This document shows, piece after piece, positions 1-64,000 of a stretch of DNA of 64,000 nt. A model generated the notes under the pieces. That model was not told the DNA's origin, ran no database searches, and saw only the letters and a list, made by a program, of their open reading frames with translations. How positions within the stretch are numbered: position 1 is the stretch's first letter; the number at the start of each line of letters is the position of its first letter. The position numbers and the translations under genes were made by a program. The DNA is taken from NCBI RefSeq assembly GCF_028368995.1, contig NZ_JAQNDL010000002.1:1280001-1344000 (forward strand), read 5' to 3'. This DNA is from Nannocystis bainbridge (GTDB taxonomy: Bacteria; Myxococcota_A; Polyangia; Nannocystales; Nannocystaceae).

Positions 1-467
1 ACGCAGGTGCTGCGGTCCTCCCAGTTGACGACCCTGCTCATCACCTCGGCGCCGATGACCGCGGCCGTGCGTGCGCCTCCGCCGGCGATCAGGCTGGCCG
101 CGAGCTCCATGCCGTACAGCCAGCCGGAGCAGCCGGCGCTGACGTCGAAGGCCGCAGGGCCGCGCAGGCCGAGCTTGTGCTGCACCCAGCAGGCGGTCGA
201 CGGGAACAGCGTGTCCGGGGTCGAGGTGGCGACGATGAGGACGTCGATCGCGCCCGGATCGAGGCCCGCGGAGCCGCACGCCGACAACAACGCCTCGGCG
301 GCGAGGTCGGAGGTGGCGACTTCGGGGGCCGCGATTCGACGCTCACGAATTCCGGTCCGCTCGACGATCCACTGGTCGGTGGTGTCGATCATCGTCTCGA
401 GCTCGGCGTTCGTCAGCACTCGCGGCGGCAAGGCGCGCGCAGTGGCGAGGATCTTGAACCGGCGCAT
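1..467 (-). CDS. fabH: 3-oxoacyl-ACP synthase III, 5' part (runs off the window edge)
   Basis: Manual translation from ATG 467 gives MRRFKILATARALPPRVLTNAELETMIDTTDQWIVERTGIRERRIA...IVATSTPD...AAFDVSAGCSG, with the FabH signatures and catalytic Cys. It is missing from the ORF track because there is no stop codon in the window. Confidence 0.92.
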   Translation of the reverse strand, partial: MRRFKILATARALPPRVLTNAELETMIDTTDQWIVERTGIRERRIAAPEVATSDLAAEALLSACGSAGLDPGAIDVLIVATSTPDTLFPSTACWVQHKLGLRGPAAFDVSAGCSGWLYGMELAASLIAGGGARTAAVIGAEVMSRVVNWEDRSTC

Positions 468-629
468 GCGTCACCTGCTAGCTCACCCTGCGACTGCACG
501 GCAATCAAAAGGGATGTGCGGCAGCGCCGGCCGTGGAGCGATGGAGCCAACACACGCGGTTTTGTAGGCAATTGCCGGGAGATGGCTCGGGGCTGGTAGA
601 CTGGCGGGGCCATTTTGCCCCTCGCCCGT

Positions 630-2321
630 ATGCGCTCTTCTCTCTCTGTTTGCGCACTCCTCCTGGCGGCCTCGACCCTGTTCGCCTGCGCCTCGTCGCT
701 CGACAAGGGCCGCGTCGCACGCAACGCCCACGACGACGTCAAGGCCGAGCAGTACCTCCGCAAGTCGATGGCGAGCGATCCCGAGGACCGCGCGGCCGCC
801 CAGAAAGAATTGGCGTCGCTCAAGTTCGCCCAGGCGCAGGCCAAGGCCAAGCAAGATCCCGCGGCCGCCGAGGCGCTGGTGCGCGAGAGCTTGACGCTGG
901 CCCCGGGCGACGAGAAGGCCGTCGATCTCCTCGGCCGCGTCGTCCACGCGCAGGGCCGCCTCGACGAGGCGATCAAGATCCTCGGCGAGGGCGACGGCAA
1001 GTCCTGCGACATGTGCAAGCGCTACCTCTCGGTGCTGCTGCTCGAGCGGGCCGGCAAGCGCGAGGCGGCCAAGGACTTCGAGGGCGCGCGCGCCGACTAC
1101 TCGCGGGCGACGGAGCTCATCCCCGACGCGATGACGGCGCTGGCGGTCGCGCGCAGCAGCGAGCAGCTCGGCGATCTCGAGGGCATGACGCGGGCCATCG
1201 AGATGGCGGTGCCGCTGATCCGCCCCGACGACACCGCGGCGCAGACGGAATTCCTCGGCTTCCGCGAGCGGACCGTGATGGCCGCGGCCGGCCGCGGGGA
1301 CGTCGCCACCTGCGATCGCTGGCTCGCCTTCTTCCCGGCGGGCGCCGGCGGCGACGGTTGGTACGTGTTGCAGCTGCGCGTCGCGCAGGAGCTGTACCGC
1401 CAGAAGAAGATCGACGTCGCCGTCACGCGCGCGCGGACGATGCTCGGTTCGACGCACACCGACACGCTGCCGGCCAACCGCAAGGCCGAGTTCCAGCGCT
1501 TCCTGGCCGACATCTATCGCCTGCAGGGCGTCGGTTATCTGCGCGAGGGCAAGCTCGCCGAGGCCGACGACAACTTCCGCCTGGCGATGGAGTTTTTGCC
1601 GGGCGACGACAAGATCAAGCTGCTGCGGGCGCTGGCGATCGGCGGCAACCACGAGATCGGCAAGGCGATCCAGGTCGTCAACGCGCTGCCGAAGGACACC
1701 AAGGGGCACGCCGAGGTGCTGGCGATCCTCGAGAGCATGCAGGTCGCCGATCGCCTGGCCGACGGCGACGTCGACGGGGCGAAGGCCGCGCTCGCGCGCG
1801 CGCAGGCGGCCAGCGCGGAGACGCCCGAGGTCCACGTGGCGATGGCGGAGATGCTGGTCATCACGCCGGCGGCGGGCGTCAACAAGGGCATCGTCCGTCA
1901 GCTCAAGAAGAGCGGGATCGTCAAGTACCCCAACGACGAGGTCAACCGCTACGGCGAGGCGCTGTCGGAGCTGGCGTGGGCGCGCGAACAAGCGCGCGGG
2001 CTCGGCGAGGGCTACCTGTTTCGCGGGCCCGGGATCGACGCGCGCATGGCCAACCTCGACCGTCAGCTGCGAGCCTTTTACCCGTTCCCGGTCGAGTTCA
2101 ACGCCGACAGCACCGCCATCCTGAAGATCCGCTTCAAGAGCGGCGCGTCCGGCGAGGTCGGGGTCAAGACCGACAGCGGGGAGCAGACGGTGCGGGTCCC
2201 TGCGGGCAGCGAGGGCGCCGAGGTCATCGTGCGCGACCCGGGCCTGACGTACTTCCGCATCAACGGGAAGGTCTCCAGCTTCGTCACCGAGCCCTACACC
2301 CGGGTGACGATCGACCTGTGA
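630..2321 (+). CDS. TPR-like helical-repeat lipoprotein
   Basis: Signal peptide with lipobox LFAC, followed by repeated TPR-like helices (GRLDEAIKIL, GKLAEADDNFRLAMEFLPGD). Codon usage is host-like. Confidence 0.75.
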   Translation: MRSSLSVCALLLAASTLFACASSLDKGRVARNAHDDVKAEQYLRKSMASDPEDRAAAQKELASLKFAQAQAKAKQDPAAAEALVRESLTLAPGDEKAVDLLGRVVHAQGRLDEAIKILGEGDGKSCDMCKRYLSVLLLERAGKREAAKDFEGARADYSRATELIPDAMTALAVARSSEQLGDLEGMTRAIEMAVPLIRPDDTAAQTEFLGFRERTVMAAAGRGDVATCDRWLAFFPAGAGGDGWYVLQLRVAQELYRQKKIDVAVTRARTMLGSTHTDTLPANRKAEFQRFLADIYRLQGVGYLREGKLAEADDNFRLAMEFLPGDDKIKLLRALAIGGNHEIGKAIQVVNALPKDTKGHAEVLAILESMQVADRLADGDVDGAKAALARAQAASAETPEVHVAMAEMLVITPAAGVNKGIVRQLKKSGIVKYPNDEVNRYGEALSELAWAREQARGLGEGYLFRGPGIDARMANLDRQLRAFYPFPVEFNADSTAILKIRFKSGASGEVGVKTDSGEQTVRVPAGSEGAEVIVRDPGLTYFRINGKVSSFVTEPYTRVTIDL

Positions 2322-2393
2322 CGGCGACGCTGCTGAGCTCGCCGGATTTCGATCGCCGCTGCACGACGCGCCGGGCCTGATAGACTCGCGGCG

Positions 2394-3626
2394 ATGCAGC
2401 CCTGTCCCTATCGCAAGATCCGCCCGCTGGGCGAAGGGTCGATGGGGGACGTCCACCTGTGCGTCGACGTGCAGCAGCGGCGCCTGGTGGTGGTCAAGTG
2501 GCTGCGGGCCGAGCTGCACGAGGGCAGCCAGGCGGCGGTGCGGTTCCGCCGCGAGGCCGAGCTGATGGCGGGCGCCAACTTCCCCGGCGTCATCAAGGTC
2601 GAGGAGTGGGGCCTGGACGAGTTCGGTCGCACGTGGATGGCGATGGAGTTCGTCGACGGGCTCATGCCATCGGCCGTGGTCGGGCCCGGTGATTGTTGGT
2701 CGGTGCACCGGCTGCTCGCGGGCGTGGGCCAGGGGCTCGACGACCTCCACGGCCTCGGCGTGGTCCACCGCGACCTCAAGCCGGAGAACGTGCTGCTGCG
2801 GAGCTCGGTCGACGGCTGGGAGCCGGTGATCATCGACCTCGGGATCGCCAAGTGGCTGGCGCAGGAGACGGCGACCGCGAGCGGCTCGGTGTTCGGCACG
2901 CCGCACTACATGAGCCCGGAGCAGTGCCGCGACACCAAGCACGTCGGGCCGGCGACCGACCGCTACGCCGTCGCGGTCATCATCTTCGAGCTGATGGCCG
3001 GGCGCCGGCCGTTCGAGGGCCGCACGATCCCGGAGCTGCTCCGGCAGCACCTCGAGTCGCCCGTGCCCGAGCTGCAGATCCCCAAGCGCGTGCGCTCCGG
3101 GGCGATCCGCGACACCGCGGCCAAGGCGACGTACCCGTCGCCCAACCTCGACGCGTTCATGCGCAAGGCGATGGCCAAGGAGCCGCGGCTGCGGTTCGGC
3201 AGCGGCAAGGAGATGACCGACGAGTTCGAGCGCGCGGCCAAGGCCGACGGGCTGTGGGAGATCCCCGACCCGTCGGACATGACGCCGCTGTTCCCGGCGC
3301 TGACCCACCCGATGGCCGAGATCATCATCGACGGTGAGTCGCGCCAGCGCTTCGACGTGCGTCACGGGCCGCTGGTGCTCGGACGTCACGAGTCGTGCCA
3401 GGTGGTGCTCGGCTCACCGCGGCTGAGCCGCCTGCACGCGTGCGTCTACCTGCACCGCGGTCGGGTGTGGGCCGCCGACCTGCACAGCCAGAACGGGACG
3501 CTGTTCCAGGGCCGCGCGCTGCAACCGGGCGTGCCGATGCCGTTCCCGCCCGGGGGGCAGACGGCCGTGTTCACGCTCTACAACCGCAACATCGCCGTCC
3601 GCCTGTGCACCACCACGGGGGCGTGA
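2394..3626 (+). CDS. Ser/Thr protein kinase with C-terminal FHA domain
   Basis: Kinase motifs GEGSMG, HRDLKPEN, DLG and GTPHYMSPEQ. FHA motifs LGR, SRLHA and DLHSQNGT. Confidence 0.9.
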   Translation: MQPCPYRKIRPLGEGSMGDVHLCVDVQQRRLVVVKWLRAELHEGSQAAVRFRREAELMAGANFPGVIKVEEWGLDEFGRTWMAMEFVDGLMPSAVVGPGDCWSVHRLLAGVGQGLDDLHGLGVVHRDLKPENVLLRSSVDGWEPVIIDLGIAKWLAQETATASGSVFGTPHYMSPEQCRDTKHVGPATDRYAVAVIIFELMAGRRPFEGRTIPELLRQHLESPVPELQIPKRVRSGAIRDTAAKATYPSPNLDAFMRKAMAKEPRLRFGSGKEMTDEFERAAKADGLWEIPDPSDMTPLFPALTHPMAEIIIDGESRQRFDVRHGPLVLGRHESCQVVLGSPRLSRLHACVYLHRGRVWAADLHSQNGTLFQGRALQPGVPMPFPPGGQTAVFTLYNRNIAVRLCTTTGA

Positions 3627-3639
3627 GCCCGGCCGCGTC

Positions 3640-5670
3640 ATGGCGGGCGGGGACGACGCGGCTGCGGGACATGTCCGGAAGGACAGGGCAGTCGAGGATG
3701 CTTCGGGACATGTCCTGAGGGACATGAGTGAAGATGCTCCGGGACATGTCCTGAGGGACAGTGACGAGGATAACTTCGGACATGTCCCGAGAGACAGCCA
3801 TCCCGCGCTCGCGGCGGGACATGATTTGCGGGCCCCGGGTGGCGGGGGGGATGCTTCGGCTCTGGGTCGGCGCGCTGCCGTCTTGCTGTTCGGGCCGGCG
3901 ATCGCGTGGACGCTGGTCGCTGCGGCCGGGCTCGGATGGGCCGGGGCGCGGGCGGACGCCTGGGGGCCCGCGCCGCGCCGCGATGCGCCGGTGGTCGGCT
4001 CCGAGGCGTGTCTGGCGTGCCACCCGACCCAGCACGCCAGCTGGTCGGCGACGTATCACCGGACGATGACGCAGCGCGCCGAAGGCGAGGCCGTGCTGGC
4101 GCCGTTCGCCGGCGAGCACGTCGACCACCTCGGCTTCCGCGCGACGATGACGCGCAGCGCCGCGGGCCGCCCGCACGTGCGCGTGAGGCCGCTCGACGAC
4201 GAGGGGCGCGAGGTCGGCGAGCCGCTGCTCGATGTCGAGGTCGTGATGACGGTGGGCAGCCACCGCTATCAGCAGTACCTGGCGCAGATCGACCGCGGCG
4301 GTGGGCCCGGCGAGGTGTGGCGCCTGCCGGTGGCCTGGCACGTCGCCACGGCGCGGTGGATCCCGATGAACGCGGCGTTCCTCGAGCCGGAGGGCGCGCG
4401 GGGCGACGCCGAGGCGTACCTGCGCCACCTCAGCCGCTGGAACGACAACTGCGTGCTGTGCCACAACACCGAGCCGCGGCCGGGGATGGCGCAAGAGACA
4501 GGTGAGGCGCCGCGCTTCGCCACCACCGTGGGCGAGCTCGGGATCGCGTGCGAGGCCTGCCACGGGCCGGCGGGCGCGCACCTGCAGCGGCACGCCGATC
4601 CGTTCCGGCGGCTGCTGGCCGGCGGGGCAGGGGACGGATCGATCGCGCACCCGGGCCGGCTGGTGACGCGCGACGAGAGCGGGGTGTGCGGGCGCTGCCA
4701 CGGCAACCGGATCAGCGCCGACGTCGCGGCGGTGCTGCGCGAGGGCGACGGGTTCTTGCCCGGGACGGACCTGGCGGCGGTTTCGCGCCCGATCTTCCGC
4801 GACGCGACGGTCGGCGGCGAGGCGCTGTTCGCCGAGCGCTTCTGGCCCGACGGGACGCCGCGCCTGTCGGCCTACGAGTACCAGGGGCTGCTGCTGTCGC
4901 CGTGCCACCAGGGCGGCCGTGAGGGCGGGCTCGGCTGCGACGACTGCCACGCGATGCACGGCGACGAGCCCGACATGCAGGTCCGCGGCGATCGCAAGGG
5001 CGCGCGGGCCTGTACTTCGTGCCATGTCCCCGAGGACATGTCCTCAGGGACACGTCACGGAGGACATGGCCCCACGGTCACGTGCCAGGGCTGCCACACG
5101 CCGCGGATCACCTACGGGCTGCTCGAGGGGATGATCGGCCACCGGATCGCGGTGCCGCGGCCGCAGGCGTGGATCGGGCGCCACGACCAACCGGACGCGT
5201 GCACGCAGTGTCACGTCGACCGCAGCCGCACGTGGGCGGCGGAGGCGCTGCCGCGGCTCGGGTTCCCGGAGGCGGGTCCGCTGCCGCCCGCGGCGCCCGA
5301 CGAGGGGTGGGGCTCGCGGGTGCAGCTCGACCTGGTCGGCGGCGATCCGCTGCAGCGGGTGCTGGCGATCCACGCGCTGACGCGGCCCGAGGTGCCGGTC
5401 GCGGCGTCCGAGCGGCGGGGGTGGATCACCGACGCGCTCGACGACGAGTACCCTGCGGTGCGGTGGTTCGCCTGGCGAGCGCTGGGGGAGCTCGCGGCGC
5501 CGGAGCAGCGCGCGCTGGTGGCGGCCTACGATCCGCACGCGGAGGCCGAGCGTCGGGTACCGGCCGCGGACGCCCTGCGCGCGGCGTTCGGGACCGGGCC
5601 GTTCAGCCCCGAGCAACGTGAGGCGCTCGAGGCTCGGCGCGAGCAGACGGTGCTGTGGATCGGCGAGTGA
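3640..5670 (+). CDS. Multiheme c-type cytochrome with C-terminal HEAT-like repeats (true start uncertain)
   Basis: Eight CXXCH motifs (CLACH, CVLCH, CEACH, CGRCH, CDDCH, CTSCH, CQGCH, CTQCH) plus SPCH, a hydrophobic signal/TM segment, and a HEAT-like LDDEYPAVRWFAWRAL. Confidence 0.88.
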   Translation: MAGGDDAAAGHVRKDRAVEDASGHVLRDMSEDAPGHVLRDSDEDNFGHVPRDSHPALAAGHDLRAPGGGGDASALGRRAAVLLFGPAIAWTLVAAAGLGWAGARADAWGPAPRRDAPVVGSEACLACHPTQHASWSATYHRTMTQRAEGEAVLAPFAGEHVDHLGFRATMTRSAAGRPHVRVRPLDDEGREVGEPLLDVEVVMTVGSHRYQQYLAQIDRGGGPGEVWRLPVAWHVATARWIPMNAAFLEPEGARGDAEAYLRHLSRWNDNCVLCHNTEPRPGMAQETGEAPRFATTVGELGIACEACHGPAGAHLQRHADPFRRLLAGGAGDGSIAHPGRLVTRDESGVCGRCHGNRISADVAAVLREGDGFLPGTDLAAVSRPIFRDATVGGEALFAERFWPDGTPRLSAYEYQGLLLSPCHQGGREGGLGCDDCHAMHGDEPDMQVRGDRKGARACTSCHVPEDMSSGTRHGGHGPTVTCQGCHTPRITYGLLEGMIGHRIAVPRPQAWIGRHDQPDACTQCHVDRSRTWAAEALPRLGFPEAGPLPPAAPDEGWGSRVQLDLVGGDPLQRVLAIHALTRPEVPVAASERRGWITDALDDEYPAVRWFAWRALGELAAPEQRALVAAYDPHAEAERRVPAADALRAAFGTGPFSPEQREALEARREQTVLWIGE

Positions 5671-5773
5671 GGGCCGCTCGTCGCGGGCCCTGGAAGCCCG
5701 CGCTCGCCCTGCAGGCGTCCGGGCCGTGAACTGAAGATTTGGCGGGCGAGCGGCCTGCGGCTAGATTCGCCCC

Positions 5774-6193
5774 GTGCGCGCCGAACGGCACCACCGGCTC
5801 TCGCTCGCCTTGCTGGCGGTCTTCCTCGCCTCGGGGCTGTGGCTCGAGGCGATGATCGGGCTGCGCGCGGCCGGGTGGGTCGACGATCCGCTGCGCCGCG
5901 AGTTCCTCCGCCTCGGCCACGCGCACGGCGGGCTGCTGGCGCTGGTCAACCTGGCGATCGCCTGGTCGCTCGGGCAGCTCGCCACGCCCGAGGCCTGGGC
6001 CGGCAAGATCCGCATCGCCGCGCTGCTCGGTGCCTTGCTCGTCGGCGTCGGCTTCATGGCCGGCGGGCTCACCCACGGACCGACCGACCCGGGGCCGCCG
6101 ATCCTCGTGGTGCCGGCCGGGGCGCTGCTGACTCTGGCCGCGGTGATCGCCACGGCGCTGGTCCGGCCCACCGATCGCCCGCCGGGGAGCTGA
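5774..6193 (+). CDS. Small integral membrane protein (about 4 TM) with GHAHG motif
   Basis: Four hydrophobic segments and a conserved-looking RLGHAHGGLL. Confidence 0.65.
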   Translation: MRAERHHRLSLALLAVFLASGLWLEAMIGLRAAGWVDDPLRREFLRLGHAHGGLLALVNLAIAWSLGQLATPEAWAGKIRIAALLGALLVGVGFMAGGLTHGPTDPGPPILVVPAGALLTLAAVIATALVRPTDRPPGS

Positions 6194-6295
6194 GCGCTCA
6201 GGCGGCGGGCGACCGAAAGCCGACCGCCTGCCTCACGCGTCCTCCCCATCGGGTGTCCGAAGGGGCATGTTCGAGAGGACATGTGCTTTCGACCC

Positions 6296-6328
6296 AACGA
6301 AAACGGCCGGGCTGGTGGGCCCGGCCGT
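6296..6328 (-). terminator. Probable intrinsic terminator of ftsH
   Basis: The minus strand reads ACGGCCGGGC-CCACCA-GCCCGGCCGT followed by TTTCGTT, just after the ftsH stop. Confidence 0.6.
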
Positions 6329-6345
6329 CGTCCTCGCGTCGCCGA

Positions 6346-8265
<1,920 letters not shown>

Positions 8266-8395
8266 GGTGAGAAGGTTCCAGAGCCGTGCCTGGAGCTTTG
8301 CGAGCATAGCGGAAGACGGATCGCCCGGCCAGCCGCGCAGGTCCGGAACGCGCACGCCGGCCGCTCTGCTCGCCGCCTGAGCCCGCGCGTCGGCG

Positions 8396-9424
8396 CTACG
8401 TGGCCGGGATCTGCGCGCCGGGAGCGGCCCCCGCGAGCTTGAGCCCGTGGCGGTCCAGGCGCAGGTGAAGGCCGGGGCGCAGGTGCCAAACATGGGGCCG
8501 GAGCACCGCGCCCGTGCCCCCGAGCGCTGCGGCGCGCGCCATCACGGTGCGGTCGATGTCCTCGATCACGGCCGCTCGCAGCGCGCCGAGGTCGGCGCCC
8601 CCGAGGCCGCAGATCCGGCGCAAGATCCGGGTCCGGACCGCTCGTGGAAGGCGATGCAGATCGTCGGTCGACCACCAGGTGTCCGCGCCGCGCCGCCGCG
8701 CGGCCTCTTCGCGCGCGGCCCAGTCGCGCAGCGCCTCCTCCGCGTCGGCGGCCTGTGTGGCGAGACACACGAGTGCCGCCTCGACGCGGGGGTTGTGAGC
8801 CCGGAGCTCCGGCAGCACGCGCTCGCGCACGCGGATGCGCGGCTGTTCTTCGTCGGTGTTGGTCGGGTCGTCGCACCAGGTCATGCCCATGCGCTCGCAC
8901 AGCGCCCGCGTGCCGGCCCGCGGCAGCTCCAACAGCGGCCGCAGCCACGGCGCTTCCCACGGCCGCATCGCCGCCAGGCCCTCGAGTCCGCAGCCGCGGG
9001 CCGCGTGCATGAGCAAGGTCTCGGCTTGATCGGTGGCGGTGTGACCCAGGGCGATCGCGTCGCAGGCGTGCGCCGTCGCGAACGCAGACAAGGCGGCGCG
9101 CCGGGCCTCGCGGGCCCGCGCGGGCAAGCCCGAACCTGGCGAAAGGGACAGGCGCGTCGAGACGCACGCGAGGCCCCGCTCCGCGGCCGATCGCGCGACC
9201 ACCGCGGCCTCGTCGGCGGACTCGGGGCGCAGGCCGTGGTCGACGTGGGCGACGATCAGCGCGAGCGCCTCGTCGCGGGCGAGGAGGTGGAGCAGGCCGA
9301 CGAGCGCGGTCGAGTCGGCGCCGCCCGAACAGGCGACGAGGAGCCGGTGCGGGGAGCCGGCGGCGCGGAGGCTGCGGCGGACCGGGCCGAGAGCGCTGGC
9401 GATGGTCGGGTGGCGGGGTGGCAC
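8396..9424 (-). CDS. tilS: tRNA(Ile)-lysidine synthetase
   Basis: PP-loop SGGADS, HVDHGLR, GHTATDQAET, RPLL and DPTN motifs; tilS-ftsH synteny. Confidence 0.93.
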   Translation of the reverse strand: MPPRHPTIASALGPVRRSLRAAGSPHRLLVACSGGADSTALVGLLHLLARDEALALIVAHVDHGLRPESADEAAVVARSAAERGLACVSTRLSLSPGSGLPARAREARRAALSAFATAHACDAIALGHTATDQAETLLMHAARGCGLEGLAAMRPWEAPWLRPLLELPRAGTRALCERMGMTWCDDPTNTDEEQPRIRVRERVLPELRAHNPRVEAALVCLATQAADAEEALRDWAAREEAARRRGADTWWSTDDLHRLPRAVRTRILRRICGLGGADLGALRAAVIEDIDRTVMARAAALGGTGAVLRPHVWHLRPGLHLRLDRHGLKLAGAAPGAQIPAT

Positions 9425-9453
9425 GCGCGTGCGGCGATGATACCTTCCCGCCG

Positions 9454-11196
9454 ATGACCTCGCCCGCAGAGCTCCCCGGCGCCGGCCTCGACGTCGCCAG
9501 CGTGCAGAGAGACCCGCTCGTGCTCGAGCAGCGCGACGACCTCCCGGAGTTGATCCCGCAGCTGCCGCCGACCGCGTTCGTGCAGATCGCCCGCGGGCTG
9601 CGCGAGGAGGATCGCCTCGACCTGGTGCTGCCGCACGCGTCGCCCGAACAGCTGACTGCGTTGCTCGACCTCGACGGCTGGGAGCGCGAGCGGATCGCCG
9701 TCGACAAGGCGCGCGGGTGGCTGGTGGCGATCGCCGACGCGTACATCGCGGCCGGCAAGCCCCGCGGAGATCTGCGCACCGTCATCGAGGACATGGATCC
9801 CGAGATGTGGACGATGGCGCTGTTGCCCGGGACGGCGGTCTACGAGCTCGATCCGGAGGACAACGAGCAGCGCGACCAGGCGATGGCGGCCGTCGACGCG
9901 CTGTTCCCCTACGAGACGCCCGACGGCGGCTTCGTCGTCGCGGTGCCCGACAACACGCTCGGGCACATGGTCGTGCACGTGCTCGAGCGGGTCTACGCCG
10001 ACGACCTGCAGACGGGGCGCCAGTTGACGCTGTCGCTGCGCGGGGCGCTGCCGGCCCAGCTCGAGGAGGATCTGCTGCGCTGGCGCAGCGGTCGCCTCGC
10101 CGACCTCGGGTTCGTCGCGTGGGAAGAGGCGATGAAGCTGTTCCGGCCGCTCGACGCCAAGTCGGCGCGCGAGGTCGCGGCGGCGCCGGCGGCCGCGGCT
10201 CCGCGCGAGGGCGAGGCGCTGCCGGCGGCGTTCCCGTCGCCGTCGGCGGGGCTGCTGCGGCGGGTGCTCGGCGGGCTGGTGGCGGGCGAGCAGGGCGTGC
10301 GCGCGCGCGAGTTCACGCTGCTCGTCAACGAGCTGATGTCCGCCCAGCGCAGCGAGCCGGGCGACGCCAAGGCGCAAGAGCGGGCGTTCCATCAGGCCGA
10401 GGCGACGGTGAGCCTGGGCCTCGAGGTGCTGGTGGTCGGGCTGAGCCTGCCGCCGGCCGAGGTCGACCCGTTCCTGGCCGGGCGGATCGCGGCGCTGGGG
10501 CTGCGCGGGGTGTTCCGCGTCGGCTACGGGCCGCTGGCGGCGCTGCGCAAGACGGCGCTGGCGCTGCACCGCGAGGGCCGGGTGTCGCTGACGAAGATCG
10601 GGTCGCTGCTCGATCGGCCGTGGGGACCGGCGATCGAGAGCCTGTCGCGGTGGCTGCCCGAGCTGCCGATCGAGACGGCCAGCGCCGGGGTGCGGCCGAT
10701 CGCCGGCATGCGCGACGTGGCCCGCGCGACCGAGCTGCTGGCGCAGGCCGGGGCGTTGGCGGCGTTGACGTTCGACCCGCGCGGCTACGCGGTCGACCCG
10801 CAGTGGGTCAGCCGCGTCGACGAGCCCGATCGGCTGACGCTCGGCGATCTGCTGCGCACCTCGGCGGTGCGCCGGCAGCTGCCCGGGATGTCCGAAGAGA
10901 CAGCCGCGGCGTTCGCCCCGGTCGACGCCGACGACCTGGCGTGGGCCGCCGATCACCTGCTGGTGAACGGCCGTCTGGCCCCGGTCCTGGCCGCCGACCT
11001 GCGCAAGCGCTGCCTGGCGCTCGGGGTCCCGCAGCACGCGGAGGCGTTCGTGAAGGCGGTCCTGCTGCGACTCGAGGTCGAGCTCGGGGCGCTCGAGCGC
11101 GACGAAGAGGGCACGGTCGACCTGCGGCGCGCGGGCGGGGTGATCACGCCGCAGCGGATCGGCGTGTGGCTCAAGACGGGCCTCAGCGCGAGCTGA
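9454..11196 (+). CDS. Conserved hypothetical protein (DUF6178-like, deltaproteobacterial)
   Basis: Long ORF with host codon bias. The motifs PEQLTALLDLDGW and WRSGRLADLGF recall DUF6178 proteins (from memory, not searched). Confidence 0.6.
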   Translation: MTSPAELPGAGLDVASVQRDPLVLEQRDDLPELIPQLPPTAFVQIARGLREEDRLDLVLPHASPEQLTALLDLDGWERERIAVDKARGWLVAIADAYIAAGKPRGDLRTVIEDMDPEMWTMALLPGTAVYELDPEDNEQRDQAMAAVDALFPYETPDGGFVVAVPDNTLGHMVVHVLERVYADDLQTGRQLTLSLRGALPAQLEEDLLRWRSGRLADLGFVAWEEAMKLFRPLDAKSAREVAAAPAAAAPREGEALPAAFPSPSAGLLRRVLGGLVAGEQGVRAREFTLLVNELMSAQRSEPGDAKAQERAFHQAEATVSLGLEVLVVGLSLPPAEVDPFLAGRIAALGLRGVFRVGYGPLAALRKTALALHREGRVSLTKIGSLLDRPWGPAIESLSRWLPELPIETASAGVRPIAGMRDVARATELLAQAGALAALTFDPRGYAVDPQWVSRVDEPDRLTLGDLLRTSAVRRQLPGMSEETAAAFAPVDADDLAWAADHLLVNGRLAPVLAADLRKRCLALGVPQHAEAFVKAVLLRLEVELGALERDEEGTVDLRRAGGVITPQRIGVWLKTGLSAS

Positions 11197-11224
11197 GGCC
11201 TCGCGCCGCGTGGCCGCGAGGACA

Positions 11225-11294
11225 TGCGCGTTCGGACATGCTCGAACGCGCATGTGCGCACGGACATGTCCGTTCGCGCATGCTCGATCGGCCA
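11225..11294. repeat. Phased array of five 14-bp palindromic units
   Basis: TGCGCGTTCGGACA TGCTCGAACGCGCA TGTGCGCACGGACA TGTCCGTTCGCGCA TGCTCGATCGGCCA, located between convergent genes. Confidence 0.85.
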
Positions 11295-11298
11295 GGTC

Positions 11299-12819
11299 TC
11301 AGTCGGGCGAGACCGGGAAGTCGCGCACCCGCAGGGCGCGGCCGTCGGACAGCACGAAGCCGACCTGGACGGCGGCGAAGCGGCCGATCTGGCGCAGCTC
11401 GGTGAGCAGCGGGCCGAGGTCGTCGCGGCTCTCGACGGGGATGCCGGCGATCTCGGACACGCGAGCGTTGCGCAGCAGCTCGCGGCCGCGGGAGCGGAAG
11501 ATCGGGGCGTCGGGGCGCAGATCCTTGACGATCGGCTCGCGGCGCGACTCGTCGAGGCGGAGGCCGAGCAGGGCGTCGGCGTCGATGAGGACCTGCTGGT
11601 CGGGCGGGGTGGCGGCGACGGGGATGTTGAACGCGAGGCGGTCCTTGCCGCGCACGACGGTGAGGTTCAGGACCTCGCCGGGGAGCAGGCCGCGCACGGT
11701 GGACACGAAGTAATTGGCGAGCCGCAGCTGGGCCTCGGGGCCGGTGCCGAAGGAGTCGAAGCGCTGGCCCTGGGCCTCGACGATCAGGTCGTCCTTGCGC
11801 AGGCCGGCGGCGTCGGCGGGCCGGCCGGCGAGGACGCGGCTGACGCGGAGGCCGTTCTGGTAGCCGAGCGCGCGGGCCTCGGCGTCGAGCTCGCCGTCGT
11901 GCGGCGCGACCTCGGCCCCGACCTGGCCGGAGCGGGCGCCATGACCGGCGCGCAGGGCCTCGAGCAGGGCCGCGATGTGGTCGATGGGGATGGCGAAGGC
12001 GATGCCCTGGGCGCGCTCGAGGGTGGCGGTGGTGATGCCGACGAGCTGGCCGCGGAGGTTGAAGATCGGGCCGCCGGAGTTGCCGAGGTTGATGGCGGCG
12101 TCGAGCTGCAAAAGCGGGGTCTGGCGGCTGCGCAGGAGGCCGGTGCGGCCGATCGCGGCGACGATGCCCTGCGACACGCTGTGCTCGAGCCCGAGCGGGG
12201 TGCCGACGGCGAACACGGCCTCGCCGACGCGCAGCTCGTGCGAGCGGCCGCGGGTGGCGAAGGCGAACCGCTCGGCGCTGTCGGCCGGCCGCAGGCGCAG
12301 GAGGGCGATGTCGCGGTCGCGGTCGGCGACCAGGAGCTCGGCCGGCAGCTCGCGGCCGTCGACGAAGCGGGCGCGGATCGGCTGCTGGGACACGGCCGAG
12401 GCGTCGGTGATGCCGCCGAGCACGCGCTGCCGCGGGTCGCGGATCTGGCCGGCGACGACGTGGTAGTTGGTGAGGACCAAACCTGTCTCATCGACCAGGA
12501 CGCCAGCGCCGAGAGCGTCGGCGCCGCTGAGGGTGACGACGGCGTCGCGGGTGCGCTCGACGGCCTCGACGAGGCCCGGGCCGCCGTCGCCGCGCGCCTC
12601 GGGGCAGTCGCAGGTGGCCGGGGCGGCGACGGGCGGCAGCGCCGGCACGGGCACGGGCGCGGTGTCGACCGGAGCGGGAGCGCCGGGCGGGGCGGTCTGG
12701 ATGCCGACCAGGACCGCGACCCCGCCGAGCAGCACGCCGAGCACGGCGGCTCCAGCGGCGATCCACAGCGATTCGCCGCGCGCAGGTCGCGGCTCGGGTC
12801 CCGGGGCAGTCGTGGGCAT
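11299..12819 (-). CDS. HtrA/DegP-like serine protease with PDZ domain(s)
   Basis: N-terminal TM, catalytic triad motifs LTNYHVV, DIALL and GNSGGP, and a PDZ-like RVLAGRPADAAGLRKDDLI. Confidence 0.9.
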   Translation of the reverse strand: MPTTAPGPEPRPARGESLWIAAGAAVLGVLLGGVAVLVGIQTAPPGAPAPVDTAPVPVPALPPVAAPATCDCPEARGDGGPGLVEAVERTRDAVVTLSGADALGAGVLVDETGLVLTNYHVVAGQIRDPRQRVLGGITDASAVSQQPIRARFVDGRELPAELLVADRDRDIALLRLRPADSAERFAFATRGRSHELRVGEAVFAVGTPLGLEHSVSQGIVAAIGRTGLLRSRQTPLLQLDAAINLGNSGGPIFNLRGQLVGITTATLERAQGIAFAIPIDHIAALLEALRAGHGARSGQVGAEVAPHDGELDAEARALGYQNGLRVSRVLAGRPADAAGLRKDDLIVEAQGQRFDSFGTGPEAQLRLANYFVSTVRGLLPGEVLNLTVVRGKDRLAFNIPVAATPPDQQVLIDADALLGLRLDESRREPIVKDLRPDAPIFRSRGRELLRNARVSEIAGIPVESRDDLGPLLTELRQIGRFAAVQVGFVLSDGRALRVRDFPVSPD

Positions 12820-13386
12820 CGCCGGGACAACCTAGCGCGTCCTCGCCGCATTCCCAAACGGCCCGTGAAAGCGCGACCGCGAGGTCTGCGGACGCCGTTC
12901 TCGCGGGCTTTGGGGGCGGCGAGGGCCGTGACGAGCGGCGGTCATCGCTGCGCTCGCGGGGGTCGACGGGCGAGCGGCGATGCTGCGACCCCAGAGTCGC
13001 TCGAAGGCGAAGCATGGTCAGTGCGTGGCTCGGCGTGGATGGGTCGAGGCTGGAGGCCGCTCAGGACGGAGCGTGGACGCGATGCGGGAGCGCGAGGCTG
13101 TCGTCGCCGCCCGCAGCCCGTGGGCGACCGCGCACGGACGACGCCGGAGGTCGATCGCGGATGTCCGACGTGGGGATCGTGCTAGCGTGGCGCGATCGGC
13201 GATCGCAGCCGCGACAGGGCGTCGCGGGCGCGGATCTTCGCCCGGCGCCATGTCATGCTCGGGCCGGTGGGCCGATCCGCGCGCCCGCGTGAGAAAATGG
13301 CCGCCCGGCGGGCGGCGGCGGGGTGAGCCGCGCGCGCGTTTCTGGCATCCTCTCGCACCTGCGGCGCCGCGCCGCGCCGCCAGCCA

Positions 13387-14406
13387 ATGACACTTCAGGC
13401 CACGCACGCAGCCCTGCAGTCCTCGCCCGCTATCCCCGGAACGGCGCTCGAGCAGGCCGTCGGCCTCGTCGCCGGTGAGCTCACCGAGGTGGACGCGCGG
13501 CTCGAGCAGCTGCTCCAGTCGTCGATCGCGATCATCCCGGAGCTCGGCGGCAAGCTGGCGTTCGCGGGCGGCAAGCGGTTCCGACCGCTGGTGACCCTGC
13601 TGGCCGCGCGCGCGGCCGGCTTCATCGACCCGGTGCGGATCACGGTCGCGGCCGTCGGCGAGCTGCTGCACACGGCCACCCTGCTTCACGACGATGTCAT
13701 CGACGCCGGCGAATTCCGGCGCGGGCGCCCGACGGCGCGCCTGCAGTACGGCAACGGCATGGCGGTGCTGACCGGCGATTTCTGCCTGGCGCGCGCGATG
13801 CAGGCGATCGCCTACTCGGGCCGGCTGCACGCGGTGCAGACGCTGTCCGACGCGGTCACGCGCATGGCCGAGGGCGAGGTGGCGCAGCTCGAGATCGCCG
13901 GCGATCCGGCGCCCGACAAGGCCCGCTATTACCTCGTCATCGAGCGCAAGACGGCGGCGCTGATCGCCTGGTGCGCGAGCGTCGGCGGGCTGCCGGCGCC
14001 GGAGCGGGCGTCCTCGCTGTACCGCTACGGGCTCGAGATCGGCTACGCGTTCCAGATCGCCGACGACGTGCTCGACTACGCCGGCGACCTCCACGACACC
14101 GGCAAGGCCCGCGGCCAGGACCTGCGCGACGGCAAGCTGACCCTGCCGCTGATCCTCGCGTGCGAGCGCGACCCCGGGCTCGCGCGCGCGGTCCAGCAGC
14201 TGCTCGCCCACGGGCCGCCGGTCGACGCCGCGGCCGCCGAGGCGGTGGTGGCCCGCGTCGCCGACTCGCCCGGCGTCGAGCTGGCGGCCCGCGCCGCCGA
14301 GGCCCACGCCGAGGCCGCGATCGCCCAGCTGGCCGAGCTGCCGTCGTCGGCCGCGCGCGACGCCCTGGTCGAGCTGGCCCGCAGCGTGTCGCGCCGCGTC
14401 AGCTGA
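13387..14406 (+). CDS. ispB: Long-chain trans-polyprenyl diphosphate synthase (IspB/HepT type)
   Basis: GGKRFRP, first aspartate-rich motif LLHDDVID with RRG, second motif FQIADDVLD, and GKLTLP. Confidence 0.88.
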   Translation: MTLQATHAALQSSPAIPGTALEQAVGLVAGELTEVDARLEQLLQSSIAIIPELGGKLAFAGGKRFRPLVTLLAARAAGFIDPVRITVAAVGELLHTATLLHDDVIDAGEFRRGRPTARLQYGNGMAVLTGDFCLARAMQAIAYSGRLHAVQTLSDAVTRMAEGEVAQLEIAGDPAPDKARYYLVIERKTAALIAWCASVGGLPAPERASSLYRYGLEIGYAFQIADDVLDYAGDLHDTGKARGQDLRDGKLTLPLILACERDPGLARAVQQLLAHGPPVDAAAAEAVVARVADSPGVELAARAAEAHAEAAIAQLAELPSSAARDALVELARSVSRRVS

Positions 14407-14428
14407 GCGGGCGGCCGCCGCTCGCGCC

Positions 14429-14526
14429 TGTCGCAAGGAACATGTCGCAAAGAACCTGTTCGCTTCGCCCTGTCGTTTTCGCCCTGTCCCGACGTACCTG
14501 TCCCAAACGACCTGCCCCGAGGACCC
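14429..14526. repeat. Phased array of 6-7 degenerate 14-bp units
   Basis: TGTCGCAAGGAACA TGTCGCAAAGAACC TGTTCGCTTCGCCC TGTCGTTTTCGCCC TGTCCCGACGTACC TGTCCCAAACGACC TGCCCCGAGGACCC. Confidence 0.8.
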
Positions 14527-14527
14527 G

Positions 14528-15301
14528 ATGACCCAGCCCGCCCCGCTCGCCGAGACCGTCGCCACCCTCGACGCCCACGGGGCCCGCGTGCAGGGGATGT
14601 TCTCCGACATCGCCCGCGGCTACGACCGGGCCAACCGGTGGATGAGCCTCGGCATCGACGTGCTGTGGCGCCGACGCGCGGTCGCCGAGGTGTTGCCCGA
14701 AGAGGCAGGTACGGGCAGCGACGGGGCGCGGCCGCGGATCCTCGACCTGTGCGCCGGCACGCTCGACTCGACGCTCGAGCTGCACCGCCGCTACCCGCAG
14801 GCGGACATCGTCGGCGGCGACTTCTCGGCCGGGATGCTGGCCGTCGGCGAGGCCAAGCTGCAGGGGGAGGCGCGGGCCCGGATCGTCGCCGAGCAGATGG
14901 ACGCGCACGCGCTGCCGGGGCCCGACGCGAGCTTCGACGCGGTGTTCTGCGCGTTCGGGGCCCGCAACCTCAGCGACCTCGAGGCGGCCACGCGCGAGCA
15001 GCTGCGGGTGCTGCGGCCCGGCGGGCGGCTGACGGTGCTCGAGTTCTTCCGCCCGCGCGGGCTGTTCTCGCGCACGTTCCACGCCTGCTACAACCGCACG
15101 GTGCTGCCGGTGGTCGGCTGGGCCGCGACGGGCAACCTGGGGGCGTACCTCTACCTGCCGCGCAGCATCGGCGCGTTCGTGTCGATCGAGGACTACGCGG
15201 CGCTGCTGGAGCGGGTCGGCCTGCGGGTGATCGGCCAGGAGCGCCTGTTCGGCGGGGTGGCCGGGATCGTGCGCGCCGAGCGACCGCGAGGTGAGGCATG
15301 A
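14528..15301 (+). CDS. ubiE: Demethylmenaquinone methyltransferase UbiE/MenG
   Basis: MFSDIARGYDRANRWMSLG, LDLCAGT, FGARN, RVLRPGG and YLYLPRSI motifs. Confidence 0.9.
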   Translation: MTQPAPLAETVATLDAHGARVQGMFSDIARGYDRANRWMSLGIDVLWRRRAVAEVLPEEAGTGSDGARPRILDLCAGTLDSTLELHRRYPQADIVGGDFSAGMLAVGEAKLQGEARARIVAEQMDAHALPGPDASFDAVFCAFGARNLSDLEAATREQLRVLRPGGRLTVLEFFRPRGLFSRTFHACYNRTVLPVVGWAATGNLGAYLYLPRSIGAFVSIEDYAALLERVGLRVIGQERLFGGVAGIVRAERPRGEA

Positions 15302-15464
15302 AGCCGGCCTCGGAGGCGCTCGCGGGGCGCGAGGGCGCGGCCTGCGGTTCGGTCGCGGGGATTCGCGAGGACGCGAGGGGCACGGCCGTGAGGGCCGCGT
15401 CGGGTTCGCGCGTGCGTGGGCTTGGGTGCGAGCGCGCCGGTTCGGCGCACGTGCGAGGTGACGC

Positions 15465-16307
15465 GTGAAGCTGGTCGTGATCGTGACGGGGGCGAGCGGG
15501 GCGATCTATGCCCGCCGGGCGCTGCATGTCCTCGCGGACCTGTGCGCAGGGACAGGGTCGAACGAACCGGCGTACCCGGGCCTCGAGGTCGACTGGGTGG
15601 CGTCGGCGACGGCGCCGCAGGTGTGGCTGACCGAGCTCGGTGAGCCGATGCCGCTCGAGATCTCGGCCCACGTGCCGACGGTGACGGCGGGCGAGCCGGA
15701 CGAGCCGGACGAGCCCGAGGTCCCGCCAGCGCTGCCGAGCGCGACGGCGGCGCGGCGCGAGCCGGGGACGTCGCGGGCGGGGCCGCCGACCGAGTTCTTC
15801 GGCTCGAACGTGTTCGGGCGCATGAGCCAGGCGGTGACCCCGTCGGCCACGCCGACGCTGAAGGGGTCGGCGCGGGAGCCGGGGCCGGCGTCCGAGTCGG
15901 CGCCGAGCCGCGTGCGCCGGTGGGACCGCCAGGACTTCTCGGCCCCGTTCGCGTCGGGCAGCAACGCGCCCGACGCGGTGCTGGTGATGCCGTGCTCGAT
16001 GAGCGCGCTCAGCCGGGTAGCCCACGGCGGCGGCGACGACCTGGCGGCTCGCGCCTGCGAGGTCGCGCTCAAGGAGCGGCGGCGGTTGGTGCTGGTGGTC
16101 CGCGAGACGCCGCTCAGCCTGGTCCATCTGCGCAACATGGTGGCCGCGACCGAGGCCGGGGCGATCATCCTGCCGGCGGTGCCGTCGTTCTATGGGGCCG
16201 TGCGCACGCTCGAGGACGCGGTCGACACCGTGGTCGCGCGCGCGCTCGATCACGTCGGGCTGCGCGTGCCGCTGACCCGCCGCTGGGGCGATCCGGAGAG
16301 CGCATGA
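15465..16307 (+). CDS. ubiX: Flavin prenyltransferase UbiX with a long internal insertion
   Basis: TGASGA, APFASGS, MPCSM, LKERRRLVLVVRETP and PSFY motifs. Confidence 0.9.
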   Translation: MKLVVIVTGASGAIYARRALHVLADLCAGTGSNEPAYPGLEVDWVASATAPQVWLTELGEPMPLEISAHVPTVTAGEPDEPDEPEVPPALPSATAARREPGTSRAGPPTEFFGSNVFGRMSQAVTPSATPTLKGSAREPGPASESAPSRVRRWDRQDFSAPFASGSNAPDAVLVMPCSMSALSRVAHGGGDDLAARACEVALKERRRLVLVVRETPLSLVHLRNMVAATEAGAIILPAVPSFYGAVRTLEDAVDTVVARALDHVGLRVPLTRRWGDPESA

Positions 16308-17020
16308 CGCCCGCCGAGCTGGCGCGCCTGTTCGACCAGCCGGCCGAGGCCGGGGCCCGCGCGCAGGCGGCCCGCGCGAGCCATTTCGGGCGCCGGGTCC
16401 AGGTCCGCGGGACGCCGCCGCACCCGCCGCCGACCGTGGCGGCGCTGCTGCGCGGGGCGGGCCCGGTGGTGGTCGATCTTCCGGGCTGGTCTCAAGAGCA
16501 TGTCGCAAGGGCCATGGCCGATGCGACAGGGCGCTCGGGACATGCCGAATCGGACATGTCCTCGGGGACATGTGCGAGCGCCGCTCCCGGGTGGCCGGAG
16601 CCGGCGGCGCTGCGGGCCGGCGACCGCGTGGTGCTGCAGGTCGATCGGGCGCGGCTGGGCGACTACTTCGAATACCTGGTGCGCCTGGCCGCCGCGGCGC
16701 CGGAGGGGCTGTCGGTGGCGCCGTACTGCGCGCTGGCGGGCGGGCTGATGCGCCTGCACCTGATCGCGGCGGCGCGCGTGGCCCTGCCGGGGCGGGTGCG
16801 CGTCGAGGCGCGCCACGACTTGCTCGGCATCCGCCTGGCCCAGGTCGCGCTCGGGTTCGGCGCCGACACGCTGGCCGGCCCGCTGGCGCAGACCCGCAAG
16901 CTGCCGCTGGCCGGCGTGCCGCGGCCGGACGAGGCGACCCCCGCCGGTCTGGCGGCGCTGATCGAGCGGGCCGGGCTCGAACCTGTCCTTGACGACATGA
17001 CCTCGGAGACATTGCCATGA
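16304..17020 (+). CDS. Degenerate MqnE/MqnC(CofH)-like protein lacking the radical SAM cysteine motif
   Basis: The C-terminus LGIRLAQVALGFGADTLAG...LAALIERAG aligns by eye with neighbouring MqnE IGVKTAQIALSFGVDDLDG...LVRLIREAG. ATGA overlaps with both neighbours. Confidence 0.7.
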   Translation: MTPAELARLFDQPAEAGARAQAARASHFGRRVQVRGTPPHPPPTVAALLRGAGPVVVDLPGWSQEHVARAMADATGRSGHAESDMSSGTCASAAPGWPEPAALRAGDRVVLQVDRARLGDYFEYLVRLAAAAPEGLSVAPYCALAGGLMRLHLIAAARVALPGRVRVEARHDLLGIRLAQVALGFGADTLAGPLAQTRKLPLAGVPRPDEATPAGLAALIERAGLEPVLDDMTSETLP

Positions 17021-18258
17021 GCGAACCGTCCGCCCGTCCGTCCGCCGCCGACCACGCCCCCGAAGCCGCCGCGCCGGCGGTCCACACCGGCGATCGCGGC
17101 TTCGCCGAGATCGCGGCCAAGGTGCGCGCCGGGGTCCCGCTCGACCGCGCGGACGGGCTGGTGCTGTACCGTCACCGCGATCTGCTGGCCCTCGGGGCGC
17201 TGGCCAACGAGGTCCGCGAGCGCCTGCACGGCGACCGCACGTACTTCAACGTCAACCTGCACATCAACCCGACCAACGTGTGCGAGGCGGACTGCAAGTT
17301 CTGCTCGTTCGCGCGGCTGACCCCGGACAGCCCGCAGGCGTACACGATGACGGTCGAGCAGGTGCGGCAGAAGCTGATCGAGCGGGCGCACCAGCCGATC
17401 ACGGAGGTGCACGTGGTCAACGGGCTGCACCCGGGGGTGCCGTTCTCGTACTACACGGACATCCTGCGCGGGCTCAAGGATCTGCGCCCGGACGTGCACC
17501 TGAAGGCGTACACGGCGGTCGAGATCCACTACTTCGCCGAGAAGTACGGGATGACCTACGAGGCGGTGCTGCGGGCGCTGATCGAGGCGGGCCTCGGCAG
17601 CATGCCGGGCGGCGGGGCCGAGATCTTCGCCGACCGCGTGCGTCGCAAGATCTGCCGCGACAAGGCCGACGCGCAGCAGTGGCTCGAGGTCCATCGCACG
17701 GCCCATCGCCTGGGGCTGCGCACCAACTGCACGATGCTGTACGGCACGGTCGAGACGCTCGAGGAGCGGGTCGAGCACATGCTGGCGCTGCGCGAGCTGC
17801 AGGCCGAGACCGGCGGGTTCCAGACGTTCATCCCGCTGGCGTTCCACAACGAGCACAACGACTTCCGCAAGCTGCCGGAGCCGACCGGGGTCGACGATCT
17901 GCGCACGTACGCGGTCGGCCGCCTGATGCTCGACAACATCCCGCACATCAAGGCGTACTGGGTGATGATCGGGGTGAAGACGGCCCAGATCGCGCTCAGC
18001 TTCGGGGTCGACGACCTCGACGGGACGGTGCAGGAAGAGAAAATTTATCACATGGCGGGGGCCGACACGCCGATGGCGCTGGCCCGCGCAGATCTGGTTC
18101 GACTCATCCGCGAGGCAGGTCGCACGGCCGTGGAGCGCGACACGCTGTACGGGGTGCGCTGGGTCGACGACGGGGCGCCGCTGCCGGAGATCCGGATGGA
18201 CGCGAGCGTGCCGTTCTCGGGCCACGCGGGTCGCGTGCAGCTGCCCGTGGTGAGCTGA
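17017..18258 (+). CDS. mqnE: Aminofutalosine synthase (radical SAM)
   Basis: HINPTNVCEADCKFCSF, HLKAYTAVEI, MPGGGAEIF, FIPLAFH, HIKAYW and EKIYHMAG motifs. Confidence 0.92.
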   Translation: MSEPSARPSAADHAPEAAAPAVHTGDRGFAEIAAKVRAGVPLDRADGLVLYRHRDLLALGALANEVRERLHGDRTYFNVNLHINPTNVCEADCKFCSFARLTPDSPQAYTMTVEQVRQKLIERAHQPITEVHVVNGLHPGVPFSYYTDILRGLKDLRPDVHLKAYTAVEIHYFAEKYGMTYEAVLRALIEAGLGSMPGGGAEIFADRVRRKICRDKADAQQWLEVHRTAHRLGLRTNCTMLYGTVETLEERVEHMLALRELQAETGGFQTFIPLAFHNEHNDFRKLPEPTGVDDLRTYAVGRLMLDNIPHIKAYWVMIGVKTAQIALSFGVDDLDGTVQEEKIYHMAGADTPMALARADLVRLIREAGRTAVERDTLYGVRWVDDGAPLPEIRMDASVPFSGHAGRVQLPVVS

Positions 18259-19111
18259 GCGGCGAGCGGCCGAGTGGGGGCGGCGCTTGCGGCCGCTGGT
18301 CGCTGTCGTTCGTGGCACGGGCGGGCGCGGGGAGCAGCAAGCAGAGCAGCTCGGGTGGCGAGAGAGCGCGGGCCTCGGCGCGGGTGACTCGCAAGGGGGT
18401 CGTGCGCTGATGCCTGTACGCGCTCGGCGGACAGCCAGCGCCAGGCCGCGGTCCGCGAGAAATACCGGAACCGGGAGGAGCGAAGCGTCGCGCACCTTGC
18501 TGGTTCCGCAGAGCCTCATGTGGGTGGCGGCGAGCGAGGTACCGGACTCGGCCGAACGTGGAATTTGGGGAGAGGCGGACCCTGCCGTCACTGGACGATG
18601 GGCGAGCACCCGAAAAGATGACGGGGCGAATGCGGGGAGTCGCGGGATTGCTGCGATTCCTCGGATTGCGGGCATACGCCTGCATCCACCGCCATGGGGC
18701 GCAAAAGCCGGCGCGGGCAGGTCCGAATCGATTCTCGGCGGTCGTGGCGATTCGGGGTCGGTGGAGAAAAAAATGTCGGGTCCACGATGAATCGGCGCGA
18801 TAGTCGCGCCTTTCAAGACATTCATCGTAGCGTCGCGGGTGACGCGCTGGGGGCGTAGAGCAGGGTTCTGAGCCGCTTTTTGGCGGCAGAGCCCGATTCA
18901 GAGGTGTCGCGCTCGTTACGATTGCGACGATTCGTGGCAGCGGCGCGGCGTTCTCATCGCTTCGAATTCTTTCTTCCGTGAAGGAATGCTGTTCCAGAGC
19001 CTCCGGTACGGCGTTTTGCGGCCGGACGACGGGAACCGGTCGCTGCGCGCGCCGCGCGGTTCGCCGCCCGGCGCGATGCCCGAATCCTCGCATTCCCACG
19101 GAGAATCATCG

Positions 19112-20512
19112 ATGTCATCAACCTCGAGGCGGCCGGTTCCGGCGCGCAATCAGGTGACCGCGCGGCTGCAATCGTTGCTCGGCCGCTCCATGCCCGAGGC
19201 CGGACGCGGACGGCCGGGACCTATCGATCCGCTGCTCAAGCTGGCCATCGTCTGCGCGCTCGCGGGCCTCATCGCTGTGCCGCTCCACTACGGGCTGTCG
19301 CCGTTCCTGGTCGAGTTCGACGAGCTGGTGGCGCTGCCGGGGCTGCGGGCGGTGATCGTCACCAGCGCGGCGCTGCTGCTCGGGCACGCGGCGCTGACGT
19401 TGATGTTCTCGCTGCTGTACCGGCCGACGCCGGCGGCCCGCGGGGAGCTGCCGCGCTGCACGGTGGTGGTGCCGGCGTACAACGAGGGGCCGATGGTGGG
19501 GGTCGCGCTGGGATCGATCCTGGTCGGCGACTATCCGCGCGACCGGCTCGAGATCCTGGCGATCGACGACGGCTCGACCGACGACACCTGGCTGCACATC
19601 CAGCGGATCGCGCGTGAACACCCGGACGTGGTGCGGGCGATCAAGATGCCGAAGAACGGCGGCAAGCGGGAGGCGCTGCGGGCCGGGTTCGCGGCGGCGA
19701 CCGGCGAGATCGTCGTCTCCGTCGACTCCGACTCGCGGCTCGATCCGGACGCGCTGCGCAACATCGTCGCGCCGCTGATGGCCGATCCGCGGGTCGCCGC
19801 GGTGGCCGGCAAGGTGCTGGTGCTGAACCGCTACAGCGGGCTGCTGACCCGCTTGCTGGCGATCCGCTTCTTCCTGGCGTTCGACCTCGGGCGGGCGGCG
19901 CAGTCGCGGTTCGGCGCGGTGCTGTGCTGCCCGGGGGCGCTCACGGCGTACCGGCGGTCGGCGGTGCTGGCGGTGCTCGACCGCTGGTCCACGCAGACGT
20001 TCCTCGGCGAGCCGTGCACGATCGGCGAGGACCGGGCGCTGACGACCTGGCTTTTGCGCACCGGCCATCGCGCGGTGTACCAGTCGACGGCGGTGGTCCA
20101 CACGCTGGTGCCGACGCACTACGCCGGGCTGGCGCGCATGTACCTGCGGTGGGAGCGAGGCAACCTGCGCGAGGGCCTGACGCTGCTGCCGGTGCTGGCG
20201 ACCCGCTGGCGCCGCGAGGATCGCTGGTGGCCGACGATCGACATCCTGCTCGAGCTCGGGCAGGTGCCGCTGGCGTGCGTGGCGGTGGTGCTGACGGTGA
20301 CGCACTTGCTGGCGGCGCCGCTCGACATCCTGCGGCTGGTGGCGACGATCGCCGTGTTCGCGCTGGTGCAGTCGCTGTGCACGCTGCGATCGGAGCGCAG
20401 CACGGATTTCCTCTACGGGGTGGGTTACGCGTTCTTCGCGTTCCTGTGCCTGCAGTGGATCTACCCGTGGTCGCTGGTCACCGTGCGCAACGGCCGGTGG
20501 ATGACGCGGTGA
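19112..20512 (+). CDS. Processive GT2, hyaluronan synthase/NodC-like (start uncertain)
   Basis: PAYNE, DDGSTD, GGKREA, VDSDS, RAAQS, CCPGALTAYR, GEDRALT, LRW and C-terminal WMTR, with TM segments at both ends. Confidence 0.85.
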   Translation: MSSTSRRPVPARNQVTARLQSLLGRSMPEAGRGRPGPIDPLLKLAIVCALAGLIAVPLHYGLSPFLVEFDELVALPGLRAVIVTSAALLLGHAALTLMFSLLYRPTPAARGELPRCTVVVPAYNEGPMVGVALGSILVGDYPRDRLEILAIDDGSTDDTWLHIQRIAREHPDVVRAIKMPKNGGKREALRAGFAAATGEIVVSVDSDSRLDPDALRNIVAPLMADPRVAAVAGKVLVLNRYSGLLTRLLAIRFFLAFDLGRAAQSRFGAVLCCPGALTAYRRSAVLAVLDRWSTQTFLGEPCTIGEDRALTTWLLRTGHRAVYQSTAVVHTLVPTHYAGLARMYLRWERGNLREGLTLLPVLATRWRREDRWWPTIDILLELGQVPLACVAVVLTVTHLLAAPLDILRLVATIAVFALVQSLCTLRSERSTDFLYGVGYAFFAFLCLQWIYPWSLVTVRNGRWMTR

Positions 20513-20522
20513 CGGGGGCGCC

Positions 20523-22325
20523 GTGCTGCCGGTCGTCGGTTGGCTGCCGCTGGGGGTGGCGGCCCTGTGGCTCGGAGGACATGTCCTTGCGACCAGATTG
20601 CTCGCGGGCCCGCTGGGCGAGCGGCTGTGCCTCGGGCTGACGATCGCGCTGGCGACGGCGCTCGGGCTGGTCGAGCTGCTCGGGGCGCTGGGGTGGCTGA
20701 CGGCCGCGGCGGGGCTCGTCGGCTGCCTCGGGTTCGCGACGGCGGCGACGCGGGCCGGGGACCTGCGAGCGGTGCGAGCGGACCTGGTCGCGCTCGGGCG
20801 AGTGGCGAGGGCGGCGGTGCGCGGGCCGTGGGCGCTGGCGCTGCTGGCGGGGCTGCTCGCGCTCGCGCTGGCGTCGCTGGCGGCGCTGCTGCTCGAGTCG
20901 TGGGGCTGGGACGCGCTGGCGTATCACCTGCCGCCGGTGCACGACGCGCTGCAGACCGGCCGCGTGCGCGAGGTGCCGACGCACGTGGCCTACGTGCAGG
21001 CGTATCCGCAGGCGGTCGAGCGCGTGTTCACGCTGTGGCGGCTGCTGCTGGCCGATGAGACGCTCGTCGATCTGGGGCAGCTGCCGTTCGCGCTGGCGGG
21101 TGCGGCCGGGCTGGCGACGCTGGCCCGACGCGCGGGCGTTTCGCCGGGGCGCGCCGCCGCGCTGGCGCTGGCGTGGTGCGCGACGCCGGTGGTGATGCTG
21201 CAGCTTGCGCACGCGTACGTCGACGTGGCCCACGCGGCGCTGGCGGTGCTGGCGGTGGTGTTCGTGACCGGGCCGAGAGATCGCGGGCGGCTGATCGGCG
21301 CAGCGCTGGCGCTGGGGCTGCTGCTCGGGAGCAAGCCGTCGGCGCCGCTGCCGTTCGCGCTGCTGGCGGCGACGCTGGGGCTGCGCCGCGGGCCCGGACG
21401 GGCGGGGGCGCTGGCGGCGATCGCCGCGGCGCTGGTGCTGGGCGGGGGCAGCTACGTGCGCGGTCTGATGCTGCACGGCAACCCGGTGTGGCCAGTGGCG
21501 CTGCAGGTGGGGCCGTGGACGCTGCCAGGGCCGGTGAACCCGGAGATGTTCTTCGCCGTGCTGACGCCGTCGGGGTTCGCGGAGCTCGACTGGCCGGGCC
21601 GGTTGATGCGGTCGTGGTCGACGCTGCCAGGGCCGGGCGGGTACGGCTACGACATGCGGCTGGGGCTGCACGGGCCGCTGCACCTGCTGGTGCCGCTGGC
21701 GATCGTGAGCCTGGCCTTGGGGACAGCTCGCCGGGTGCGCTTGCCGATCGCGTTGCTGGCGGTCGTGACGCTGGCGACGCCGGCCGCGTTCTGGCCGCGC
21801 TTCACGCTGGCGCTGCCGGGGGCGCTGCTGGTGGCGGTGGCGGCGGGCAGCGAGGGCTGGGCGCGGCCGGTGCGAGCCGGGGTCGATGCGGCGATCGGGG
21901 CGCTGGCGCTGGCGGGGATCGTGCTGGCAGCCCCGGGGTTTTCGCCGGACGGTCCACCGATCTGGGAGCTCGGGCGAGCGACGCCGCTGCAGCGCGCCGA
22001 GGCGGCGACGGCGATCGGGCAGGCGCGCGGGTGGCTGGAGGCGCGCGGGCGGGTGGGGACGGAGGAGTGCTTCGGGTACGACGAGAGCGTCGAGGTGCCG
22101 GGGCTGCTGTGGCGACCGGACGGGCGCGGTCGGGTGGCGTTCGTGCCGCCCGAGGTGGTCGAGGGGCCGGCGCTGGCGGCCTGGCTGGCGGCCGAGAGGG
22201 TGCGTGTGATCGCGGTCGACCGGCGCGGCCCGCGGGCGGCCTGGCTGCGCGCGCAGCCGGAGCGGTTCACGCCGCTGTTCGGGTGCCGGACGGCGCCGTG
22301 CGAGGTGTTCGCGGTCGCGCGGTGA
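20523..22325 (+). CDS. Polytopic membrane protein, GT-C (ArnT/PMT-like) glycosyltransferase candidate
   Basis: Many TM segments and motifs WDALAYHLP, YP, YVD, GSK and GNPVWP. Starts 10 bp after the GT2 stop. Confidence 0.6.
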   Translation: MLPVVGWLPLGVAALWLGGHVLATRLLAGPLGERLCLGLTIALATALGLVELLGALGWLTAAAGLVGCLGFATAATRAGDLRAVRADLVALGRVARAAVRGPWALALLAGLLALALASLAALLLESWGWDALAYHLPPVHDALQTGRVREVPTHVAYVQAYPQAVERVFTLWRLLLADETLVDLGQLPFALAGAAGLATLARRAGVSPGRAAALALAWCATPVVMLQLAHAYVDVAHAALAVLAVVFVTGPRDRGRLIGAALALGLLLGSKPSAPLPFALLAATLGLRRGPGRAGALAAIAAALVLGGGSYVRGLMLHGNPVWPVALQVGPWTLPGPVNPEMFFAVLTPSGFAELDWPGRLMRSWSTLPGPGGYGYDMRLGLHGPLHLLVPLAIVSLALGTARRVRLPIALLAVVTLATPAAFWPRFTLALPGALLVAVAAGSEGWARPVRAGVDAAIGALALAGIVLAAPGFSPDGPPIWELGRATPLQRAEAATAIGQARGWLEARGRVGTEECFGYDESVEVPGLLWRPDGRGRVAFVPPEVVEGPALAAWLAAERVRVIAVDRRGPRAAWLRAQPERFTPLFGCRTAPCEVFAVAR

Positions 22326-22436
22326 AGAGGGGTTCGTGAGGCTCGGAGCGCATCGGGTGGCGGGAGAACGGTCGGGCGACGGTGTCAGTCGCGGCATGAG
22401 CCCGGAGGCATGTTCGGGGCTGGTGTCGATCGAGCA

Positions 22437-22506
22437 TGTCTCTTTGGACATGCCCTTGTAAGCATGTCTGTCAGAGCATGTTCAAAAGGGCATGTCTGAA
22501 TGGACA
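22437..22506. repeat. Phased array of five 14-bp palindromic units
   Basis: TGTCTCTTTGGACA TGCCCTTGTAAGCA TGTCTGTCAGAGCA TGTTCAAAAGGGCA TGTCTGAATGGACA. Confidence 0.88.
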
Positions 22507-22528
22507 TGCCATCCGGGCACAAGCGAAC

Positions 22529-22736
22529 GGCCGCGCCTCCGGGGGAGAGCGCGGCCTTACGGACACGAGCGAAAGGCCGCGCCGGGGAGAGGGCGGCCTT
22601 CGGGGCACACGCGAAAGGCCGCGCCTCCAGGGAGAGCGCGGCCTTTGGGACACGAGCCAAGGCCGCGCCTCCGGGGGAGAGCGCGGCCTTCGGGGCCCAA
22701 GCGAAAGGCCGCGCCTCCAGGGAGAGCGCGGCCTTG
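22529..22736. repeat. Five REP-like hairpin repeats (about 42-46 bp period)
   Basis: GGCCGCGCCTCC(G/A)GGG(G)AGAGCGCGGCCTT repeated with short variable linkers between convergent genes; the second copy is more degenerate. Confidence 0.8.
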
Positions 22737-22750
22737 GCGGTGCGGGTCGC

Positions 22751-23554
22751 TCACAGGGAGACGACGTAGGCGATCACCGACTCTTGCTTCTCGAACGCGG
22801 CCTTGGCGGAGACGGCGGCGTCCCACGAGGTGAACTCGCCGATGCGGACGCGGTGCCACATGCGGCCGGCGGACTCGCCCGACTCGACGCGGACCTCGTG
22901 GCCGTTGCGGCGCAGCTTGTCGGCCAGCTTGGTGGCGTCGTCCTGGCTGGCGAACGCCTTCATCTGCAGCGCGAAGCCCTTCTTGCCCTTGGCGGACGGG
23001 GCGTCACCCTTGACGACGTCGCCCTTGACGGCGGCGACGATGCTGTCCTTGGCCGAGTCCTTCTCGACGATCGCGGCGGGCAGCGGGGCGGCCGGCGGCT
23101 CGACGCTGGCGAGCGGCGGCAGGACCTTGGGCGCCGAGGCCATCGCCGGCTCCTTGCCGGGCGCGGGGATGGGCTTCTTGCTCGGCTTCTTGTTCTTGCC
23201 GGGCACGCCGCCCATCGCCGCCTCACGCTCGGCCCGCACGACGCTCTCGTCGCGCGGCGGGACGGCCGGGTCGCGGGTCTCCGGCACGCCCTCGGTGGCG
23301 GGGTGCTGGAGGCCATCCTTGAAGCTGTATCCGGCGTCGGCGACCAGCGGCTCGGGATCGGCGAGGACCGCCCGGGTCTCGTTGTGCGCGACGGCCTGGG
23401 CGTTGGCGTTCCCGGCGTCGTTGCGGCGCCCGACCATCACGCCGAGCGCGAAGACGAAGCAGCCGACCACCGACAGGCCGAAGAACAAAAAGAAGACCTG
23501 GCGGTTGTCGAGCGAGAAATCGACCTTTTCCTTCGGGGCGGTCAGCTCTGGCAT
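22751..23554 (-). CDS. SPOR-domain cell-envelope/division protein (FtsN/DedD-like)
   Basis: N-terminal TM (VFALGVMVGR), Pro/Lys-rich linker, and C-terminal SPOR FALQMKAF...WHRVRIGEF. Confidence 0.85.
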   Translation of the reverse strand: MPELTAPKEKVDFSLDNRQVFFLFFGLSVVGCFVFALGVMVGRRNDAGNANAQAVAHNETRAVLADPEPLVADAGYSFKDGLQHPATEGVPETRDPAVPPRDESVVRAEREAAMGGVPGKNKKPSKKPIPAPGKEPAMASAPKVLPPLASVEPPAAPLPAAIVEKDSAKDSIVAAVKGDVVKGDAPSAKGKKGFALQMKAFASQDDATKLADKLRRNGHEVRVESGESAGRMWHRVRIGEFTSWDAAVSAKAAFEKQESVIAYVVSL

Positions 23555-24088
23555 GATGGTACGGCTCCGGCGAGTGCCTCCTTGTAGGTCAGGTCCCGTG
23601 TGGGACAAAAAATTCGGCAGTCCGGGGGTGCTCAAGCGAGCCGCGGTCGGCGCCGTGTGGAGCCGGGGAGCGATGAAGCCGGCGGGCAGCGGGACGACGA
23701 GGTAGCGAATGCTCGAGGCCCGACGACCTCCAGGCAGCGGGGAGCGTCGCTCTCGAACGGGGCGCGACGGAGGAGCATGGGCTCGTCGTGGTGCCGGGCT
23801 GAGCTCGAGGTCAGGTCATGGCGGGGCGCCGGCGCGCGTGGTGGGCGAACCGGGCAGCAGGGCGGATAGGCTGGCGAGGCGCTCGTTGCCGACGCTCTGG
23901 AGGTCGCCGCGCAGCTCGCCGCCGTCGGGCAGGTCGGCGAGCTCGACGAGGGTGCACGGCTGCAGGATGAGAGCGGCGAACGGCGGTCGTCCGGCGAGGC
24001 GGTGCACCGGAGCCGATCCGAGGGGCAGGGGGCCAGCGGCGTGGCTCGAACTGCCTTCGCGTCGCGGCCGCGCGGCTGTCTCTCGCGG

Positions 24089-24277
24089 GACAGGTCCGAT
24101 GTGGCCTGGCGTGCCCGTGGCTCCGCGCGCGATCGGCATGTCTTATAAGACAGGTCCGATGTGGCCTGGCGTGCCCGTGGCTCCGCGCGCGATCGGCATG
24201 TCTTATAAGACAGGTCCGTCATGGCGCGGCGCATGCGTGGCTCCGCGCGCGATCGGCCTGTCTCGTGGGACAGGTCG
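24089..24277. repeat. 60-bp tandem repeat (2 identical copies plus 1 degenerate)
   Basis: The unit GACAGGTCCGATGTGGCCTGGCGTGCCCGTGGCTCCGCGCGCGATCGGCATGTCTTATAA occurs at 24089 and 24149, with a variant at 24209. Confidence 0.9.
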
Positions 24278-24380
24278 ATGAGACGCTTCCGCGGTCACCG
24301 AGCGCCGTCTCGAGGGACAGCTCAGTCGCTGCGAGTCACGGGTTCATCCTGTCCCGAGGGACAGGTGGACGCTCGCGGCC

Positions 24381-25967
24381 TCAGTGGACGATCCGCAGCT
24401 CGCGGGCCGGGTCGCGCAGGGGCTGCTGCTTCTTGGCCTCGGGCCGCTCGCCGCGCGGGTTGGTGCCGCGGCGCAGGATCTCGGTGGTGGGCGGGTAGAA
24501 GAGGTCCCAGGACTCGGTCTTCGCCATCTCGCCGGCCTGGTAGAGCTTGCGGGTGCGCACGACCTTGAAGCCGCGCATGCCTCGCTGCGACACGGTCTCG
24601 GCGCCGCTGGCGAGGCTGGAGTCGCTGCGAACGATGGTCTCGAACGGCAGGACCTCCTGCACGCGCCGCTCGAAGGCGACCTCGTCGAACACCTTGCGAG
24701 CGCCGAGGACCTCGATACGGACCTTGCCGGCGGCGACCTTGGTGTGGAACACGACCGGGAAGTCGAAGCTGTTCTTGAGCTTCATGTCGACGTGGCCGTA
24801 GACGACGGTCGAGTCGAGGCCCATGTCGACGTAGGCGCTGGGCCGGCTGTGCGGGCGGCTGTGCACGAGGTCGAGGCCGGCGAAGAAGGCGGCGCCGTAG
24901 AGGGTGGAGCTGATCTGGCAGATGCCGCCGCCGACGGTGTCGATCAGCTCGCCGTCGGCGATGCCGGCGGCGAAGCGGTAGCCGGCCTCGCCGGTGCGAT
25001 CGCCGACGATCTGGTTGAACGACATGGTGGCGCCCGGCATCAGGACGAAGCCGTCGAGCGGAGCGGCGCCGATCTTGAGGTTGTAGGCGCGGTCGGCGTA
25101 GTTGGCTTCGGTCGAGTACGGGGTCTCGAAGGCGGCGAGCACGGCGCCGATGTCGAGGCCGTCAGCGATGCTGGCCCAAGGGTCAGGTACTTCGGGACCT
25201 GGCTGCGTGACCAGGTCGATGCGGTCGCCGCCCGAGGCGAGGCCGACGGCGACGGCCGACAGCGAGTCGAAGGCGGACAGCCGGGTGCCGCGCTGGGCCG
25301 GCAGGACGCGCCGGTTGTCCATGTCGAAGCGCGTGGCGAGGCTGGGGCGCTCGACCTTGGGGGCGAGGGCGAGCAGCTGGGCGAGCGCGACTTCTTCGTT
25401 GAAGCGGAAGCCGGGGGCGAGGTCGACCTCGCCGCGGAGGGCCCGGTCGCGGGCGCGCAGGTCGGCGAGGAGGTCACCGCTGTGGCCAACGCGGAGGGCG
25501 GCCTCGATCGCGGCCTCGGGCGCGGGCACGGCCCCGAGCGCGCGGGCGGTGGTCTCGACCTCGACGCCGGGGGCGGCGAGCAGGAGCTTGCGATCGAGGG
25601 CGGTGAGGACGGCGGTCTCGGCGATCGCGGGCAGCTCGGCCGCGGTCAGGCCGCCGACCTCGTGGCCGCCGAGGCGGACGCCGGGGATGACTTGGCCCGG
25701 GTCGCGGGCGGCGGCGAGGTCCTGCCACAGCACGGCGGCGACGGCCGCGAGGCCGAGAGCCATGGCGGTGGACTCGAGGACGGGGAGGACGCCGAGGCGG
25801 CGCCGACGAGCGGCGGGGACGGCCTCGGGCGCGGCTTCGGGGGCCGCTTCGGACGCGTCGAGGAGCTCGAGCGCGGGCGTGGCGGTCGGCACGAGCGTGC
25901 GCGGCTGGGCCCGACGAGGGGCCAGCGTGCGGGCGGCCGCTGCGGCGCGCGGTGCTGGCTGCGACAT
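24381..25967 (-). CDS. VanW family protein with peptidoglycan-binding region and G5-like tail
   Basis: SFNQIVGDRT, GGGICQISSTLY, PHSRPSAYV.MGLDSTV and DMKLKN motifs, with an N-terminal TM. Confidence 0.87.
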   Translation of the reverse strand: MSQPAPRAAAAARTLAPRRAQPRTLVPTATPALELLDASEAAPEAAPEAVPAARRRRLGVLPVLESTAMALGLAAVAAVLWQDLAAARDPGQVIPGVRLGGHEVGGLTAAELPAIAETAVLTALDRKLLLAAPGVEVETTARALGAVPAPEAAIEAALRVGHSGDLLADLRARDRALRGEVDLAPGFRFNEEVALAQLLALAPKVERPSLATRFDMDNRRVLPAQRGTRLSAFDSLSAVAVGLASGGDRIDLVTQPGPEVPDPWASIADGLDIGAVLAAFETPYSTEANYADRAYNLKIGAAPLDGFVLMPGATMSFNQIVGDRTGEAGYRFAAGIADGELIDTVGGGICQISSTLYGAAFFAGLDLVHSRPHSRPSAYVDMGLDSTVVYGHVDMKLKNSFDFPVVFHTKVAAGKVRIEVLGARKVFDEVAFERRVQEVLPFETIVRSDSSLASGAETVSQRGMRGFKVVRTRKLYQAGEMAKTESWDLFYPPTTEILRRGTNPRGERPEAKKQQPLRDPARELRIVH

Positions 25968-26437
25968 GGGAGGCGACGCTAGGCAGGTGGGCGACGGAAG
26001 TCCAAAAAACGGCGAATCCCGGGGGGAGGCGCGGTCGGCGGGGCGGATGAAGATGTCGGGAGAGGCGGCTCGAGCGGGCGGCCAAAGGCCGGGGACGGCG
26101 AGACGGCGGGCTCAGCGACGGGATGGGCGGGCTCGCGGCTAGTTGTTGCGGGAGGGGGGCGTGGCCGGAGCGAGCCGAGGGGGACGTAACCGGGGCCTCG
26201 GAGCGAAACCGTGCCATTGCCTCTGAAGCCCACGCAAGGGGGTCTGGCGGCCCGTGCGGTCGGGGCGGGTGGAGGCCTCTGTCAAGCGACGACTTCGGCG
26301 CGCAGGGAGTCCGGGGAGGCTCGACTTCATGACCCTCGGGAGCGTGGGTCGAGCGCAGGAGGCGGCGGGATTCGCCAGCCGGAAGCGGCGAGACGGGTTG
26401 CCGGAACCGGTCGCCCCGGGAGGCGTCCATCCGCGGT

Positions 26438-27826
26438 ATGACGAGCCCCGTGGCGCCCGCCGAACCCTCCGGTCCCCCCCCTGGTTATGGTCCGCGTGCG
26501 CGCGGGGTCCCCGTCCGCAACAAGCTGCTGGTCGCCGCGGTGACCACCAACCTGGCCGGCATGATCGCGGCGGTGTTCCTGGCCCGGCTCATCCGCGAGG
26601 TGCCGGCCGAGGCCTCGACCGAGTCGATGCTGCTGGTCGCCTACTACACGGCGCTGTGTGTGGTAGCGATCGCCGACGCGCTGCTGATCGACGAGTTCAT
26701 GTTCGGCGGGGCGTTCCGCCTGACCCACCTCCAGGGCAAGGACCCCAAGTTCGCGCGCGCGAGCGACGAGGCGGCGATGGTGGCGGCGACGATGCAGCGC
26801 TCGTCGGTCAGCTTCCCGATCGTCCTTTTGCTGTGCGGCGGGGTGACGTACCTGCTGTTCAATTTCGTGAACCAGGACTTCAACTCTTACTACCGAAGGG
26901 TTGGAATTCACGTCAGTTCTCTCCGGGGCGACGAGCCCGAGAGTCAGCCCCGGCGGCTGCAGGCGATCGCCGAGCTGTCGATGCGCCGGCACCCGACGAT
27001 CGTGCCGACCTTGCGCCAGCAGCTGGCCCGCGGCGGCGAGGTCGGCGCGTGGGCGGCCTGGTCGCTGGGCCGCTTCATCGACGTGACCTCCGAGCGCAAG
27101 GCGATCCTGGGCGACCTGCGGGAGACGATGAAGTCGCCGGACCCGAACCTGCGGCGCGAGGCGCTGATCTCGCTGGCCCGCTACCAGGACCGCGACGTGG
27201 CCGACGCCCTGGTGGGCGAGCTCGAGCGCGACCTGGCGGCGGGGGTGATCGATCGGCGGCTGCTGATCGCGGCCGGCTATATCCAGGTGCCGAAGCTGCT
27301 GCCGGCGCTGCAGCAGATCCTCCAGCGCGGCGACGAGAAGGCCCAGCGCGTGGCAGCGTGGGCGATCGCGCAGCACCGCGACCAGCGTGAGGCGAAGGAC
27401 CTCGACCTGATGCTGACGGATCGCCTGCCGTCAGCCGCGTTTTCGGTGCGCTGCGCGATCGTGTTCAGCCTCGGGATCCTCGGCAACGAGCGCGCGAACG
27501 TGCCCCTGATGCACGCGTACGACACGGCGACGCCCGAGGAGCGGGCCACGACGTGCCCGGTCGAGGTCGTGTACCTCCGGCCCGACGGCCAGCAGGACCA
27601 CTTCGAGCTGCTGCTGCCGCCCGAAAACTACGAGAACGAGATCTTCAAGGTCCTCGGGCAAATCCGCGCCACGACTCCCGAAATTCGTGCAGCGGTGGAG
27701 CCGTGGCTGGAGCGCCTGGCGGCCGCGCACAAGGGGGACGGGACGCTCACTTCCGAGCGCGCGCAGTCGCTGCTCGAGGGCATCCGCAGCGCCCGCGACG
27801 ACTCGAAGGTGGCGGCGCCGGAGTAG
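26438..27826 (+). CDS. Membrane protein with HEAT repeats
   Basis: Three N-terminal TM segments and HEAT-like repeats (SPDPNLRREALISLA, VRCAIVFSLGILG). Confidence 0.7.
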   Translation: MTSPVAPAEPSGPPPGYGPRARGVPVRNKLLVAAVTTNLAGMIAAVFLARLIREVPAEASTESMLLVAYYTALCVVAIADALLIDEFMFGGAFRLTHLQGKDPKFARASDEAAMVAATMQRSSVSFPIVLLLCGGVTYLLFNFVNQDFNSYYRRVGIHVSSLRGDEPESQPRRLQAIAELSMRRHPTIVPTLRQQLARGGEVGAWAAWSLGRFIDVTSERKAILGDLRETMKSPDPNLRREALISLARYQDRDVADALVGELERDLAAGVIDRRLLIAAGYIQVPKLLPALQQILQRGDEKAQRVAAWAIAQHRDQREAKDLDLMLTDRLPSAAFSVRCAIVFSLGILGNERANVPLMHAYDTATPEERATTCPVEVVYLRPDGQQDHFELLLPPENYENEIFKVLGQIRATTPEIRAAVEPWLERLAAAHKGDGTLTSERAQSLLEGIRSARDDSKVAAPE

Positions 27827-27878
27827 GCGCCGCGTCGCTGGAGCCGTACAATCGGTGTGCGCGAAAGAGCACATCGAC

Positions 27879-28721
27879 ATGCACCGCTTCGCTTTTCCCG
27901 TCCTCGCTTTCGCCTGTGTCGCCGTCACCGCGACCGCGGCCCACGCTCACATCGCCCTCAGCTCGCCGCTGCCGCGGCACGTCGACCAGAAGTCAGGCCC
28001 GTGCGGGGTCGGGCCGAACGACACCCGCGGCGACGAGGTGGCGGTGTTCCAGGGCGGCGAGTCGATCGTGGTCCGCTGGACCGAGACGGTCGACCACCCG
28101 GGCCACTTCCGCATCAGCTTCGACAACGACGGCCACGACGACTTCGGGGACCCGGCCGGCTTCGACGATTTCTACTCGAACCCGGCGGTGCTGGTCGACG
28201 AGATCGCCGACAAGCAGGGCTCGCAGCAGATGTACGAGCAGGAGGTGACGCTGCCGCTGATGAGCTGCGACAACTGCACGCTGCAGCTGATCCAGGTGAT
28301 GACCGACAAGCCGCCGTACGAGATCGGCACCAACGACCTCTACTATCAGTGCGCCGACATCGTGCTCGAGGGGGCGGCCGAGACGACGGGCGAGGAGACG
28401 AGCGCGGGCGAGACGACGACGGGCGAGGCGACGACCGGCAGCGAGACCTCGGAGGGCACGGGGACGCCCGGGACCACGGGCGAGCCGGGCACGACCGGCG
28501 GGGATCCGCAGCCGACGACCGGGACGACGGCCGAGAGCGGCACGACGGCCGGAGACGGCACGACGGCCGAGAGCGGCAACGAAAGCGACGGGACCGGCAG
28601 CGCGACCGAGAGCCTGGGCGAGGGCGAGGGCGGCTGCGGCTCGTGCAACACGGGCGGGGCCGGCGGGAGCAGCTTGGCGGCGCTGTTGTTGTTGCTGGGG
28701 CGCAGGAGACGGCGTGGTTGA
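27879..28721 (+). CDS. SCE4755-like polysaccharide-monooxygenase-like protein with Thr/Gly/Glu linker and MYXO-CTERM-like tail
   Basis: Signal peptide ending AHA|H, then KSGPCG, HPGHFRISFD, CDNCTLQLIQVM and YYQCADI; tail GGCGSC...LLLLLGRRRRRG. Confidence 0.75.
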   Translation: MHRFAFPVLAFACVAVTATAAHAHIALSSPLPRHVDQKSGPCGVGPNDTRGDEVAVFQGGESIVVRWTETVDHPGHFRISFDNDGHDDFGDPAGFDDFYSNPAVLVDEIADKQGSQQMYEQEVTLPLMSCDNCTLQLIQVMTDKPPYEIGTNDLYYQCADIVLEGAAETTGEETSAGETTTGEATTGSETSEGTGTPGTTGEPGTTGGDPQPTTGTTAESGTTAGDGTTAESGNESDGTGSATESLGEGEGGCGSCNTGGAGGSSLAALLLLLGRRRRRG

Positions 28722-29364
28722 TGCGAGCGCTCCGAGGCGGCGGCAGCGGGCTGTCGCGTCGTGGGGGCTCTGCGGTGGTCTGGCGCTGGGCGGGCTGCTG
28801 GGCTGGCCCAGCGCTGCGCTGGCGCATATCCGCCTGATCGAGCCGGCGCCGCGACACGAGCAACAGAAGCGCGGGCCGTGCGGGGCCGGCAGCGAGGACG
28901 GGCGCGGCGAGGTGGTGAGCACGTTCCGGCCGGGGCAGACGATCACGGTGCGGTGGCAGGAGACGGTGGCGCACCCGGGCTACTTCCGCATCGCCTTCGA
29001 CGAGGAGGGCCAGGACGCGTTCGCCGATCCGGCAGAGGCCGGGCAGAGCGGCGATCCTGCGGTGGTGCTCGTCGATCTCATCGCCGACAAGGAGGGCACG
29101 CAGACGTACGAGCAGGCGGTGACGCTGCCGGACGTGGCGTGCGAGCGCTGCACGCTGCAGCTGGTGCAGGTGATGACGGACAAGGGGCCGTACGGGGACG
29201 GCAACGACCTGTACTACCAGTGCGCGGACCTGGTGCTCAGCGAGGATGCGCCGGCGAGCTCGCCGGAGAGCGACGAGGCGAGCAGCGGGTGCCGCACGGG
29301 CTCGGCGGGGCCGCTGGCGCTGGTGATGCTGCTCGGCTGGCGGCGACGCTCGCGGGCGGGCTGA
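28714..29364 (+). CDS. Second SCE4755-like paralog with short MYXO-CTERM-like tail
   Basis: ALA|HIRL, KRGPCG, HPGYFRIAFD, CERCTLQLVQVM and YYQCADL; tail GCRT...LLGWRRRSR. Confidence 0.75.
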   Translation: MVDASAPRRRQRAVASWGLCGGLALGGLLGWPSAALAHIRLIEPAPRHEQQKRGPCGAGSEDGRGEVVSTFRPGQTITVRWQETVAHPGYFRIAFDEEGQDAFADPAEAGQSGDPAVVLVDLIADKEGTQTYEQAVTLPDVACERCTLQLVQVMTDKGPYGDGNDLYYQCADLVLSEDAPASSPESDEASSGCRTGSAGPLALVMLLGWRRRSRAG

Positions 29365-29377
29365 AGCTCCCAAGGCC

Positions 29378-29612
29378 TGAAGCTGCGGCAGGCTGAGGGC
29401 TTCGGATGGTCTGAAGCTGCGGCAGGCTGAGGGGCTTCGGATGGCCCGAAGCTACCTGGCAGGCTGAGGCTGCGGGCAGGCTGAGGCTTCGATTTGGACC
29501 GACCTGTCGGGCAGGCTTCGGATTGAACCGAAGCTACCAGGGCGGGCTGAAGGCTGGGGGCAGGTTGAGGCTTCGGATGGACCGAAGCTACCGGGCAGGC
29601 CGAAGTTCGGCA
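29378..29612. repeat. Degenerate tandem palindromic repeats (GAAGCT...GGCAGGCTGAGG...GCTTCGGATGG)
   Basis: About 5 variable-length units, with GAAGC/GCTTC arms in most, located between convergent genes. Confidence 0.7.
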
Positions 29613-29710
29613 GGCGGCGGCAGGATGCCTGTCCTGTTGGACAGGTGAGGGAACTCGAAGCGGGCCTGGCCTTTCGGACAGCTCGGCGTGCTGGCTTCGG
29701 AGGCTCTTCT

Positions 29711-30175
29711 TTAAAATTGTAGCGCGAAGCCGCCGCCGGTCGGCTTGACGCGGATCTTCGCGGTCCAGTCCTCGCGGCTCCGCGTGAAGCGCTCGTAGCG
29801 GACTGCGCCGATGGCGGTGAGCGGCATGCCGACGAGCAGCATCAGGGCGCCGGGGATCAGGAAGTGGAGGCCCGCGTAGGGGCCTTGGGGCGCGGGGCCC
29901 GGGGGGGGGTCCTGCGGGTTCATCACCAGGAGGGTGCCGACGATCGTGGTGGGGATCCCGAAGGCGAACAGGCTGGCGCCGACGATCAGCGACTTGAGGC
30001 CGCGCGGTTGCGGGTACTGTTCTGCGACGACCGGGGCCGGGCCGGGGTCCTGGCATGGTTTCCCGGCGGCGGCCGAGCGAACCGGCAAGCGACAGGGGCG
30101 GAGGCCCGCGGTCGCGGTCGTCGGGGCGAGGGCGACGAGGGCAGCGAGCGAACACAGGCACGACGCGCGGCGCAT
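29711..30175 (-). CDS. Hypothetical exported/membrane protein
   Basis: Signal-like N-terminus, two TM segments and a C-terminal GGGFALQF. Confidence 0.6.
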   Translation of the reverse strand: MRRASCLCSLAALVALAPTTATAGLRPCRLPVRSAAAGKPCQDPGPAPVVAEQYPQPRGLKSLIVGASLFAFGIPTTIVGTLLVMNPQDPPPGPAPQGPYAGLHFLIPGALMLLVGMPLTAIGAVRYERFTRSREDWTAKIRVKPTGGGFALQF

Positions 30176-30306
30176 GGGGGCAGCTCCGAGTCAGAGGCAG
30201 AGGAGACCGTAGCAGCGTCCGCCATGGTCGCGAGATCTGCAAGCGAACCGTCGCCGGATGCACGGTCCGCCGAGGCGTGCTACCGATGCGGCGTCAGGAG
30301 ACCGAC

Positions 30307-30726
30307 ATGATCCACCAGGCCTTACTTCGCACCCTCGCCCTCGCGTTCGCCACCACGGCTCTGTTCGCCGGGGGCTGCAAGGACACTTCGGGCGCCGGCT
30401 CCGGAGCGCCCGGGACCGCCGCCGACCCTGCGGGGACCGCCGGTGCGGGAGGGGGTGGCGCGCAGCCGGCGGTCGACACCAGACCCGAGACGACGCCGGT
30501 CGCTGGCGAGACACCCTCGCCGACGGCTCCGCCGGGGGACGACTCGCCCGCGGCGTTCGTCGAATGCACGACGCGCACGACCATGTGCACGCGCGAATAC
30601 AACCCGGTGTGCGGCAAGCTGACCGACGGCGCGCGCAAGTCGTACTCGAACAAGTGCGTGGCGTGCGGCGACCAGGCGGTGGTCGGCTACTCGCCCGGCG
30701 CGTGCCCCGAGACGCCGCCGACGTGA
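30307..30726 (+). CDS. Lipoprotein with Kazal-type domain
   Basis: Lipobox AGGC and Kazal-like C..CTREYNPVCG......YSNKCVAC......GAC. Confidence 0.75.
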   Translation: MIHQALLRTLALAFATTALFAGGCKDTSGAGSGAPGTAADPAGTAGAGGGGAQPAVDTRPETTPVAGETPSPTAPPGDDSPAAFVECTTRTTMCTREYNPVCGKLTDGARKSYSNKCVACGDQAVVGYSPGACPETPPT

Positions 30727-30876
30727 GGCGTGGGGCCGAGGGGCTCCGAGCGAGCGCGGAGGCGCCGCGCGGATGGCCGCGCGGTCGCTTGCGGACGCCG
30801 TGCAGGCGTCGTTCGTGAGGCGGCCTGCGGGCGCAGAGACCTGCTGCGGACGCGGGGCAGGCCTCGCAAAAAGTGC

Positions 30877-30905
30877 TTGACGCGTCTCGTGCAGCCGGGT
30901 AAAAG
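30877..30905 (+). promoter_or_regulatory. Putative sigma70-type promoter of the tRNA
   Basis: TTGACG-N17-TAAAAG, ending 16 bp upstream of the tRNA. Confidence 0.5.
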
Positions 30906-30921
30906 CCCGACCCTCGGTTGT

Positions 30922-30994
30922 GCCACTTTAGCTCAGTTGGTAGAGCAGCTGATTCGTAATCAGCAGGTCTCCGGTTCGAGTCCGGAAAGTGGCT
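30922..30994 (+). tRNA. tRNA-Thr (anticodon CGT), CCA not encoded
   Basis: Acceptor stem GCCACTT/AAGTGGC, D arm GCTC-AGTTGGTA-GAGC, anticodon arm GCTGA-TTCGTAA-TCAGC, T arm TCCGG-TTCGAGT-CCGGA. Confidence 0.97.
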
Positions 30995-31131
30995 TGAGTC
31001 TCTCTTATTCGAGGCGGTCTCCGTCGCGGTCTATTCCCGCGCAGGAGGCCGCCTGTCCGTCGTGCCGCGGTTTGCGGCGGCTTGCGGCGGCACGGGCCCG
31101 GCTGCGGCGCATTGCCGCGGCGCTGTCAGTT

Positions 31132-31560
31132 TCACGGCGGCGTGGGCTCCCCGTCGGGACGCAGCGTGGTCTGGATGGACATGCCCGAAGCGACATGTCC
31201 GCGAGAACCGGTGAAGATGCGCGCCTCGGCAGCGGGGGTGCCGCGGTGGATGAGCAGCGCGACGGCGCTGCCGGGCCGCGAGCCGCCGTCGCGGAAGTGG
31301 GCCTGGACCTGGACGCGCCAGTGGAGGTCGTCGTGCTTCTCCATGCGGCAGGTGAAGCCGAGCATGGCGTCGTCGATGGGGCGCTGGCTCGGGACGTCGG
31401 ACGGGAGCACGACCCACCACCAGTCGTGCACGGCGGTGCCCTCGAAGACGCGGTAAAGCTCGCCGTCCTGGACGTTGGCGGCGTACGCCGACGGGATGGG
31501 TCGTGGCTCCGGATCGTCGCTGGTCCCCGCGAAGCTGCGCTGAGCGTCACTCTGATTCAC
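31132..31560 (-). CDS. Hypothetical protein
   Basis: Globular-looking composition, host codon bias, and GGAGG upstream of the start. Confidence 0.5.
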   Translation of the reverse strand: MNQSDAQRSFAGTSDDPEPRPIPSAYAANVQDGELYRVFEGTAVHDWWWVVLPSDVPSQRPIDDAMLGFTCRMEKHDDLHWRVQVQAHFRDGGSRPGSAVALLIHRGTPAAEARIFTGSRGHVASGMSIQTTLRPDGEPTPP

Positions 31561-32305
31561 GGCTCACCTCCCATGCGGCCTCTACGGTGAAGAAGGTCGG
31601 TGGCCGGGCAAGTGACTCGGGCTACCGGCGGCGTCGCGGGGCCGCCGCTGGCGAGAGCGCGGCGAGACGCGGTGATGCGCCAGGCCGGTCGCTTCGACCG
31701 CGGAACGTGGCTGTCGCAGGCCAGGCGCTGCGAGATCCGGCGGCGACGGCGACGGCGGCGAGGCGCGCCGATCCGCGCGAGCCGCGAGGGGCTCCGCACA
31801 GGCCGGGGTCGCGACCCGGCGCGCGGTTGCATGCGCGAGGGCGTGGGCGGCTGCGCGTGTGCTCGTTACGAGCGGTGGCCGGCATGTCCTTGCGGACATA
31901 TTCGCCCGCGGCCAGGGGCGCCGATCCTGGCGAGCCATGAGGGACAGCGCGCGGGGGGCCTCGCGCCAGGGCGTGCGCGAGGGCCTGCAAGAGGTTTTCG
32001 CTACGACTGAAACGCTCTCGCGTGTTCCTGCGGGCAGTCCCGCGTGCTGCTGCGCTCGTGGCATGTCCTTCCGGACATATTCGCCCGCGGCCAGGGGCGC
32101 GGCTCCTTGTGAGCCGTGAGGGACGGCCGCGCGGGATGGCCTCACACAATGGCGCGTGCGAGGGCCTGCGAGAGGCGCTCGGGGGCAGGAGAGGACGTCC
32201 GAGGCGGCGACGGAGGTGGTCCCCGAGGATCCCCAGGCGCTGCGGGTCGAGCGGATGACATGTTCGAAGGGGCATGTCCATGAGGACATGCTCCGAAGGA
32301 CACCT

Positions 32306-35300
32306 TCAAAAGCTGCGGGCGACGGCGGCGCGGAAGTAGTTGAGGCCGAGCTCGTCGTCGAAGCCGCGGGCGTACTGCAGCATGAGGTCGATCGCGTCGC
32401 CGTAGCCGAGCTTGAAGCTGGCGATGAAGCTGGCGCCGACGCCCCACTTCAGCATCTGGCGGGTGAACTTCTCGCCGTTGGCGCCCCAGGCGGCGCCCAG
32501 GTCCATGAACGGGGCGAAGGTCAGGCGGCGCAGGAAGCCGGGCAAGGTGCCGAGGCCGCGCTCGACGTCGGCCAGCGGGATCCGGTACTCGACGTTGAGC
32601 ACGCCGTAGTAGCGGCCGGGGAAGGCGAACGGCCGGTAGCCGCGCAGGTTGCCCCAGTCGCCGTAGGGCGCGCGCAGCAGGAAGCTGCGCAGGACCTCGG
32701 CCTGCTGCGAGGTGCCGCCGAGGTAGAACGGCGAGCGGCGGCCGAGGGTGCCGGCCGAGGCGCCGCCCTCGAGCGAGAGGCCGAGCACCTGGTGGCCGCG
32801 CCACGGCATGCGCAGCATCTCGACGTAGCGGCCGGTGATCCAGACGTCGGAGTAACGACCGCCGAGGTGGGGGTCGATGAGGTTGACGGTGAGGTTGGCG
32901 GCGCGGCCGGTCTCGTTGCCGTAGGCGTAGCGGGTGCTGCGGCGGCCGTCGTACTCGAAGGCGAGGCTGACGGAGCCGAGGCCGCCGAGGTCGGGCAAGG
33001 TGGAGGCGGGGGCGCTGGGGTCGATGGCCGGGACGGTGCTGGCGTTGGCGTAGTGGGTGTAGGCGTAGCTGAGGCTGGCGAAGGCGTTGTGGACCGGGTG
33101 GCGCACGACGGGGACGCTGACGGAGGCGCGCGCGGTGGTGATCCGCTCGTCGTAGCCGCGCTGCAGGTAGGACGGCGGGGTGGCGCCGGGCACGAGGTCG
33201 CCGGGGCTGTCGTAGATGTAGCGCTCGAAGCTGCCGCGGCGGGCGTAGTCGCGGCTGACGAGCAGGCGGAAGTTGGGCAGGAAGCGCGCGAACTCGTAGA
33301 CGATCGAGCCGCTGGGGGCGCCGAAGGCGGTGTTGTAGCCGCCGTTGATCGAGAGGGTGTGGAACTCGAGGACGTCGCTGACGCCGATCGAGGCGCCGAT
33401 CTCGGTGCCGAAGCTGCCGGAGGTGGCAGAGGCGAGGGCGGAGGGGAAGATCGTGCGCGGGAAGAAGGTGCGGTAGGCCTTGTAACGGTGGCTCTTGAGG
33501 CTGACGGGCCGCCCGCGATCGCCCATCTCGTCAGGGGTGGGATCGTCGATGATCGGCAGCGGATCTTGCACCGGCAACGGCTCGAAGAACTGGGCCGGGT
33601 CGAGCTTCATGACCCAGAGGTCGTAGCCGTGGGCGGTGAAGCCGACGTAGACGAGGCGCTTGCCGTCGTGGCTGACGACCGGCTCGAAGGCGCCGCCGAG
33701 GACGTTGGTGACCTGATGGACGCGGCCGGTCGCGACCTCGTAGGCGTAGATGTTGAAGACGCCGTCGCGGTCGCTGTTGAAGACGACGTAGTTGCCGTCG
33801 GGGGTCCAGCTCGGCTCGCTGTCGAGGAAGCGATCGGCGGTGGCCCGCAAGGTGGTCTGAGCCTCGCGGTCGTAGATGTAGATGTCGCGCATGCCGCCCT
33901 CGCGGAAGGCGGAGTAGGCGACTTTCTTGCCGTCGGCGGACCATCGCGGGGTGGTGACGACCTGGATCCGCTCGAGCGGGGCGACCTCGGTGACATCCTT
34001 GGTGGCGAGGTCGAGGAAGGCGAGGCGCGCCTGGGCGGCGTCGTTGCGCGAGAACACGACGGTGCGACCGTCAGGCGAGACGTGCGGGTCGCGGGCGCGG
34101 GCGCCGAAGGTGAGCTGCTCGAAGTCGCCGGGGTTCTGCCGGACGTCGCGGGCGCCAGGGGCCGGCGGCCGGTAGCGCCACAGGTCGGTCCAGGAGTAGC
34201 GGAGGTCGTGCACGCCCCAGACCTCGAAGACCATGTCCTCGGAGACGCCGACGAACGAGCCGGAGGCGGCGTCCTGCAGCTCGACGATGCGCTCGACGCC
34301 GACGGACATGCCCTGCTTGCCGATGCCGACGCCCTCGCGCAGGGCGGCGCCGGTGCTGCGGATCCGGCGGATGCCAGGGTTCGAGTGGCCGTCGTCCTCG
34401 AAGTAGTAAATGTGCTGATCGTCGGGCGCCCAGAACGGGTGGCGCACGAAGTTGCCGGAGGCCTGGGCGGAGGTGGTGAAGGTGACGCGCCGCCCCTCGC
34501 GGATGCCACGGGCCCGGATCGCGCGCGCCTGGGCCTGGAAGCGGCGCACGGTGTCGAGCTCGAACTCCTCCCACAGCGTCTCCCAGCTGACGCCGAGGAC
34601 CTTCTGGACGGCGCGATTGATGGCGAACGGGAGGGTCTGGCCGCCGTAGACGTGGTTGAGCTCGGCGAGCTTGTCCTCGCCGTAGCGGTTGCTGATGTAG
34701 CGCAGGAGGTAGAGGCCGTAGAGGTAGACGCTGCTGCCGTGCGGGAAGACGTTGGCGCCGGAGGAGACGCGATCGATGGGGATGAAGCCGTGCTCGAGGA
34801 TCGGAGCGCGCAGGTACATCTCCCACTGGGTGTGGCGCCCGCGACCCTGGCTGGTGAGGCGCGACTCTTCGTGGCTGGCGAGGCCCTCGACGAACCACCG
34901 CGGCTGGATGACGTTGGGCTGCCAGACCTTGCCGGCGCGGCCGAAGCCGAGGAGGGCGTTGACGATCCGCGGGATGCCGTGCGCGGTGTCGAGGTGGATG
35001 ATGTGCGTGTATTCGTGGGTCAGGAGGATGTCGATCCAGTCGTCGTATCCCTCGAGCACGGACATCGAGTCGGGGGCGGTGACGTAGGCGACGATCCGCG
35101 GGTAAGGGCTGGTGTTGGCGAGGCCGTTGGCGGCGTCGGTGTGGTCCTGGTAGACGACGTGGGTCTTGAGCCAGGGGGCGTGCGAGAGGCTGGTCGAGAG
35201 CCGGTCGTGGGCCCGCTCGAGCACCATGGCGGCCTTCTCGGCGGCGTACTCGTTGCCCTGGTAGTAATGGACGTAGAAGTGGTCGCTCTCGAGGGTGCGC

Positions 35301-35431
35301 CAGCGCGTGTCACGGGTGGCCGCTTCGACGGGGCGCCAGCACAGGCAGGCGAGCACGAGCCCGAGCAGCGCCAGGGCCCCGCGCAGGCGGCGAGGTGCAC
35401 GGGCAGGGCGCGTCGCGGACACGGGCGCCAA
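32306..35431 (-). CDS. Omp85/BamA-TamA family protein with N-terminal gluzincin-like peptidase and PD40/TolB beta-propeller
   Basis: Signal peptide, HEYTH plus WFVEGLA, repeats PxWSADG/PSWTPDG/SHDG, barrel strands with LRGY and NVEYRIPL, and a terminal Phe. Confidence 0.82.
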   Translation of the reverse strand: MAPVSATRPARAPRRLRGALALLGLVLACLCWRPVEAATRDTRWRTLESDHFYVHYYQGNEYAAEKAAMVLERAHDRLSTSLSHAPWLKTHVVYQDHTDAANGLANTSPYPRIVAYVTAPDSMSVLEGYDDWIDILLTHEYTHIIHLDTAHGIPRIVNALLGFGRAGKVWQPNVIQPRWFVEGLASHEESRLTSQGRGRHTQWEMYLRAPILEHGFIPIDRVSSGANVFPHGSSVYLYGLYLLRYISNRYGEDKLAELNHVYGGQTLPFAINRAVQKVLGVSWETLWEEFELDTVRRFQAQARAIRARGIREGRRVTFTTSAQASGNFVRHPFWAPDDQHIYYFEDDGHSNPGIRRIRSTGAALREGVGIGKQGMSVGVERIVELQDAASGSFVGVSEDMVFEVWGVHDLRYSWTDLWRYRPPAPGARDVRQNPGDFEQLTFGARARDPHVSPDGRTVVFSRNDAAQARLAFLDLATKDVTEVAPLERIQVVTTPRWSADGKKVAYSAFREGGMRDIYIYDREAQTTLRATADRFLDSEPSWTPDGNYVVFNSDRDGVFNIYAYEVATGRVHQVTNVLGGAFEPVVSHDGKRLVYVGFTAHGYDLWVMKLDPAQFFEPLPVQDPLPIIDDPTPDEMGDRGRPVSLKSHRYKAYRTFFPRTIFPSALASATSGSFGTEIGASIGVSDVLEFHTLSINGGYNTAFGAPSGSIVYEFARFLPNFRLLVSRDYARRGSFERYIYDSPGDLVPGATPPSYLQRGYDERITTARASVSVPVVRHPVHNAFASLSYAYTHYANASTVPAIDPSAPASTLPDLGGLGSVSLAFEYDGRRSTRYAYGNETGRAANLTVNLIDPHLGGRYSDVWITGRYVEMLRMPWRGHQVLGLSLEGGASAGTLGRRSPFYLGGTSQQAEVLRSFLLRAPYGDWGNLRGYRPFAFPGRYYGVLNVEYRIPLADVERGLGTLPGFLRRLTFAPFMDLGAAWGANGEKFTRQMLKWGVGASFIASFKLGYGDAIDLMLQYARGFDDELGLNYFRAAVARSF

Positions 35432-35646
35432 GCCTAACAGGAGGCTCCGCGGGCGGGTACGCGAAGCCGCCGCGATCGGGCGTGCGCGAGGTCGGTGGCG
35501 CGCACGACCGAGGATCGCGGGGCGGCGGATGAACGCGTCTCAGAGGGGGACTGGCGCGCTCGAGGCGCCCGGAGCGGGGGGCGAGGTCCGGCGGCGGTCC
35601 GGTGCGAGCGACGGGGGCTGCGCAGTTCGGGGATGGGCGCGGGCGA

Positions 35647-36309
35647 TCAGGGGTTGGCGTCGGTGCAGGTGCCGGCGTCGCAGCCGAAGAAGGGGGCGCA
35701 GTCCTTGTGGCTGTCGCACGGGTCGCCCTGCTGGCCGTCCCAGCACTGCTGGTCGACACAGGCGGGCGAGGTGGGGCCGCAGTCGTGGTCGTTGACGCAG
35801 GGATCGCCCTCGTCGCCGTCGTAGCAGAGGTGGTCGACGCAGCTGGGGGTGAAATCGGCGCAGTCGCCGTCGTTGTCGCAGGGATCGCCCTCGTCGCCGT
35901 CGTGACACTGATGATCGTCGTCGGCGCAGTAAGGGGCCTGACCCGGGCAGTCGTCGTCCTCGAAGCAGAGCTGGCCCTCGCCGACCGGGGCCGGCGGCGC
36001 GGTGGTCGAGCCGAGGCCGCCGGTGCCCTCGGGGAGGTCGGTGGTGGAAGTGGTGGACGAGCTGGGAGGGTCGCCGGCGGGCAGGTCGGGCGGGGCTGCG
36101 CCCGAGGTGGTGGTGCCGGTGGAGGAGTCGATGGGCGTGTCGGTGGTGGTGCCGTCGGTGGAGGTCGTGGTGGCAGGGGCGGCGGTGGTGATGGCGGGCG
36201 GGGGACCGGCAGTGGCGGTGACGCCGAAGCCGAACCCGGACGGCTTCTCCGGCTCGACGCAGGCGGTGAGCGTCGCCAGTCCGAGAGACAAATACACGAT
36301 GTGTCGCAT
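35647..36309 (-). CDS. Cys/Asp-rich repeat lipoprotein
   Basis: Lipobox LTAC, Thr-rich linker, and three to four C.DG.EGDPC..D.DC repeats. Confidence 0.75.
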   Translation of the reverse strand: MRHIVYLSLGLATLTACVEPEKPSGFGFGVTATAGPPPAITTAAPATTTSTDGTTTDTPIDSSTGTTTSGAAPPDLPAGDPPSSSTTSTTDLPEGTGGLGSTTAPPAPVGEGQLCFEDDDCPGQAPYCADDDHQCHDGDEGDPCDNDGDCADFTPSCVDHLCYDGDEGDPCVNDHDCGPTSPACVDQQCWDGQQGDPCDSHKDCAPFFGCDAGTCTDANP

Positions 36310-36603
36310 GGGCAGGCCTCGCTGGATCGCGGCGATCCGTCCCCCAGCATGGGCCGGCATCGCGGCGCGGCTCGCTCATTTCGCGTCGGTGTGACGGCGA
36401 CCGCGAAAGCTCGCAGGAGGGGCCGGCGGGGGCGCTGGCGGGCGAAATTGGAGGAGGGCGGGCGATGATGGGGCGAGCGGAGTGTGGCGGGCCCGACGGC
36501 GGTGGATGGCGAGGTCGCGCGGGGTGATGTGGGTCGTCGGCGAGGCGAAGGTGCGGCAGAGCACCCGGGTGGGCGAGGATGCGACGCGTGAACTGGCGAG
36601 GCG

Positions 36604-36912
36604 TCATCTGCTCGAAAGGACAGGTGCGCGGGGTGTGGTGGTGTCCGAAGGGACAGGCGTCATCTGCTCGAAAGGACAGATGCGTGGGGTGTCCGAAGGG
36701 ACAGGATCGTCTGCTCGAAAGGACAGATGGGTGGTGTTGTGGCCGTATCCGAAGGGACAGGATCGTCTGCTCGAAAGGTCAGATGGGAGGTGGTGTCCGA
36801 AGGGACAGGCGTCATCTGCTCGAAAGGACAGATGCGAGGGGTGTCCGAAGGGACAGGTGCGGCACCATCTGCTCGAAAGGACAGGGGCGATGGGCCTGTC
36901 CTGAAGGACAGG
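36604..36912. repeat. Alternating array of two 14-bp palindromic units downstream of mnmG
   Basis: TGCTCGAAAGGACA about 6 times, alternating with TGTCCGAAGGGACA about 5 times, ending with TGTCCTGAAGGACA. Confidence 0.9.
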
Positions 36913-36923
36913 CGGCGCCGGTG

Positions 36924-38687
36924 TCACGCGGTCCGGGCGCGCGCGGCTTCGTGGGCGGCTGCTTCGGCGCGGCGCTGGGCGGCGCGGACGTGGGCCCACA
37001 GGCACATCAGGGCTGCCGGGGTGATGCCGGGGATCCGCGCGGCCTGGCCGGTGCTGGTCGGGCGCACGCGGGCGAACCGCTCGGCGGCCTCGGTGGTGAG
37101 GCCGGGCAGGCGCCGGTAGTCGGTGTCGGGGTCGATCGGGAGGTCGGTGGCGCCGCCGCGCATGACCCGGATCTCCTTCTCCTGGCGCTCGAGGAAGCCG
37201 GCGTAGCAGCGCTGCGCCTCGGCCCGCTCGGTCAGCCAGGCCGGGGCGGCGGCGTCGGGCTCGGCGAGCAGCCGGCGGACGCGCTCGACGCGGGCGCGGG
37301 CCCTGTCGTAACGGACAGGGTCGATGAGACCTGCTGCAAAGGCCATGTCCGAGAGCCGGGCGTCGGCGTTGTCCTCGCGCAGGAGCAGGCGGTACTCGGC
37401 GCGGGCGGTGAACATGCGGTACGGTTCGTCGCAGCCCTGGGTGACGAGGTCGTCGATCATGACGCCGGCGTAGGCGTGCTCGCGGCCGAGGATCAGCGGG
37501 GAGCGGCCGAGGGCGGCGAGGGCCGCGTTGGCGCCGGCGACGAGGCCCTGGACGCCGGCCTCCTCGTAGCCGGATGTGCCGTTGATCTGGCCGGCGAACC
37601 ACAGGCCGGGGATGTCGCGGGCGCCGAGAGTGTGGTCGAGGTCGCGGGCGTCGACGGCGTCGTACTCGACGGCGTAGCCAGGGCGCAGCATGACGGCGCG
37701 CTCGAGGCCGGGGATGGTGCGGATGAAGGCTTCCTGGACGTCGGCGGGCAGGCTGGTCGAGATCCCGCCGGGATAGACGCTGTCGGTGTCGAGGCCCTCG
37801 GGCTCGAGGAAGATCTGGTGGCGGTCGCGGGCGGCGAAGCGCACGATCTTGTCCTCGAGCGAGGGGCAGTAGCGCGGGCCGCGGCCGACGACCTGGCCGC
37901 TGTACATGGCGGAGCGGTGGAGGTTGGCGCGGACGAGCTCGTGGGTGGCCTCGGTGGTCCAGGTGATCCAGCACGGGACCTGGGCGAGCACGGGCGGAGG
38001 GCCGTCGTCGGGCAAGGTGAAGCGCGGCAGCGGGTCTTCGCTGGGCTGCTCCTCGGTGCGGGCGTAGTCGAGGGTGCGGCCGTCGAGGCGGGCCGGGGTG
38101 CCGGTCTTGAGGCGGCGGAGGCTGAAGCCGAGGGCGCGCAGGTGCTCGGACAGGGCGAGGGCGGGCGGCTCGCCGACGCGCCCGCCCGGGACGGTGCGCT
38201 CGCCGGTGTGGAGGAGGCCGCCGAGGAAGGTGCCGGTGGTGATGACGACGGCGTCGCCAGGCACGAGGCTGCCATCCTCGAGCACGACGCCGCAGGCGCG
38301 GCCGGCGTCGCGGTGGACGGCGGCGACGAGGCCCTCGAGGACGCGAATCCGGGGGTCGGCGAGCAGGGCGGCGCGGGCGAACTGGCCGTAGCGGGCCTTG
38401 TCGACCTGGACCCGGGTGCTGCGCACGGCGGGGCCCTTGGAGCGGTTGAGGATCCGGCCGTGGATCGCGCAAGCATCGGCGGCGCGGCCCATGAAGCCGC
38501 CCAGGGCCTCGATCTCCTTGACGAGGTGACCCTTGGCGACGCCGCCGATGCTGGGGTTGCAGGGGGTCTGGCCGATGGTGGCGCGGCTGCCAGTGACGAC
38601 GAGGACGCGCGCGCCGACCCGCGCCGCGGCAAAGGCGGCCTCGAGCCCGGCGTGTCCGGCTCCGACGACGATGACGACGGGCTCCAC
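36924..38687 (-). CDS. mnmG: tRNA uridine-5-carboxymethylaminomethyl modification enzyme MnmG (GidA)
   Basis: VVGAGHAG, CNPSIGGVAKG, SKGPAV, RLKTGTP, GPRYCPSLEDK, AGQINGTSGYEEA, EPYRMFTARAEYRL and RIPGITP motifs. Confidence 0.96.
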   Translation of the reverse strand: MEPVVIVVGAGHAGLEAAFAAARVGARVLVVTGSRATIGQTPCNPSIGGVAKGHLVKEIEALGGFMGRAADACAIHGRILNRSKGPAVRSTRVQVDKARYGQFARAALLADPRIRVLEGLVAAVHRDAGRACGVVLEDGSLVPGDAVVITTGTFLGGLLHTGERTVPGGRVGEPPALALSEHLRALGFSLRRLKTGTPARLDGRTLDYARTEEQPSEDPLPRFTLPDDGPPPVLAQVPCWITWTTEATHELVRANLHRSAMYSGQVVGRGPRYCPSLEDKIVRFAARDRHQIFLEPEGLDTDSVYPGGISTSLPADVQEAFIRTIPGLERAVMLRPGYAVEYDAVDARDLDHTLGARDIPGLWFAGQINGTSGYEEAGVQGLVAGANAALAALGRSPLILGREHAYAGVMIDDLVTQGCDEPYRMFTARAEYRLLLREDNADARLSDMAFAAGLIDPVRYDRARARVERVRRLLAEPDAAAPAWLTERAEAQRCYAGFLERQEKEIRVMRGGATDLPIDPDTDYRRLPGLTTEAAERFARVRPTSTGQAARIPGITPAALMCLWAHVRAAQRRAEAAAHEAARARTA

Positions 38688-38847
38688 GGCGGGGCGAGGG
38701 TAGCAGACCACTGAGACGGGGATGGTGGGGGCGAGCATGGCGATGGCCGAGGTCGTCAGCGGGCTTGCGCGGGTTCGCGCTTTATGCGATAGAAGGCTGC
38801 TGGTTGGGGTCAGGAGGCCGTTTGCAGAGCGGCAGAGACCGGGGGGC

Positions 38848-38890
38848 GAGCCGCTGATGCGTAATCAGCAGGCCTCCGGTTCGAGCCCGG
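38848..38890 (+). pseudogene. Partial degenerate copy of tRNA-Thr (anticodon and T arms)
   Basis: 39 of 43 nt identical to 30943-30985, in the same orientation, with no acceptor stem. Confidence 0.75.
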
Positions 38891-39044
38891 GCGCTCGCGG
38901 TTTTGGGCGCTGTCAGCCTCTCGCGGCCTCGGGTCGAAGAAATTGAGGGCCGAAATGCCGCAGAATCCGCGTTTCGGGCGGCGCGGGGCGCGGGGGCGCG
39001 CGGCGTTGGAGCCATTCGTTCGCGGGTGGGCTATCTTTGCCGAC

Positions 39045-40604
39045 GTGACGGGCTTCGTGTCGATCGTCGGCGCCGGTCCCTGGGACCCGGAACTACTCAC
39101 CCTGGCGGGGCGCGAGCGGCTGACCCGGGCGGACGTGGTGATCGCGGATTACCTGGTCAACCCGGCGCTGTTCTCCCATTGTCGTGCGGACGTCCACCTG
39201 TTCCAGCGCACCGAGAGCCCGCACGCGGGGGCCCACGGCGAGCCGGTGCCCGACCAGGAGACGATCAATCGCCTGATGGTCGAGCGCGCGGCGGCGGGGC
39301 TGTACGTGGTCCGCCTCAAAGGCGGCGACCCGATGGTGTTCGGCCGCGGCGCCGAGGAGGCCGAGGTGCTGGCGGCGCGTGGGATCCCGTTCGAGTTCGT
39401 GCCGGGGGTCAGCGCGGCGATCGCCGCGCCGGAGGCGGCCGGGATCCCGGTGACGCATCGCGACCACGCGCCGTGCGTGAGCCTGGTGTCAGGCTACGAG
39501 GCGTACGAGAAGGGCGGGCGCGCGGTCGACTGGGAGCACCTGGCCAAAGGGACAGGTACGCTGGTGTTGATGATGAGCGTGCGCAACTGCCGGCAGAACG
39601 CGGAGCGGCTGATCGCGGCCGGGCGCGATCCGGCGACGCCGTCGGCGGTGATCCGCTGGGGCACGCGGGGGATCCAGCGCACGCTGGTGGCACCGCTGGC
39701 GCAGATCGCCGATCGCGTCGAGGCGGAGGGCCTGCGCCCGCCGGCGGTGATGGTGGTCGGCAGCGTGGTCGACCTGCGGCGGTCGACGCAGTGGTTCGAG
39801 CGCCGGCCGCTGTTCGGCAAGCGGGTGGTGGTGACGCGGGCGCGGCACCAGGCGAGCGACCTGCTGCAGCTGCTGGCAGGTCAAGGCGCCGACGCGGTGT
39901 CGGTGCCGTGCCTCGACATCGCGCCGCCCGACGATCTGGCGCTGCTCAGCGGGGCGGCGCAGAGCCTGGACGAGGTCGACGGGGTGATCCTCTCGAGCCC
40001 GAACGGGGTGCGCGCGTGGTTCGACGCGCTGGCCGGGCTCGAGCTCGATGTGCGGGCGCTGCACGGGAAGTGCCTGGCGGCGATCGGGACGGGCACGGCC
40101 AATGCTTGCTGGGAGCGCGGGATCCGGCCGGACATCGTGCCGTCGGCGGCGCGCTCGGAGGGGCTGGTCGAGACGCTGGCGTCGCGCGGGCTGCTGGAGC
40201 GCCGGTGGCTGCACGTGCGCGCCGACGAGGGCCGCGACCTGATCGGCGAGGCGGTGCGCGCGGCGGGCGGGACCTATCGGCTGGTGGTCGGCTACCGCGT
40301 GACGCGGCCGAAGGTGCCGGGGTTGCTGACGCGTTCGCTGCTGCCGCTCGAGCACGGCGGCGAGGGCACCGACGCGATCTGCTTCGCCAGCGGCAAGACG
40401 GCGCGCAACTTCGTCGATACGTTGATGGAGGCGCACGGGGAGGCGCTGACGCAGGAGATCCTGCGCCGCGCGCGACTGGTGGCGCTGGGGCCGGTGACCG
40501 CGGCGGCGCTCGAGGCGATGGACCTGCGACCGGACGCGGTGGCGGGCGGGCTCAGCGACGAGGCGATGCTGGCGGCGGTGATCGAGGCGCTGGGCCGCGG
40601 GTAG
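39045..40604 (+). CDS. cobA: Fused uroporphyrinogen-III C-methyltransferase / uroporphyrinogen-III synthase (CobA-HemD)
   Basis: VGAGPWDPELLT, VRLKGGDPMVFGRG, VPGVS, GIPVTHR, then RPLFGKRVVVTRA, LSSPNGV and FASG. Confidence 0.92.
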   Translation: MTGFVSIVGAGPWDPELLTLAGRERLTRADVVIADYLVNPALFSHCRADVHLFQRTESPHAGAHGEPVPDQETINRLMVERAAAGLYVVRLKGGDPMVFGRGAEEAEVLAARGIPFEFVPGVSAAIAAPEAAGIPVTHRDHAPCVSLVSGYEAYEKGGRAVDWEHLAKGTGTLVLMMSVRNCRQNAERLIAAGRDPATPSAVIRWGTRGIQRTLVAPLAQIADRVEAEGLRPPAVMVVGSVVDLRRSTQWFERRPLFGKRVVVTRARHQASDLLQLLAGQGADAVSVPCLDIAPPDDLALLSGAAQSLDEVDGVILSSPNGVRAWFDALAGLELDVRALHGKCLAAIGTGTANACWERGIRPDIVPSAARSEGLVETLASRGLLERRWLHVRADEGRDLIGEAVRAAGGTYRLVVGYRVTRPKVPGLLTRSLLPLEHGGEGTDAICFASGKTARNFVDTLMEAHGEALTQEILRRARLVALGPVTAAALEAMDLRPDAVAGGLSDEAMLAAVIEALGRG

Positions 40605-40741
40605 CGGGGCCGGCGAGCCGTGCGCCGCGCCCGAGGTCGGGGGAGCAGAGGGGGTCGTGTCCGGCGATTGCGGGCGCGCGGAGGCGTTCGCGCCCGCGAG
40701 TGTTTGTCGGTTCACGGACGGACCGGTATCGTAGGGCGGCG

Positions 40742-41977
40742 ATGAGCTTTCTTCGCCAGTACGCGGCGAGCGAGGCCGAGGCGCGGAGGGCCCTGACGCT
40801 GCGGTGGCTGGCGGGGCGGCCGCGCGAGCTGTTCGCCGAGCTGCAGCGCGAGCGGCCGATCCTGGTGACGCCGGGTCTGGTGCTGGTGACGCGCCACGCG
40901 GAGGCGCTCGAGGTGCTGAGCCGCGGCGATGTGTTTTCAGGACATGTCCTCGAGGCCAGGCGGCACGCGCTGTTCGGCGGGTTCTCGCTGGCCGAGCGCG
41001 AGGGGCCGCGGGCGGCGGCCGAGGCGGCGCTGGTGCGGGTGTGCGTGCGGGGGGACGACGCGGACCGGGTGGCGGCGATGAGCCACGACGCGGCGGTGGG
41101 GGCGATGCTGGCAGCGAGCAGCCGCGGCGGGCTCGACGTGGTGCGGGATCTGGCGCACGTGGTGGCGGGGCGGGTGGCGGCGGAGTACCTCGGGGTCAGC
41201 GGGCCGGAGGAGAGCACGCTGGTGCGGTGGGTCGAGGCGATCGCGCGCGATGTCGACGACAACCCCGGGGGCGACAGCGAGATCCACGAGGAGGCCCGCG
41301 CGGCGGTGGCGGAGCTCGGCGGGTACACCGACACGATGGTGGCGTCGCGCCGGGCGCAGCGAGCGTCGGGGCGGATGGCGGGCGACGACGTGCTGGGGCG
41401 GCTGGTGGCGCTGGGGCACCAGCGGCTCGAGGAGCGACGCCTGCGTGAGGTGCTGTTGGCGCTGCTCGTGGCGGCGGTGGAGCCGATCGCGGCCTCGATC
41501 GCGCTGGCGATCGGCGAGCTGATCGATCGGCCCGGGGCGCTGCAGGTGGCCCGCGCGGCGGCGCTGGCCGGCGACGATGCGGGGCTGTGGGCGGTGCTGC
41601 GCGAGGCGCTGCGGTTCTCGCCGCCGCGGCTGACGGTGTGGCGGAGGTGCGAGCAGCGGTATCACCTGGCCCAGGGGACAGGCGACGAGGTGACCGTCGA
41701 CGCCGGCACGGCGGTGGTGGTGGCCATCGCGGCGGCGGCGTTCGATCCGGCGCGCGTCGACGAGCCGGAGCACTTTCGCCTCGACCGGCCGGAGCAGCAC
41801 GATTTCCTGTTCGGCGAGGGGCCGCACGCCTGTCTGGGCCGACACGTGGCGATCGCGGCGGTGCGCGAGGCCTGCAAGGTGCTGCTGGGCCACGAGTTCC
41901 GCCTGTCGGGGCCGCTGCGGCGCGACGGCGGGCGGCCGATCGGATTCCCGATCGCGGTGGCGCCGTTGCCCAAGTAG
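40742..41977 (+). CDS. Cytochrome P450
   Basis: ExxR motif EALR, meander FDP...FRLDRP, and heme motif FGEGPHACLG. Confidence 0.9.
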   Translation: MSFLRQYAASEAEARRALTLRWLAGRPRELFAELQRERPILVTPGLVLVTRHAEALEVLSRGDVFSGHVLEARRHALFGGFSLAEREGPRAAAEAALVRVCVRGDDADRVAAMSHDAAVGAMLAASSRGGLDVVRDLAHVVAGRVAAEYLGVSGPEESTLVRWVEAIARDVDDNPGGDSEIHEEARAAVAELGGYTDTMVASRRAQRASGRMAGDDVLGRLVALGHQRLEERRLREVLLALLVAAVEPIAASIALAIGELIDRPGALQVARAAALAGDDAGLWAVLREALRFSPPRLTVWRRCEQRYHLAQGTGDEVTVDAGTAVVVAIAAAAFDPARVDEPEHFRLDRPEQHDFLFGEGPHACLGRHVAIAAVREACKVLLGHEFRLSGPLRRDGGRPIGFPIAVAPLPK

Positions 41978-42283
41978 CTGCGGTTGGAGCGACGCGAGAG
42001 CGGGTGCGGCCGCAGGGTTCTTCCGCGGTCGTAAAGGCCGACACGTGGTTCGGCGCCGGATCGGAGCTGGCCTTCGGGACAGGTGAGAGTGGGCAGCGAG
42101 CTCGGGCGTGGTGAGCGCTCCTAGCGCCCTACTCGACGCAAGGAGCGGGTGAGGGTTCGCGCCGGGGCCCCGGCGAGCCCGGCGACAGCCTCCGAACCCT
42201 GTTTGGCGCGGTTTGGCGGCGAGAACGGGCGGACGGCAGTGGCGGGGAGGTGCGTGCTGGCCCGCTCGTGCCATGGAAGCGTC

Positions 42284-42847
42284 ATGACGACCGGGCAAGG
42301 CAGCTTCTCCACCGACATCGCGACCATCCGCAAGCGAGCGCGTGAGCACCTCGAGCAGGGCGCGCTGACCCCCAACTATGGCGCCGATGTGGAGACGGCG
42401 ATCCGCGTGCTCAACGAGGCGCTGGCGACCGAGATCGTATGCGTCCTCCGCTACCGCTTCCACGCGGTCACGGCGACCGGGATCGCCAGCGAGGCGGTCA
42501 AGGCGGAGTTCGAGGAGCACGCGCAGGAAGAAGAGGCGCACATGCTGTGGATCGCCGAACGTATCAATCAGCTCGGCGGTAAGCCCAACTTCAGCCCCGA
42601 CGGGCTGTCGAGCCGCTCGGCGTCGCAGTACGTCGAGGGCGAGAACCTGGTCGACATGATCAAGGAAGACCTGGTGGCGGAGCGGATCGCGATCGAGACG
42701 TATCGCGAGATGATCCGCTACTTCGCGGCGAACGACCCGACGACGCGCATGCTTCTCGAGAAGATCCTGGCGCAGGAAGAGGAGCACGCGAACGACATGC
42801 ACGACCTGCTGGTCGCGCACGAAGGCAAGCCGATGCTCGATCACTAG
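42284..42847 (+). CDS. Ferritin-like / bacterioferritin family protein
   Basis: LNEALATE, EEEAH, RINQLGG, EDLVAERIAI and QEEEHA diiron motifs. Confidence 0.87.
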   Translation: MTTGQGSFSTDIATIRKRAREHLEQGALTPNYGADVETAIRVLNEALATEIVCVLRYRFHAVTATGIASEAVKAEFEEHAQEEEAHMLWIAERINQLGGKPNFSPDGLSSRSASQYVEGENLVDMIKEDLVAERIAIETYREMIRYFAANDPTTRMLLEKILAQEEEHANDMHDLLVAHEGKPMLDH

Positions 42848-42955
42848 GCGTCAGGCTGCCCAGGCGCTGGAGCGGGGGCCTGCCCGGTGGCGGCCCGCCG
42901 TGGCGGTGACAGCCTCGTGGTGATGTCGAGTGACCTGTCCGCAGGGGCAGGTCGC

Positions 42956-43321
42956 TCAACGTCCGTCCAGCTGGCCATCGAGCCAGGCGAGCGCTTCGGG
43001 CTCGGCGGCGAAGATCCGGAGGGTGTCGCTCTTGCCGGTGATGCGGAGCATCAGGTTGATGGCGGCGCGGACCAGTGGGCTGCTCGTGACCGTGGCGGTC
43101 GGCCCGGCTTCGGTCACCTGGACCAGGATCTTGCGCGCCTCGGTGGTGTACTCGGTGCCGCGAGTGACCACGCAGATCGTGGGCCGCATGAAGTGCGGGC
43201 CGCCCCTCGTGAAATGCTGGACGTAGGCCTCGGCCTCCGCCGTGTCAAACACGCCCGTGACGCCGACGCGCACGTAGCCGCGGCCCCGGGGCGTCACGCG
43301 CTCTTCGAAGACGATCGGCAT
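42956..43321 (-). CDS. Small SpoIIAA/STAS-SEC14-like protein
   Basis: About 120 aa alpha/beta protein ending RIFAAEPEALAWL, typical of this myxobacterial family. Confidence 0.6.
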   Translation of the reverse strand: MPIVFEERVTPRGRGYVRVGVTGVFDTAEAEAYVQHFTRGGPHFMRPTICVVTRGTEYTTEARKILVQVTEAGPTATVTSSPLVRAAINLMLRITGKSDTLRIFAAEPEALAWLDGQLDGR

Positions 43322-43710
43322 GCTCGAGCGGAGCTTCGACTGTAGTGAAGTCGGCCGGGCGGATCAACGTGGCGGGCGGCGGCTGCAGCTGACGTCAGGT
43401 CAGGCGCCCGGGCGGGGTGATGGCCGATCGGTGGGTCGTGTTCTGAGAGGGAAAGACAGCCCGCTCTGTCGTGGCGCGCGGGTGAAGCCGGGTGAGCGCG
43501 GAGCTCGGGCGAATTCTGTGTCGGCGCTGGAAGACCATGGGTCGCCGAGGCCACGGTTCGTGGCGCGGTCACGCGCGGCGTTCGCCTGGGCTTCGGTCGG
43601 GGCCGGGGTCCGCGGGTGCGCACGACGAGGCCGCGAGGACCGAGGCCGTCGCGGCGCGATGGGCGGCGGGATCGTCGCGGCGCGAGGCGATGCCGTGATC
43701 CGCAAGGACA

Positions 43711-43780
43711 TGGCCTGAAGCGCATGCTCTGAAGGACATGCCTTAGAGGACATGTCGTGATGGACATGGCGTGAGGGACA
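43711..43780. repeat. Phased array of five 14-bp palindromic units
   Basis: TGGCCTGAAGCGCA TGCTCTGAAGGACA TGCCTTAGAGGACA TGTCGTGATGGACA TGGCGTGAGGGACA. Confidence 0.85.
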
Positions 43781-43785
43781 GGCAG

Positions 43786-45063
43786 TCACCCGCCCCAGAA
43801 GGCGACCACGTCGGCGATGGTGTCGCGCGGGCGCAGGACGGTGACGGCGTCGCCGTCGAGGCCGAGGGCGATCGGGATCGCGCGGCTGCAGTAGCGCGAC
43901 CACATCGAGAGGGTGTAGGCGCCGGTGTCGCGGATCAGCACGTGGTCGCCAGGGGCGAGGGCGGGCAGCGGGAGGTCGCGGGCGAGCAGGTCGCCGCCGA
44001 AGCACAGCGGGCCGGCGAGGGTGGTGGCGACGGGGTCGCCGGCGATCGGGTGGCCGTCCGGGTCCAGGGCGAGGAAGTCGTGGTGCCACTCGTTCGGCCG
44101 GTAGACGCGGCGGACGAACAGATCGGCGCCGACGTGGAGGACGGCGACCGGGCCGGGCTTGACGACCTCGACGCGCGAGACGACGAAGCCGCAGTCGGCC
44201 AGGAGCGAGCGGCCGAACTCGGTGACGAGCAGAATGTCGGTCTGGAACAGCTCGGGGATGGCGGCGCGCAGGGCTGCGGCGTAGGCGGCGGGGGTGAGGC
44301 GCGGGGCGTCGTCGCGGTACTGCGCCGGCAGGCCGCCGCCGAGGTCGAACATGTCGATCGGGTCGTGGCGCGTGGCGCTCAGCTCGCGCCGCAGCTGCCA
44401 CACGCGGGCGACGCCGTCGACGAGCTCGGGGATGGTGGTGCCCTGCGAGCCGATGTGGACGTGCAGGCCGCTGAGGAAGCGGTGACGCGCGAAGGCGTCG
44501 AGGATCGCGGGGCGCTGCGACAGGGGGACGCCGAAGCGGCTGCCGCGGTGGCCGACGCTGGTGAGGGCGAGGGCGGCCTCGGCGAGCTCGGGGTTGATCC
44601 GCAGGCCGATCCGGCTGCGGCTGGCTGGCGTGTGAAGGGCGGCGATCCGCTCGAGCTCGGCGAAGTTGTCGGCGTTGATCCGCAGGCCCAGGTGCAGGGC
44701 CTCGGCCAGCTCGGGCACGGTCTTGGCGGGCGAGTCGAAGACGATCCGGTCGGGGCTGCAACCTGCGCGAAGGGCCAGGTGAACCTCCTCGATCGAGGCG
44801 GCCTCGAGGCCGAACCCCGCGGCCACGACGACGCGCAAAAGGTTTAAAAGGGGGTTGGCCTTGATCGCTACGGTGTGGAGGGCGCGCGGGGCGGTGAAGG
44901 CGAGCGTGAGGTCGGCGAGCTTGGTGCGCAGACGATCGAGGTCGTGGACGAGGACCGCAGGCTCGTCGGCGTGGCCGGCGGCGCGGACGCGGCGGTAGGC
45001 CGCGGCGAGCTGCTGCGGAGCGGGACGAGCGTCGACGCGGGGCATGAGCTCAGCGTCGCGCAT
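43786..45063 (-). CDS. Fold-type III PLP decarboxylase, diaminopimelate decarboxylase-like
   Basis: AIKANP, HVHIGSQ, DLGGG, EFGR, GPLC and TGAY motifs. Confidence 0.85.
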   Translation of the reverse strand: MRDAELMPRVDARPAPQQLAAAYRRVRAAGHADEPAVLVHDLDRLRTKLADLTLAFTAPRALHTVAIKANPLLNLLRVVVAAGFGLEAASIEEVHLALRAGCSPDRIVFDSPAKTVPELAEALHLGLRINADNFAELERIAALHTPASRSRIGLRINPELAEAALALTSVGHRGSRFGVPLSQRPAILDAFARHRFLSGLHVHIGSQGTTIPELVDGVARVWQLRRELSATRHDPIDMFDLGGGLPAQYRDDAPRLTPAAYAAALRAAIPELFQTDILLVTEFGRSLLADCGFVVSRVEVVKPGPVAVLHVGADLFVRRVYRPNEWHHDFLALDPDGHPIAGDPVATTLAGPLCFGGDLLARDLPLPALAPGDHVLIRDTGAYTLSMWSRYCSRAIPIALGLDGDAVTVLRPRDTIADVVAFWGG

Positions 45064-45360
45064 GTCGTGGGGCCGTGCCAGCCGCGGCCGCTGTGCATGC
45101 GCGTGCAGGGCGGTCGCCCGATCGAAGGCGAGAGGGCAGCAGGCGTACGTGCGGCCCAGTCGCCGGCGGTTGTTGGGCGTACGCAGGGACCGCCGATTGG
45201 TCCGCGCGGGGCGGTCACGGGGCGCTTGAACGAGCTACGAGGCGACGCTGCACGGGGCGCTTGAACGAGCTCCGACGCGGCGCTGCACTGCCGGCGCGAG
45301 CGCGGCAGGACAGGGGCAGCAGGCAGGCGGCGTGCTCGCCGGTGGCCGGCGTGCTGCGCC

Positions 45361-46713
45361 TCAGTTGCGTTCGCCGGCGAGGATCGCCTTGGCGGCGTCG
45401 TGGCCGCTCTGGACCGCCGACTCGATCGTCGCGGGGAGGCCGGTGCGGACCCAGTCGCCGGCCATGTAGAGGCCGCGCACGGGGCCGGTGACTTCGGGGC
45501 GGCAGTGGTAGGTGCCGGCCGCGTGGGAGATGGTGGCGCGCTTCTCCTTGATGACCTTGAAGCGCTTGATCGCGGGACCCTGGGGGCCGGCGGCGGGGAA
45601 GTAGCGCTGCAGCTCGGACTGCAGCAGCGCCTGCAGGGTCTCGGGCGGGTCGTCGACGCAGGCCCGGGCGGCGCTGATCGTGCAGTTCATCATGGCCTCG
45701 CCGCCGACCTCGCCTTCGATGCGCGAGCGGTTGAACATCCAGTGCAGCGGGCCGGCGACCAGGCCGATGAACGGATCTTCGAACGGCGCGCGGTCGACCG
45801 AGAACCACAGGTTGACGATCGGCGACGGGCGCAGGCGGGCGATGTCCTGATAGACGGGGTGGCTCGGCAGGGCGCCCGGGAGCATGTCGAGGAAGGCCTG
45901 CGGGGGGACCGACGAGACGACCACGTCGGCCGCGAGGGTCTCGCCCGACTTGAGGGTGACGCCGGTGACGCGGGCGTTCGTGACCTCGAGCGCGCGCACC
46001 GGCTCGCCGAGGCGCAGGTCGCAGCCGCGGGCGCGCAGGTAGGCCAGCGCTTGCTCGACGTAGAGGCGCGACAGCGGGACCTTGGGCACGCCGAGGCGCG
46101 AGGCGTCGCGGCTGGTGAGGAAGGCGCGGTCGAGCACGGCGGTGAACATCGCCGCCGACGAGACCAGCGGGTCGTCGTTGAGGGTGCCCCAGATGAGCGG
46201 GTCCCAGAAGGCGTTGCGCAGGGTCGGCGTCTGGCCGAGGCGGCGCAGCCAGCTGTCGCAGGTCTCGTTGTCGTCGGGGCGCTGGACCTCGCCGCGCAGC
46301 ATGAGGCCGGCGCGCAGGGCCGCGGCCTTGTCGAGCAAGCCGAGGCCGCGCATCGTCAGCAGGCCGGTGGCGAGGTGCAGCGGCGCGGGCAGGGCCGGGC
46401 ACTGCAGGTGCAGCCGCTTGCCGCCCGGCTTCACCATCGTCACTTCGAGGTTCTTCTGGAAGTAGATGCCGTCGGTGCTGTCGATCGCGCGCAGGAACGC
46501 CAGGGTCTCGCGGTAGCAGCCCATCAGCAGGTGCTGGCCGTTGTCGACCTCGCGGTCGAGGGTGGAGTCGTGGAACGAGCGGGCCCGGCCGCCGCCGGCG
46601 CGGGTGGCCTCGATCAGGGTGACGACCCGGCCGGCCTCGGCCAGGCGCACGGCCGCGGACAGGCCGGCGAGGCCGCCGCCGATCACGATGACGCTGCGGG
46701 TGCTTTCGGACAT
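45361..46713 (-). CDS. hpnE: Hydroxysqualene dehydroxylase
   Basis: GGGLAGL, GGRARSF, DNGQHLLMGCY, KEKRAT, AGDW..TGLPATIESAVQSG motifs; follows hpnCD. Confidence 0.9.
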   Translation of the reverse strand: MSESTRSVIVIGGGLAGLSAAVRLAEAGRVVTLIEATRAGGGRARSFHDSTLDREVDNGQHLLMGCYRETLAFLRAIDSTDGIYFQKNLEVTMVKPGGKRLHLQCPALPAPLHLATGLLTMRGLGLLDKAAALRAGLMLRGEVQRPDDNETCDSWLRRLGQTPTLRNAFWDPLIWGTLNDDPLVSSAAMFTAVLDRAFLTSRDASRLGVPKVPLSRLYVEQALAYLRARGCDLRLGEPVRALEVTNARVTGVTLKSGETLAADVVVSSVPPQAFLDMLPGALPSHPVYQDIARLRPSPIVNLWFSVDRAPFEDPFIGLVAGPLHWMFNRSRIEGEVGGEAMMNCTISAARACVDDPPETLQALLQSELQRYFPAAGPQGPAIKRFKVIKEKRATISHAAGTYHCRPEVTGPVRGLYMAGDWVRTGLPATIESAVQSGHDAAKAILAGERN

Positions 46714-46796
46714 GACGGAAGGGACATTCTCGAGAGGACAGGGCCGAAGCGACAGGTCCGAATGGACATGTCCGCCCGGACAGGACGGTCAGGACA
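46699..46796. repeat. Phased array of seven 14-bp units filling the hpnD-hpnE spacer
   Basis: GACA recurs exactly every 14 bp, seven times. Confidence 0.85.
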
Positions 46797-47706
46797 GGAC
46801 GCTGGCGCCGGCGCGGGCCAGCGCGAAGGCGGCGACGCGCAGCTTGTCGCGGCGGCGCAGCGAGGCGCGGCGGGTGAACACGTTGTAGTTGCGGGCCCGG
46901 ATCTCCTGCAGGATCTCGTAGTAGGTGCGGCCCATGATCTCGGCCGGCAGCAGGCGGCGCTGCGGGATGTCCGGCAGCAGGGCCCAGGCGGCGTGGTACT
47001 CGCGCTCGGCCGCGGCGGCGAAGTCGGCCGCGGCGCCGACGAACCGGCCGTCGTAGCGGTAGTTGAAGATGTCGTCGGGCGTCAGGCCGTGGCGGGCCAG
47101 CAGCTCGAGCGGGAGGTAGATCCGGCCGCGCGCGGCGTCCTCGGCGACGTCGCGGAGGATGTTGGTGTACTGCAGCGCGAGCCCGAGGTGCTCGGCGTAG
47201 CGGCGGGTCTGCTCGCGCTGGTCCTTGAAGATGGCGACGCACAGGAAGCCGACGCACGAGGCGACGCGGTAGCAGTAGAGCCGCAGCTGCTCCATGTCGT
47301 CGTAGGTGCTGCGGTCGAGGTCCATCGCCACGCCGGCGATGATCTCGTCGAAGGCCTCGCGCGGGTAGTGGAAGTGCTTGTTGCTCTCGGCCAGCTGGCG
47401 CCCGAGCTCGGTGTGCGGCGGGTCGTCGTCGACGTAGGCGTCGCCGTAGATCCGCGCGACCTCGGCGCTCCAGAAGGCCAGCGCGCGGCGGGCCGACTCC
47501 TCGCCGACGGGGCCCGGCTCGCGCTCGTCGACGATGTCGTCGACGACGCGGCAGAACTCGTAGACCTGCTTGAGGCCCTCGCGCTGCTCGGGGCCCAGGA
47601 ACAGGAACGCGAACTTGAAGTTCGAGTTGGAGCGCTGGAGCAGGCGCCGCCACAGCGCCGCGGCGCCGCTCGGGATGGTGCGCGCGAGTTCCATGAACTG
47701 GGCCAT
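46789..47706 (-). CDS. hpnD: Presqualene diphosphate synthase
   Basis: SNFKFAF, FCRVVDDIVD, YCYRVAS and LQYTNILRDVAEDAARGRIYLP motifs. Confidence 0.88.
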   Translation of the reverse strand: MAQFMELARTIPSGAAALWRRLLQRSNSNFKFAFLFLGPEQREGLKQVYEFCRVVDDIVDEREPGPVGEESARRALAFWSAEVARIYGDAYVDDDPPHTELGRQLAESNKHFHYPREAFDEIIAGVAMDLDRSTYDDMEQLRLYCYRVASCVGFLCVAIFKDQREQTRRYAEHLGLALQYTNILRDVAEDAARGRIYLPLELLARHGLTPDDIFNYRYDGRFVGAAADFAAAAEREYHAAWALLPDIPQRRLLPAEIMGRTYYEILQEIRARNYNVFTRRASLRRRDKLRVAAFALARAGASVLS

Positions 47707-47714
47707 CGTGCGGT

Positions 47715-48689
47715 CTAGACCTCGCCGCGGAGGAAGCGGCGGCCGAACGAGAAGATCGAGCGCGCGGCGATGCCGAGCATGTCCTGCTTCTCGAGGGTGG
47801 GGCGGAAGGCGAGCACCTCGTAGTCGAGGTCCTCGATGCGCTGGAGGATGGCCATGCCGCCGCGCCAGGTCGCCTCGAGCTCCATCGAAAGGCCAGGCTC
47901 GACGCGGCGGACCAGCGGGTAGCCGCGGAGGAACATGCTGCGGCAGCGCGAGACCGAGAACGCCATCAGCTCCTTGAAGGCGCGGGTGTGGCGGCCGGCG
48001 AGCAGGTCCTCGCGGGTGACGTTGAAGTGGACGAGGTCCTCCTCGGGCAGGTAGCAGCGGCCGCGCGGGGTGTCGACGCTCAGGTCCTGGAGGAAGTTGG
48101 CGATCTGCAGGGCGGCGCAGATCTCGTCGCTGAAGCGGTGCAGCTCCGGCTCCTGGTGCCCGTGCACGTAGAGCACGAGCTGGCCGACCGGGTGGGCCGA
48201 GTGCTTGCAGTAGTGACGCAGCTCGGCGAACGTGCCGTAGCGCTTCTGCGTCAGGTCCATGCGGAAGGCGGTCAGCAGCGCCTTGAACGGGCCGATCGGG
48301 ATGTTGTGGCGGCGCACCGTGTCGCGCAGGGCCAAAAACACCGGGTGCTGGACCTCCTTGTGGTAGGCGGCGACCAGCAGCTGCTCCCAGCGATCGAGGG
48401 CGTCGACGCGGCGGGCCTCGAAGCGCGGCTCGTCGGCGAAGTCGTCGGCGGTGCGGGCGAACGCGTAGATCGCCATGATGTTGGGCCGCAGGTGCGCCGG
48501 CAGGAAGCGCGAGGCGACCGGGAAGTTCTCGTAGTGGGTGGTGGCCATGCGCTCGCAGTAGCGGTAGGCCGTCTCGAGGGTCCACGGCCCGGGCGGGGCG
48601 CCGTCGGGCGAGCTGACGCGCTGGCCCTCGAGGTCGCCGTCGGGGGGCGGGGGGACGCAGAAGAGGCGGGGTTCCGTGGCGCTGACCAT
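47715..48689 (-). CDS. hpnC: Hydroxysqualene synthase
   Basis: HYENFPVAS, YAFARTADDFADE, YCKHSAHPVG and LQIANFLQD motifs. Confidence 0.92.
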   Translation of the reverse strand: MVSATEPRLFCVPPPPDGDLEGQRVSSPDGAPPGPWTLETAYRYCERMATTHYENFPVASRFLPAHLRPNIMAIYAFARTADDFADEPRFEARRVDALDRWEQLLVAAYHKEVQHPVFLALRDTVRRHNIPIGPFKALLTAFRMDLTQKRYGTFAELRHYCKHSAHPVGQLVLYVHGHQEPELHRFSDEICAALQIANFLQDLSVDTPRGRCYLPEEDLVHFNVTREDLLAGRHTRAFKELMAFSVSRCRSMFLRGYPLVRRVEPGLSMELEATWRGGMAILQRIEDLDYEVLAFRPTLEKQDMLGIAARSIFSFGRRFLRGEV

Positions 48690-48782
48690 GACGGGTTCTC
48701 CGAGGAGTAGGCGAGGCGAGGCGAGTCGTGGGCGGCGGTGCGGGAGCGAGGCCGTCGCGGGTTCTCGAGGATGAGCGGAAGT

Positions 48783-51037
<2,255 letters not shown>

Positions 51038-51041
<4 letters not shown>

Positions 51042-52033
51042 GCGAGCACCTCGACCGACGGATCGGGGCCGGGGCCGACGATGTCGACGGCGTGCACGCC
51101 GGGCACGTCGCGCAGGCGCAGCGCGAGGTCGTCGGCGTGGGCGGTCAGGCACAGCACCTTGACGTGCGGGCCGGCGTCGCTGGTGACGAAGCCCTGCAGG
51201 CCGTCGCCGCGCAGGCGCCACACGGCGTGGATGACGTCGAGGGTGGCGCCGCGCCAGTACACGATCGGCGGGCGGCTGGCCATCATGCAGGCGTGCATCT
51301 TGAAGCAGGAGTGCTCGAGGATGTCCCCGAGGACAGGTAGGTCGCGGGCCGCCAGCGCGGCCTCGGCGGCGGCGAGGTCGGCCTCGGAGGTGTCGACCCA
51401 CGGGCCGTAGTAGGGCGAGGTGTCGCGGCTGCGCTGCATGCCGGCGGTCGAGCCGAGCGACTTGGGGCCGCGCTCGGTGTGGACGATGAGCAGGCGGACG
51501 TCCCAGTGCGACTGCGGCTGCAGCGGGTAGGCCCGGCAGTCGCTGCCGTCGGGCTGCACGCCGCGGTCGAGGCGGACGAAGCCGCCCCACAGCGAGCGCG
51601 CGGCCGAGCCGGAGCCGCGGCGCGCCAGGGCCGACAGCGCGGGGCGGCCGGGCTCGTACTCGAAGGCGGCGGCGGCGGCGAGGGTCAGGGCGGCGAAGCC
51701 CGAGGCGCTGCTGGCCAGGCCGGCGGCCGTCGGCAGGTGGTTGTGCGAGGTGACGGCGCAGGTCGGACGCGCACCGGCGTGACCGGCGGCCTGCCACATG
51801 CGATCGAGGTGGCGCATGACCTTGGCCGCGACCTCGCCCGAAGCTGGCTCTTGGTTCAGGTGGAACGAGTCCTGCTCGCCGGGACCGACGGTGGTCACGC
51901 TGCGCAGGTGATCGAGGGTCAGCGACAGCGAACCGACGGCCGGCAGATTGAGGTCGGCCGGCGACGCGTCGCGCTTGCCCCAATACTTGACGAGGGCGAT
52001 GTTGGTATGGGCGACGGCCCGGGCGCTCTTCAT
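51038..52033 (-). CDS. mvaD: Diphosphomevalonate decarboxylase
   Basis: NIALVKYWGK, PTAAGLASSASG, RRGSGSAARS and DAGPHV motifs. Confidence 0.95.
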
Positions 52034-52953
52034 GACGCGGCGACCTCGACGGACAGCGGACGGAGGGTGGGGAAGGCGGCGGTGAGGCGATCGGGGGCGT
52101 CGCCGGCGAGGACCAGCAGGCAGCCGCCGCAGCCGGCCCCGGTGAGCTTGGCCCCGCGCGCGCCGGCGGCCCGCGCGTCGGCGGCCATGCGGTCGAGCGC
52201 GGGCGAGGAGACGTCGAGCGCGCCGAGCAGGCCGTGGGCGACGTCGAAGAGGACGCCGAGCGTGTCGAGGTCGCCGTGCTCGATGGCGTGGATGCCCGCC
52301 TCGACGGCCTGACCGACGGCGATCAGGACCGGGCGGACGACGCTCGGCAGGTGCTCGAGGCGGCTGCGGCAGCGCGCGACCTGATCGGCGGTGCTGCGCG
52401 GGATGCCGCTCGGGATGATGACGAGCGGCAGCGAGGCGCCGGGGTGGATGGTCCGCGGGGGCTCGCCGCGGACGTAGCGGAGGACCCCGCCCTGGGCGGC
52501 GACGCGGCTGTCGAGGCCGGACGGCTCGCCGTGGAACACGCGCTCGCCGGCCAGCGAGGCGGCGACGACGTCGTCGATGCTGGCGTCTGGCCCGAAGACC
52601 AGGCGGGCGAGGGCGACGGTGAGGGCCGCGGACGAGCCGAGGCCGGCGCGCGAGGGCAGGGCGCTGGTGCCCTGGATCGCCCAGCCGGTGACGGGGCCGT
52701 CGCAGTGGGCGAGGACCTCGAGGCAGGCACGCGCGACCGGATGATCGCTGCCAGGATGCAGCTCGAGGTCGAGGTCCCAGGCGGGGATCTCGAGGGTGAT
52801 CGGCAGGCGCGGATCGGGCCGCGGGCGCGCCTCGAGCACGATGCCCTGCGGCAGGCCGGCGGCGACGGCCGGGTAGCCGTAGACGACGGCGTGCTCGCCG
52901 AGCACGATGACCTTGCCGTGGGCCTCGGCGCGCGCGTGCAGCGGGATGGTCAT
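52030..52953 (-). CDS. mvk: Mevalonate kinase
   Basis: GKVIVLGEHAVVYG, GLGSSAA, HGEPSGLD and AKLTGAGCGG motifs; ATGA overlaps with both neighbours. Confidence 0.92.
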   Translation of the reverse strand: MTIPLHARAEAHGKVIVLGEHAVVYGYPAVAAGLPQGIVLEARPRPDPRLPITLEIPAWDLDLELHPGSDHPVARACLEVLAHCDGPVTGWAIQGTSALPSRAGLGSSAALTVALARLVFGPDASIDDVVAASLAGERVFHGEPSGLDSRVAAQGGVLRYVRGEPPRTIHPGASLPLVIIPSGIPRSTADQVARCRSRLEHLPSVVRPVLIAVGQAVEAGIHAIEHGDLDTLGVLFDVAHGLLGALDVSSPALDRMAADARAAGARGAKLTGAGCGGCLLVLAGDAPDRLTAAFPTLRPLSVEVAAS

Positions 52954-54014
52954 CGGCGCGGCTCCGGGACCCAGCGGGCGAGGGTCGGCCCGAGCACCCG
53001 CGGGGCCCGCTGCAGGTCGGCGACGGTGCGCGAGCCGGTGAGCAGCATGATGCTGCGGACGGTGAGCACGACGCGGCGGAGGAACGCGACCGCGCCGTCG
53101 TAGCCGCCGGCGCGGTGGGCCTTGAGCACCGGCGCCGCGAGGCCGCCGGCGGTGGCGCCGAGCGCGACGGCGCGGGCGACGTCGCTGCCGGTGCGCAGGC
53201 CGCCGGTGGCGACGATGCCCTTGAAGCCGAGGCCCTGGACCTGCAGCACGCTGGCGGCGGTGGGGATGCCCCAGTCCCACAGCTCGTCGGCGAGGGCCCG
53301 CTCGTCGGGGTCGACGGCGCGGTGGGCCTCTACGGCGACCCAGCTGGTGCCGCCCGAGCCGCTGACGTCGAGGTGCTCGACGCCGACGCTGCGGACCCGC
53401 TCGGCGACGCCGCGCGACAGGCCGCAGCCGGTCTCCTTGACGACGATCGGGATGTGCAGCTCCTCGACGAGGCGGCGCAGGGTCTCGAGGCCGTTGGAGA
53501 AGTCGCGATCGCCGCCCGGCTGGACGATTTCCATGGCCGGGTTGAGGTGGATGCAGAGGGCGTCGGCGCCGGTGTCGCGGCACAGGGTCGCAATCTCGGC
53601 GGTGGTCATGGCGCGGGCCTGGACGATGCCGAGGTTGCCGAGCAGGAGCACGTTCGGGGCCTGCTCGCGGACCTTGAAGGTGTGGGCGGTGTGCGGGCGG
53701 ACGAACATGGCGCGCTGGCTGCCGAGGCCAAAGCCGAGGCCGAGCTGGTCGGCGGCGCGCGCGAGGTCCTGGTTGATGACCGCGGCCTCCTCGGTGCCGC
53801 CGGTCATCGCGGCGATGACGACGGGGGCGCGGAGGCGCTTGCCGAGCAGCTCGACGCTCGAGTCGACCTCGTCGAGGTGAAACTCGGGCAGGGCGTCGTG
53901 CACCAGATCGACCTGCTCCAGGAGGCTGGTCTTGTCGCGGAACCCGACGTTGTCGCCGGCGCACAGGGCGAGGTGGTCCTTCTTGCGCTGCGAGATGTCG
54001 AGGCGGTCGGCCAT
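52950..54014 (-). CDS. fni: Type 2 isopentenyl-diphosphate isomerase
   Basis: RKKDHL, HDALPE, AMTGG, GSQR, HLNP, VKETGCG, GGTSW, WGIPT and TGGLR motifs. Confidence 0.95.
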   Translation of the reverse strand: MADRLDISQRKKDHLALCAGDNVGFRDKTSLLEQVDLVHDALPEFHLDEVDSSVELLGKRLRAPVVIAAMTGGTEEAAVINQDLARAADQLGLGFGLGSQRAMFVRPHTAHTFKVREQAPNVLLLGNLGIVQARAMTTAEIATLCRDTGADALCIHLNPAMEIVQPGGDRDFSNGLETLRRLVEELHIPIVVKETGCGLSRGVAERVRSVGVEHLDVSGSGGTSWVAVEAHRAVDPDERALADELWDWGIPTAASVLQVQGLGFKGIVATGGLRTGSDVARAVALGATAGGLAAPVLKAHRAGGYDGAVAFLRRVVLTVRSIMLLTGSRTVADLQRAPRVLGPTLARWVPEPRR

Positions 54015-54249
54015 GAGCCTGGGCAATGTAGCTGCTAGCCCCAGGGGCCCGCCCGCTCCGCCGCGCGCCCGCCCGTGTGGAAACTCGTTCGCGCGGCGGA
54101 ATGCCGCATGGGAGGGGCGCCGCCGCCGCCCGGACCCGTGATCCGCAGCACAGGACCCGCCGGCTGCGGGTGATCCCGCGAGGACCGCCTGCGCGCGCGA
54201 ACGGGCTTGCGCGCGGCAATTGCGGGCGCGCGACGGGCTCGGTGGGAGG

Positions 54250-54319
54250 TGACCGATCGGGCATGTCCGATCGAGAATGTTCTGAAGGACATGTCGTGAG
54301 GGGCATGTCCCAAGGGGCT
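54250..54319. repeat. Phased array of five 14-bp units upstream of the mevalonate operon
   Basis: TGACCGATCGGGCA TGTCCGATCGAGAA TGTTCTGAAGGACA TGTCGTGAGGGGCA TGTCCCAAGGGGCT. Confidence 0.8.
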
Positions 54320-54665
54320 GGTGAGACTCGGAGCGGCGATGACGGCTGGGCGCGGCGCCGGGGCGCTCGACGCGGGCGGTCGAGCGCGCTGCCGCGGGCG
54401 CTGGGCGAGCGCGCTGCAGCGACCGTGAGTCGGGCTGCAGCGGCGTCGGACGTGGTTCGGACGCGCGGCGGCGCCAGGCGGGGATGGGGCGGACGCCGGG
54501 TGGCGTGAGAGGCCGAGGATCACCGCGTGGTGGTCCGCGGCGGCTCGGCGGCGGCGGGGGCCTACCGGGCGGGAGCGGGCGCGGCCGTGTCGAGTGATGT
54601 CGGCAGCCGTCGCAGCGCCCGGAAGCGCGCTTGCGGGGTGATGGGGGCTCTGTTAGAGGTGCCGG

Positions 54666-55778
54666 ATGGTCTTTTTCGTGGCTCGCCGTGCGCCGACCCT
54701 CGCGCTTTTTTCCATGCTCGTGCTCGCGGCGTGTGGTTCCGACAGAGACCCGCTCGAGTCTGCCACCGGGGTGTCGGGCGGGCCGAGCGGGGGCCCGAGC
54801 GGGGGTCCGAGCGGTGACCCGAGCGGGGACCCGACCGACGGCGTGACGAGCAGCGGGACCGACACGGGCGGCTCCAGTCACCCGCCGTGCGAGCAATACC
54901 TGGCGTGCGTCGCGGTCGTCTCGCCCGACGCGCTGCCCACCGCCGAGTCGACGTTCGGGCCGATGGGCACCTGCTGGGACAGCTCCCCGGAGGTCCTGCA
55001 GGGCTGCCTCGACAGCTGCGCGTCGGGACTCTCGACGTTCGGGATGGTGTACCCGGACGAGCCGGCGTGCGGTGGTGGCGGCGGCACGACCGGCGAGCCG
55101 ACCGGCACGACGACCGAGAGCGGCGTGAGCACCGAGCCCACGGGCACGACCGAGCCGGTATTCTGCCAGGACTCCCCGGGTCGGCCCGACGGCGCCGATT
55201 GCAGCGATTCGAGCGGCTGCGGCTGCAAGTCCGGCGCGTGCTTCCTGATCCCCGCGGTCGGCGGCGTGTGCGGGGAGTGCCTGGGAGACGCCGACTGCGA
55301 CGGCGGCGGCTGCACGGCGCCCAACCTGTTCGGCGGCGTCGGCGGCGGGTCGCAGTGCAACGCGGGCGGCCCCGGCGACGGCTGCCAGTCCGACGCGGTG
55401 TGCTCCGACCCGAGCAACGACGTGTGCGGAGAGGTGATGTCGGTCCCCGGCATCATCACCATCTCGACCTGCGGCGAGTGCGAGACGAACGCGGACTGCG
55501 GCGGACAGACGCCGGTGTGCGCGCCGAAGTACGACCTCGCCAAATTCGGCGGCCGGTTCGACTGCGTGGCGGCCGGGTCGGTGGCCAACGGCGGCGGCTG
55601 CCAGACGAACGCGGCCTGCGCTTCGGGCCACTGCGGCGAGGTCTCCGCGATGGGCCTGCTCAAGTTCACGGTGTGCGGCGAGTGCCTGAGCGACAATGAC
55701 TGCGGTCCGGGCGAACAGTGCTATGGCGGGTCGGCCGACCTCAACGTCGGCAAGCTGACCGGCGCGACCTGTCAGTGA
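54666..55778 (+). CDS. Cys-rich lipoprotein
   Basis: Lipobox LAAC, PSGG/PSGD linker repeats and repeated CGEC..D.DC modules. Confidence 0.78.
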   Translation: MVFFVARRAPTLALFSMLVLAACGSDRDPLESATGVSGGPSGGPSGGPSGDPSGDPTDGVTSSGTDTGGSSHPPCEQYLACVAVVSPDALPTAESTFGPMGTCWDSSPEVLQGCLDSCASGLSTFGMVYPDEPACGGGGGTTGEPTGTTTESGVSTEPTGTTEPVFCQDSPGRPDGADCSDSSGCGCKSGACFLIPAVGGVCGECLGDADCDGGGCTAPNLFGGVGGGSQCNAGGPGDGCQSDAVCSDPSNDVCGEVMSVPGIITISTCGECETNADCGGQTPVCAPKYDLAKFGGRFDCVAAGSVANGGGCQTNAACASGHCGEVSAMGLLKFTVCGECLSDNDCGPGEQCYGGSADLNVGKLTGATCQ

Positions 55779-55968
55779 GGCCGGGCCGCGGGCCGCGAGG
55801 CGTGGCGTCCGCGTCGGCGGCGTCGGCGGCGTCGACGGGGTCGGCTTCGACTTGGGTGGGCGGCCGAGCGCGCGCACGTCGGCCCTCGCCAAGCGAGGTC
55901 GCAGCGCCGCGCCCGCGGGCGTTCGCCGCGGTTGCGCGCGGCGGGCGAGTCGCGCTACGGATCGGCCG

Positions 55969-56376
55969 ATGAACCCGACGCAGAGGCTCCCCAACGGCGT
56001 GACCGTGTACAAGTGGCCGCACAACGCCGAGCCGACGGCCGAGTCGGTGGCGGCCGAGATGGCGCGGTTCGGCTTCCGCAGCTACGACCTGCAGACGGTG
56101 CCGGCGTGGTTCTTCCGCAGCCGCCACGCGCACGACGAGGAGGAGATCCGCGGGGCGGTGACCGGCGTGACGACGTTCCACTTCGACGAGGGGCCGGTGA
56201 CGCTCGAGGCCGGCGACATCCTGCTCATCCCGTCGGGGGTGGCCCACGAGGTCCGCAGCCACAACGGGCGCACGTTCTCGGCCTACAAGGGCTCGCGCAG
56301 CGGCGAGCGCCACGTGACGGAGCACGGCGACGCGCGCGGCAGCGTCGAGGACCTGGCCCGCGGGGGTCGCTCGTGA
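55969..56376 (+). CDS. Cupin domain protein
   Basis: HAHDEEE...GDILLIPSGVAH metal-binding cupin motifs. Confidence 0.8.
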   Translation: MNPTQRLPNGVTVYKWPHNAEPTAESVAAEMARFGFRSYDLQTVPAWFFRSRHAHDEEEIRGAVTGVTTFHFDEGPVTLEAGDILLIPSGVAHEVRSHNGRTFSAYKGSRSGERHVTEHGDARGSVEDLARGGRS

Positions 56377-57023
56377 GCCACCTGATCGCGCTCGACCTCG
56401 ACGGCACGCTCGAGGACAGCCGCGACGACATGGTCGCAGCGGTGCTGCGGGTGCGGGCCGGGTTCGGCCTGTCCGAACGGCCAGGTGCGGAGTTCCTGCC
56501 GCACGTCAACGCCGGGATGGACCACCTGTACCGCCAGTGCTTCGCCGACTACGTGGGCGCCGACGGGGCGCTGGACGAGGTGCGCGCGGCCTACGAGGCC
56601 GACTACCTGGCCCACATCGCCGACGCGACGCGGCTGTACCCGGGCATGGGCGACGCGCTGGTCGAGCTGGCGGCGCTCGGCTCGCTGGCGTGCGTGACGA
56701 ACAAGCCCGAGCGGCTCAGCGCGGCGCTGCTCGAGGCGCTCGGGGTCGGGCGCCTGTTCTCGGCGGTGATCGGCGGCGACACGTGCCCCGAGTGCAAGCC
56801 GAGCCCGCGGGTGCTGGTCGAGGCGAGCCGTCGCGTCGGCCGCTCGGGGGCGGCGCTGATGATCGGCGACTCGGCGGCGGACGTGAAGTGCGGGCGCGCG
56901 TTCGGGGCGACGACGATCTGGTGCGCGTGGGGCTACGCGGCCGAGCCAGGGGCCGAGCCGCCGGACCACCGCGCCGCGGCGCCGCACGAGCTGCCGCGGC
57001 TGGTGCGCTCGCTGCTGCCCTGA
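56373..57023 (+). CDS. gph: HAD hydrolase, phosphoglycolate phosphatase-like
   Basis: DLDGTL.DS, LYPG, VTNKP, KPSP and MIGDSAAD motifs. Confidence 0.82.
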   Translation: MSHLIALDLDGTLEDSRDDMVAAVLRVRAGFGLSERPGAEFLPHVNAGMDHLYRQCFADYVGADGALDEVRAAYEADYLAHIADATRLYPGMGDALVELAALGSLACVTNKPERLSAALLEALGVGRLFSAVIGGDTCPECKPSPRVLVEASRRVGRSGAALMIGDSAADVKCGRAFGATTIWCAWGYAAEPGAEPPDHRAAAPHELPRLVRSLLP

Positions 57024-57094
57024 AGCGGCGAGCGCGGCGCAGGAGGAGGCGCGGCTGCGAAGGGAGCGCTCGCGGGTGCCCTGAGCGGGCAGCG

Positions 57095-57247
57095 GCGGCA
57101 GCGGCGAGCCCTCGCAGCAGCGAGGCGCACGAGCGGCAGCGGCGAGCCCTCGCAGCAGAGGCGCACGAGCGGCAGCGGCGAGCCCTCGCAGCAGAGGCGC
57201 ACGAGCGGCAGCGGCGAGCCCTCGCAGCAGCGAGGCGCACGAGCGGC
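57095..57247. repeat. 36-bp tandem repeat, about 4 copies
   Basis: Unit GAGGCGCACGAGCGGCAGCGGCGAGCCCTCGCAGCA, with 2-bp indels. Confidence 0.88.
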
Positions 57248-57336
57248 TGCACCGGGCGCGCTCGCCGGGGGCGAGGTGCGGCGGGAGCTGTCGGCGAGCG
57301 AGCGGACGCGGCCCGAGGAGTGGCGAAGTTCGAACC

Positions 57337-57406
57337 TGTCGCATGGGGCATGCCGTAAGGGGCATGTCCCTTCGCGCATGTCGCGAAGAGCATGTCCCGA
57401 CGAACA
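57337..57406. repeat. Phased array of five 14-bp palindromic units
   Basis: TGTCGCATGGGGCA TGCCGTAAGGGGCA TGTCCCTTCGCGCA TGTCGCGAAGAGCA TGTCCCGACGAACA. Confidence 0.85.
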
Positions 57407-57409
57407 TGC

Positions 57410-58753
57410 TCAAGCGTTCAGCTGAAACACGGCGTCCTCGAGCCAGTCGTTGAGGAACACGCCGCCCGGATCGAGGGCGGCGCGGTGGGCCAGGAAGGTG
57501 TCCATCTCCGAGTAGCGCTCACGGACCGCGCGCGGGTGCAGCAGGTACTTGCCCCAGTGCGGGCGGGCGCCGGGGATGGCCAGCATCTCGGCGCTCCACT
57601 GCGCGTAGAAGGCGTCGGCGTCGCGGGCCGAGCGGGTGGTGACGACCTCGATGTCGCAGATGGCCCGGCCGTGCGCGGGGGCCAGCAGGGCCGCGCTGGG
57701 GCCGATGAAGCGGGCGTGCACCACCATGTTGACGGGGAAGCTGGCGGCGCGGGCGAGGCGGTCGATGAGGCCGATCGTGCGCCGCCAGGCCTGCTCGGCG
57801 TCGGCCAGCGGGACGCCGTACGACATGTCCCAGCAGCGCGGGTAGGCCCGCTGGTAGTGGAAGGCGCGCGAGGCCGGGGCGACGGCGCTGCCGGAGGTCA
57901 TCGACAGGTGCGGGGCGAGCTGCATGAACGCGGGCGTGAGCTCGGGGGCGACGCGGCCCAGCAGCGGCAGCACGCCGTTGCACCCGGCGTAGGTGCAGGC
58001 GTAGGTGAAGGCGAACTTGAGGCGGTCGGCGACGGTGGCCCCGCGGTCGGGCTCGTCGGTGCGGCGCATCAGCTTGCACCACAGGGTGTCGGTGAAGGGG
58101 AACCAGTAGAGCTCGACGAATTCGTAGGTGGCGAGCAGGTCGGGCAGGCCGCCGAGCACGTCGTCGACGCCGATCCGGCGGTCCTCGACGTGGAGGTGGA
58201 ACTCGGGCCAGCAGCGCATGGTGACGTCGTGGACGACGCCGAGCGCGCCGAGCGAGCAGCGGGCGGCGTCGAACAGCGAGCCGTCGGCGGCGCTCAGGTG
58301 ATGGACTTCGCCGCGCGCGTCGACGAGGGTCAGGGCGACGACCTCGTCGGACATGGTCGAGGTGTGGAGGCCGGTGCCGTGGGCGGCCACCGCGATCGCG
58401 CCGCCGACGGAGATGTCCTGGAAGATGGTCGGCGTGATCAGGGTGAGGCCGCGGGCCTGGGTGAAGCGGACCAGGTCGCGCACGGTCGCGCCGGCCTCGA
58501 CGCGGATCGCGGGGGCGCCGTCGAAGCGGGTCTCGTGCACGCGGCGGAGCCGGCCGAGATCGACGAGGCTGCCGCGCGTGGGCACCAGCGGGCTCCACGA
58601 GCACGAATTGCCGACAGCGCGGATCCGGCCCGAGCGGCCGGCGCAGCGCACCGCCTCACGCAGCTCGTGAAGATCGCCGGGGCGGTAGAGGTCGGCGGTG
58701 CACGCCAGGTTGTCGTTCCAGTTGCGCCACTGGTAGTGCGGGATCCGGTCCAA
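57410..58753 (-). CDS. FAD-linked oxidase, aldonolactone oxidase (ALO/GULO)-like
   Basis: WRNW, VEAGAT, ISVGGAIAVAAHGTG, SLGALGV, ELYWFP, RPHWGK and LDPGGVFLN motifs. Confidence 0.85.
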   Translation of the reverse strand: MDRIPHYQWRNWNDNLACTADLYRPGDLHELREAVRCAGRSGRIRAVGNSCSWSPLVPTRGSLVDLGRLRRVHETRFDGAPAIRVEAGATVRDLVRFTQARGLTLITPTIFQDISVGGAIAVAAHGTGLHTSTMSDEVVALTLVDARGEVHHLSAADGSLFDAARCSLGALGVVHDVTMRCWPEFHLHVEDRRIGVDDVLGGLPDLLATYEFVELYWFPFTDTLWCKLMRRTDEPDRGATVADRLKFAFTYACTYAGCNGVLPLLGRVAPELTPAFMQLAPHLSMTSGSAVAPASRAFHYQRAYPRCWDMSYGVPLADAEQAWRRTIGLIDRLARAASFPVNMVVHARFIGPSAALLAPAHGRAICDIEVVTTRSARDADAFYAQWSAEMLAIPGARPHWGKYLLHPRAVRERYSEMDTFLAHRAALDPGGVFLNDWLEDAVFQLNA

Positions 58754-58763
58754 GGTCGGCTCG

Positions 58764-60476
58764 TCAGATGTTGATGCTGTTCGGCACCAGCCGCGGCAGC
58801 AGGTACGGATAGGGTCGCGGACGGGCGCGGTTGCGCTGCTCGATCTGCTGCTCGACGGCCGCGAGGTCCGTGTGAAGGCGGGCGATCAGCGGCCGCGCCG
58901 CGGCGACCTGGCCGAGCGCGTAGGGGCCGTAGTCGCCGAAGCGATCGAAGCGATAGAACGCGATCTGGTTGTTTTGGAATTGCTCGGCGCCGATGTCGAG
59001 CGGCGGCAAGGTGGCGGCGATCCGGGCGGCGTCGACGACCTCGTCCTCGCGCGGCGGGGGCCGGTAGGCGGCGCCGGGGAAGGCGGGGACGTAGGTGAAG
59101 TGATCGGTCTGGGGGAAGTGCACGGCGGCGTGACCGGGGCCGGCGATGAACAGGAACTGCGCCAGCAGGTCGACGAGGGCGGCGCGGTCGTCCAGGCCCG
59201 AGGCCGGCAACACGCCGCGCAGGCGCCCGCCGTCGTCGGCCTGCAGCTCGTCGGCGAAGGCCTGCAGCTCGGCGTCGGCGCGCACGGCCGCGTCGCTCGG
59301 GTAGTAGAGGTCGACGTAGCCGGCGACGAAGCGGCGCAGCACGGGGGTCCACAGGCGGGCGTCGTCGCGCCACGGGTACTCGCGCGGGCCTTCGCCGACG
59401 CCGCGCGCGGCGAGGTCGGTCTCGAGCTCCTGGTCGCGCACCGACCAGCGCTCGTGGCTGCGGCGCATGATGTTGCGGGTCTCGGGCAGCGCGCCGGCGT
59501 AGAGGACGTCGAACACGCTGCCCGGGGTCTTGAGCAGGTTGAAGGCGAACCGGTTGACGGCGATGGTGTGGCGGGTGTGCGGCTGCAGCAGCACGTGGAT
59601 CGGGTGCGACGGCGCGAGCTGCCGCTGCGAGCTGACGGCGAACGGCTCGGCGACGAAGTGGTGGCGATAGATGTGGCTCGACATCGCCTGCAGGTTGAAC
59701 TCGGCGATCTCGACGTAGGTCTTGGCCAGGTCCCAGCGCGGGCTGCCGTCGCGCAGGTAGACCGGGTTGGGATCGGCGGCGCCCGGCTGATCGACGCGGA
59801 TCGCCACGGGCACCAGGTCGCACTGCGGGTCGTGGCCGGGCCGCTGGCAGAACAGGGCGATCGGGGCCGGCAGGTACTTGCCGCGCCAGCGCGAGTCGCG
59901 ACCGCCGACGCCGTTGGGCGCGAGGCTCCGCGCGAGCAGCTCGAAGTCGGCGACGAACAGGTTGCCGGCGGCGTGCTCGCCGGCCAGCGTCGCGCCGGGG
60001 CCGAGCGCGCGCGCGAGGGCGTCGTCGCCGAGAGGGAGGCGCGCGCGCAGGTCGTCGAGGTCCTGCACGCGCGCCAGCAGCAGGGGGTTGGGGCCGTCGA
60101 TGCGGTTGCGAGCGAACAGGCCGTCGCGCTGGTGGTCGGTGACGGCCGGCGGGGCGCGCAGGCCGAGCCGGTCGTCGAACAGGTCGCGGAAGGCCGCGAG
60201 CTTGTCGACGTCGCCGAGCACGCCGCGCAGGCGGTGCCACAGCTTCTTGCCCTGGGCCCCGGCGACGGAGCGCAGCAGGTGCGGCAGGTACGGCAGGGCC
60301 CAGCGCGGGCCGTAGAGCTCGCGCAGCGGGAACTCGCCGGCGACGGCGATCGGCGCCAGCGGGTTGTCTTCGCGCCGCGCGTAGGTGTAGCGCTCGCGCG
60401 CGAGCCGGAGCGCCCGGCGTCGCGCGGTCGGGTCGGGCTCGTGCTGCGGCAACGAGGGCGACGGGACGGGCTTCAT
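58764..60476 (-). CDS. Lipoxygenase
   Basis: GPNP, WDLAK, HIYRHH, HPIHVLLQPH, YPWRDD, DAELQAF, HAAVH and C-terminal NSINI. Confidence 0.92.
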   Translation of the reverse strand: MKPVPSPSLPQHEPDPTARRRALRLARERYTYARREDNPLAPIAVAGEFPLRELYGPRWALPYLPHLLRSVAGAQGKKLWHRLRGVLGDVDKLAAFRDLFDDRLGLRAPPAVTDHQRDGLFARNRIDGPNPLLLARVQDLDDLRARLPLGDDALARALGPGATLAGEHAAGNLFVADFELLARSLAPNGVGGRDSRWRGKYLPAPIALFCQRPGHDPQCDLVPVAIRVDQPGAADPNPVYLRDGSPRWDLAKTYVEIAEFNLQAMSSHIYRHHFVAEPFAVSSQRQLAPSHPIHVLLQPHTRHTIAVNRFAFNLLKTPGSVFDVLYAGALPETRNIMRRSHERWSVRDQELETDLAARGVGEGPREYPWRDDARLWTPVLRRFVAGYVDLYYPSDAAVRADAELQAFADELQADDGGRLRGVLPASGLDDRAALVDLLAQFLFIAGPGHAAVHFPQTDHFTYVPAFPGAAYRPPPREDEVVDAARIAATLPPLDIGAEQFQNNQIAFYRFDRFGDYGPYALGQVAAARPLIARLHTDLAAVEQQIEQRNRARPRPYPYLLPRLVPNSINI

Positions 60477-60666
60477 CGAGCTCGACCGTAGCACGCCGGT
60501 CTACGCGGGGGCGGGAGGCACCTGTCCCGAGAGACAGCCTCTGAGGCGAACGACCGACGGCGGGCGCTCCGCGAACGGCGGTCGCCGACGGGGACAGTCG
60601 AGGCCTTTCAAGCGCGTCTCCCCGCCCCCGGGCGAGGTCACGGACGAACGGGTCGCTGCAGAACCA

Positions 60667-60809
60667 TGACCTCGAGGACAGGTTTCGAAGAGGCTGTCTC
60701 TTGAGTCATGTCCTGCGGTGCGCCGCGCGAGCTACGAGATGACCTCATGGACATGTCTCCAGGGACATGGCGCGAGCGACAGGGCACATCGGACATGACC
60801 CCGGGGACA
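60667..60809. repeat. Two phased arrays (3 and 5 units) of the 14-bp palindrome
   Basis: From 60740: TGACCTCATGGACA TGTCTCCAGGGACA TGGCGCGAGCGACA GGGCACATCGGACA TGACCCCGGGGACA. A second array lies at 60667-60708. Confidence 0.82.
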
Positions 60810-60811
60810 TG

Positions 60812-63800
60812 TCACGCGGTGCGGTGGCGGCGGGTGAACGAGCGCAGCAGGGCGGCGATGTTGCCGCGGACCTGGGGGTCGGTGCTGAGGCGGTAGCCGG
60901 GGGTGCGCATGGCGGCCGGAAGCAGCGGCAGCAGCGTGTCGTTGAGCTTCTTCTCGGCGCGGGCGTCGATGATCTTCTCGAACATGTCGGCGACGACGGT
61001 GTCGCCCTCGAAGTCGATCGAGAAGCGGGCGTCGCCGAAATTGTAGTGCAGGCCGCAGATCAGGAAGTTGAGGCGCGCCGGGCCGTCGACCAGGAGCGCC
61101 GGATCGGCGCCGATCCGCAGGCCGCCGTCGTCGAGGCGCAGGCGCACGCGGGTGCCGGGGAGCAGCAAGATGTCGACGAGGTGGTGGTGGAACAGCACGA
61201 GCCGGCCGCGGTCGTCGACGGGGAAGCGGTCGAGCAGGCCGCGCACGCCGGAGGCGCTCGGATCGCCGACGTCGCCGATCTGGCGGCGGATGATGGCCTC
61301 CACCAGAGCGTTCTCGAGCTGGCCGAGGCCGCCGACCTGGACCTCGCCCGACTGCAGGTGATAGCGGGCGCCGCGGAGCTGGATCGCCAGGCGCAGGCCG
61401 GGCATGCGCGCCGAGAGGCCGCGCTCGCTCTCGAGGGTGACCTCGACCTCGTTGGCGGTCAGGGTGACGCTGTCGGCCGGGTCCATCAGCAGCGCGAACT
61501 CGCCGTGATCGCCGGGCAGGCGGGCCGCGAACACGGCGATGCGCGTCGCGTCCTCGGGCGGGGCCGGCGGCATCGGCGGGCGCGGCAGGCCGAGCCGCTG
61601 GGCCCAGACGGGCGGCAGGCGCGGGGCGGCGAGGACCTTGTAGAGGTGCGAGAGCACGGCCTCGGTGACGGGGCTGACCGCGGCGGCCTCGTGGTAGTGC
61701 TCCTCGGCGATGCCGCTGATCGCCAGCTTCACGGCGGCGTCGCCGGCCCGCAGGCTGAGGTCGTGGAGGTAGAAGTCGGGCAGCCAGTCGAGCGAGCCGT
61801 CGGTGACGAACAGGCCGGCGGCCGAGCGCAGCGACACGCCGTCCTTGTCGAGGTGGAGGTCGATCGAGCCGCCGCGGGCGACGCAGATCTTGAGCGGACC
61901 CCACGGCTTGTCGGCGCCGAGCGCCAGGAGGGTGTCGTGGCCGGCCCGCGGCGAGCGATCGCTGGGCCAGAAGTGGCGCATGAACGCGGCGAACAGGGTC
62001 CGCATGGCGTGGCTGAGCAGCTGCTGCGACAGCTCGCCGGCCGGCGGCGAGGCGTCGATCACCAGCGTCCACGGCAGGAAGGTGAGGTCGATGGTGCGCA
62101 CGGTGAGCGTCAGGCCGAGGCCGAGGATCCGCACCGTGGCGCCCTTGCCGAAGGCGATGTGGGCGCCGCCGCGGCCGAGCGAGAGGTCGACGGTGCGGGC
62201 CGCGTCGGCGCTGACGCGCACGGCCCCGAGCGCGCCGACGGTCTGCTCCCACACGACCACGCCGGGCGCGGCCGGCAGCGGCGGCGGGATCGGGGCGGCG
62301 GCCGGCAGGGCGAGGCGATCGAGGATGTCGGCGAGCCGCTTGTCGGGGACGAAGCGGGCGAACAGCCGGCGCAGGATCTCGTGCACCAGCGGCCCGCTGG
62401 GCGGCTGGCTCACCAGCTCGATCGCGGCGGCGCCGGGCCGGTAGCGCAGGCCTTCGAGGGCGACGTCGGCCAGCAGGTCGGTGCCCTCGGCGACGAGCTG
62501 CAGCGGGGCCTCGGCGCGCAGCTCGAGCGCGTCCGGGCGCCGCTCGAGCCGCAGGCCGGCGCCGGGCGGCAGCTCGAGGCGGACGCGGACCCGCTTCGAG
62601 CTGTCCCTTGGGACCTGCGCCAGGAGCCACGTCTCTTCGGGCAGCTGCGGCGGCGCCAGCGGGAGGTGCGGGCGCAGGCGGGTCAGCCCGAACTGCTCGA
62701 CGCAGCGGGCCACCAGCTGCGACAGGTAGTCGCCGAGCGGCGGCTCGCTGGCGGCGCGCAGGCTGGTGGTTGCGATGTCGTGGTCGAGCGCGGCCAGCCG
62801 CAGGACCAGGCCCAGCTCGGGGGCGACGACGGCGAGCCCGCGCGCGCTGGTGAAGCCGAGCTCCGCGGGCGCGAGGCGGACGGCGAGGGTGTCGTCGGGG
62901 TCGAAGCGGACGTCGAGCGGGCCGACCACCGGGACGCGGGTGCTGGCGAGCAGGGCCGAGGGCAGCGCTTCGAGGCCCTGCTGGGGGCCGCCGTCGCGGC
63001 GCACGCCGAGGATGTCCGGAAGGACAGGTGCGGCGCGGACCCGGATCAGCTGGGCGAGGGCGAGGTCGCCGAACTCGCCGAGCGCGGGGCTGGCCTCGGT
63101 GACGACGCTGCCGTCGTGCCAGCGGTACTCGATCCGGTGGAGGTCGATGTCGGGCAGGACGGACAGGCCGCGGAAGCGCAGGCGCAGGCCGGCGGGGGCC
63201 TCGACGACCAGCGCGCCTTCGCCGTGGCGGACGTGGACCTCGCCGTCAGGGTCGGTGGTCAGGCGCACGCCGGTGCGCGGATTGAACGGCTGGTCGAGGA
63301 TCTGCAGCTCCTCGGCGTCGCGCTCGTCGAAGAGGCCGAGGCGGCCCAGCAGGGCGGGCGACAGGCGCGGCAGCACGCGGGCGTCGACGACCCGGCGGAG
63401 CAGCGCGCGCATCAGCGGACCGAGCGGCGGGTCGGTCTGGATCTCCAGGCGGACCCGCGGCTCGACGCCGGCGACGGCCGACGGGGCGCCGACGAGGACG
63501 GCCCGGACCAGGCGCAGCTCGGCCAGCTCCGGCAGCTCGTCGGCGTGCACGGCGAGGCCGCCGGGGGCCTCGAAGCGGAACCCGCCGGCGGCGCGGGTGA
63601 GCAGCAGCTCGCGGTCGCCGAGCAGCGCCAGCTCGCCGCGGGCGCCGAGCGGGATGCGGGCCAGCACGCGGGCGCCGGACGGCGGCTGGCCGGCGTGCAG
63701 CTGGCCCGGGATGATGTCGGCCAGGCGCGCGCGCAGGCCGACGGGCGCGGCTGGCGTCGCGGACATGTCCGTCGGGGCATGTCCGTTGGGACCTGTGCCG

Positions 63801-63991
63801 ACGGGCATGTCGGAAGGAGCATGTCCTTCGAGACCTGCGCCCACGGGCATGTCGGAAGAGACAGGCGCGCCCGCGGCATCGCGCTGCTTGCCGCGGCGCG
63901 GGCGCTTCTGGCCGCGGAGCCGGCGCACGAGGTCCTCGACGCGGACGCGGCGCTGCTCGTCGGCGAACAGGTCGTAGCCGGGGATGGTCAT
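60812..63991 (-). CDS. Large hypothetical protein made of about 8 beta-strand/helix modules
   Basis: 1059-aa ORF with host codon bias, internal repeats, and no signal peptide or recognisable catalytic motif. Confidence 0.8.
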   Translation of the reverse strand: MTIPGYDLFADEQRRVRVEDLVRRLRGQKRPRRGKQRDAAGAPVSSDMPVGAGLEGHAPSDMPVGTGPNGHAPTDMSATPAAPVGLRARLADIIPGQLHAGQPPSGARVLARIPLGARGELALLGDRELLLTRAAGGFRFEAPGGLAVHADELPELAELRLVRAVLVGAPSAVAGVEPRVRLEIQTDPPLGPLMRALLRRVVDARVLPRLSPALLGRLGLFDERDAEELQILDQPFNPRTGVRLTTDPDGEVHVRHGEGALVVEAPAGLRLRFRGLSVLPDIDLHRIEYRWHDGSVVTEASPALGEFGDLALAQLIRVRAAPVLPDILGVRRDGGPQQGLEALPSALLASTRVPVVGPLDVRFDPDDTLAVRLAPAELGFTSARGLAVVAPELGLVLRLAALDHDIATTSLRAASEPPLGDYLSQLVARCVEQFGLTRLRPHLPLAPPQLPEETWLLAQVPRDSSKRVRVRLELPPGAGLRLERRPDALELRAEAPLQLVAEGTDLLADVALEGLRYRPGAAAIELVSQPPSGPLVHEILRRLFARFVPDKRLADILDRLALPAAAPIPPPLPAAPGVVVWEQTVGALGAVRVSADAARTVDLSLGRGGAHIAFGKGATVRILGLGLTLTVRTIDLTFLPWTLVIDASPPAGELSQQLLSHAMRTLFAAFMRHFWPSDRSPRAGHDTLLALGADKPWGPLKICVARGGSIDLHLDKDGVSLRSAAGLFVTDGSLDWLPDFYLHDLSLRAGDAAVKLAISGIAEEHYHEAAAVSPVTEAVLSHLYKVLAAPRLPPVWAQRLGLPRPPMPPAPPEDATRIAVFAARLPGDHGEFALLMDPADSVTLTANEVEVTLESERGLSARMPGLRLAIQLRGARYHLQSGEVQVGGLGQLENALVEAIIRRQIGDVGDPSASGVRGLLDRFPVDDRGRLVLFHHHLVDILLLPGTRVRLRLDDGGLRIGADPALLVDGPARLNFLICGLHYNFGDARFSIDFEGDTVVADMFEKIIDARAEKKLNDTLLPLLPAAMRTPGYRLSTDPQVRGNIAALLRSFTRRHRTA

Positions 63992-64000
63992 GGCCGCGGG

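Follow-up and report, generated by a model that had tools for sequence, protein, structure and literature searches.

A phased 14-bp dyad of Nannocystis genomes, concentrated past stop codons and conserved inside genes

Short dyads, tandemly arranged in a strict 14-bp register, are scattered in thousands of copies over the genome of the soil bacterium Nannocystis bainbridge; the window examined here is the whole stretch of 64,000 nucleotides. The motif is confined to one genus, Nannocystis. It is chiefly at home in the first tens of nucleotides past stop codons, in arrays of 1 to 10 units. The initial annotation, which did not note this location, had placed the motif inside genes, and this observation is real and confirmed. 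We favour, with about even confidence, one overall account of these data: a genus-specific dyad recognised by its sequence, at home at gene ends, arising in place inside genes, read by a putative dimeric protein, and serving as a 3'-end signal. The element would be read as dyad-symmetric double-stranded DNA, the putative reader binding side by side in the 14-bp register. Arrays at gene ends would then signal 3' ends in both directions and in a factor-dependent way (by termination, roadblock or insulation), and intragenic dyads would be kept because the same putative reader acts there. Hundreds of conserved intragenic dyads are awkward if arrays stop transcription. A bolder form of the account, conceivable but in our opinion doubtful, has a putative genus-specific dimeric reader polymerising in 14-bp register on GGACATGTCC-N4 lattices and defining gene 3' ends genome-wide, with a demand for sites strong enough to have altered codons and residues across hundreds of housekeeping genes. 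If such a reader exists, its sites would make up a second conserved DNA code, layered over the protein code.

Structure and abundance of the motif

The lattice can be written GGACA-TGTCC-NNNN, and its dyad form is TGTCC-N4-GGACA. The extended dyad, (ACA)TGTCC-N4-GGACA(TGT), tiles into the 14-bp lattice GGACATGTCC-NNNN. Genome-wide, GGACA is repeated on the same strand at a spacing of 14 bp 1321 times, compared with 27 times at 13 bp and 38 times at 15 bp, and further peaks are found at 28, 42, 56, 70 and 84 bp. The dyad TGTCC-N4-GGACA occurs 1987 times in the genome. Matches were scored by the number of fixed bases of the dyad present, out of 10, and listed from a score of at least 8. Strong matches amount to 8868 in 11.05 Mb, or about 0.8 per kb, in a host genome of about 72% G+C.

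Genes were predicted by a crude ORF caller made for this analysis, and 5857 confident coding sequences (7.35 Mb) were used in shuffling tests. Perfect sites number 603 in these sequences, against 11–25 in five synonymous shuffles and 3–5 in three codon-order shuffles. Sites scoring at least 9/10 fall from 1974 to 326–351 after shuffling, phased pairs from 530 to 15–24. Single 8/10 matches are mostly background (5149 vs 4029–4096 in the shuffled coding sequences), and from the shuffle counts about one sixth of the isolated 9/10 matches may be due to chance. Per Mb, the motif is 8-fold less dense inside genes than outside. Intragenic matches are evenly spread along genes, with no preferred position, and distribute unequally among the three reading frames (51/201/353).

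Taxonomic range and location at gene ends

A 19-nt pattern was found in every one of the 11 Nannocystis genomes searched (1–311 matches), and 0–1 times in 30 further genomes from the family and class. Sequence stretches fetched separately agree with this restriction. The 20 sequencing runs listed as containing the DNA studied here are metagenomes from soil, wetland, root and rhizosphere, in contig form. Strong matches are present in 61.8% of 1288 convergent gaps (7.5 matches per kb), 30.1% of 3616 tandem gaps (2.5 per kb) and 17.4% of 1467 divergent gaps (0.84 per kb). Divergent gaps of 40–600 bp holding two or more matches of at least 9/10, counted as a source of candidate autoregulated readers, are 31. 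At the stop codon the density climbs from 1–2 to 65–73 matches per 1000 genes per 10 nt, and the registers found at gene ends embed the stop codon itself. The median distance is 20 nt from the stop to the first unit, and 144 nt from the last unit to the next start.

Gene-end arrays in the window vary in size. The one at 3672..3796, with matches of 10, 10, 10 and 9, lies 46 nt past the stop of the gene at 2394-3626. The array at 11211..11280, between convergent genes, has five units in all five species compared, with conserved CATG cores and free spacers. A large array at 36609..36910, made by 48–56-bp higher-order repeats of motif units, ends 14 nt from the mnmG stop. Two phased units (scores 9 and 8) mark positions 16984..17011, at the 3' end of the ORF at 16628-17020; the 14 codons around them are nucleotide-identical in four species, and G003 differs by a single substitution and by a gap in place of the last codon.

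Units inside genes of the window

The multiheme cytochrome c gene at 3883..5670 on the + strand (Pfam Paired_CXXCH_1, Cytochrome_C7) had been said to carry four phased units at 5011-5066, overlapping the heme motif CTSCH. Four units are indeed there in a single 14-bp phase, but the span was one unit off. They occupy 5025..5080, starting at 5025 (10/10), 5039 (10/10), 5053 (8/10) and 5067 (8/10), and the strong ones encode the loop VPEDMSSGTRHGGHG that follows CTSCH (H-VPEDMSSGTRHGGHGPTV). Over the TGT ACT TCG TGC CA of CTSCH, at 5011..5024, lies a fifth unit, TGTAC TTCG TGCCA, which scores 7/10 as counted by eye and falls below the list of matches of at least 8. CTSCH is thus touched by nothing more than this weak unit and the T of its His codon CAT. 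Of 6 close sequences, 5 retain TGT ACT at this unit. The array, with its rare codons ACA, GGA GGA and CAT, is kept in congeners with 86–92% protein identity; three distant congeners lack it, and are 5 codons shorter at this place.

The remaining positions cited in the initial annotation all correspond to matches (scores 9 or 10), and its gene identities hold: DUF6178, flavoprotein/UbiX-like, MnmG, TP_methylase+HemD, P450, GHMP-kinase+HMG-CoA reductase, and MVD. The single unit of the DUF6178 gene (10889..10902, 9/10) falls within an insertion of 4 codons, as compared with distant congeners and with one outgroup. Two phased units (9 and 9, at 15527 and 15541) span 15527..15554 in the UbiX-like flavoprotein gene. 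At 37304..37350, mnmG carries a 9/10 unit (37304) and, 42 nt further along and in phase with it, GGCCATGTCC (37341-37350), which is a perfect GGACATGTCC in the four congeners; the site shows no indel relative to outgroups. Indels relative to outgroups are also absent at the single unit of the cobA-hemD fusion gene (39541..39554, 9/10), where AAA GGG ACA stands in place of the CGC GGC ACC/AAC of G009 and G008, the two distant congeners that were aligned. The P450 gene has a unit at 40945..40958, raised from a score of 8 to 9/10 by a change specific to the host genome, G000 (GCC>GTC, A>V), and a second one at 41667-41680. In the HMG-CoA reductase domain two phased units, scoring 9 (49452) and 10 (49466), occupy 49452..49479 with no indel relative to outgroups, and a G000-specific change, CCC CGC>CCT GTC (R>V), made one of them perfect. 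The single unit in the GHMP-kinase half of the same fusion (50841..50854, 9/10) is perfect in three distant congeners, one of which has an extra inserted unit of 8 codons, and is absent in both of the two outgroups. The mevalonate diphosphate decarboxylase gene, mvaD, has a perfect unit (10/10) at 51322..51335, formed by substitutions alone. A six-unit array at 63752..63863 lies in a little-conserved linker within the large gene at 60812-64702(-); three units, or 42 nt, yield there a 14-aa peptide repeat, SDMPVG.G..GHAP, and indels are seen between species.

DNA or RNA reading

Gene-end palindromes may also work in RNA. In this unlikely but serious alternative, transcripts would fold into TGTCC-loop-GGACA hairpins, with stems of up to 8–10 bp where units adjoin, acting as non-canonical terminators or 3' exonuclease barriers, and intragenic copies would be conserved mRNA structures. 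The placement directly behind stops and the large share of convergent gaps occupied match the TRIT hairpins of mycobacteria, and the sequence allows two adjoining units to pair in a perfect 10-bp stem closed by a 4-nt loop. Complementary double variants are modestly over-represented (142 of 225 for pair 4/9, versus about 114, a rough hand estimate from the single-mismatch spectrum), an excess that either base pairing or a symmetric variant site would explain. Against a reading in RNA, G-U-type mismatches are not clearly preferred over their mirror images on the sense strand (335 vs 288, p=0.065), and stable tetraloops have no strand bias (TTCG 28 vs CGAA 36; GNRA 41 vs 36). Moreover, the sequence itself is conserved and not merely the pairing, no U-tract follows the arrays, and no Rfam family matched the motif, the sole match in the window being a tRNA.

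Arrays have no strand polarity (205 vs 236). On the sense strand the spacer is dyad-symmetric, YYRR, with Y in 78% at position 1 and R in 77% at position 4. Hairpins across adjoining units, suggested by the 11211-11280 array, were rejected, since no covariation between neighbouring spacers was seen genome-wide (1.09 vs 1.07 complementary positions). A canonical intrinsic terminator, made by a G+C-rich hairpin and a U-tract, was discarded too: in the 15 nt after the array, the longest T run measures at most 2 in 719 of 782 arrays. Palindrome statistics are symmetric for a DNA reading or for an RNA reading of both strands, and the case for DNA is therefore indirect.

Codon usage and constraint on the motif

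Codon usage differs between motif and background, as had been anticipated. GC3 is 0.690 in codons under matches of at least 9/10 (n=10,353), and 0.950 outside (n=2,620,311). The low value arises because the 14-nt period puts A/T positions of the motif at third codon positions in some unit. It follows necessarily from the presence of the motif in coding DNA, and alone does not discriminate selection from insertion.

The conservation analysis covers one 584-kb region and four species that are close relatives and not independent. Of the A/T-ending codons on motif positions, 86 of 97 are the same in all four, versus 664 of 3018 elsewhere (Fisher 9e-43); for GC3 codons the figures are 198 of 213 on the motif and 60393 of 74881 elsewhere. 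Losses were counted on terminal branches over 210 sites, each defined as ancestral from the other three species. They are 27, against 81.0 expected, and 14 at third positions, against 64.1 expected. Spacer positions are unconstrained (33 changes vs 24.9 expected). Isolated half-sites turn over at background rates, and the full dyad is thus the constrained entity. Residues are invariant in 475 of 607 motif codon columns (78%), versus 88.6% outside; motif codons are less conserved in protein, so the initial description of the host segments as conserved coding sequence was overstated. The claim that the DNA word is constrained on top of the protein code is in turn borne out by the A/T-ending codons and the third-position losses. 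These alignments show, at the level of sequence comparison, that the DNA-level constraint is real: the fixed bases of the full dyad are kept across species, while the 4-base spacers and neighbouring silent sites drift.

Selection for a local function and a motif-restoring drive would leave the same conservation signature. Under a molecular drive with no local function, biased uptake and recombination (USS/DUS-like) or a sequence-specific repair bias would push near-matches to full ones and restore mutated copies everywhere, and gene ends would collect most copies through tolerance. The density and the restriction to one genus speak for it, as do the intragenic copies, made by substitution at less conserved residues, with a frame preference and an even spread along genes. 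Several G000-specific substitutions also move toward the motif. We nevertheless rate this possibility as rather unlikely, because the motif is depleted in genes and its density rises about 40-fold exactly at stop codons. Terminal-branch gains are weakly above background (3 vs 0.73), those of half-sites are not elevated, and we know of no uptake sequences forming tandem 14-bp phased arrays. To our knowledge, neither competence nor an uptake bias has been described for Nannocystis.

Patch conversion or template switching was considered as a source of half-sites and rejected, as gains of TGTCC or GGACA are no commoner than those of words of the same composition. On terminal branches TGTCC/GGACA were gained 62/56, 9/5 and 1/0 times by 1, 2 and 3 changes, respectively, versus medians of 67/55, 8/8 and 1/1.

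Origin of the copies inside genes

Among G000 and three congeners, 114 of 116 strong intragenic matches show no indel. Synteny with G009, G011 and G013 stops after four genes, and distant loci were compared gene by gene. Four of the seven loci compared with distant congeners and outgroups show no length change. In these (the mnmG, HMGR-domain, cobA-hemD and mvaD sites) the motif is approached by 3–6 clustered substitutions. The other three carry indels of 1–5 codons in variable loops; no indel observed is a clean multiple of 14 nt. Linker arrays are in-frame expansions of 42 nt (14 aa) with indels. No ortholog of the P450 was found in five distant genomes, where just two paralog-level matches (32%) were detected, both in G011, and the N-terminal segment of ubiX did not align in distant genomes; neither site could therefore be polarised against outgroups.

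As judged by alignment, intragenic copies are shown to arise in place, by clustered substitutions that bring in rare A/T-ending codons and tolerated amino acid changes, and by small in-frame expansions of loops and linkers. The initial annotation was right that they are not inserted mobile repeats. Its description in terms of synonymous codons was too narrow, since non-synonymous changes also contributed to motif creation (PALGAVM to PVLGDIL in mvaD, GQARHER to DPVRYDR in mnmG).

Mobile REP-, MITE- or RPE-like units, inserting between genes and in frame within them, are very improbable. They could account for thousands of palindromic copies 3' of genes and for the unit-bearing loop insertions (+5 codons in the cytochrome, +4 in DUF6178, the 8-codon extra unit in one distant congener). 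Neighbouring spacers are identical more often than expected (84 vs 22), which denotes local tandem duplication. The indel-free matches and loci of unchanged length largely refute insertion, and array position and unit number are conserved across species. The Y1 (REP-associated) transposase, PF01797, gave 0 matches in G000 (90.5% complete), in a search that was positive in 6 of 14 control genomes. A chance or compositional artefact of a G+C-rich genome, to which isolated 8/10 matches and a minority of the isolated 9/10 ones can be ascribed, is practically dismissed for arrays and perfect sites by the shuffled counts, the 14-bp spacing peak and a reversed-pattern control, which had 0 matches in 41 of 41 genomes.

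Comparison with known systems

For words that are over-represented in a genome and spread into its coding DNA, the main known examples are the uptake sequences of a few competent pathogens; for sequence-conserved gene-end palindromes they are REP elements and mycobacterial TRIT. In Nannocystis, myxobacteria with large genomes, both traits meet in one strictly phased 14-bp lattice, with a silent-site constraint measurable across species. The motif was not found in the partly accessible literature on Nannocystis genome repeats, on the 10-mer in bacteria and on myxobacterial REP. The genus offers a natural system to learn how far a DNA-level signal bends protein sequences, what marks the ends of genes in high-G+C bacteria without U-tract terminators, and whether the lattice is read by a protein, and by which one. 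Motif sites would be erased if Nannocystis genes, biosynthetic clusters included, were recoded or codon-optimised, and arrays may be used as gene-end markers in annotation pipelines.

Met-boxes bound by MetJ and Fur boxes are cooperative dimer operator arrays in the promoters of regulons, and CRP/FNR-type sites are 5-N4-5 dyads. The Nannocystis motif has a similar geometry, with two 5-bp half-sites, a 4-bp spacer and abutting sites in fixed register, but avoids divergent promoter gaps and marks gene ends genome-wide. Rickettsia palindromic elements, insertions of about 100–150 bp found in frame in genes, are likewise translated as part of proteins; in contrast, most Nannocystis sites involve no length change. 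REP/BIME sequences, associated with RAYT transposases, are palindromes that abound 3' of genes, are scarce in divergent promoter gaps and cluster in composite arrays, as does the motif described here. The latter is a much shorter unit, comes with no Y1 transposase match, and is not confined to extragenic DNA, its perfect sites in confident coding sequences being conserved and made by substitution.

Uptake sequences are reported to form inverted pairs at gene ends. USS of Pasteurellaceae and DUS of Neisseria are, like the Nannocystis word, short, lineage-restricted, present at about 1/kb and on both strands; according to PMC2817400, their coding copies too are made by substitution, where residues are little conserved, and favour certain frames. 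The Nannocystis word differs in being itself a dyad, in its strict 14-bp phase and arrays of up to 10 units, and in being depleted in genes with a peak exactly at stop codons. TRIT elements of Mycobacterium, described as terminators in PMC3152330, are palindromic, therefore bidirectional, genus-restricted, located narrowly at stop codons, and conserved in both sequence and structure. They are single hairpins in 147 copies, for which the authors suggested a binding factor. The likeness is one of kind, the sequences being unrelated: both are conserved bidirectional palindromes placed at stop codons in one genus, but the Nannocystis motif counts about 8900 strong matches, forms tandem 14-bp arrays, and has hundreds of conserved copies deep in genes.

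Structure and genomic range of the repeat

The genome of Nannocystis bainbridge (11.05 Mb, 71.5% G+C) is marked by a short word recurring every 14 bp. Same-strand GGACA pentamers are spaced 14 bp apart in 1321 cases genome-wide, against 27 at 13 bp and 38 at 15 bp, which establishes as real the 14-bp motif reported in the initial annotation; more peaks occur at 28, 42, 56, 70 and 84 bp. Since TGTCC is found at offset 5 from GGACA in 956 cases, and GGACA at offset 9 from TGTCC in 1987, the unit is a lattice of the form GGACA-TGTCC-NNNN. Within this lattice the dyad TGTCC-N4-GGACA is the most frequent element, and it generally takes the extended form ACATGTCC-N4-GGACATGT. In sites matching 9 of the 10 fixed bases, variation is lowest next to the CA/TG junction, and positions 1 and 12 are mismatched in 10/1200 sites each. 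Read directly, the fixed part has no stop codon in any frame, and arrays are thus translatable. By coincidence, the motif core GGACATGTCC is identical to one perfect half-site in the response element of animal p53, hence literature matches to this 10-mer come mostly from p53 and primer papers.

A 19-nt pattern is present in 11/11 genus genomes searched (1 to 311 matches each), and has 0–1 matches per genome in 30 genomes that belong to the same family and class but fall outside the genus. The reversed-pattern control gave zero matches in every genome searched.

Repeats cluster at gene ends

Perfect sites number 80 per Mb in gene interiors versus 628 per Mb outside; intragenic copies are a minority, a point missed in the initial annotation. 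Strong matches are found in 61.8% of 1288 convergent gaps (7.5 matches per kb), 30.1% of 3616 tandem gaps (2.5 per kb) and 17.4% of 1467 divergent gaps (0.84 per kb). Among gaps of 100–200 bp, the share with a match is 299/416 for the convergent type, 228/918 for the tandem type and 15/332 for the divergent type. At the stop codon, match density steps from 1–2 to 65–73 per 1000 genes per 10 nt. Counted from the first base 3' of the stop, matches start in two sets of sharp registers, one comprising -3, +11, +25 and +39 and the other +2 and +16, by which the stop codon is often embedded in the lattice genome-wide; these registers imply that a TGTCC-like or GGACA-like half-site begins with the stop TGA. 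The median distance is 20 nt from stop to first unit, and 144 nt from last unit to next start.

Within the window, an array marks nearly every gene end. The array at 11211-11280, between convergent genes, has five units in 5/5 species, with conserved CATG cores and free spacers. Contrary to the general rule, four units reside at 54250-54319 in a called divergent gap (52950-54014, minus strand; 54771-55778, plus strand), which may hold the end of a small gene or RNA missing from the annotation.

Other features of the window

At 36599-36914, 3' of mnmG, motif units form a higher-order tandem repeat (48–56 bp, about 5 copies, 75–81% matches) in which two unit kinds, GTGTCCGAAGGGACAGG and ATCTGCTCGAAAGGACAGATG, alternate. 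A separate tandem repeat of 45/90-bp period (22508-22735; 2.6–5 copies, 80–88% matches; unit start GCCTTCGGGGCACAAGCGAAAGGCCGCGCC) adjoins 14-bp motif matches in the gap of convergent genes 20598-22325 (plus) and 22751-23554 (minus). The 60-bp repeat at 24089-24263 (2.9 copies, 91% matches), directly 3' of gene 24381-25892 (minus), carries one motif-like unit per copy, a spacing off the 14-bp phase. Tandem repeats of 34 bp and 84 bp (GGCCTGAAGCTGCGGCAGGCTGAGGGGCTTCGGAT) occupy 29374-29600, in a convergent gap 3' of gene 28912-29364. A 36-bp repeat (57095-57247; 4.1 copies) lies between genes 56373-57023 (plus) and 57410-58753 (minus); copy identity is so high (96% matches) as to suggest recent expansion.

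A co-oriented run of mevalonate pathway genes (46789-54014, minus strand) includes a GHMP-kinase/HMG-CoA-reductase fusion (48783-51041, minus) and diphosphomevalonate decarboxylase (51038-52033, minus); a P450 gene (40742-41977) is nearby. The UbiX-like flavoprotein gene (15465-16307) encodes 280 aa for a Pfam profile of 162 positions. Distant congeners match residues 150-276 and, separately, 2-65, and nothing else, so that the central part has the look of an insertion specific to the lineage. A tRNA gene is found at 30922-30994 (plus strand; Rfam, 71.5 bits).

Intragenic copies exceed chance

In 5857 confident CDS, 603 perfect sites were counted, against 11–25 in synonymous shuffles and 3–5 in codon-order shuffles; phased pairs number 530, against 15–24 and 1, respectively. 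The motif count in coding DNA is far above chance, which is effectively excluded as its source. Isolated 8/10 matches are mostly noise, as may be roughly a sixth of the 9/10 matches that stand alone. The local codon anomaly described initially is borne out by GC3, which is 0.690 within motif matches and 0.950 elsewhere, in genes called by our own codon-usage caller. An A/T-bearing word of 14-nt period, once in a reading frame, forces such an anomaly arithmetically, and the GC3 drop alone is no argument for selection.

Four in-phase units at 5025, 5039, 5053 and 5067 (10, 10, 8 and 8 of 10) lie within a multiheme cytochrome c gene, whose closest relatives among named records are from Nannocystis species (86–92% identity). 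The initial annotation had recognized this array, at 5011..5066, but shifted to the left by one unit: the loop that follows the heme motif is encoded by the strong units, and the unit covering TGT ACT TCG TGC CA scores just 7/10. Its other cited places all match at 9–10/10, in the genes it named. The six-unit array at 63752-63863 reflects expansion of a linker of low conservation: it is a 42-nt (14-residue) repeat that differs by indels from one species to another.

Copies are written in place

Compared with syntenic DNA of four congeners, the intragenic sites of the window show no indel, with two exceptions, a one-codon indel adjoining the 31165 array in congener G001, and a gap in congener G003 at the final displayed codon of 16984-17011. 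For three congeners, the comparison was widened to 584 kb (codon alignments of 236 genes, 93,203 codon columns), where 114/116 strong intragenic matches are indel-free in all relatives. Seven window loci were also compared with three distantly related congeners, and with outgroups from two genera that lack the motif. Length is unchanged at 4/7 (mnmG, the HMG-CoA-reductase domain, cobA-hemD, mvaD), where the motif was built by several clustered substitutions, silent and amino-acid changing, as in mvaD (CCC GCC CTC GGC GCC GTG to CCT GTC CTC GGG GAC ATC). The cytochrome HGGH is CAC GGA GGA CAT in the motif clade and CAC GGC GGG CAC in distant congeners. Short indels at the other three loci (cytochrome, +5 codons; DUF6178, +4; GHMP-kinase half, +1) all fall in variable loops. 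Indel scarcity and substitution-built sites indicate that copies were written in place rather than dropped in as mobile units. Mobile insertion, already doubted in the initial annotation, is effectively excluded; the use of synonymous codons it proposed is too narrow, as amino-acid changes and short loop indels are also involved.

The DNA word is constrained

Constraint was measured on genes from our own codon-usage caller, in one chromosomal region of four closely related species. In codon columns with the same amino acid in all four, A/T-ending codons of N. bainbridge are identical throughout in 86/97 cases on motif-fixed positions versus 664/3018 outside matches (odds ratio 27.7, Fisher 9e-43; window alone, 14/15 versus 85/431), and G/C-ending codons in 198/213 versus 60393/74881. 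At 210 sites defined from the other three species, to avoid focal-genome ascertainment, 27 motif losses were observed on terminal branches versus 81.0 expected from background rates matched by codon position and base. The deficit is almost wholly at third positions (14 versus 64.1). Within these 210 sites, the four bases of the spacer changed 33 times versus 24.9 expected, and gains at mismatched positions were 3 versus 0.73. Turnover of isolated half-sites, gains and losses alike, matches that of same-composition control words, and the full dyad is thus the thing held. Motif codons are less often invariant at the protein level (475/607 versus 80127/90463), which makes their earlier description as conserved coding sequence an overstatement. 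The DNA word is constrained, and kept better than the encoded peptide, in line with the suggestion that selection acts on it atop the protein code. Molecular drive of the kind considered for DNA uptake sequences (PMC2817400) would yield identical silent-site conservation, and is a less favoured but credible alternative.

Possible function

The motif has no polarity relative to transcription (205 versus 236). The sense-strand spacer is YYRR, with no bias to stable tetraloops; G-U-compatible variants are not clearly preferred over their mirror images (335 versus 288, p=0.065), and complementary double variants are only modestly enriched. Searches found no covariation between neighbouring spacers, no U-tract after arrays, no Rfam family matching the motif, and no REP-type transposase. 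An RNA hairpin role like that of TRIT, the palindromic terminator motif of Mycobacterium (PMC3152330), is a less favoured but credible alternative. The element is dyad-symmetric in all tests devised, which favours a dimer that would read double-stranded DNA sequence-specifically, could bind in 14-bp register, and would make arrays a bidirectional gene-end signal; we regard this reading as having about an even chance of being correct.

Comparison with known systems

No published description of the motif was found in the literature searched. REP/BIME elements cluster in 3' intergenic DNA, as does the Nannocystis motif. With TRIT it shares palindromy, stop-codon placement and genus restriction (PMC3152330). 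Abundance and lineage restriction are common to uptake sequences, as are coding copies made by substitution at weakly conserved residues (PMC2817400). Unlike all three, the Nannocystis motif features strict 14-bp tiling, along with a combination they lack: arrays at gene ends plus hundreds of conserved dyads within genes.

Follow-up and report, generated by a model that had tools for sequence, protein, structure and literature searches.

The window analysed here, i.e. the whole 64-kb stretch of DNA, is interspersed with a 14-bp palindromic unit, TGTCC-N4-GGACA, which occurs singly, in abutting pairs and in phased arrays. A 36-bp tandem repeat (3661..3797), each copy of which contains GGACA plus TGTCC-N4-GGACA (exact units at 3672, 3711 and 3747), is located between the end of a kinase gene (3626) and a cytochrome gene. 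The multihaem cytochrome CDS (3640-5670, forward strand) harbours a four-unit array in frame (5011..5073), and two to three units (6254..6288) adjoin the GC hairpin and T-run terminator of ftsH (6346-8493, reverse strand) in a convergent intergenic region. An array with five CATG in phase (11211..11287), the position and phase of which are unchanged in five relatives, separates the convergent genes for a DUF6178 protein and an HtrA-like protease. Between the polyprenyl synthase gene and ubiE, a one-sided variant (14429..14525, forward strand) consists of CCTGTC/CATGTC direct repeats with a 14-bp period and is well conserved in five relatives. A double unit within a flavoprotein gene (15527..15554; gene at 15465-16307, forward strand) is likewise conserved in relatives. 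It is followed by a six-unit array (16494..16577), in a region that varies from 393 to 699 bp among relatives and contains 42-bp (three-unit) tandem copies in genome G001, and by a double unit with three mismatches (16984..17011). Two plus six units (22390..22513) are flanked by convergent genes and lie beside a terminator-like GC hairpin.

Single units were found just past the stop codon of a VanW gene (24350..24363, CCTGTCC-CGAG-GGACAGG) and in a convergent intergenic region (29630..29643). They are followed by two units conserved in four relatives (31175..31202), two single exact units (31885 and 32064, within 31885..32077) and an array of three to four units (32254..32302) a few nucleotides from the stop codon of a PD40 gene (32306-35431, reverse strand). 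Just past the stop codon of mnmG, 48-56-bp tandem repeats (36599..36914) contain one unit each, the exact ones at 36642, 36690, 36794, 36842 and 36897. Arrays with five CATG in phase adjoin the stop codon of a decarboxylase gene (43704..43780; gene at 43786-45063, reverse strand) and that of an ALO/FAD oxidase gene (57344..57413; gene at 57410-58753, reverse strand). Between these two, the window contains one-sided GGACAGG repeats with a 14-bp period together with a palindromic double unit (46699..46800, the latter at 46755-46796), conserved in relatives; a double unit with one mismatch (49452..49479); a single exact unit within the diphosphomevalonate decarboxylase gene (51322..51335; gene at 51038-52033, reverse strand); and a four-unit array (54257..54312), in place of which relatives have two units. 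The ORF at 60812-63991 (reverse strand) has a five-unit array at its stop codon (60740..60816), a single exact unit inside (63013..63026) and a seven-unit array within the open frame (63752..63856). The last probably marks a gene boundary, since length differences among relatives at this site are not multiples of 3. The only match to Rfam 15 (gathering score) in the window was a tRNA (30922-30994), and no known RNA family was matched at the units.

The initial annotation had described a recurring 14-bp unit joined end to end in exact phase, and both statements proved correct. The window contains 20 exact copies against 0.08 expected, a number reached in none of 100 shuffles, and 24 matches to the double unit (two abutting units, at most three mismatches) against 0.00 expected; across the 11-Mb genome, 1987 exact copies compare with three of the reversed control. 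Neighbouring units join via a common CATG, and CATG-CATG spacings in the genome peak exactly at 14, 28 and 42 bp, being counted 3736 times at 14 bp (72 at 13 bp, 262 at 15 bp), 2073 times at 28 bp and 1586 times at 42 bp. Altogether, 1071 arrays of at least three units were detected in the genome. Spacer length is strict (1987 exact units with N4, 16 with N3, 5 with N5), as is abutment (956 with N0, 11 with N1, 14 with N2), and the unit centre contains 53 % A+T in a genome of 71.5 % G+C. T-runs are absent from the unit and from the array edges. Among the 14 loci previously listed as phased, 12 are true tiled arrays, 11 of the 14 matching the double-unit pattern (at most three mismatches) and the one at 57337 displaying five CATG in 14-bp phase; that at 14429 is the one-sided variant, and that at 37303 is unsupported, being native mnmG coding sequence without an insertion relative to another genus. 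The remark that centres differ between units, arguing against simple tandem duplication, also holds: adjacent units have 4.42 of 10 variable bases in common versus 4.11 of 10 for random pairs, and 2.2 % are near-identical. Adjacent units thus hardly resemble each other beyond random pairs and are not fresh tandem copies. A full-text literature search retrieved no description of this repeat family.

Relative to gene calls defined as longest ORFs passing a crude GC3 filter, arrays start at a median of 30 nt past stop codons. Fully intergenic arrays (684 of 1071) comprise 458 between convergent versus 39 between divergent genes. Arrays occupy 401 of 1092 convergent and 304 of 2742 co-oriented intergenic regions, while the 39 in divergent position are spread over 1314 regions (~3 %). 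Of the exact units, 701 of 1985 fall inside ORF calls, corresponding to a density of 0.08 per kb in genes versus 0.53 per kb between genes. The earlier view that arrays also reside within CDSs and do not favour promoters is therefore sustained, but it had missed the strong bias to positions just past stop codons. Arrays border 185 genes at both ends, a set too large to be telling. All five contigs bear arrays (0-22 per 100 kb), their frequency is unchanged at the GC-skew switch, and no leading/lagging or ori/ter bias was detected genome-wide. Canonical hairpin+U terminators were predicted in 140 of 1092 convergent regions, specifically in 58 of 401 array-bearing versus 82 of 691 array-free ones, from which it follows that arrays neither substitute for nor shun such terminators. 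A terminator scan of window positions 1-20000 yielded seven versus 4.2 expected, none of them at arrays, and the ftsH array lies past the gene's own terminator.

The comparison with related genomes suggested by the initial annotation revealed enrichment of the unit in each of the 23 genomes belonging to three genera (g1, g2 and g4; 67-2090 per genome). A protein scan matched named organisms at a distance only, the best being Enhygromyxa salina at 65 %, which places the source in Myxococcota. Outside the three genera, 13 of 14 genera are at background, and one (g32) is slightly raised (5-20). The single unit is older than tiling, which is derived in one subclade. Identity versus five relatives amounts to 0.89-0.95 for CATG (a value partly built in, since an array was defined as a chain of exact CATG), 0.79-0.82 for fourfold sites, 0.72-0.81 for the arms and 0.51-0.59 for the spacers. 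Arrays retain position and phase at orthologous loci. One in-gene array grew in situ, in phase and at unchanged length.

Whether the signal is carried by DNA or RNA was addressed by analysis of arm pairing and folding. For interior units (869 four-CATG windows), odds ratios of Watson-Crick matched variants are 0.70, 1.16 and 1.22; for all 3736 units they favour pairing (1.7-1.95); and at position 3-12, G-T combinations on the sense strand outnumber A-C ones (232 vs 149). The arms covary weakly or inconsistently. The folding energy of real arrays is -0.475 kcal/nt versus -0.450 kcal/nt for arrays of random units, i.e. only ~5.6 % better (350 of 435 arrays tested). Constraint thus acts on the sequence, with pairing barely selected. 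As RNA, arrays nonetheless reach a mean of -0.45 kcal/nt (z -4.6, n=120 arrays), and the array at 22390..22513 reaches -46.3 kcal/mol (z -7.1, folded as 22425-22515); an RNA-level role may be considered in view of these very stable predicted hairpins. Half-sites are evenly divided between the two strands with respect to transcription (top/bottom 460/473 and 365/427 in co-oriented intergenic regions), one-sided arrays in intergenic regions show no clear strand bias relative to transcription, and spacer tetramers are about as common as their complements. The symmetric flanks ACATGT and GCATGC are under-represented (odds ratio 0.31); two half-sites around one CATG, with centres 3 bp apart, may clash sterically.

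Tentatively, and with a chance we place somewhat below even, the units are interpreted as cooperative sites of a putative dimeric dsDNA-binding protein that mark the ends of transcription units. Such a dimer, inherited vertically in the three related myxobacterial genera, would read TGTCC-N4-GGACA while leaving the A+T-rich centre unread, and the common CATG would let dimers sit every 14 bp (four helical turns per three units) in a cooperative manner. Sites would build up in free sequence, mostly right after stop codons and especially between convergent genes, with some in tolerant parts of genes and promoter regions kept clear; in one subclade, single sites would have been elaborated to arrays of 3-20 units. 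Their role may be that of a boundary, roadblock or supercoil-handling site at the ends of transcription units. The dimeric protein invoked in the initial annotation is in so far upheld as the unit behaves as a rigid, two-fold symmetric dsDNA site; the likeness to occlusion or macrodomain systems fails, because arrays are present on all contigs without ori/ter restriction, and the system is not one of nucleoid occlusion. The concentration of arrays at gene 3' ends is a REP/BIME-like placement and counts against the protein reading. The more specific version, in which a clade-specific protein would coat phased arrays at about one third of convergent gene pairs and so create transcription-unit boundaries by roadblock termination or supercoil insulation, appears rather unlikely.

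A doubtful but serious possibility is that the units function as REP/BIME-like nucleic-acid structures, forming 3' UTR RNA or extruded DNA hairpins that stop read-through and protect mRNA 3' ends. Adjacent decamers would then provide 10-bp stems with 4-nt loops, and the common sequence would reflect spread rather than a reader. Like the REPs and BIMEs of enterobacteria and pseudomonads, the units are short palindromes present in hundreds to thousands of copies, often clustered, largely past genes and between convergent genes, and lineage-specific in sequence. The start of arrays shortly after stop codons, their preference for convergent over co-oriented and divergent regions, the scarcity of canonical hairpin+U terminators, the strong RNA folds, the modest covariation across all units and the G-U-compatible excess on the sense strand at one position all agree with such structures. 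For E. coli, a preprint reports terminator and stabiliser functions of REPs (bioRxiv 10.64898/2026.03.23.713779). The units differ from REPs in being only 14 bp long with a free centre, in tiling in strict register through a common CATG, in having about one third of exact copies in ORF calls and in lacking a RAYT: Y1 transposases (IS200/IS605-like; PF01797) had no match in the genome (90.5 % complete), the control being positive in 6 of 14 genomes, and RAYT-driven mobilisation was therefore rejected. Hairpins also leave unexplained why the loop is fixed at four and abutment is exact despite unrelated loop sequences; pairing is barely selected, canonical terminators are neither replaced nor avoided, and the ftsH array follows an existing terminator. 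Spread linked to insertion sequences was likewise discarded, as IS and long repeats are few (40 merged long-repeat intervals, most with two to three copies or contig-end duplicates). A GST-like two-gene module, rich in arrays and located at contig ends, was considered as a driver but turned out to be an assembly duplicate.

Molecular drive without site function, i.e. biased uptake, repair or conversion creating the motif and copies persisting where tolerated, is improbable. It would accommodate the presence of units both within and between genes, a possible origin in situ by substitution and the clade-wide distribution of the motif, and the uptake sequences of other bacteria also gather as inverted pairs at gene ends. 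Drive alone, however, accounts neither for the exact 14-bp tiling nor for the avoidance of divergent regions, and CATG is conserved above fourfold sites. DNA uptake sequences are contiguous asymmetric 9-12-mers; the units share with them over-representation in and between genes but are spaced palindromes with a free centre, a form in which uptake sequences are not known. Very improbable is a MITE-like small mobile element inserting pre-formed arrays that then expand by 14-bp slippage. In its favour, comparison with a distant congener shows the array at C1:1406232 to be an insertion, genomes G005 and G001 contain 14-bp and 42-bp tandem copies of recent origin, and the cytochrome gene is 15 bp longer at its array. 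Against it, array edges were found to have neither conserved flanks nor target duplications, neighbouring units are rarely alike, one or more arrays formed in place, and no transposase candidate was found in the genome.

For the putative dimeric reader, several candidates were rejected. The PadR operator is ATGT-N8-ACAT; PF03551 had no match in the genome, the control being positive in 14 of 14 genomes, and a literature search for the units as a PadR motif found nothing. A LexA paralogue was rejected, since every genome encodes a single LexA, be its unit count 2 or 2000. The Verrucomicrobia LexA box, TGTTC-N4-GAACA, has the same 5-4-5 geometry and differs by one base per arm, but the units are not in SOS promoters and LexA copy number does not track them. 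An autoregulated binder was dismissed too: small genes that have a unit on their promoter side number 32, and only three of them encode regulators (MarR, ArsR, TetR), a share typical of the background. No candidate reader thus emerged from the LexA genes, judged by phyletic pattern, or from the genes with promoter-side units, judged by their share of regulators.

Cooperative tiled operators are known from MetJ met-boxes, Fur boxes and omega heptads, where short symmetric repeats also abut in exact phase and dimers bind side by side. These operators sit in the promoters of one regulon or plasmid, whereas the present units, with ~2000 exact copies and 1071 arrays throughout the genome, stay clear of promoter regions. 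With Noc/NBS, SlmA/SBS, MatP/matS and ParB/parS, the units share dispersed palindromic chromosomal sites and a dimeric reader (putative here). Those proteins have tens of isolated sites that are biased in chromosome position; the units are tiled, far more numerous, evenly distributed over contigs and tied to gene ends. The nucleoid protein CdbA of Myxococcus xanthus, present in all Myxococcales, has more than 500 moderately specific sites with a G+C-rich direct repeat in two parts 4 bp apart (PMC7156744); compared with these sites, the units are inverted, have an A+T-rich centre and are confined to three genera. Intrinsic terminators share the hairpin potential of the arrays, but the latter have no U tract and coincide with none of the terminators scanned in window positions 1-20000.

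How transcription units end and convergent genes are insulated in very G+C-rich bacteria with genomes of 10-13 Mb is poorly understood, and classic hairpin+U terminators are rare in the present genome. If the protein reading is true, a phased-array boundary system would be previously undescribed and would operate genome-wide in bacteria largely lacking such terminators. The ~1000 arrays of sharply defined geometry could render protein reading and hairpin function separable at the bench. As a REP-like repeat family without RAYT, the unit of which predates tiling, they also provide, from single sites to arrays, a natural series for studying the rise of dispersed repeats. At 16 loci with single units from other genera, gene context was mixed wherever the G+C-based ORF caller worked, i.e. 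outside the lower-G+C genome. No pure-culture RNA run was found to contain the region, of which small shares turned up in metagenome contigs only, and the single match in viral contigs is a plain duplication in coding-like sequence.

The excess of the 14-bp palindrome TGTCC-N4-GGACA in the window and its 14-bp periodicity, both claimed in the initial annotation, were borne out. The window contains 20 exact units (0.08 expected) and 24 pairs of abutting units with at most three mismatches (0.00 expected). Genome-wide, the spacing between CATG motifs, one of which marks each junction of abutting units, peaks at 14 bp (3736, versus 72 at 13 bp and 262 at 15 bp) and recurs at 28 bp (2073), 42 bp (1586) and 56 bp (751). 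Overall, the genome of N. bainbridge (11.05 Mb, 5 contigs, G+C content 71.5 %) harbours 1987 exact units, the N4 spacer being rigid (N3, 16; N5, 5), and 956 copies of the junction GGACATGTCC, with abutment likewise fixed (N0, 956; N1, 11; N2, 14). The unit centre has an A+T content of 53 %. Chaining of in-phase CATGs, by which arrays were called, yielded 2074 chains, 1071 of them with at least three units and none with more than 20. Arrays terminate in a half unit (TGnCC), past which no conserved sequence was found at their edges; hence, TGTCC-N4-GGACA represents the unit, tiled via a shared CA/TG. Twelve of the 14 phased loci initially listed are true arrays; the exceptions are 14429, a one-sided CCTGTC repeat of 14-bp period, and 37303, which was rejected as native mnmG coding sequence without insertion relative to another genus. 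The longest array (20 units; contig C3, 1237915–1238181) is located between co-oriented genes and has unusually A+T-rich spacers. Around single array CATGs genome-wide, symmetric ACATGT/GCATGC is rarer than ACATGC/GCATGT (odds ratio 0.31); 6-bp palindromes may be avoided, or sites that overlap may impose a steric trade-off.

Arrays are confined to few genomes. Four in-phase CATGs occur 869 times in N. bainbridge, 409–527 times in five close relatives, 1–13 times in five more distant congeners and, outside the genus, 22 times in one genome (G061, with arrays likewise between convergent genes) and 1–10 times in three others; the remaining 58 of the 73 family genomes have none, and the reversed control pattern is absent from all 73. 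A scan of another 400 genomes from the phylum yielded matches in just 15 (1–5 each), and those listed are all plain tandem repeats. The single unit was detected in all studied genomes of genera g1 (114–2090; 11/11), g2 (87–169; 5/5) and g4 (67–696; 7/7) and at 5–20 copies in g32, with 13 other genera at background (0–11 versus 0–7 for the control). This far wider spread indicates that the unit is older than its tiling.

Genes were called crudely by taking the longest ORFs (≥80 codons) and filtering on GC3, which covered 76–79 % of the genome; on this basis, 684 of the 1071 arrays lie wholly between genes. By gene orientation, 458 array positions are convergent, 352 co-oriented and 39 divergent, the genome offering 1315, 3976 and 1314 such regions, respectively. 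Counted by region, 401 of the 1092 convergent regions contain an array, as do 304 of the 2742 co-oriented ones. Arrays start at a median of 30 nt past the upstream stop and 242 nt ahead of the next start. No leading/lagging bias (143/1331 versus 161/1411) and no ori/ter pattern were observed along the contigs; the even chromosomal spread lends no support to the proposed likeness to occlusion and macrodomain systems. Single exact units are less confined in position: of 1985 classified, 701 locate in ORF bodies (clear cases in the window being 5025/5039 in a cytochrome gene and 51322), 169 within the initial 10 % of called ORFs, where starts are often over-extended, and 579, 425 and 111 in co-oriented, convergent and divergent regions outside ORFs. 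Their density is 0.08 per kb in ORFs versus 0.53 per kb outside.

The window encodes ordinary housekeeping functions (ftsH, tilS, mnmG, menaquinone and mevalonate pathway genes; best named relative of MnmG, Enhygromyxa salina, 65 %) and is syntenic with the five relatives at ~90 % identity. Across the syntenic span, each genome has 9–11 arrays, almost all shared, and arrays keep their place and phase with respect to flanking anchors; the sequence between CATGs (10 bases) diverges widely and unit number varies. With about half of array positions alignable, identity to N. bainbridge is 0.89–0.95 for array CATGs, 0.72–0.81 for arms and 0.51–0.59 for spacers; at fourfold sites, it is 0.79–0.82. 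Recent duplications of 14 or 42 bp are present but rare, and only 2.2 % of adjacent units are near-identical (random pairs, 0.3 %), upholding the initial view that units are not simple tandem copies. One in-gene array arose without length change relative to distant congeners, another represents an insertion, and that in the cytochrome gene adds 15 bp. At 55779–55911, N. bainbridge lacks an array and has an intergenic length of ~140 bp, versus 472–882 bp in three relatives (G001, G007, G010) with 4–5 units right behind the same stop codon, probably due to a deletion in N. bainbridge. Flanked by arrays, an identical gene pair (GST-like protein, small secreted Cys-rich protein) occurs at contig ends C2:1–3617 and C5:707284–720618, the most likely cause being overlap in the assembly or a large repeat.

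Two-fold symmetry, spacing fixed to the base, a free centre, conservation of sequence rather than pairing and inheritance within a clade are best explained by a putative dimeric protein binding double-stranded DNA, an explanation we hold at somewhat under even confidence; tiling would fit cooperative binding of dimers side by side. Half-sites and spacer words are strand-balanced relative to transcription, except for one arm position (sense strand, G-T 232 > A-C 149), and arm covariation has odds ratios of 1.7–1.95 across all 3736 units and 0.70, 1.16 and 1.22 for interior units of long arrays. A REP-like role of the arrays as RNA or DNA structure, less likely in our view, would agree with their gene-end placement and strong hairpin potential: as RNA, arrays fold at -0.45 kcal/nt (z -4.6; n = 120), and 22425–22515 at -46.3 kcal/mol (z -7.1). 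Artificial arrays built from units drawn at random from other arrays fold nearly as well (-0.450 versus -0.475 kcal/nt; of 350 real arrays, 57 % outperform their random counterparts, p = 0.002), so that fold strength derives almost wholly from the consensus. Protein binding and a structural role need not exclude each other. The repeat family is a new variant among dispersed palindromic repeats; should a coating protein at transcription-unit ends be found, this would constitute a new kind of system.

As for known candidates, the myxobacterial nucleoid protein CdbA binds a G+C-rich direct repeat and is present in all Myxococcales (PMC7156744), and on both counts does not fit. LexA was rejected as reader, each genome encoding one irrespective of unit count. 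The N. bainbridge genome has neither Y1/RAYT transposases, which are tied to REP/BIME repeats, nor PadR, and few long repeats. Regulators among small genes with a promoter-side unit (3 of 32) do not exceed background. Rfam searches of the window matched no family at arrays, the sole match being a tRNA gene (30922–30994), and full-text literature searches retrieved nothing relevant on the motif or on such repeats in these bacteria.

Strict hairpin-plus-T terminators are equally frequent in convergent regions with (58/401) and without (82/691) an array, and adjoin arrays at ftsH and at the SPOR-domain gene. Such terminators are scarce genome-wide (140 of 1092 convergent regions); window positions 1–20000 contain 7 (4.2 expected). 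Downstream of the SPOR-domain gene (22508–22735), a 45-bp unit with a G+C-rich terminator-like hairpin is present in ~5 copies, versus one in each of the five relatives. Further tandem repeats comprise an intergenic 60-bp repeat (24089–24263; 2.9 copies, 91 % identity), each copy closed by GGCATGTCTTATAA, 34-bp and 84-bp repeats (29374–29600), rich in GGCTGAGG / CTTCGG and situated between convergent genes, and a 36-bp repeat (57095–57247; 4.1 copies, 96 % identity) directly before the array at 57344.
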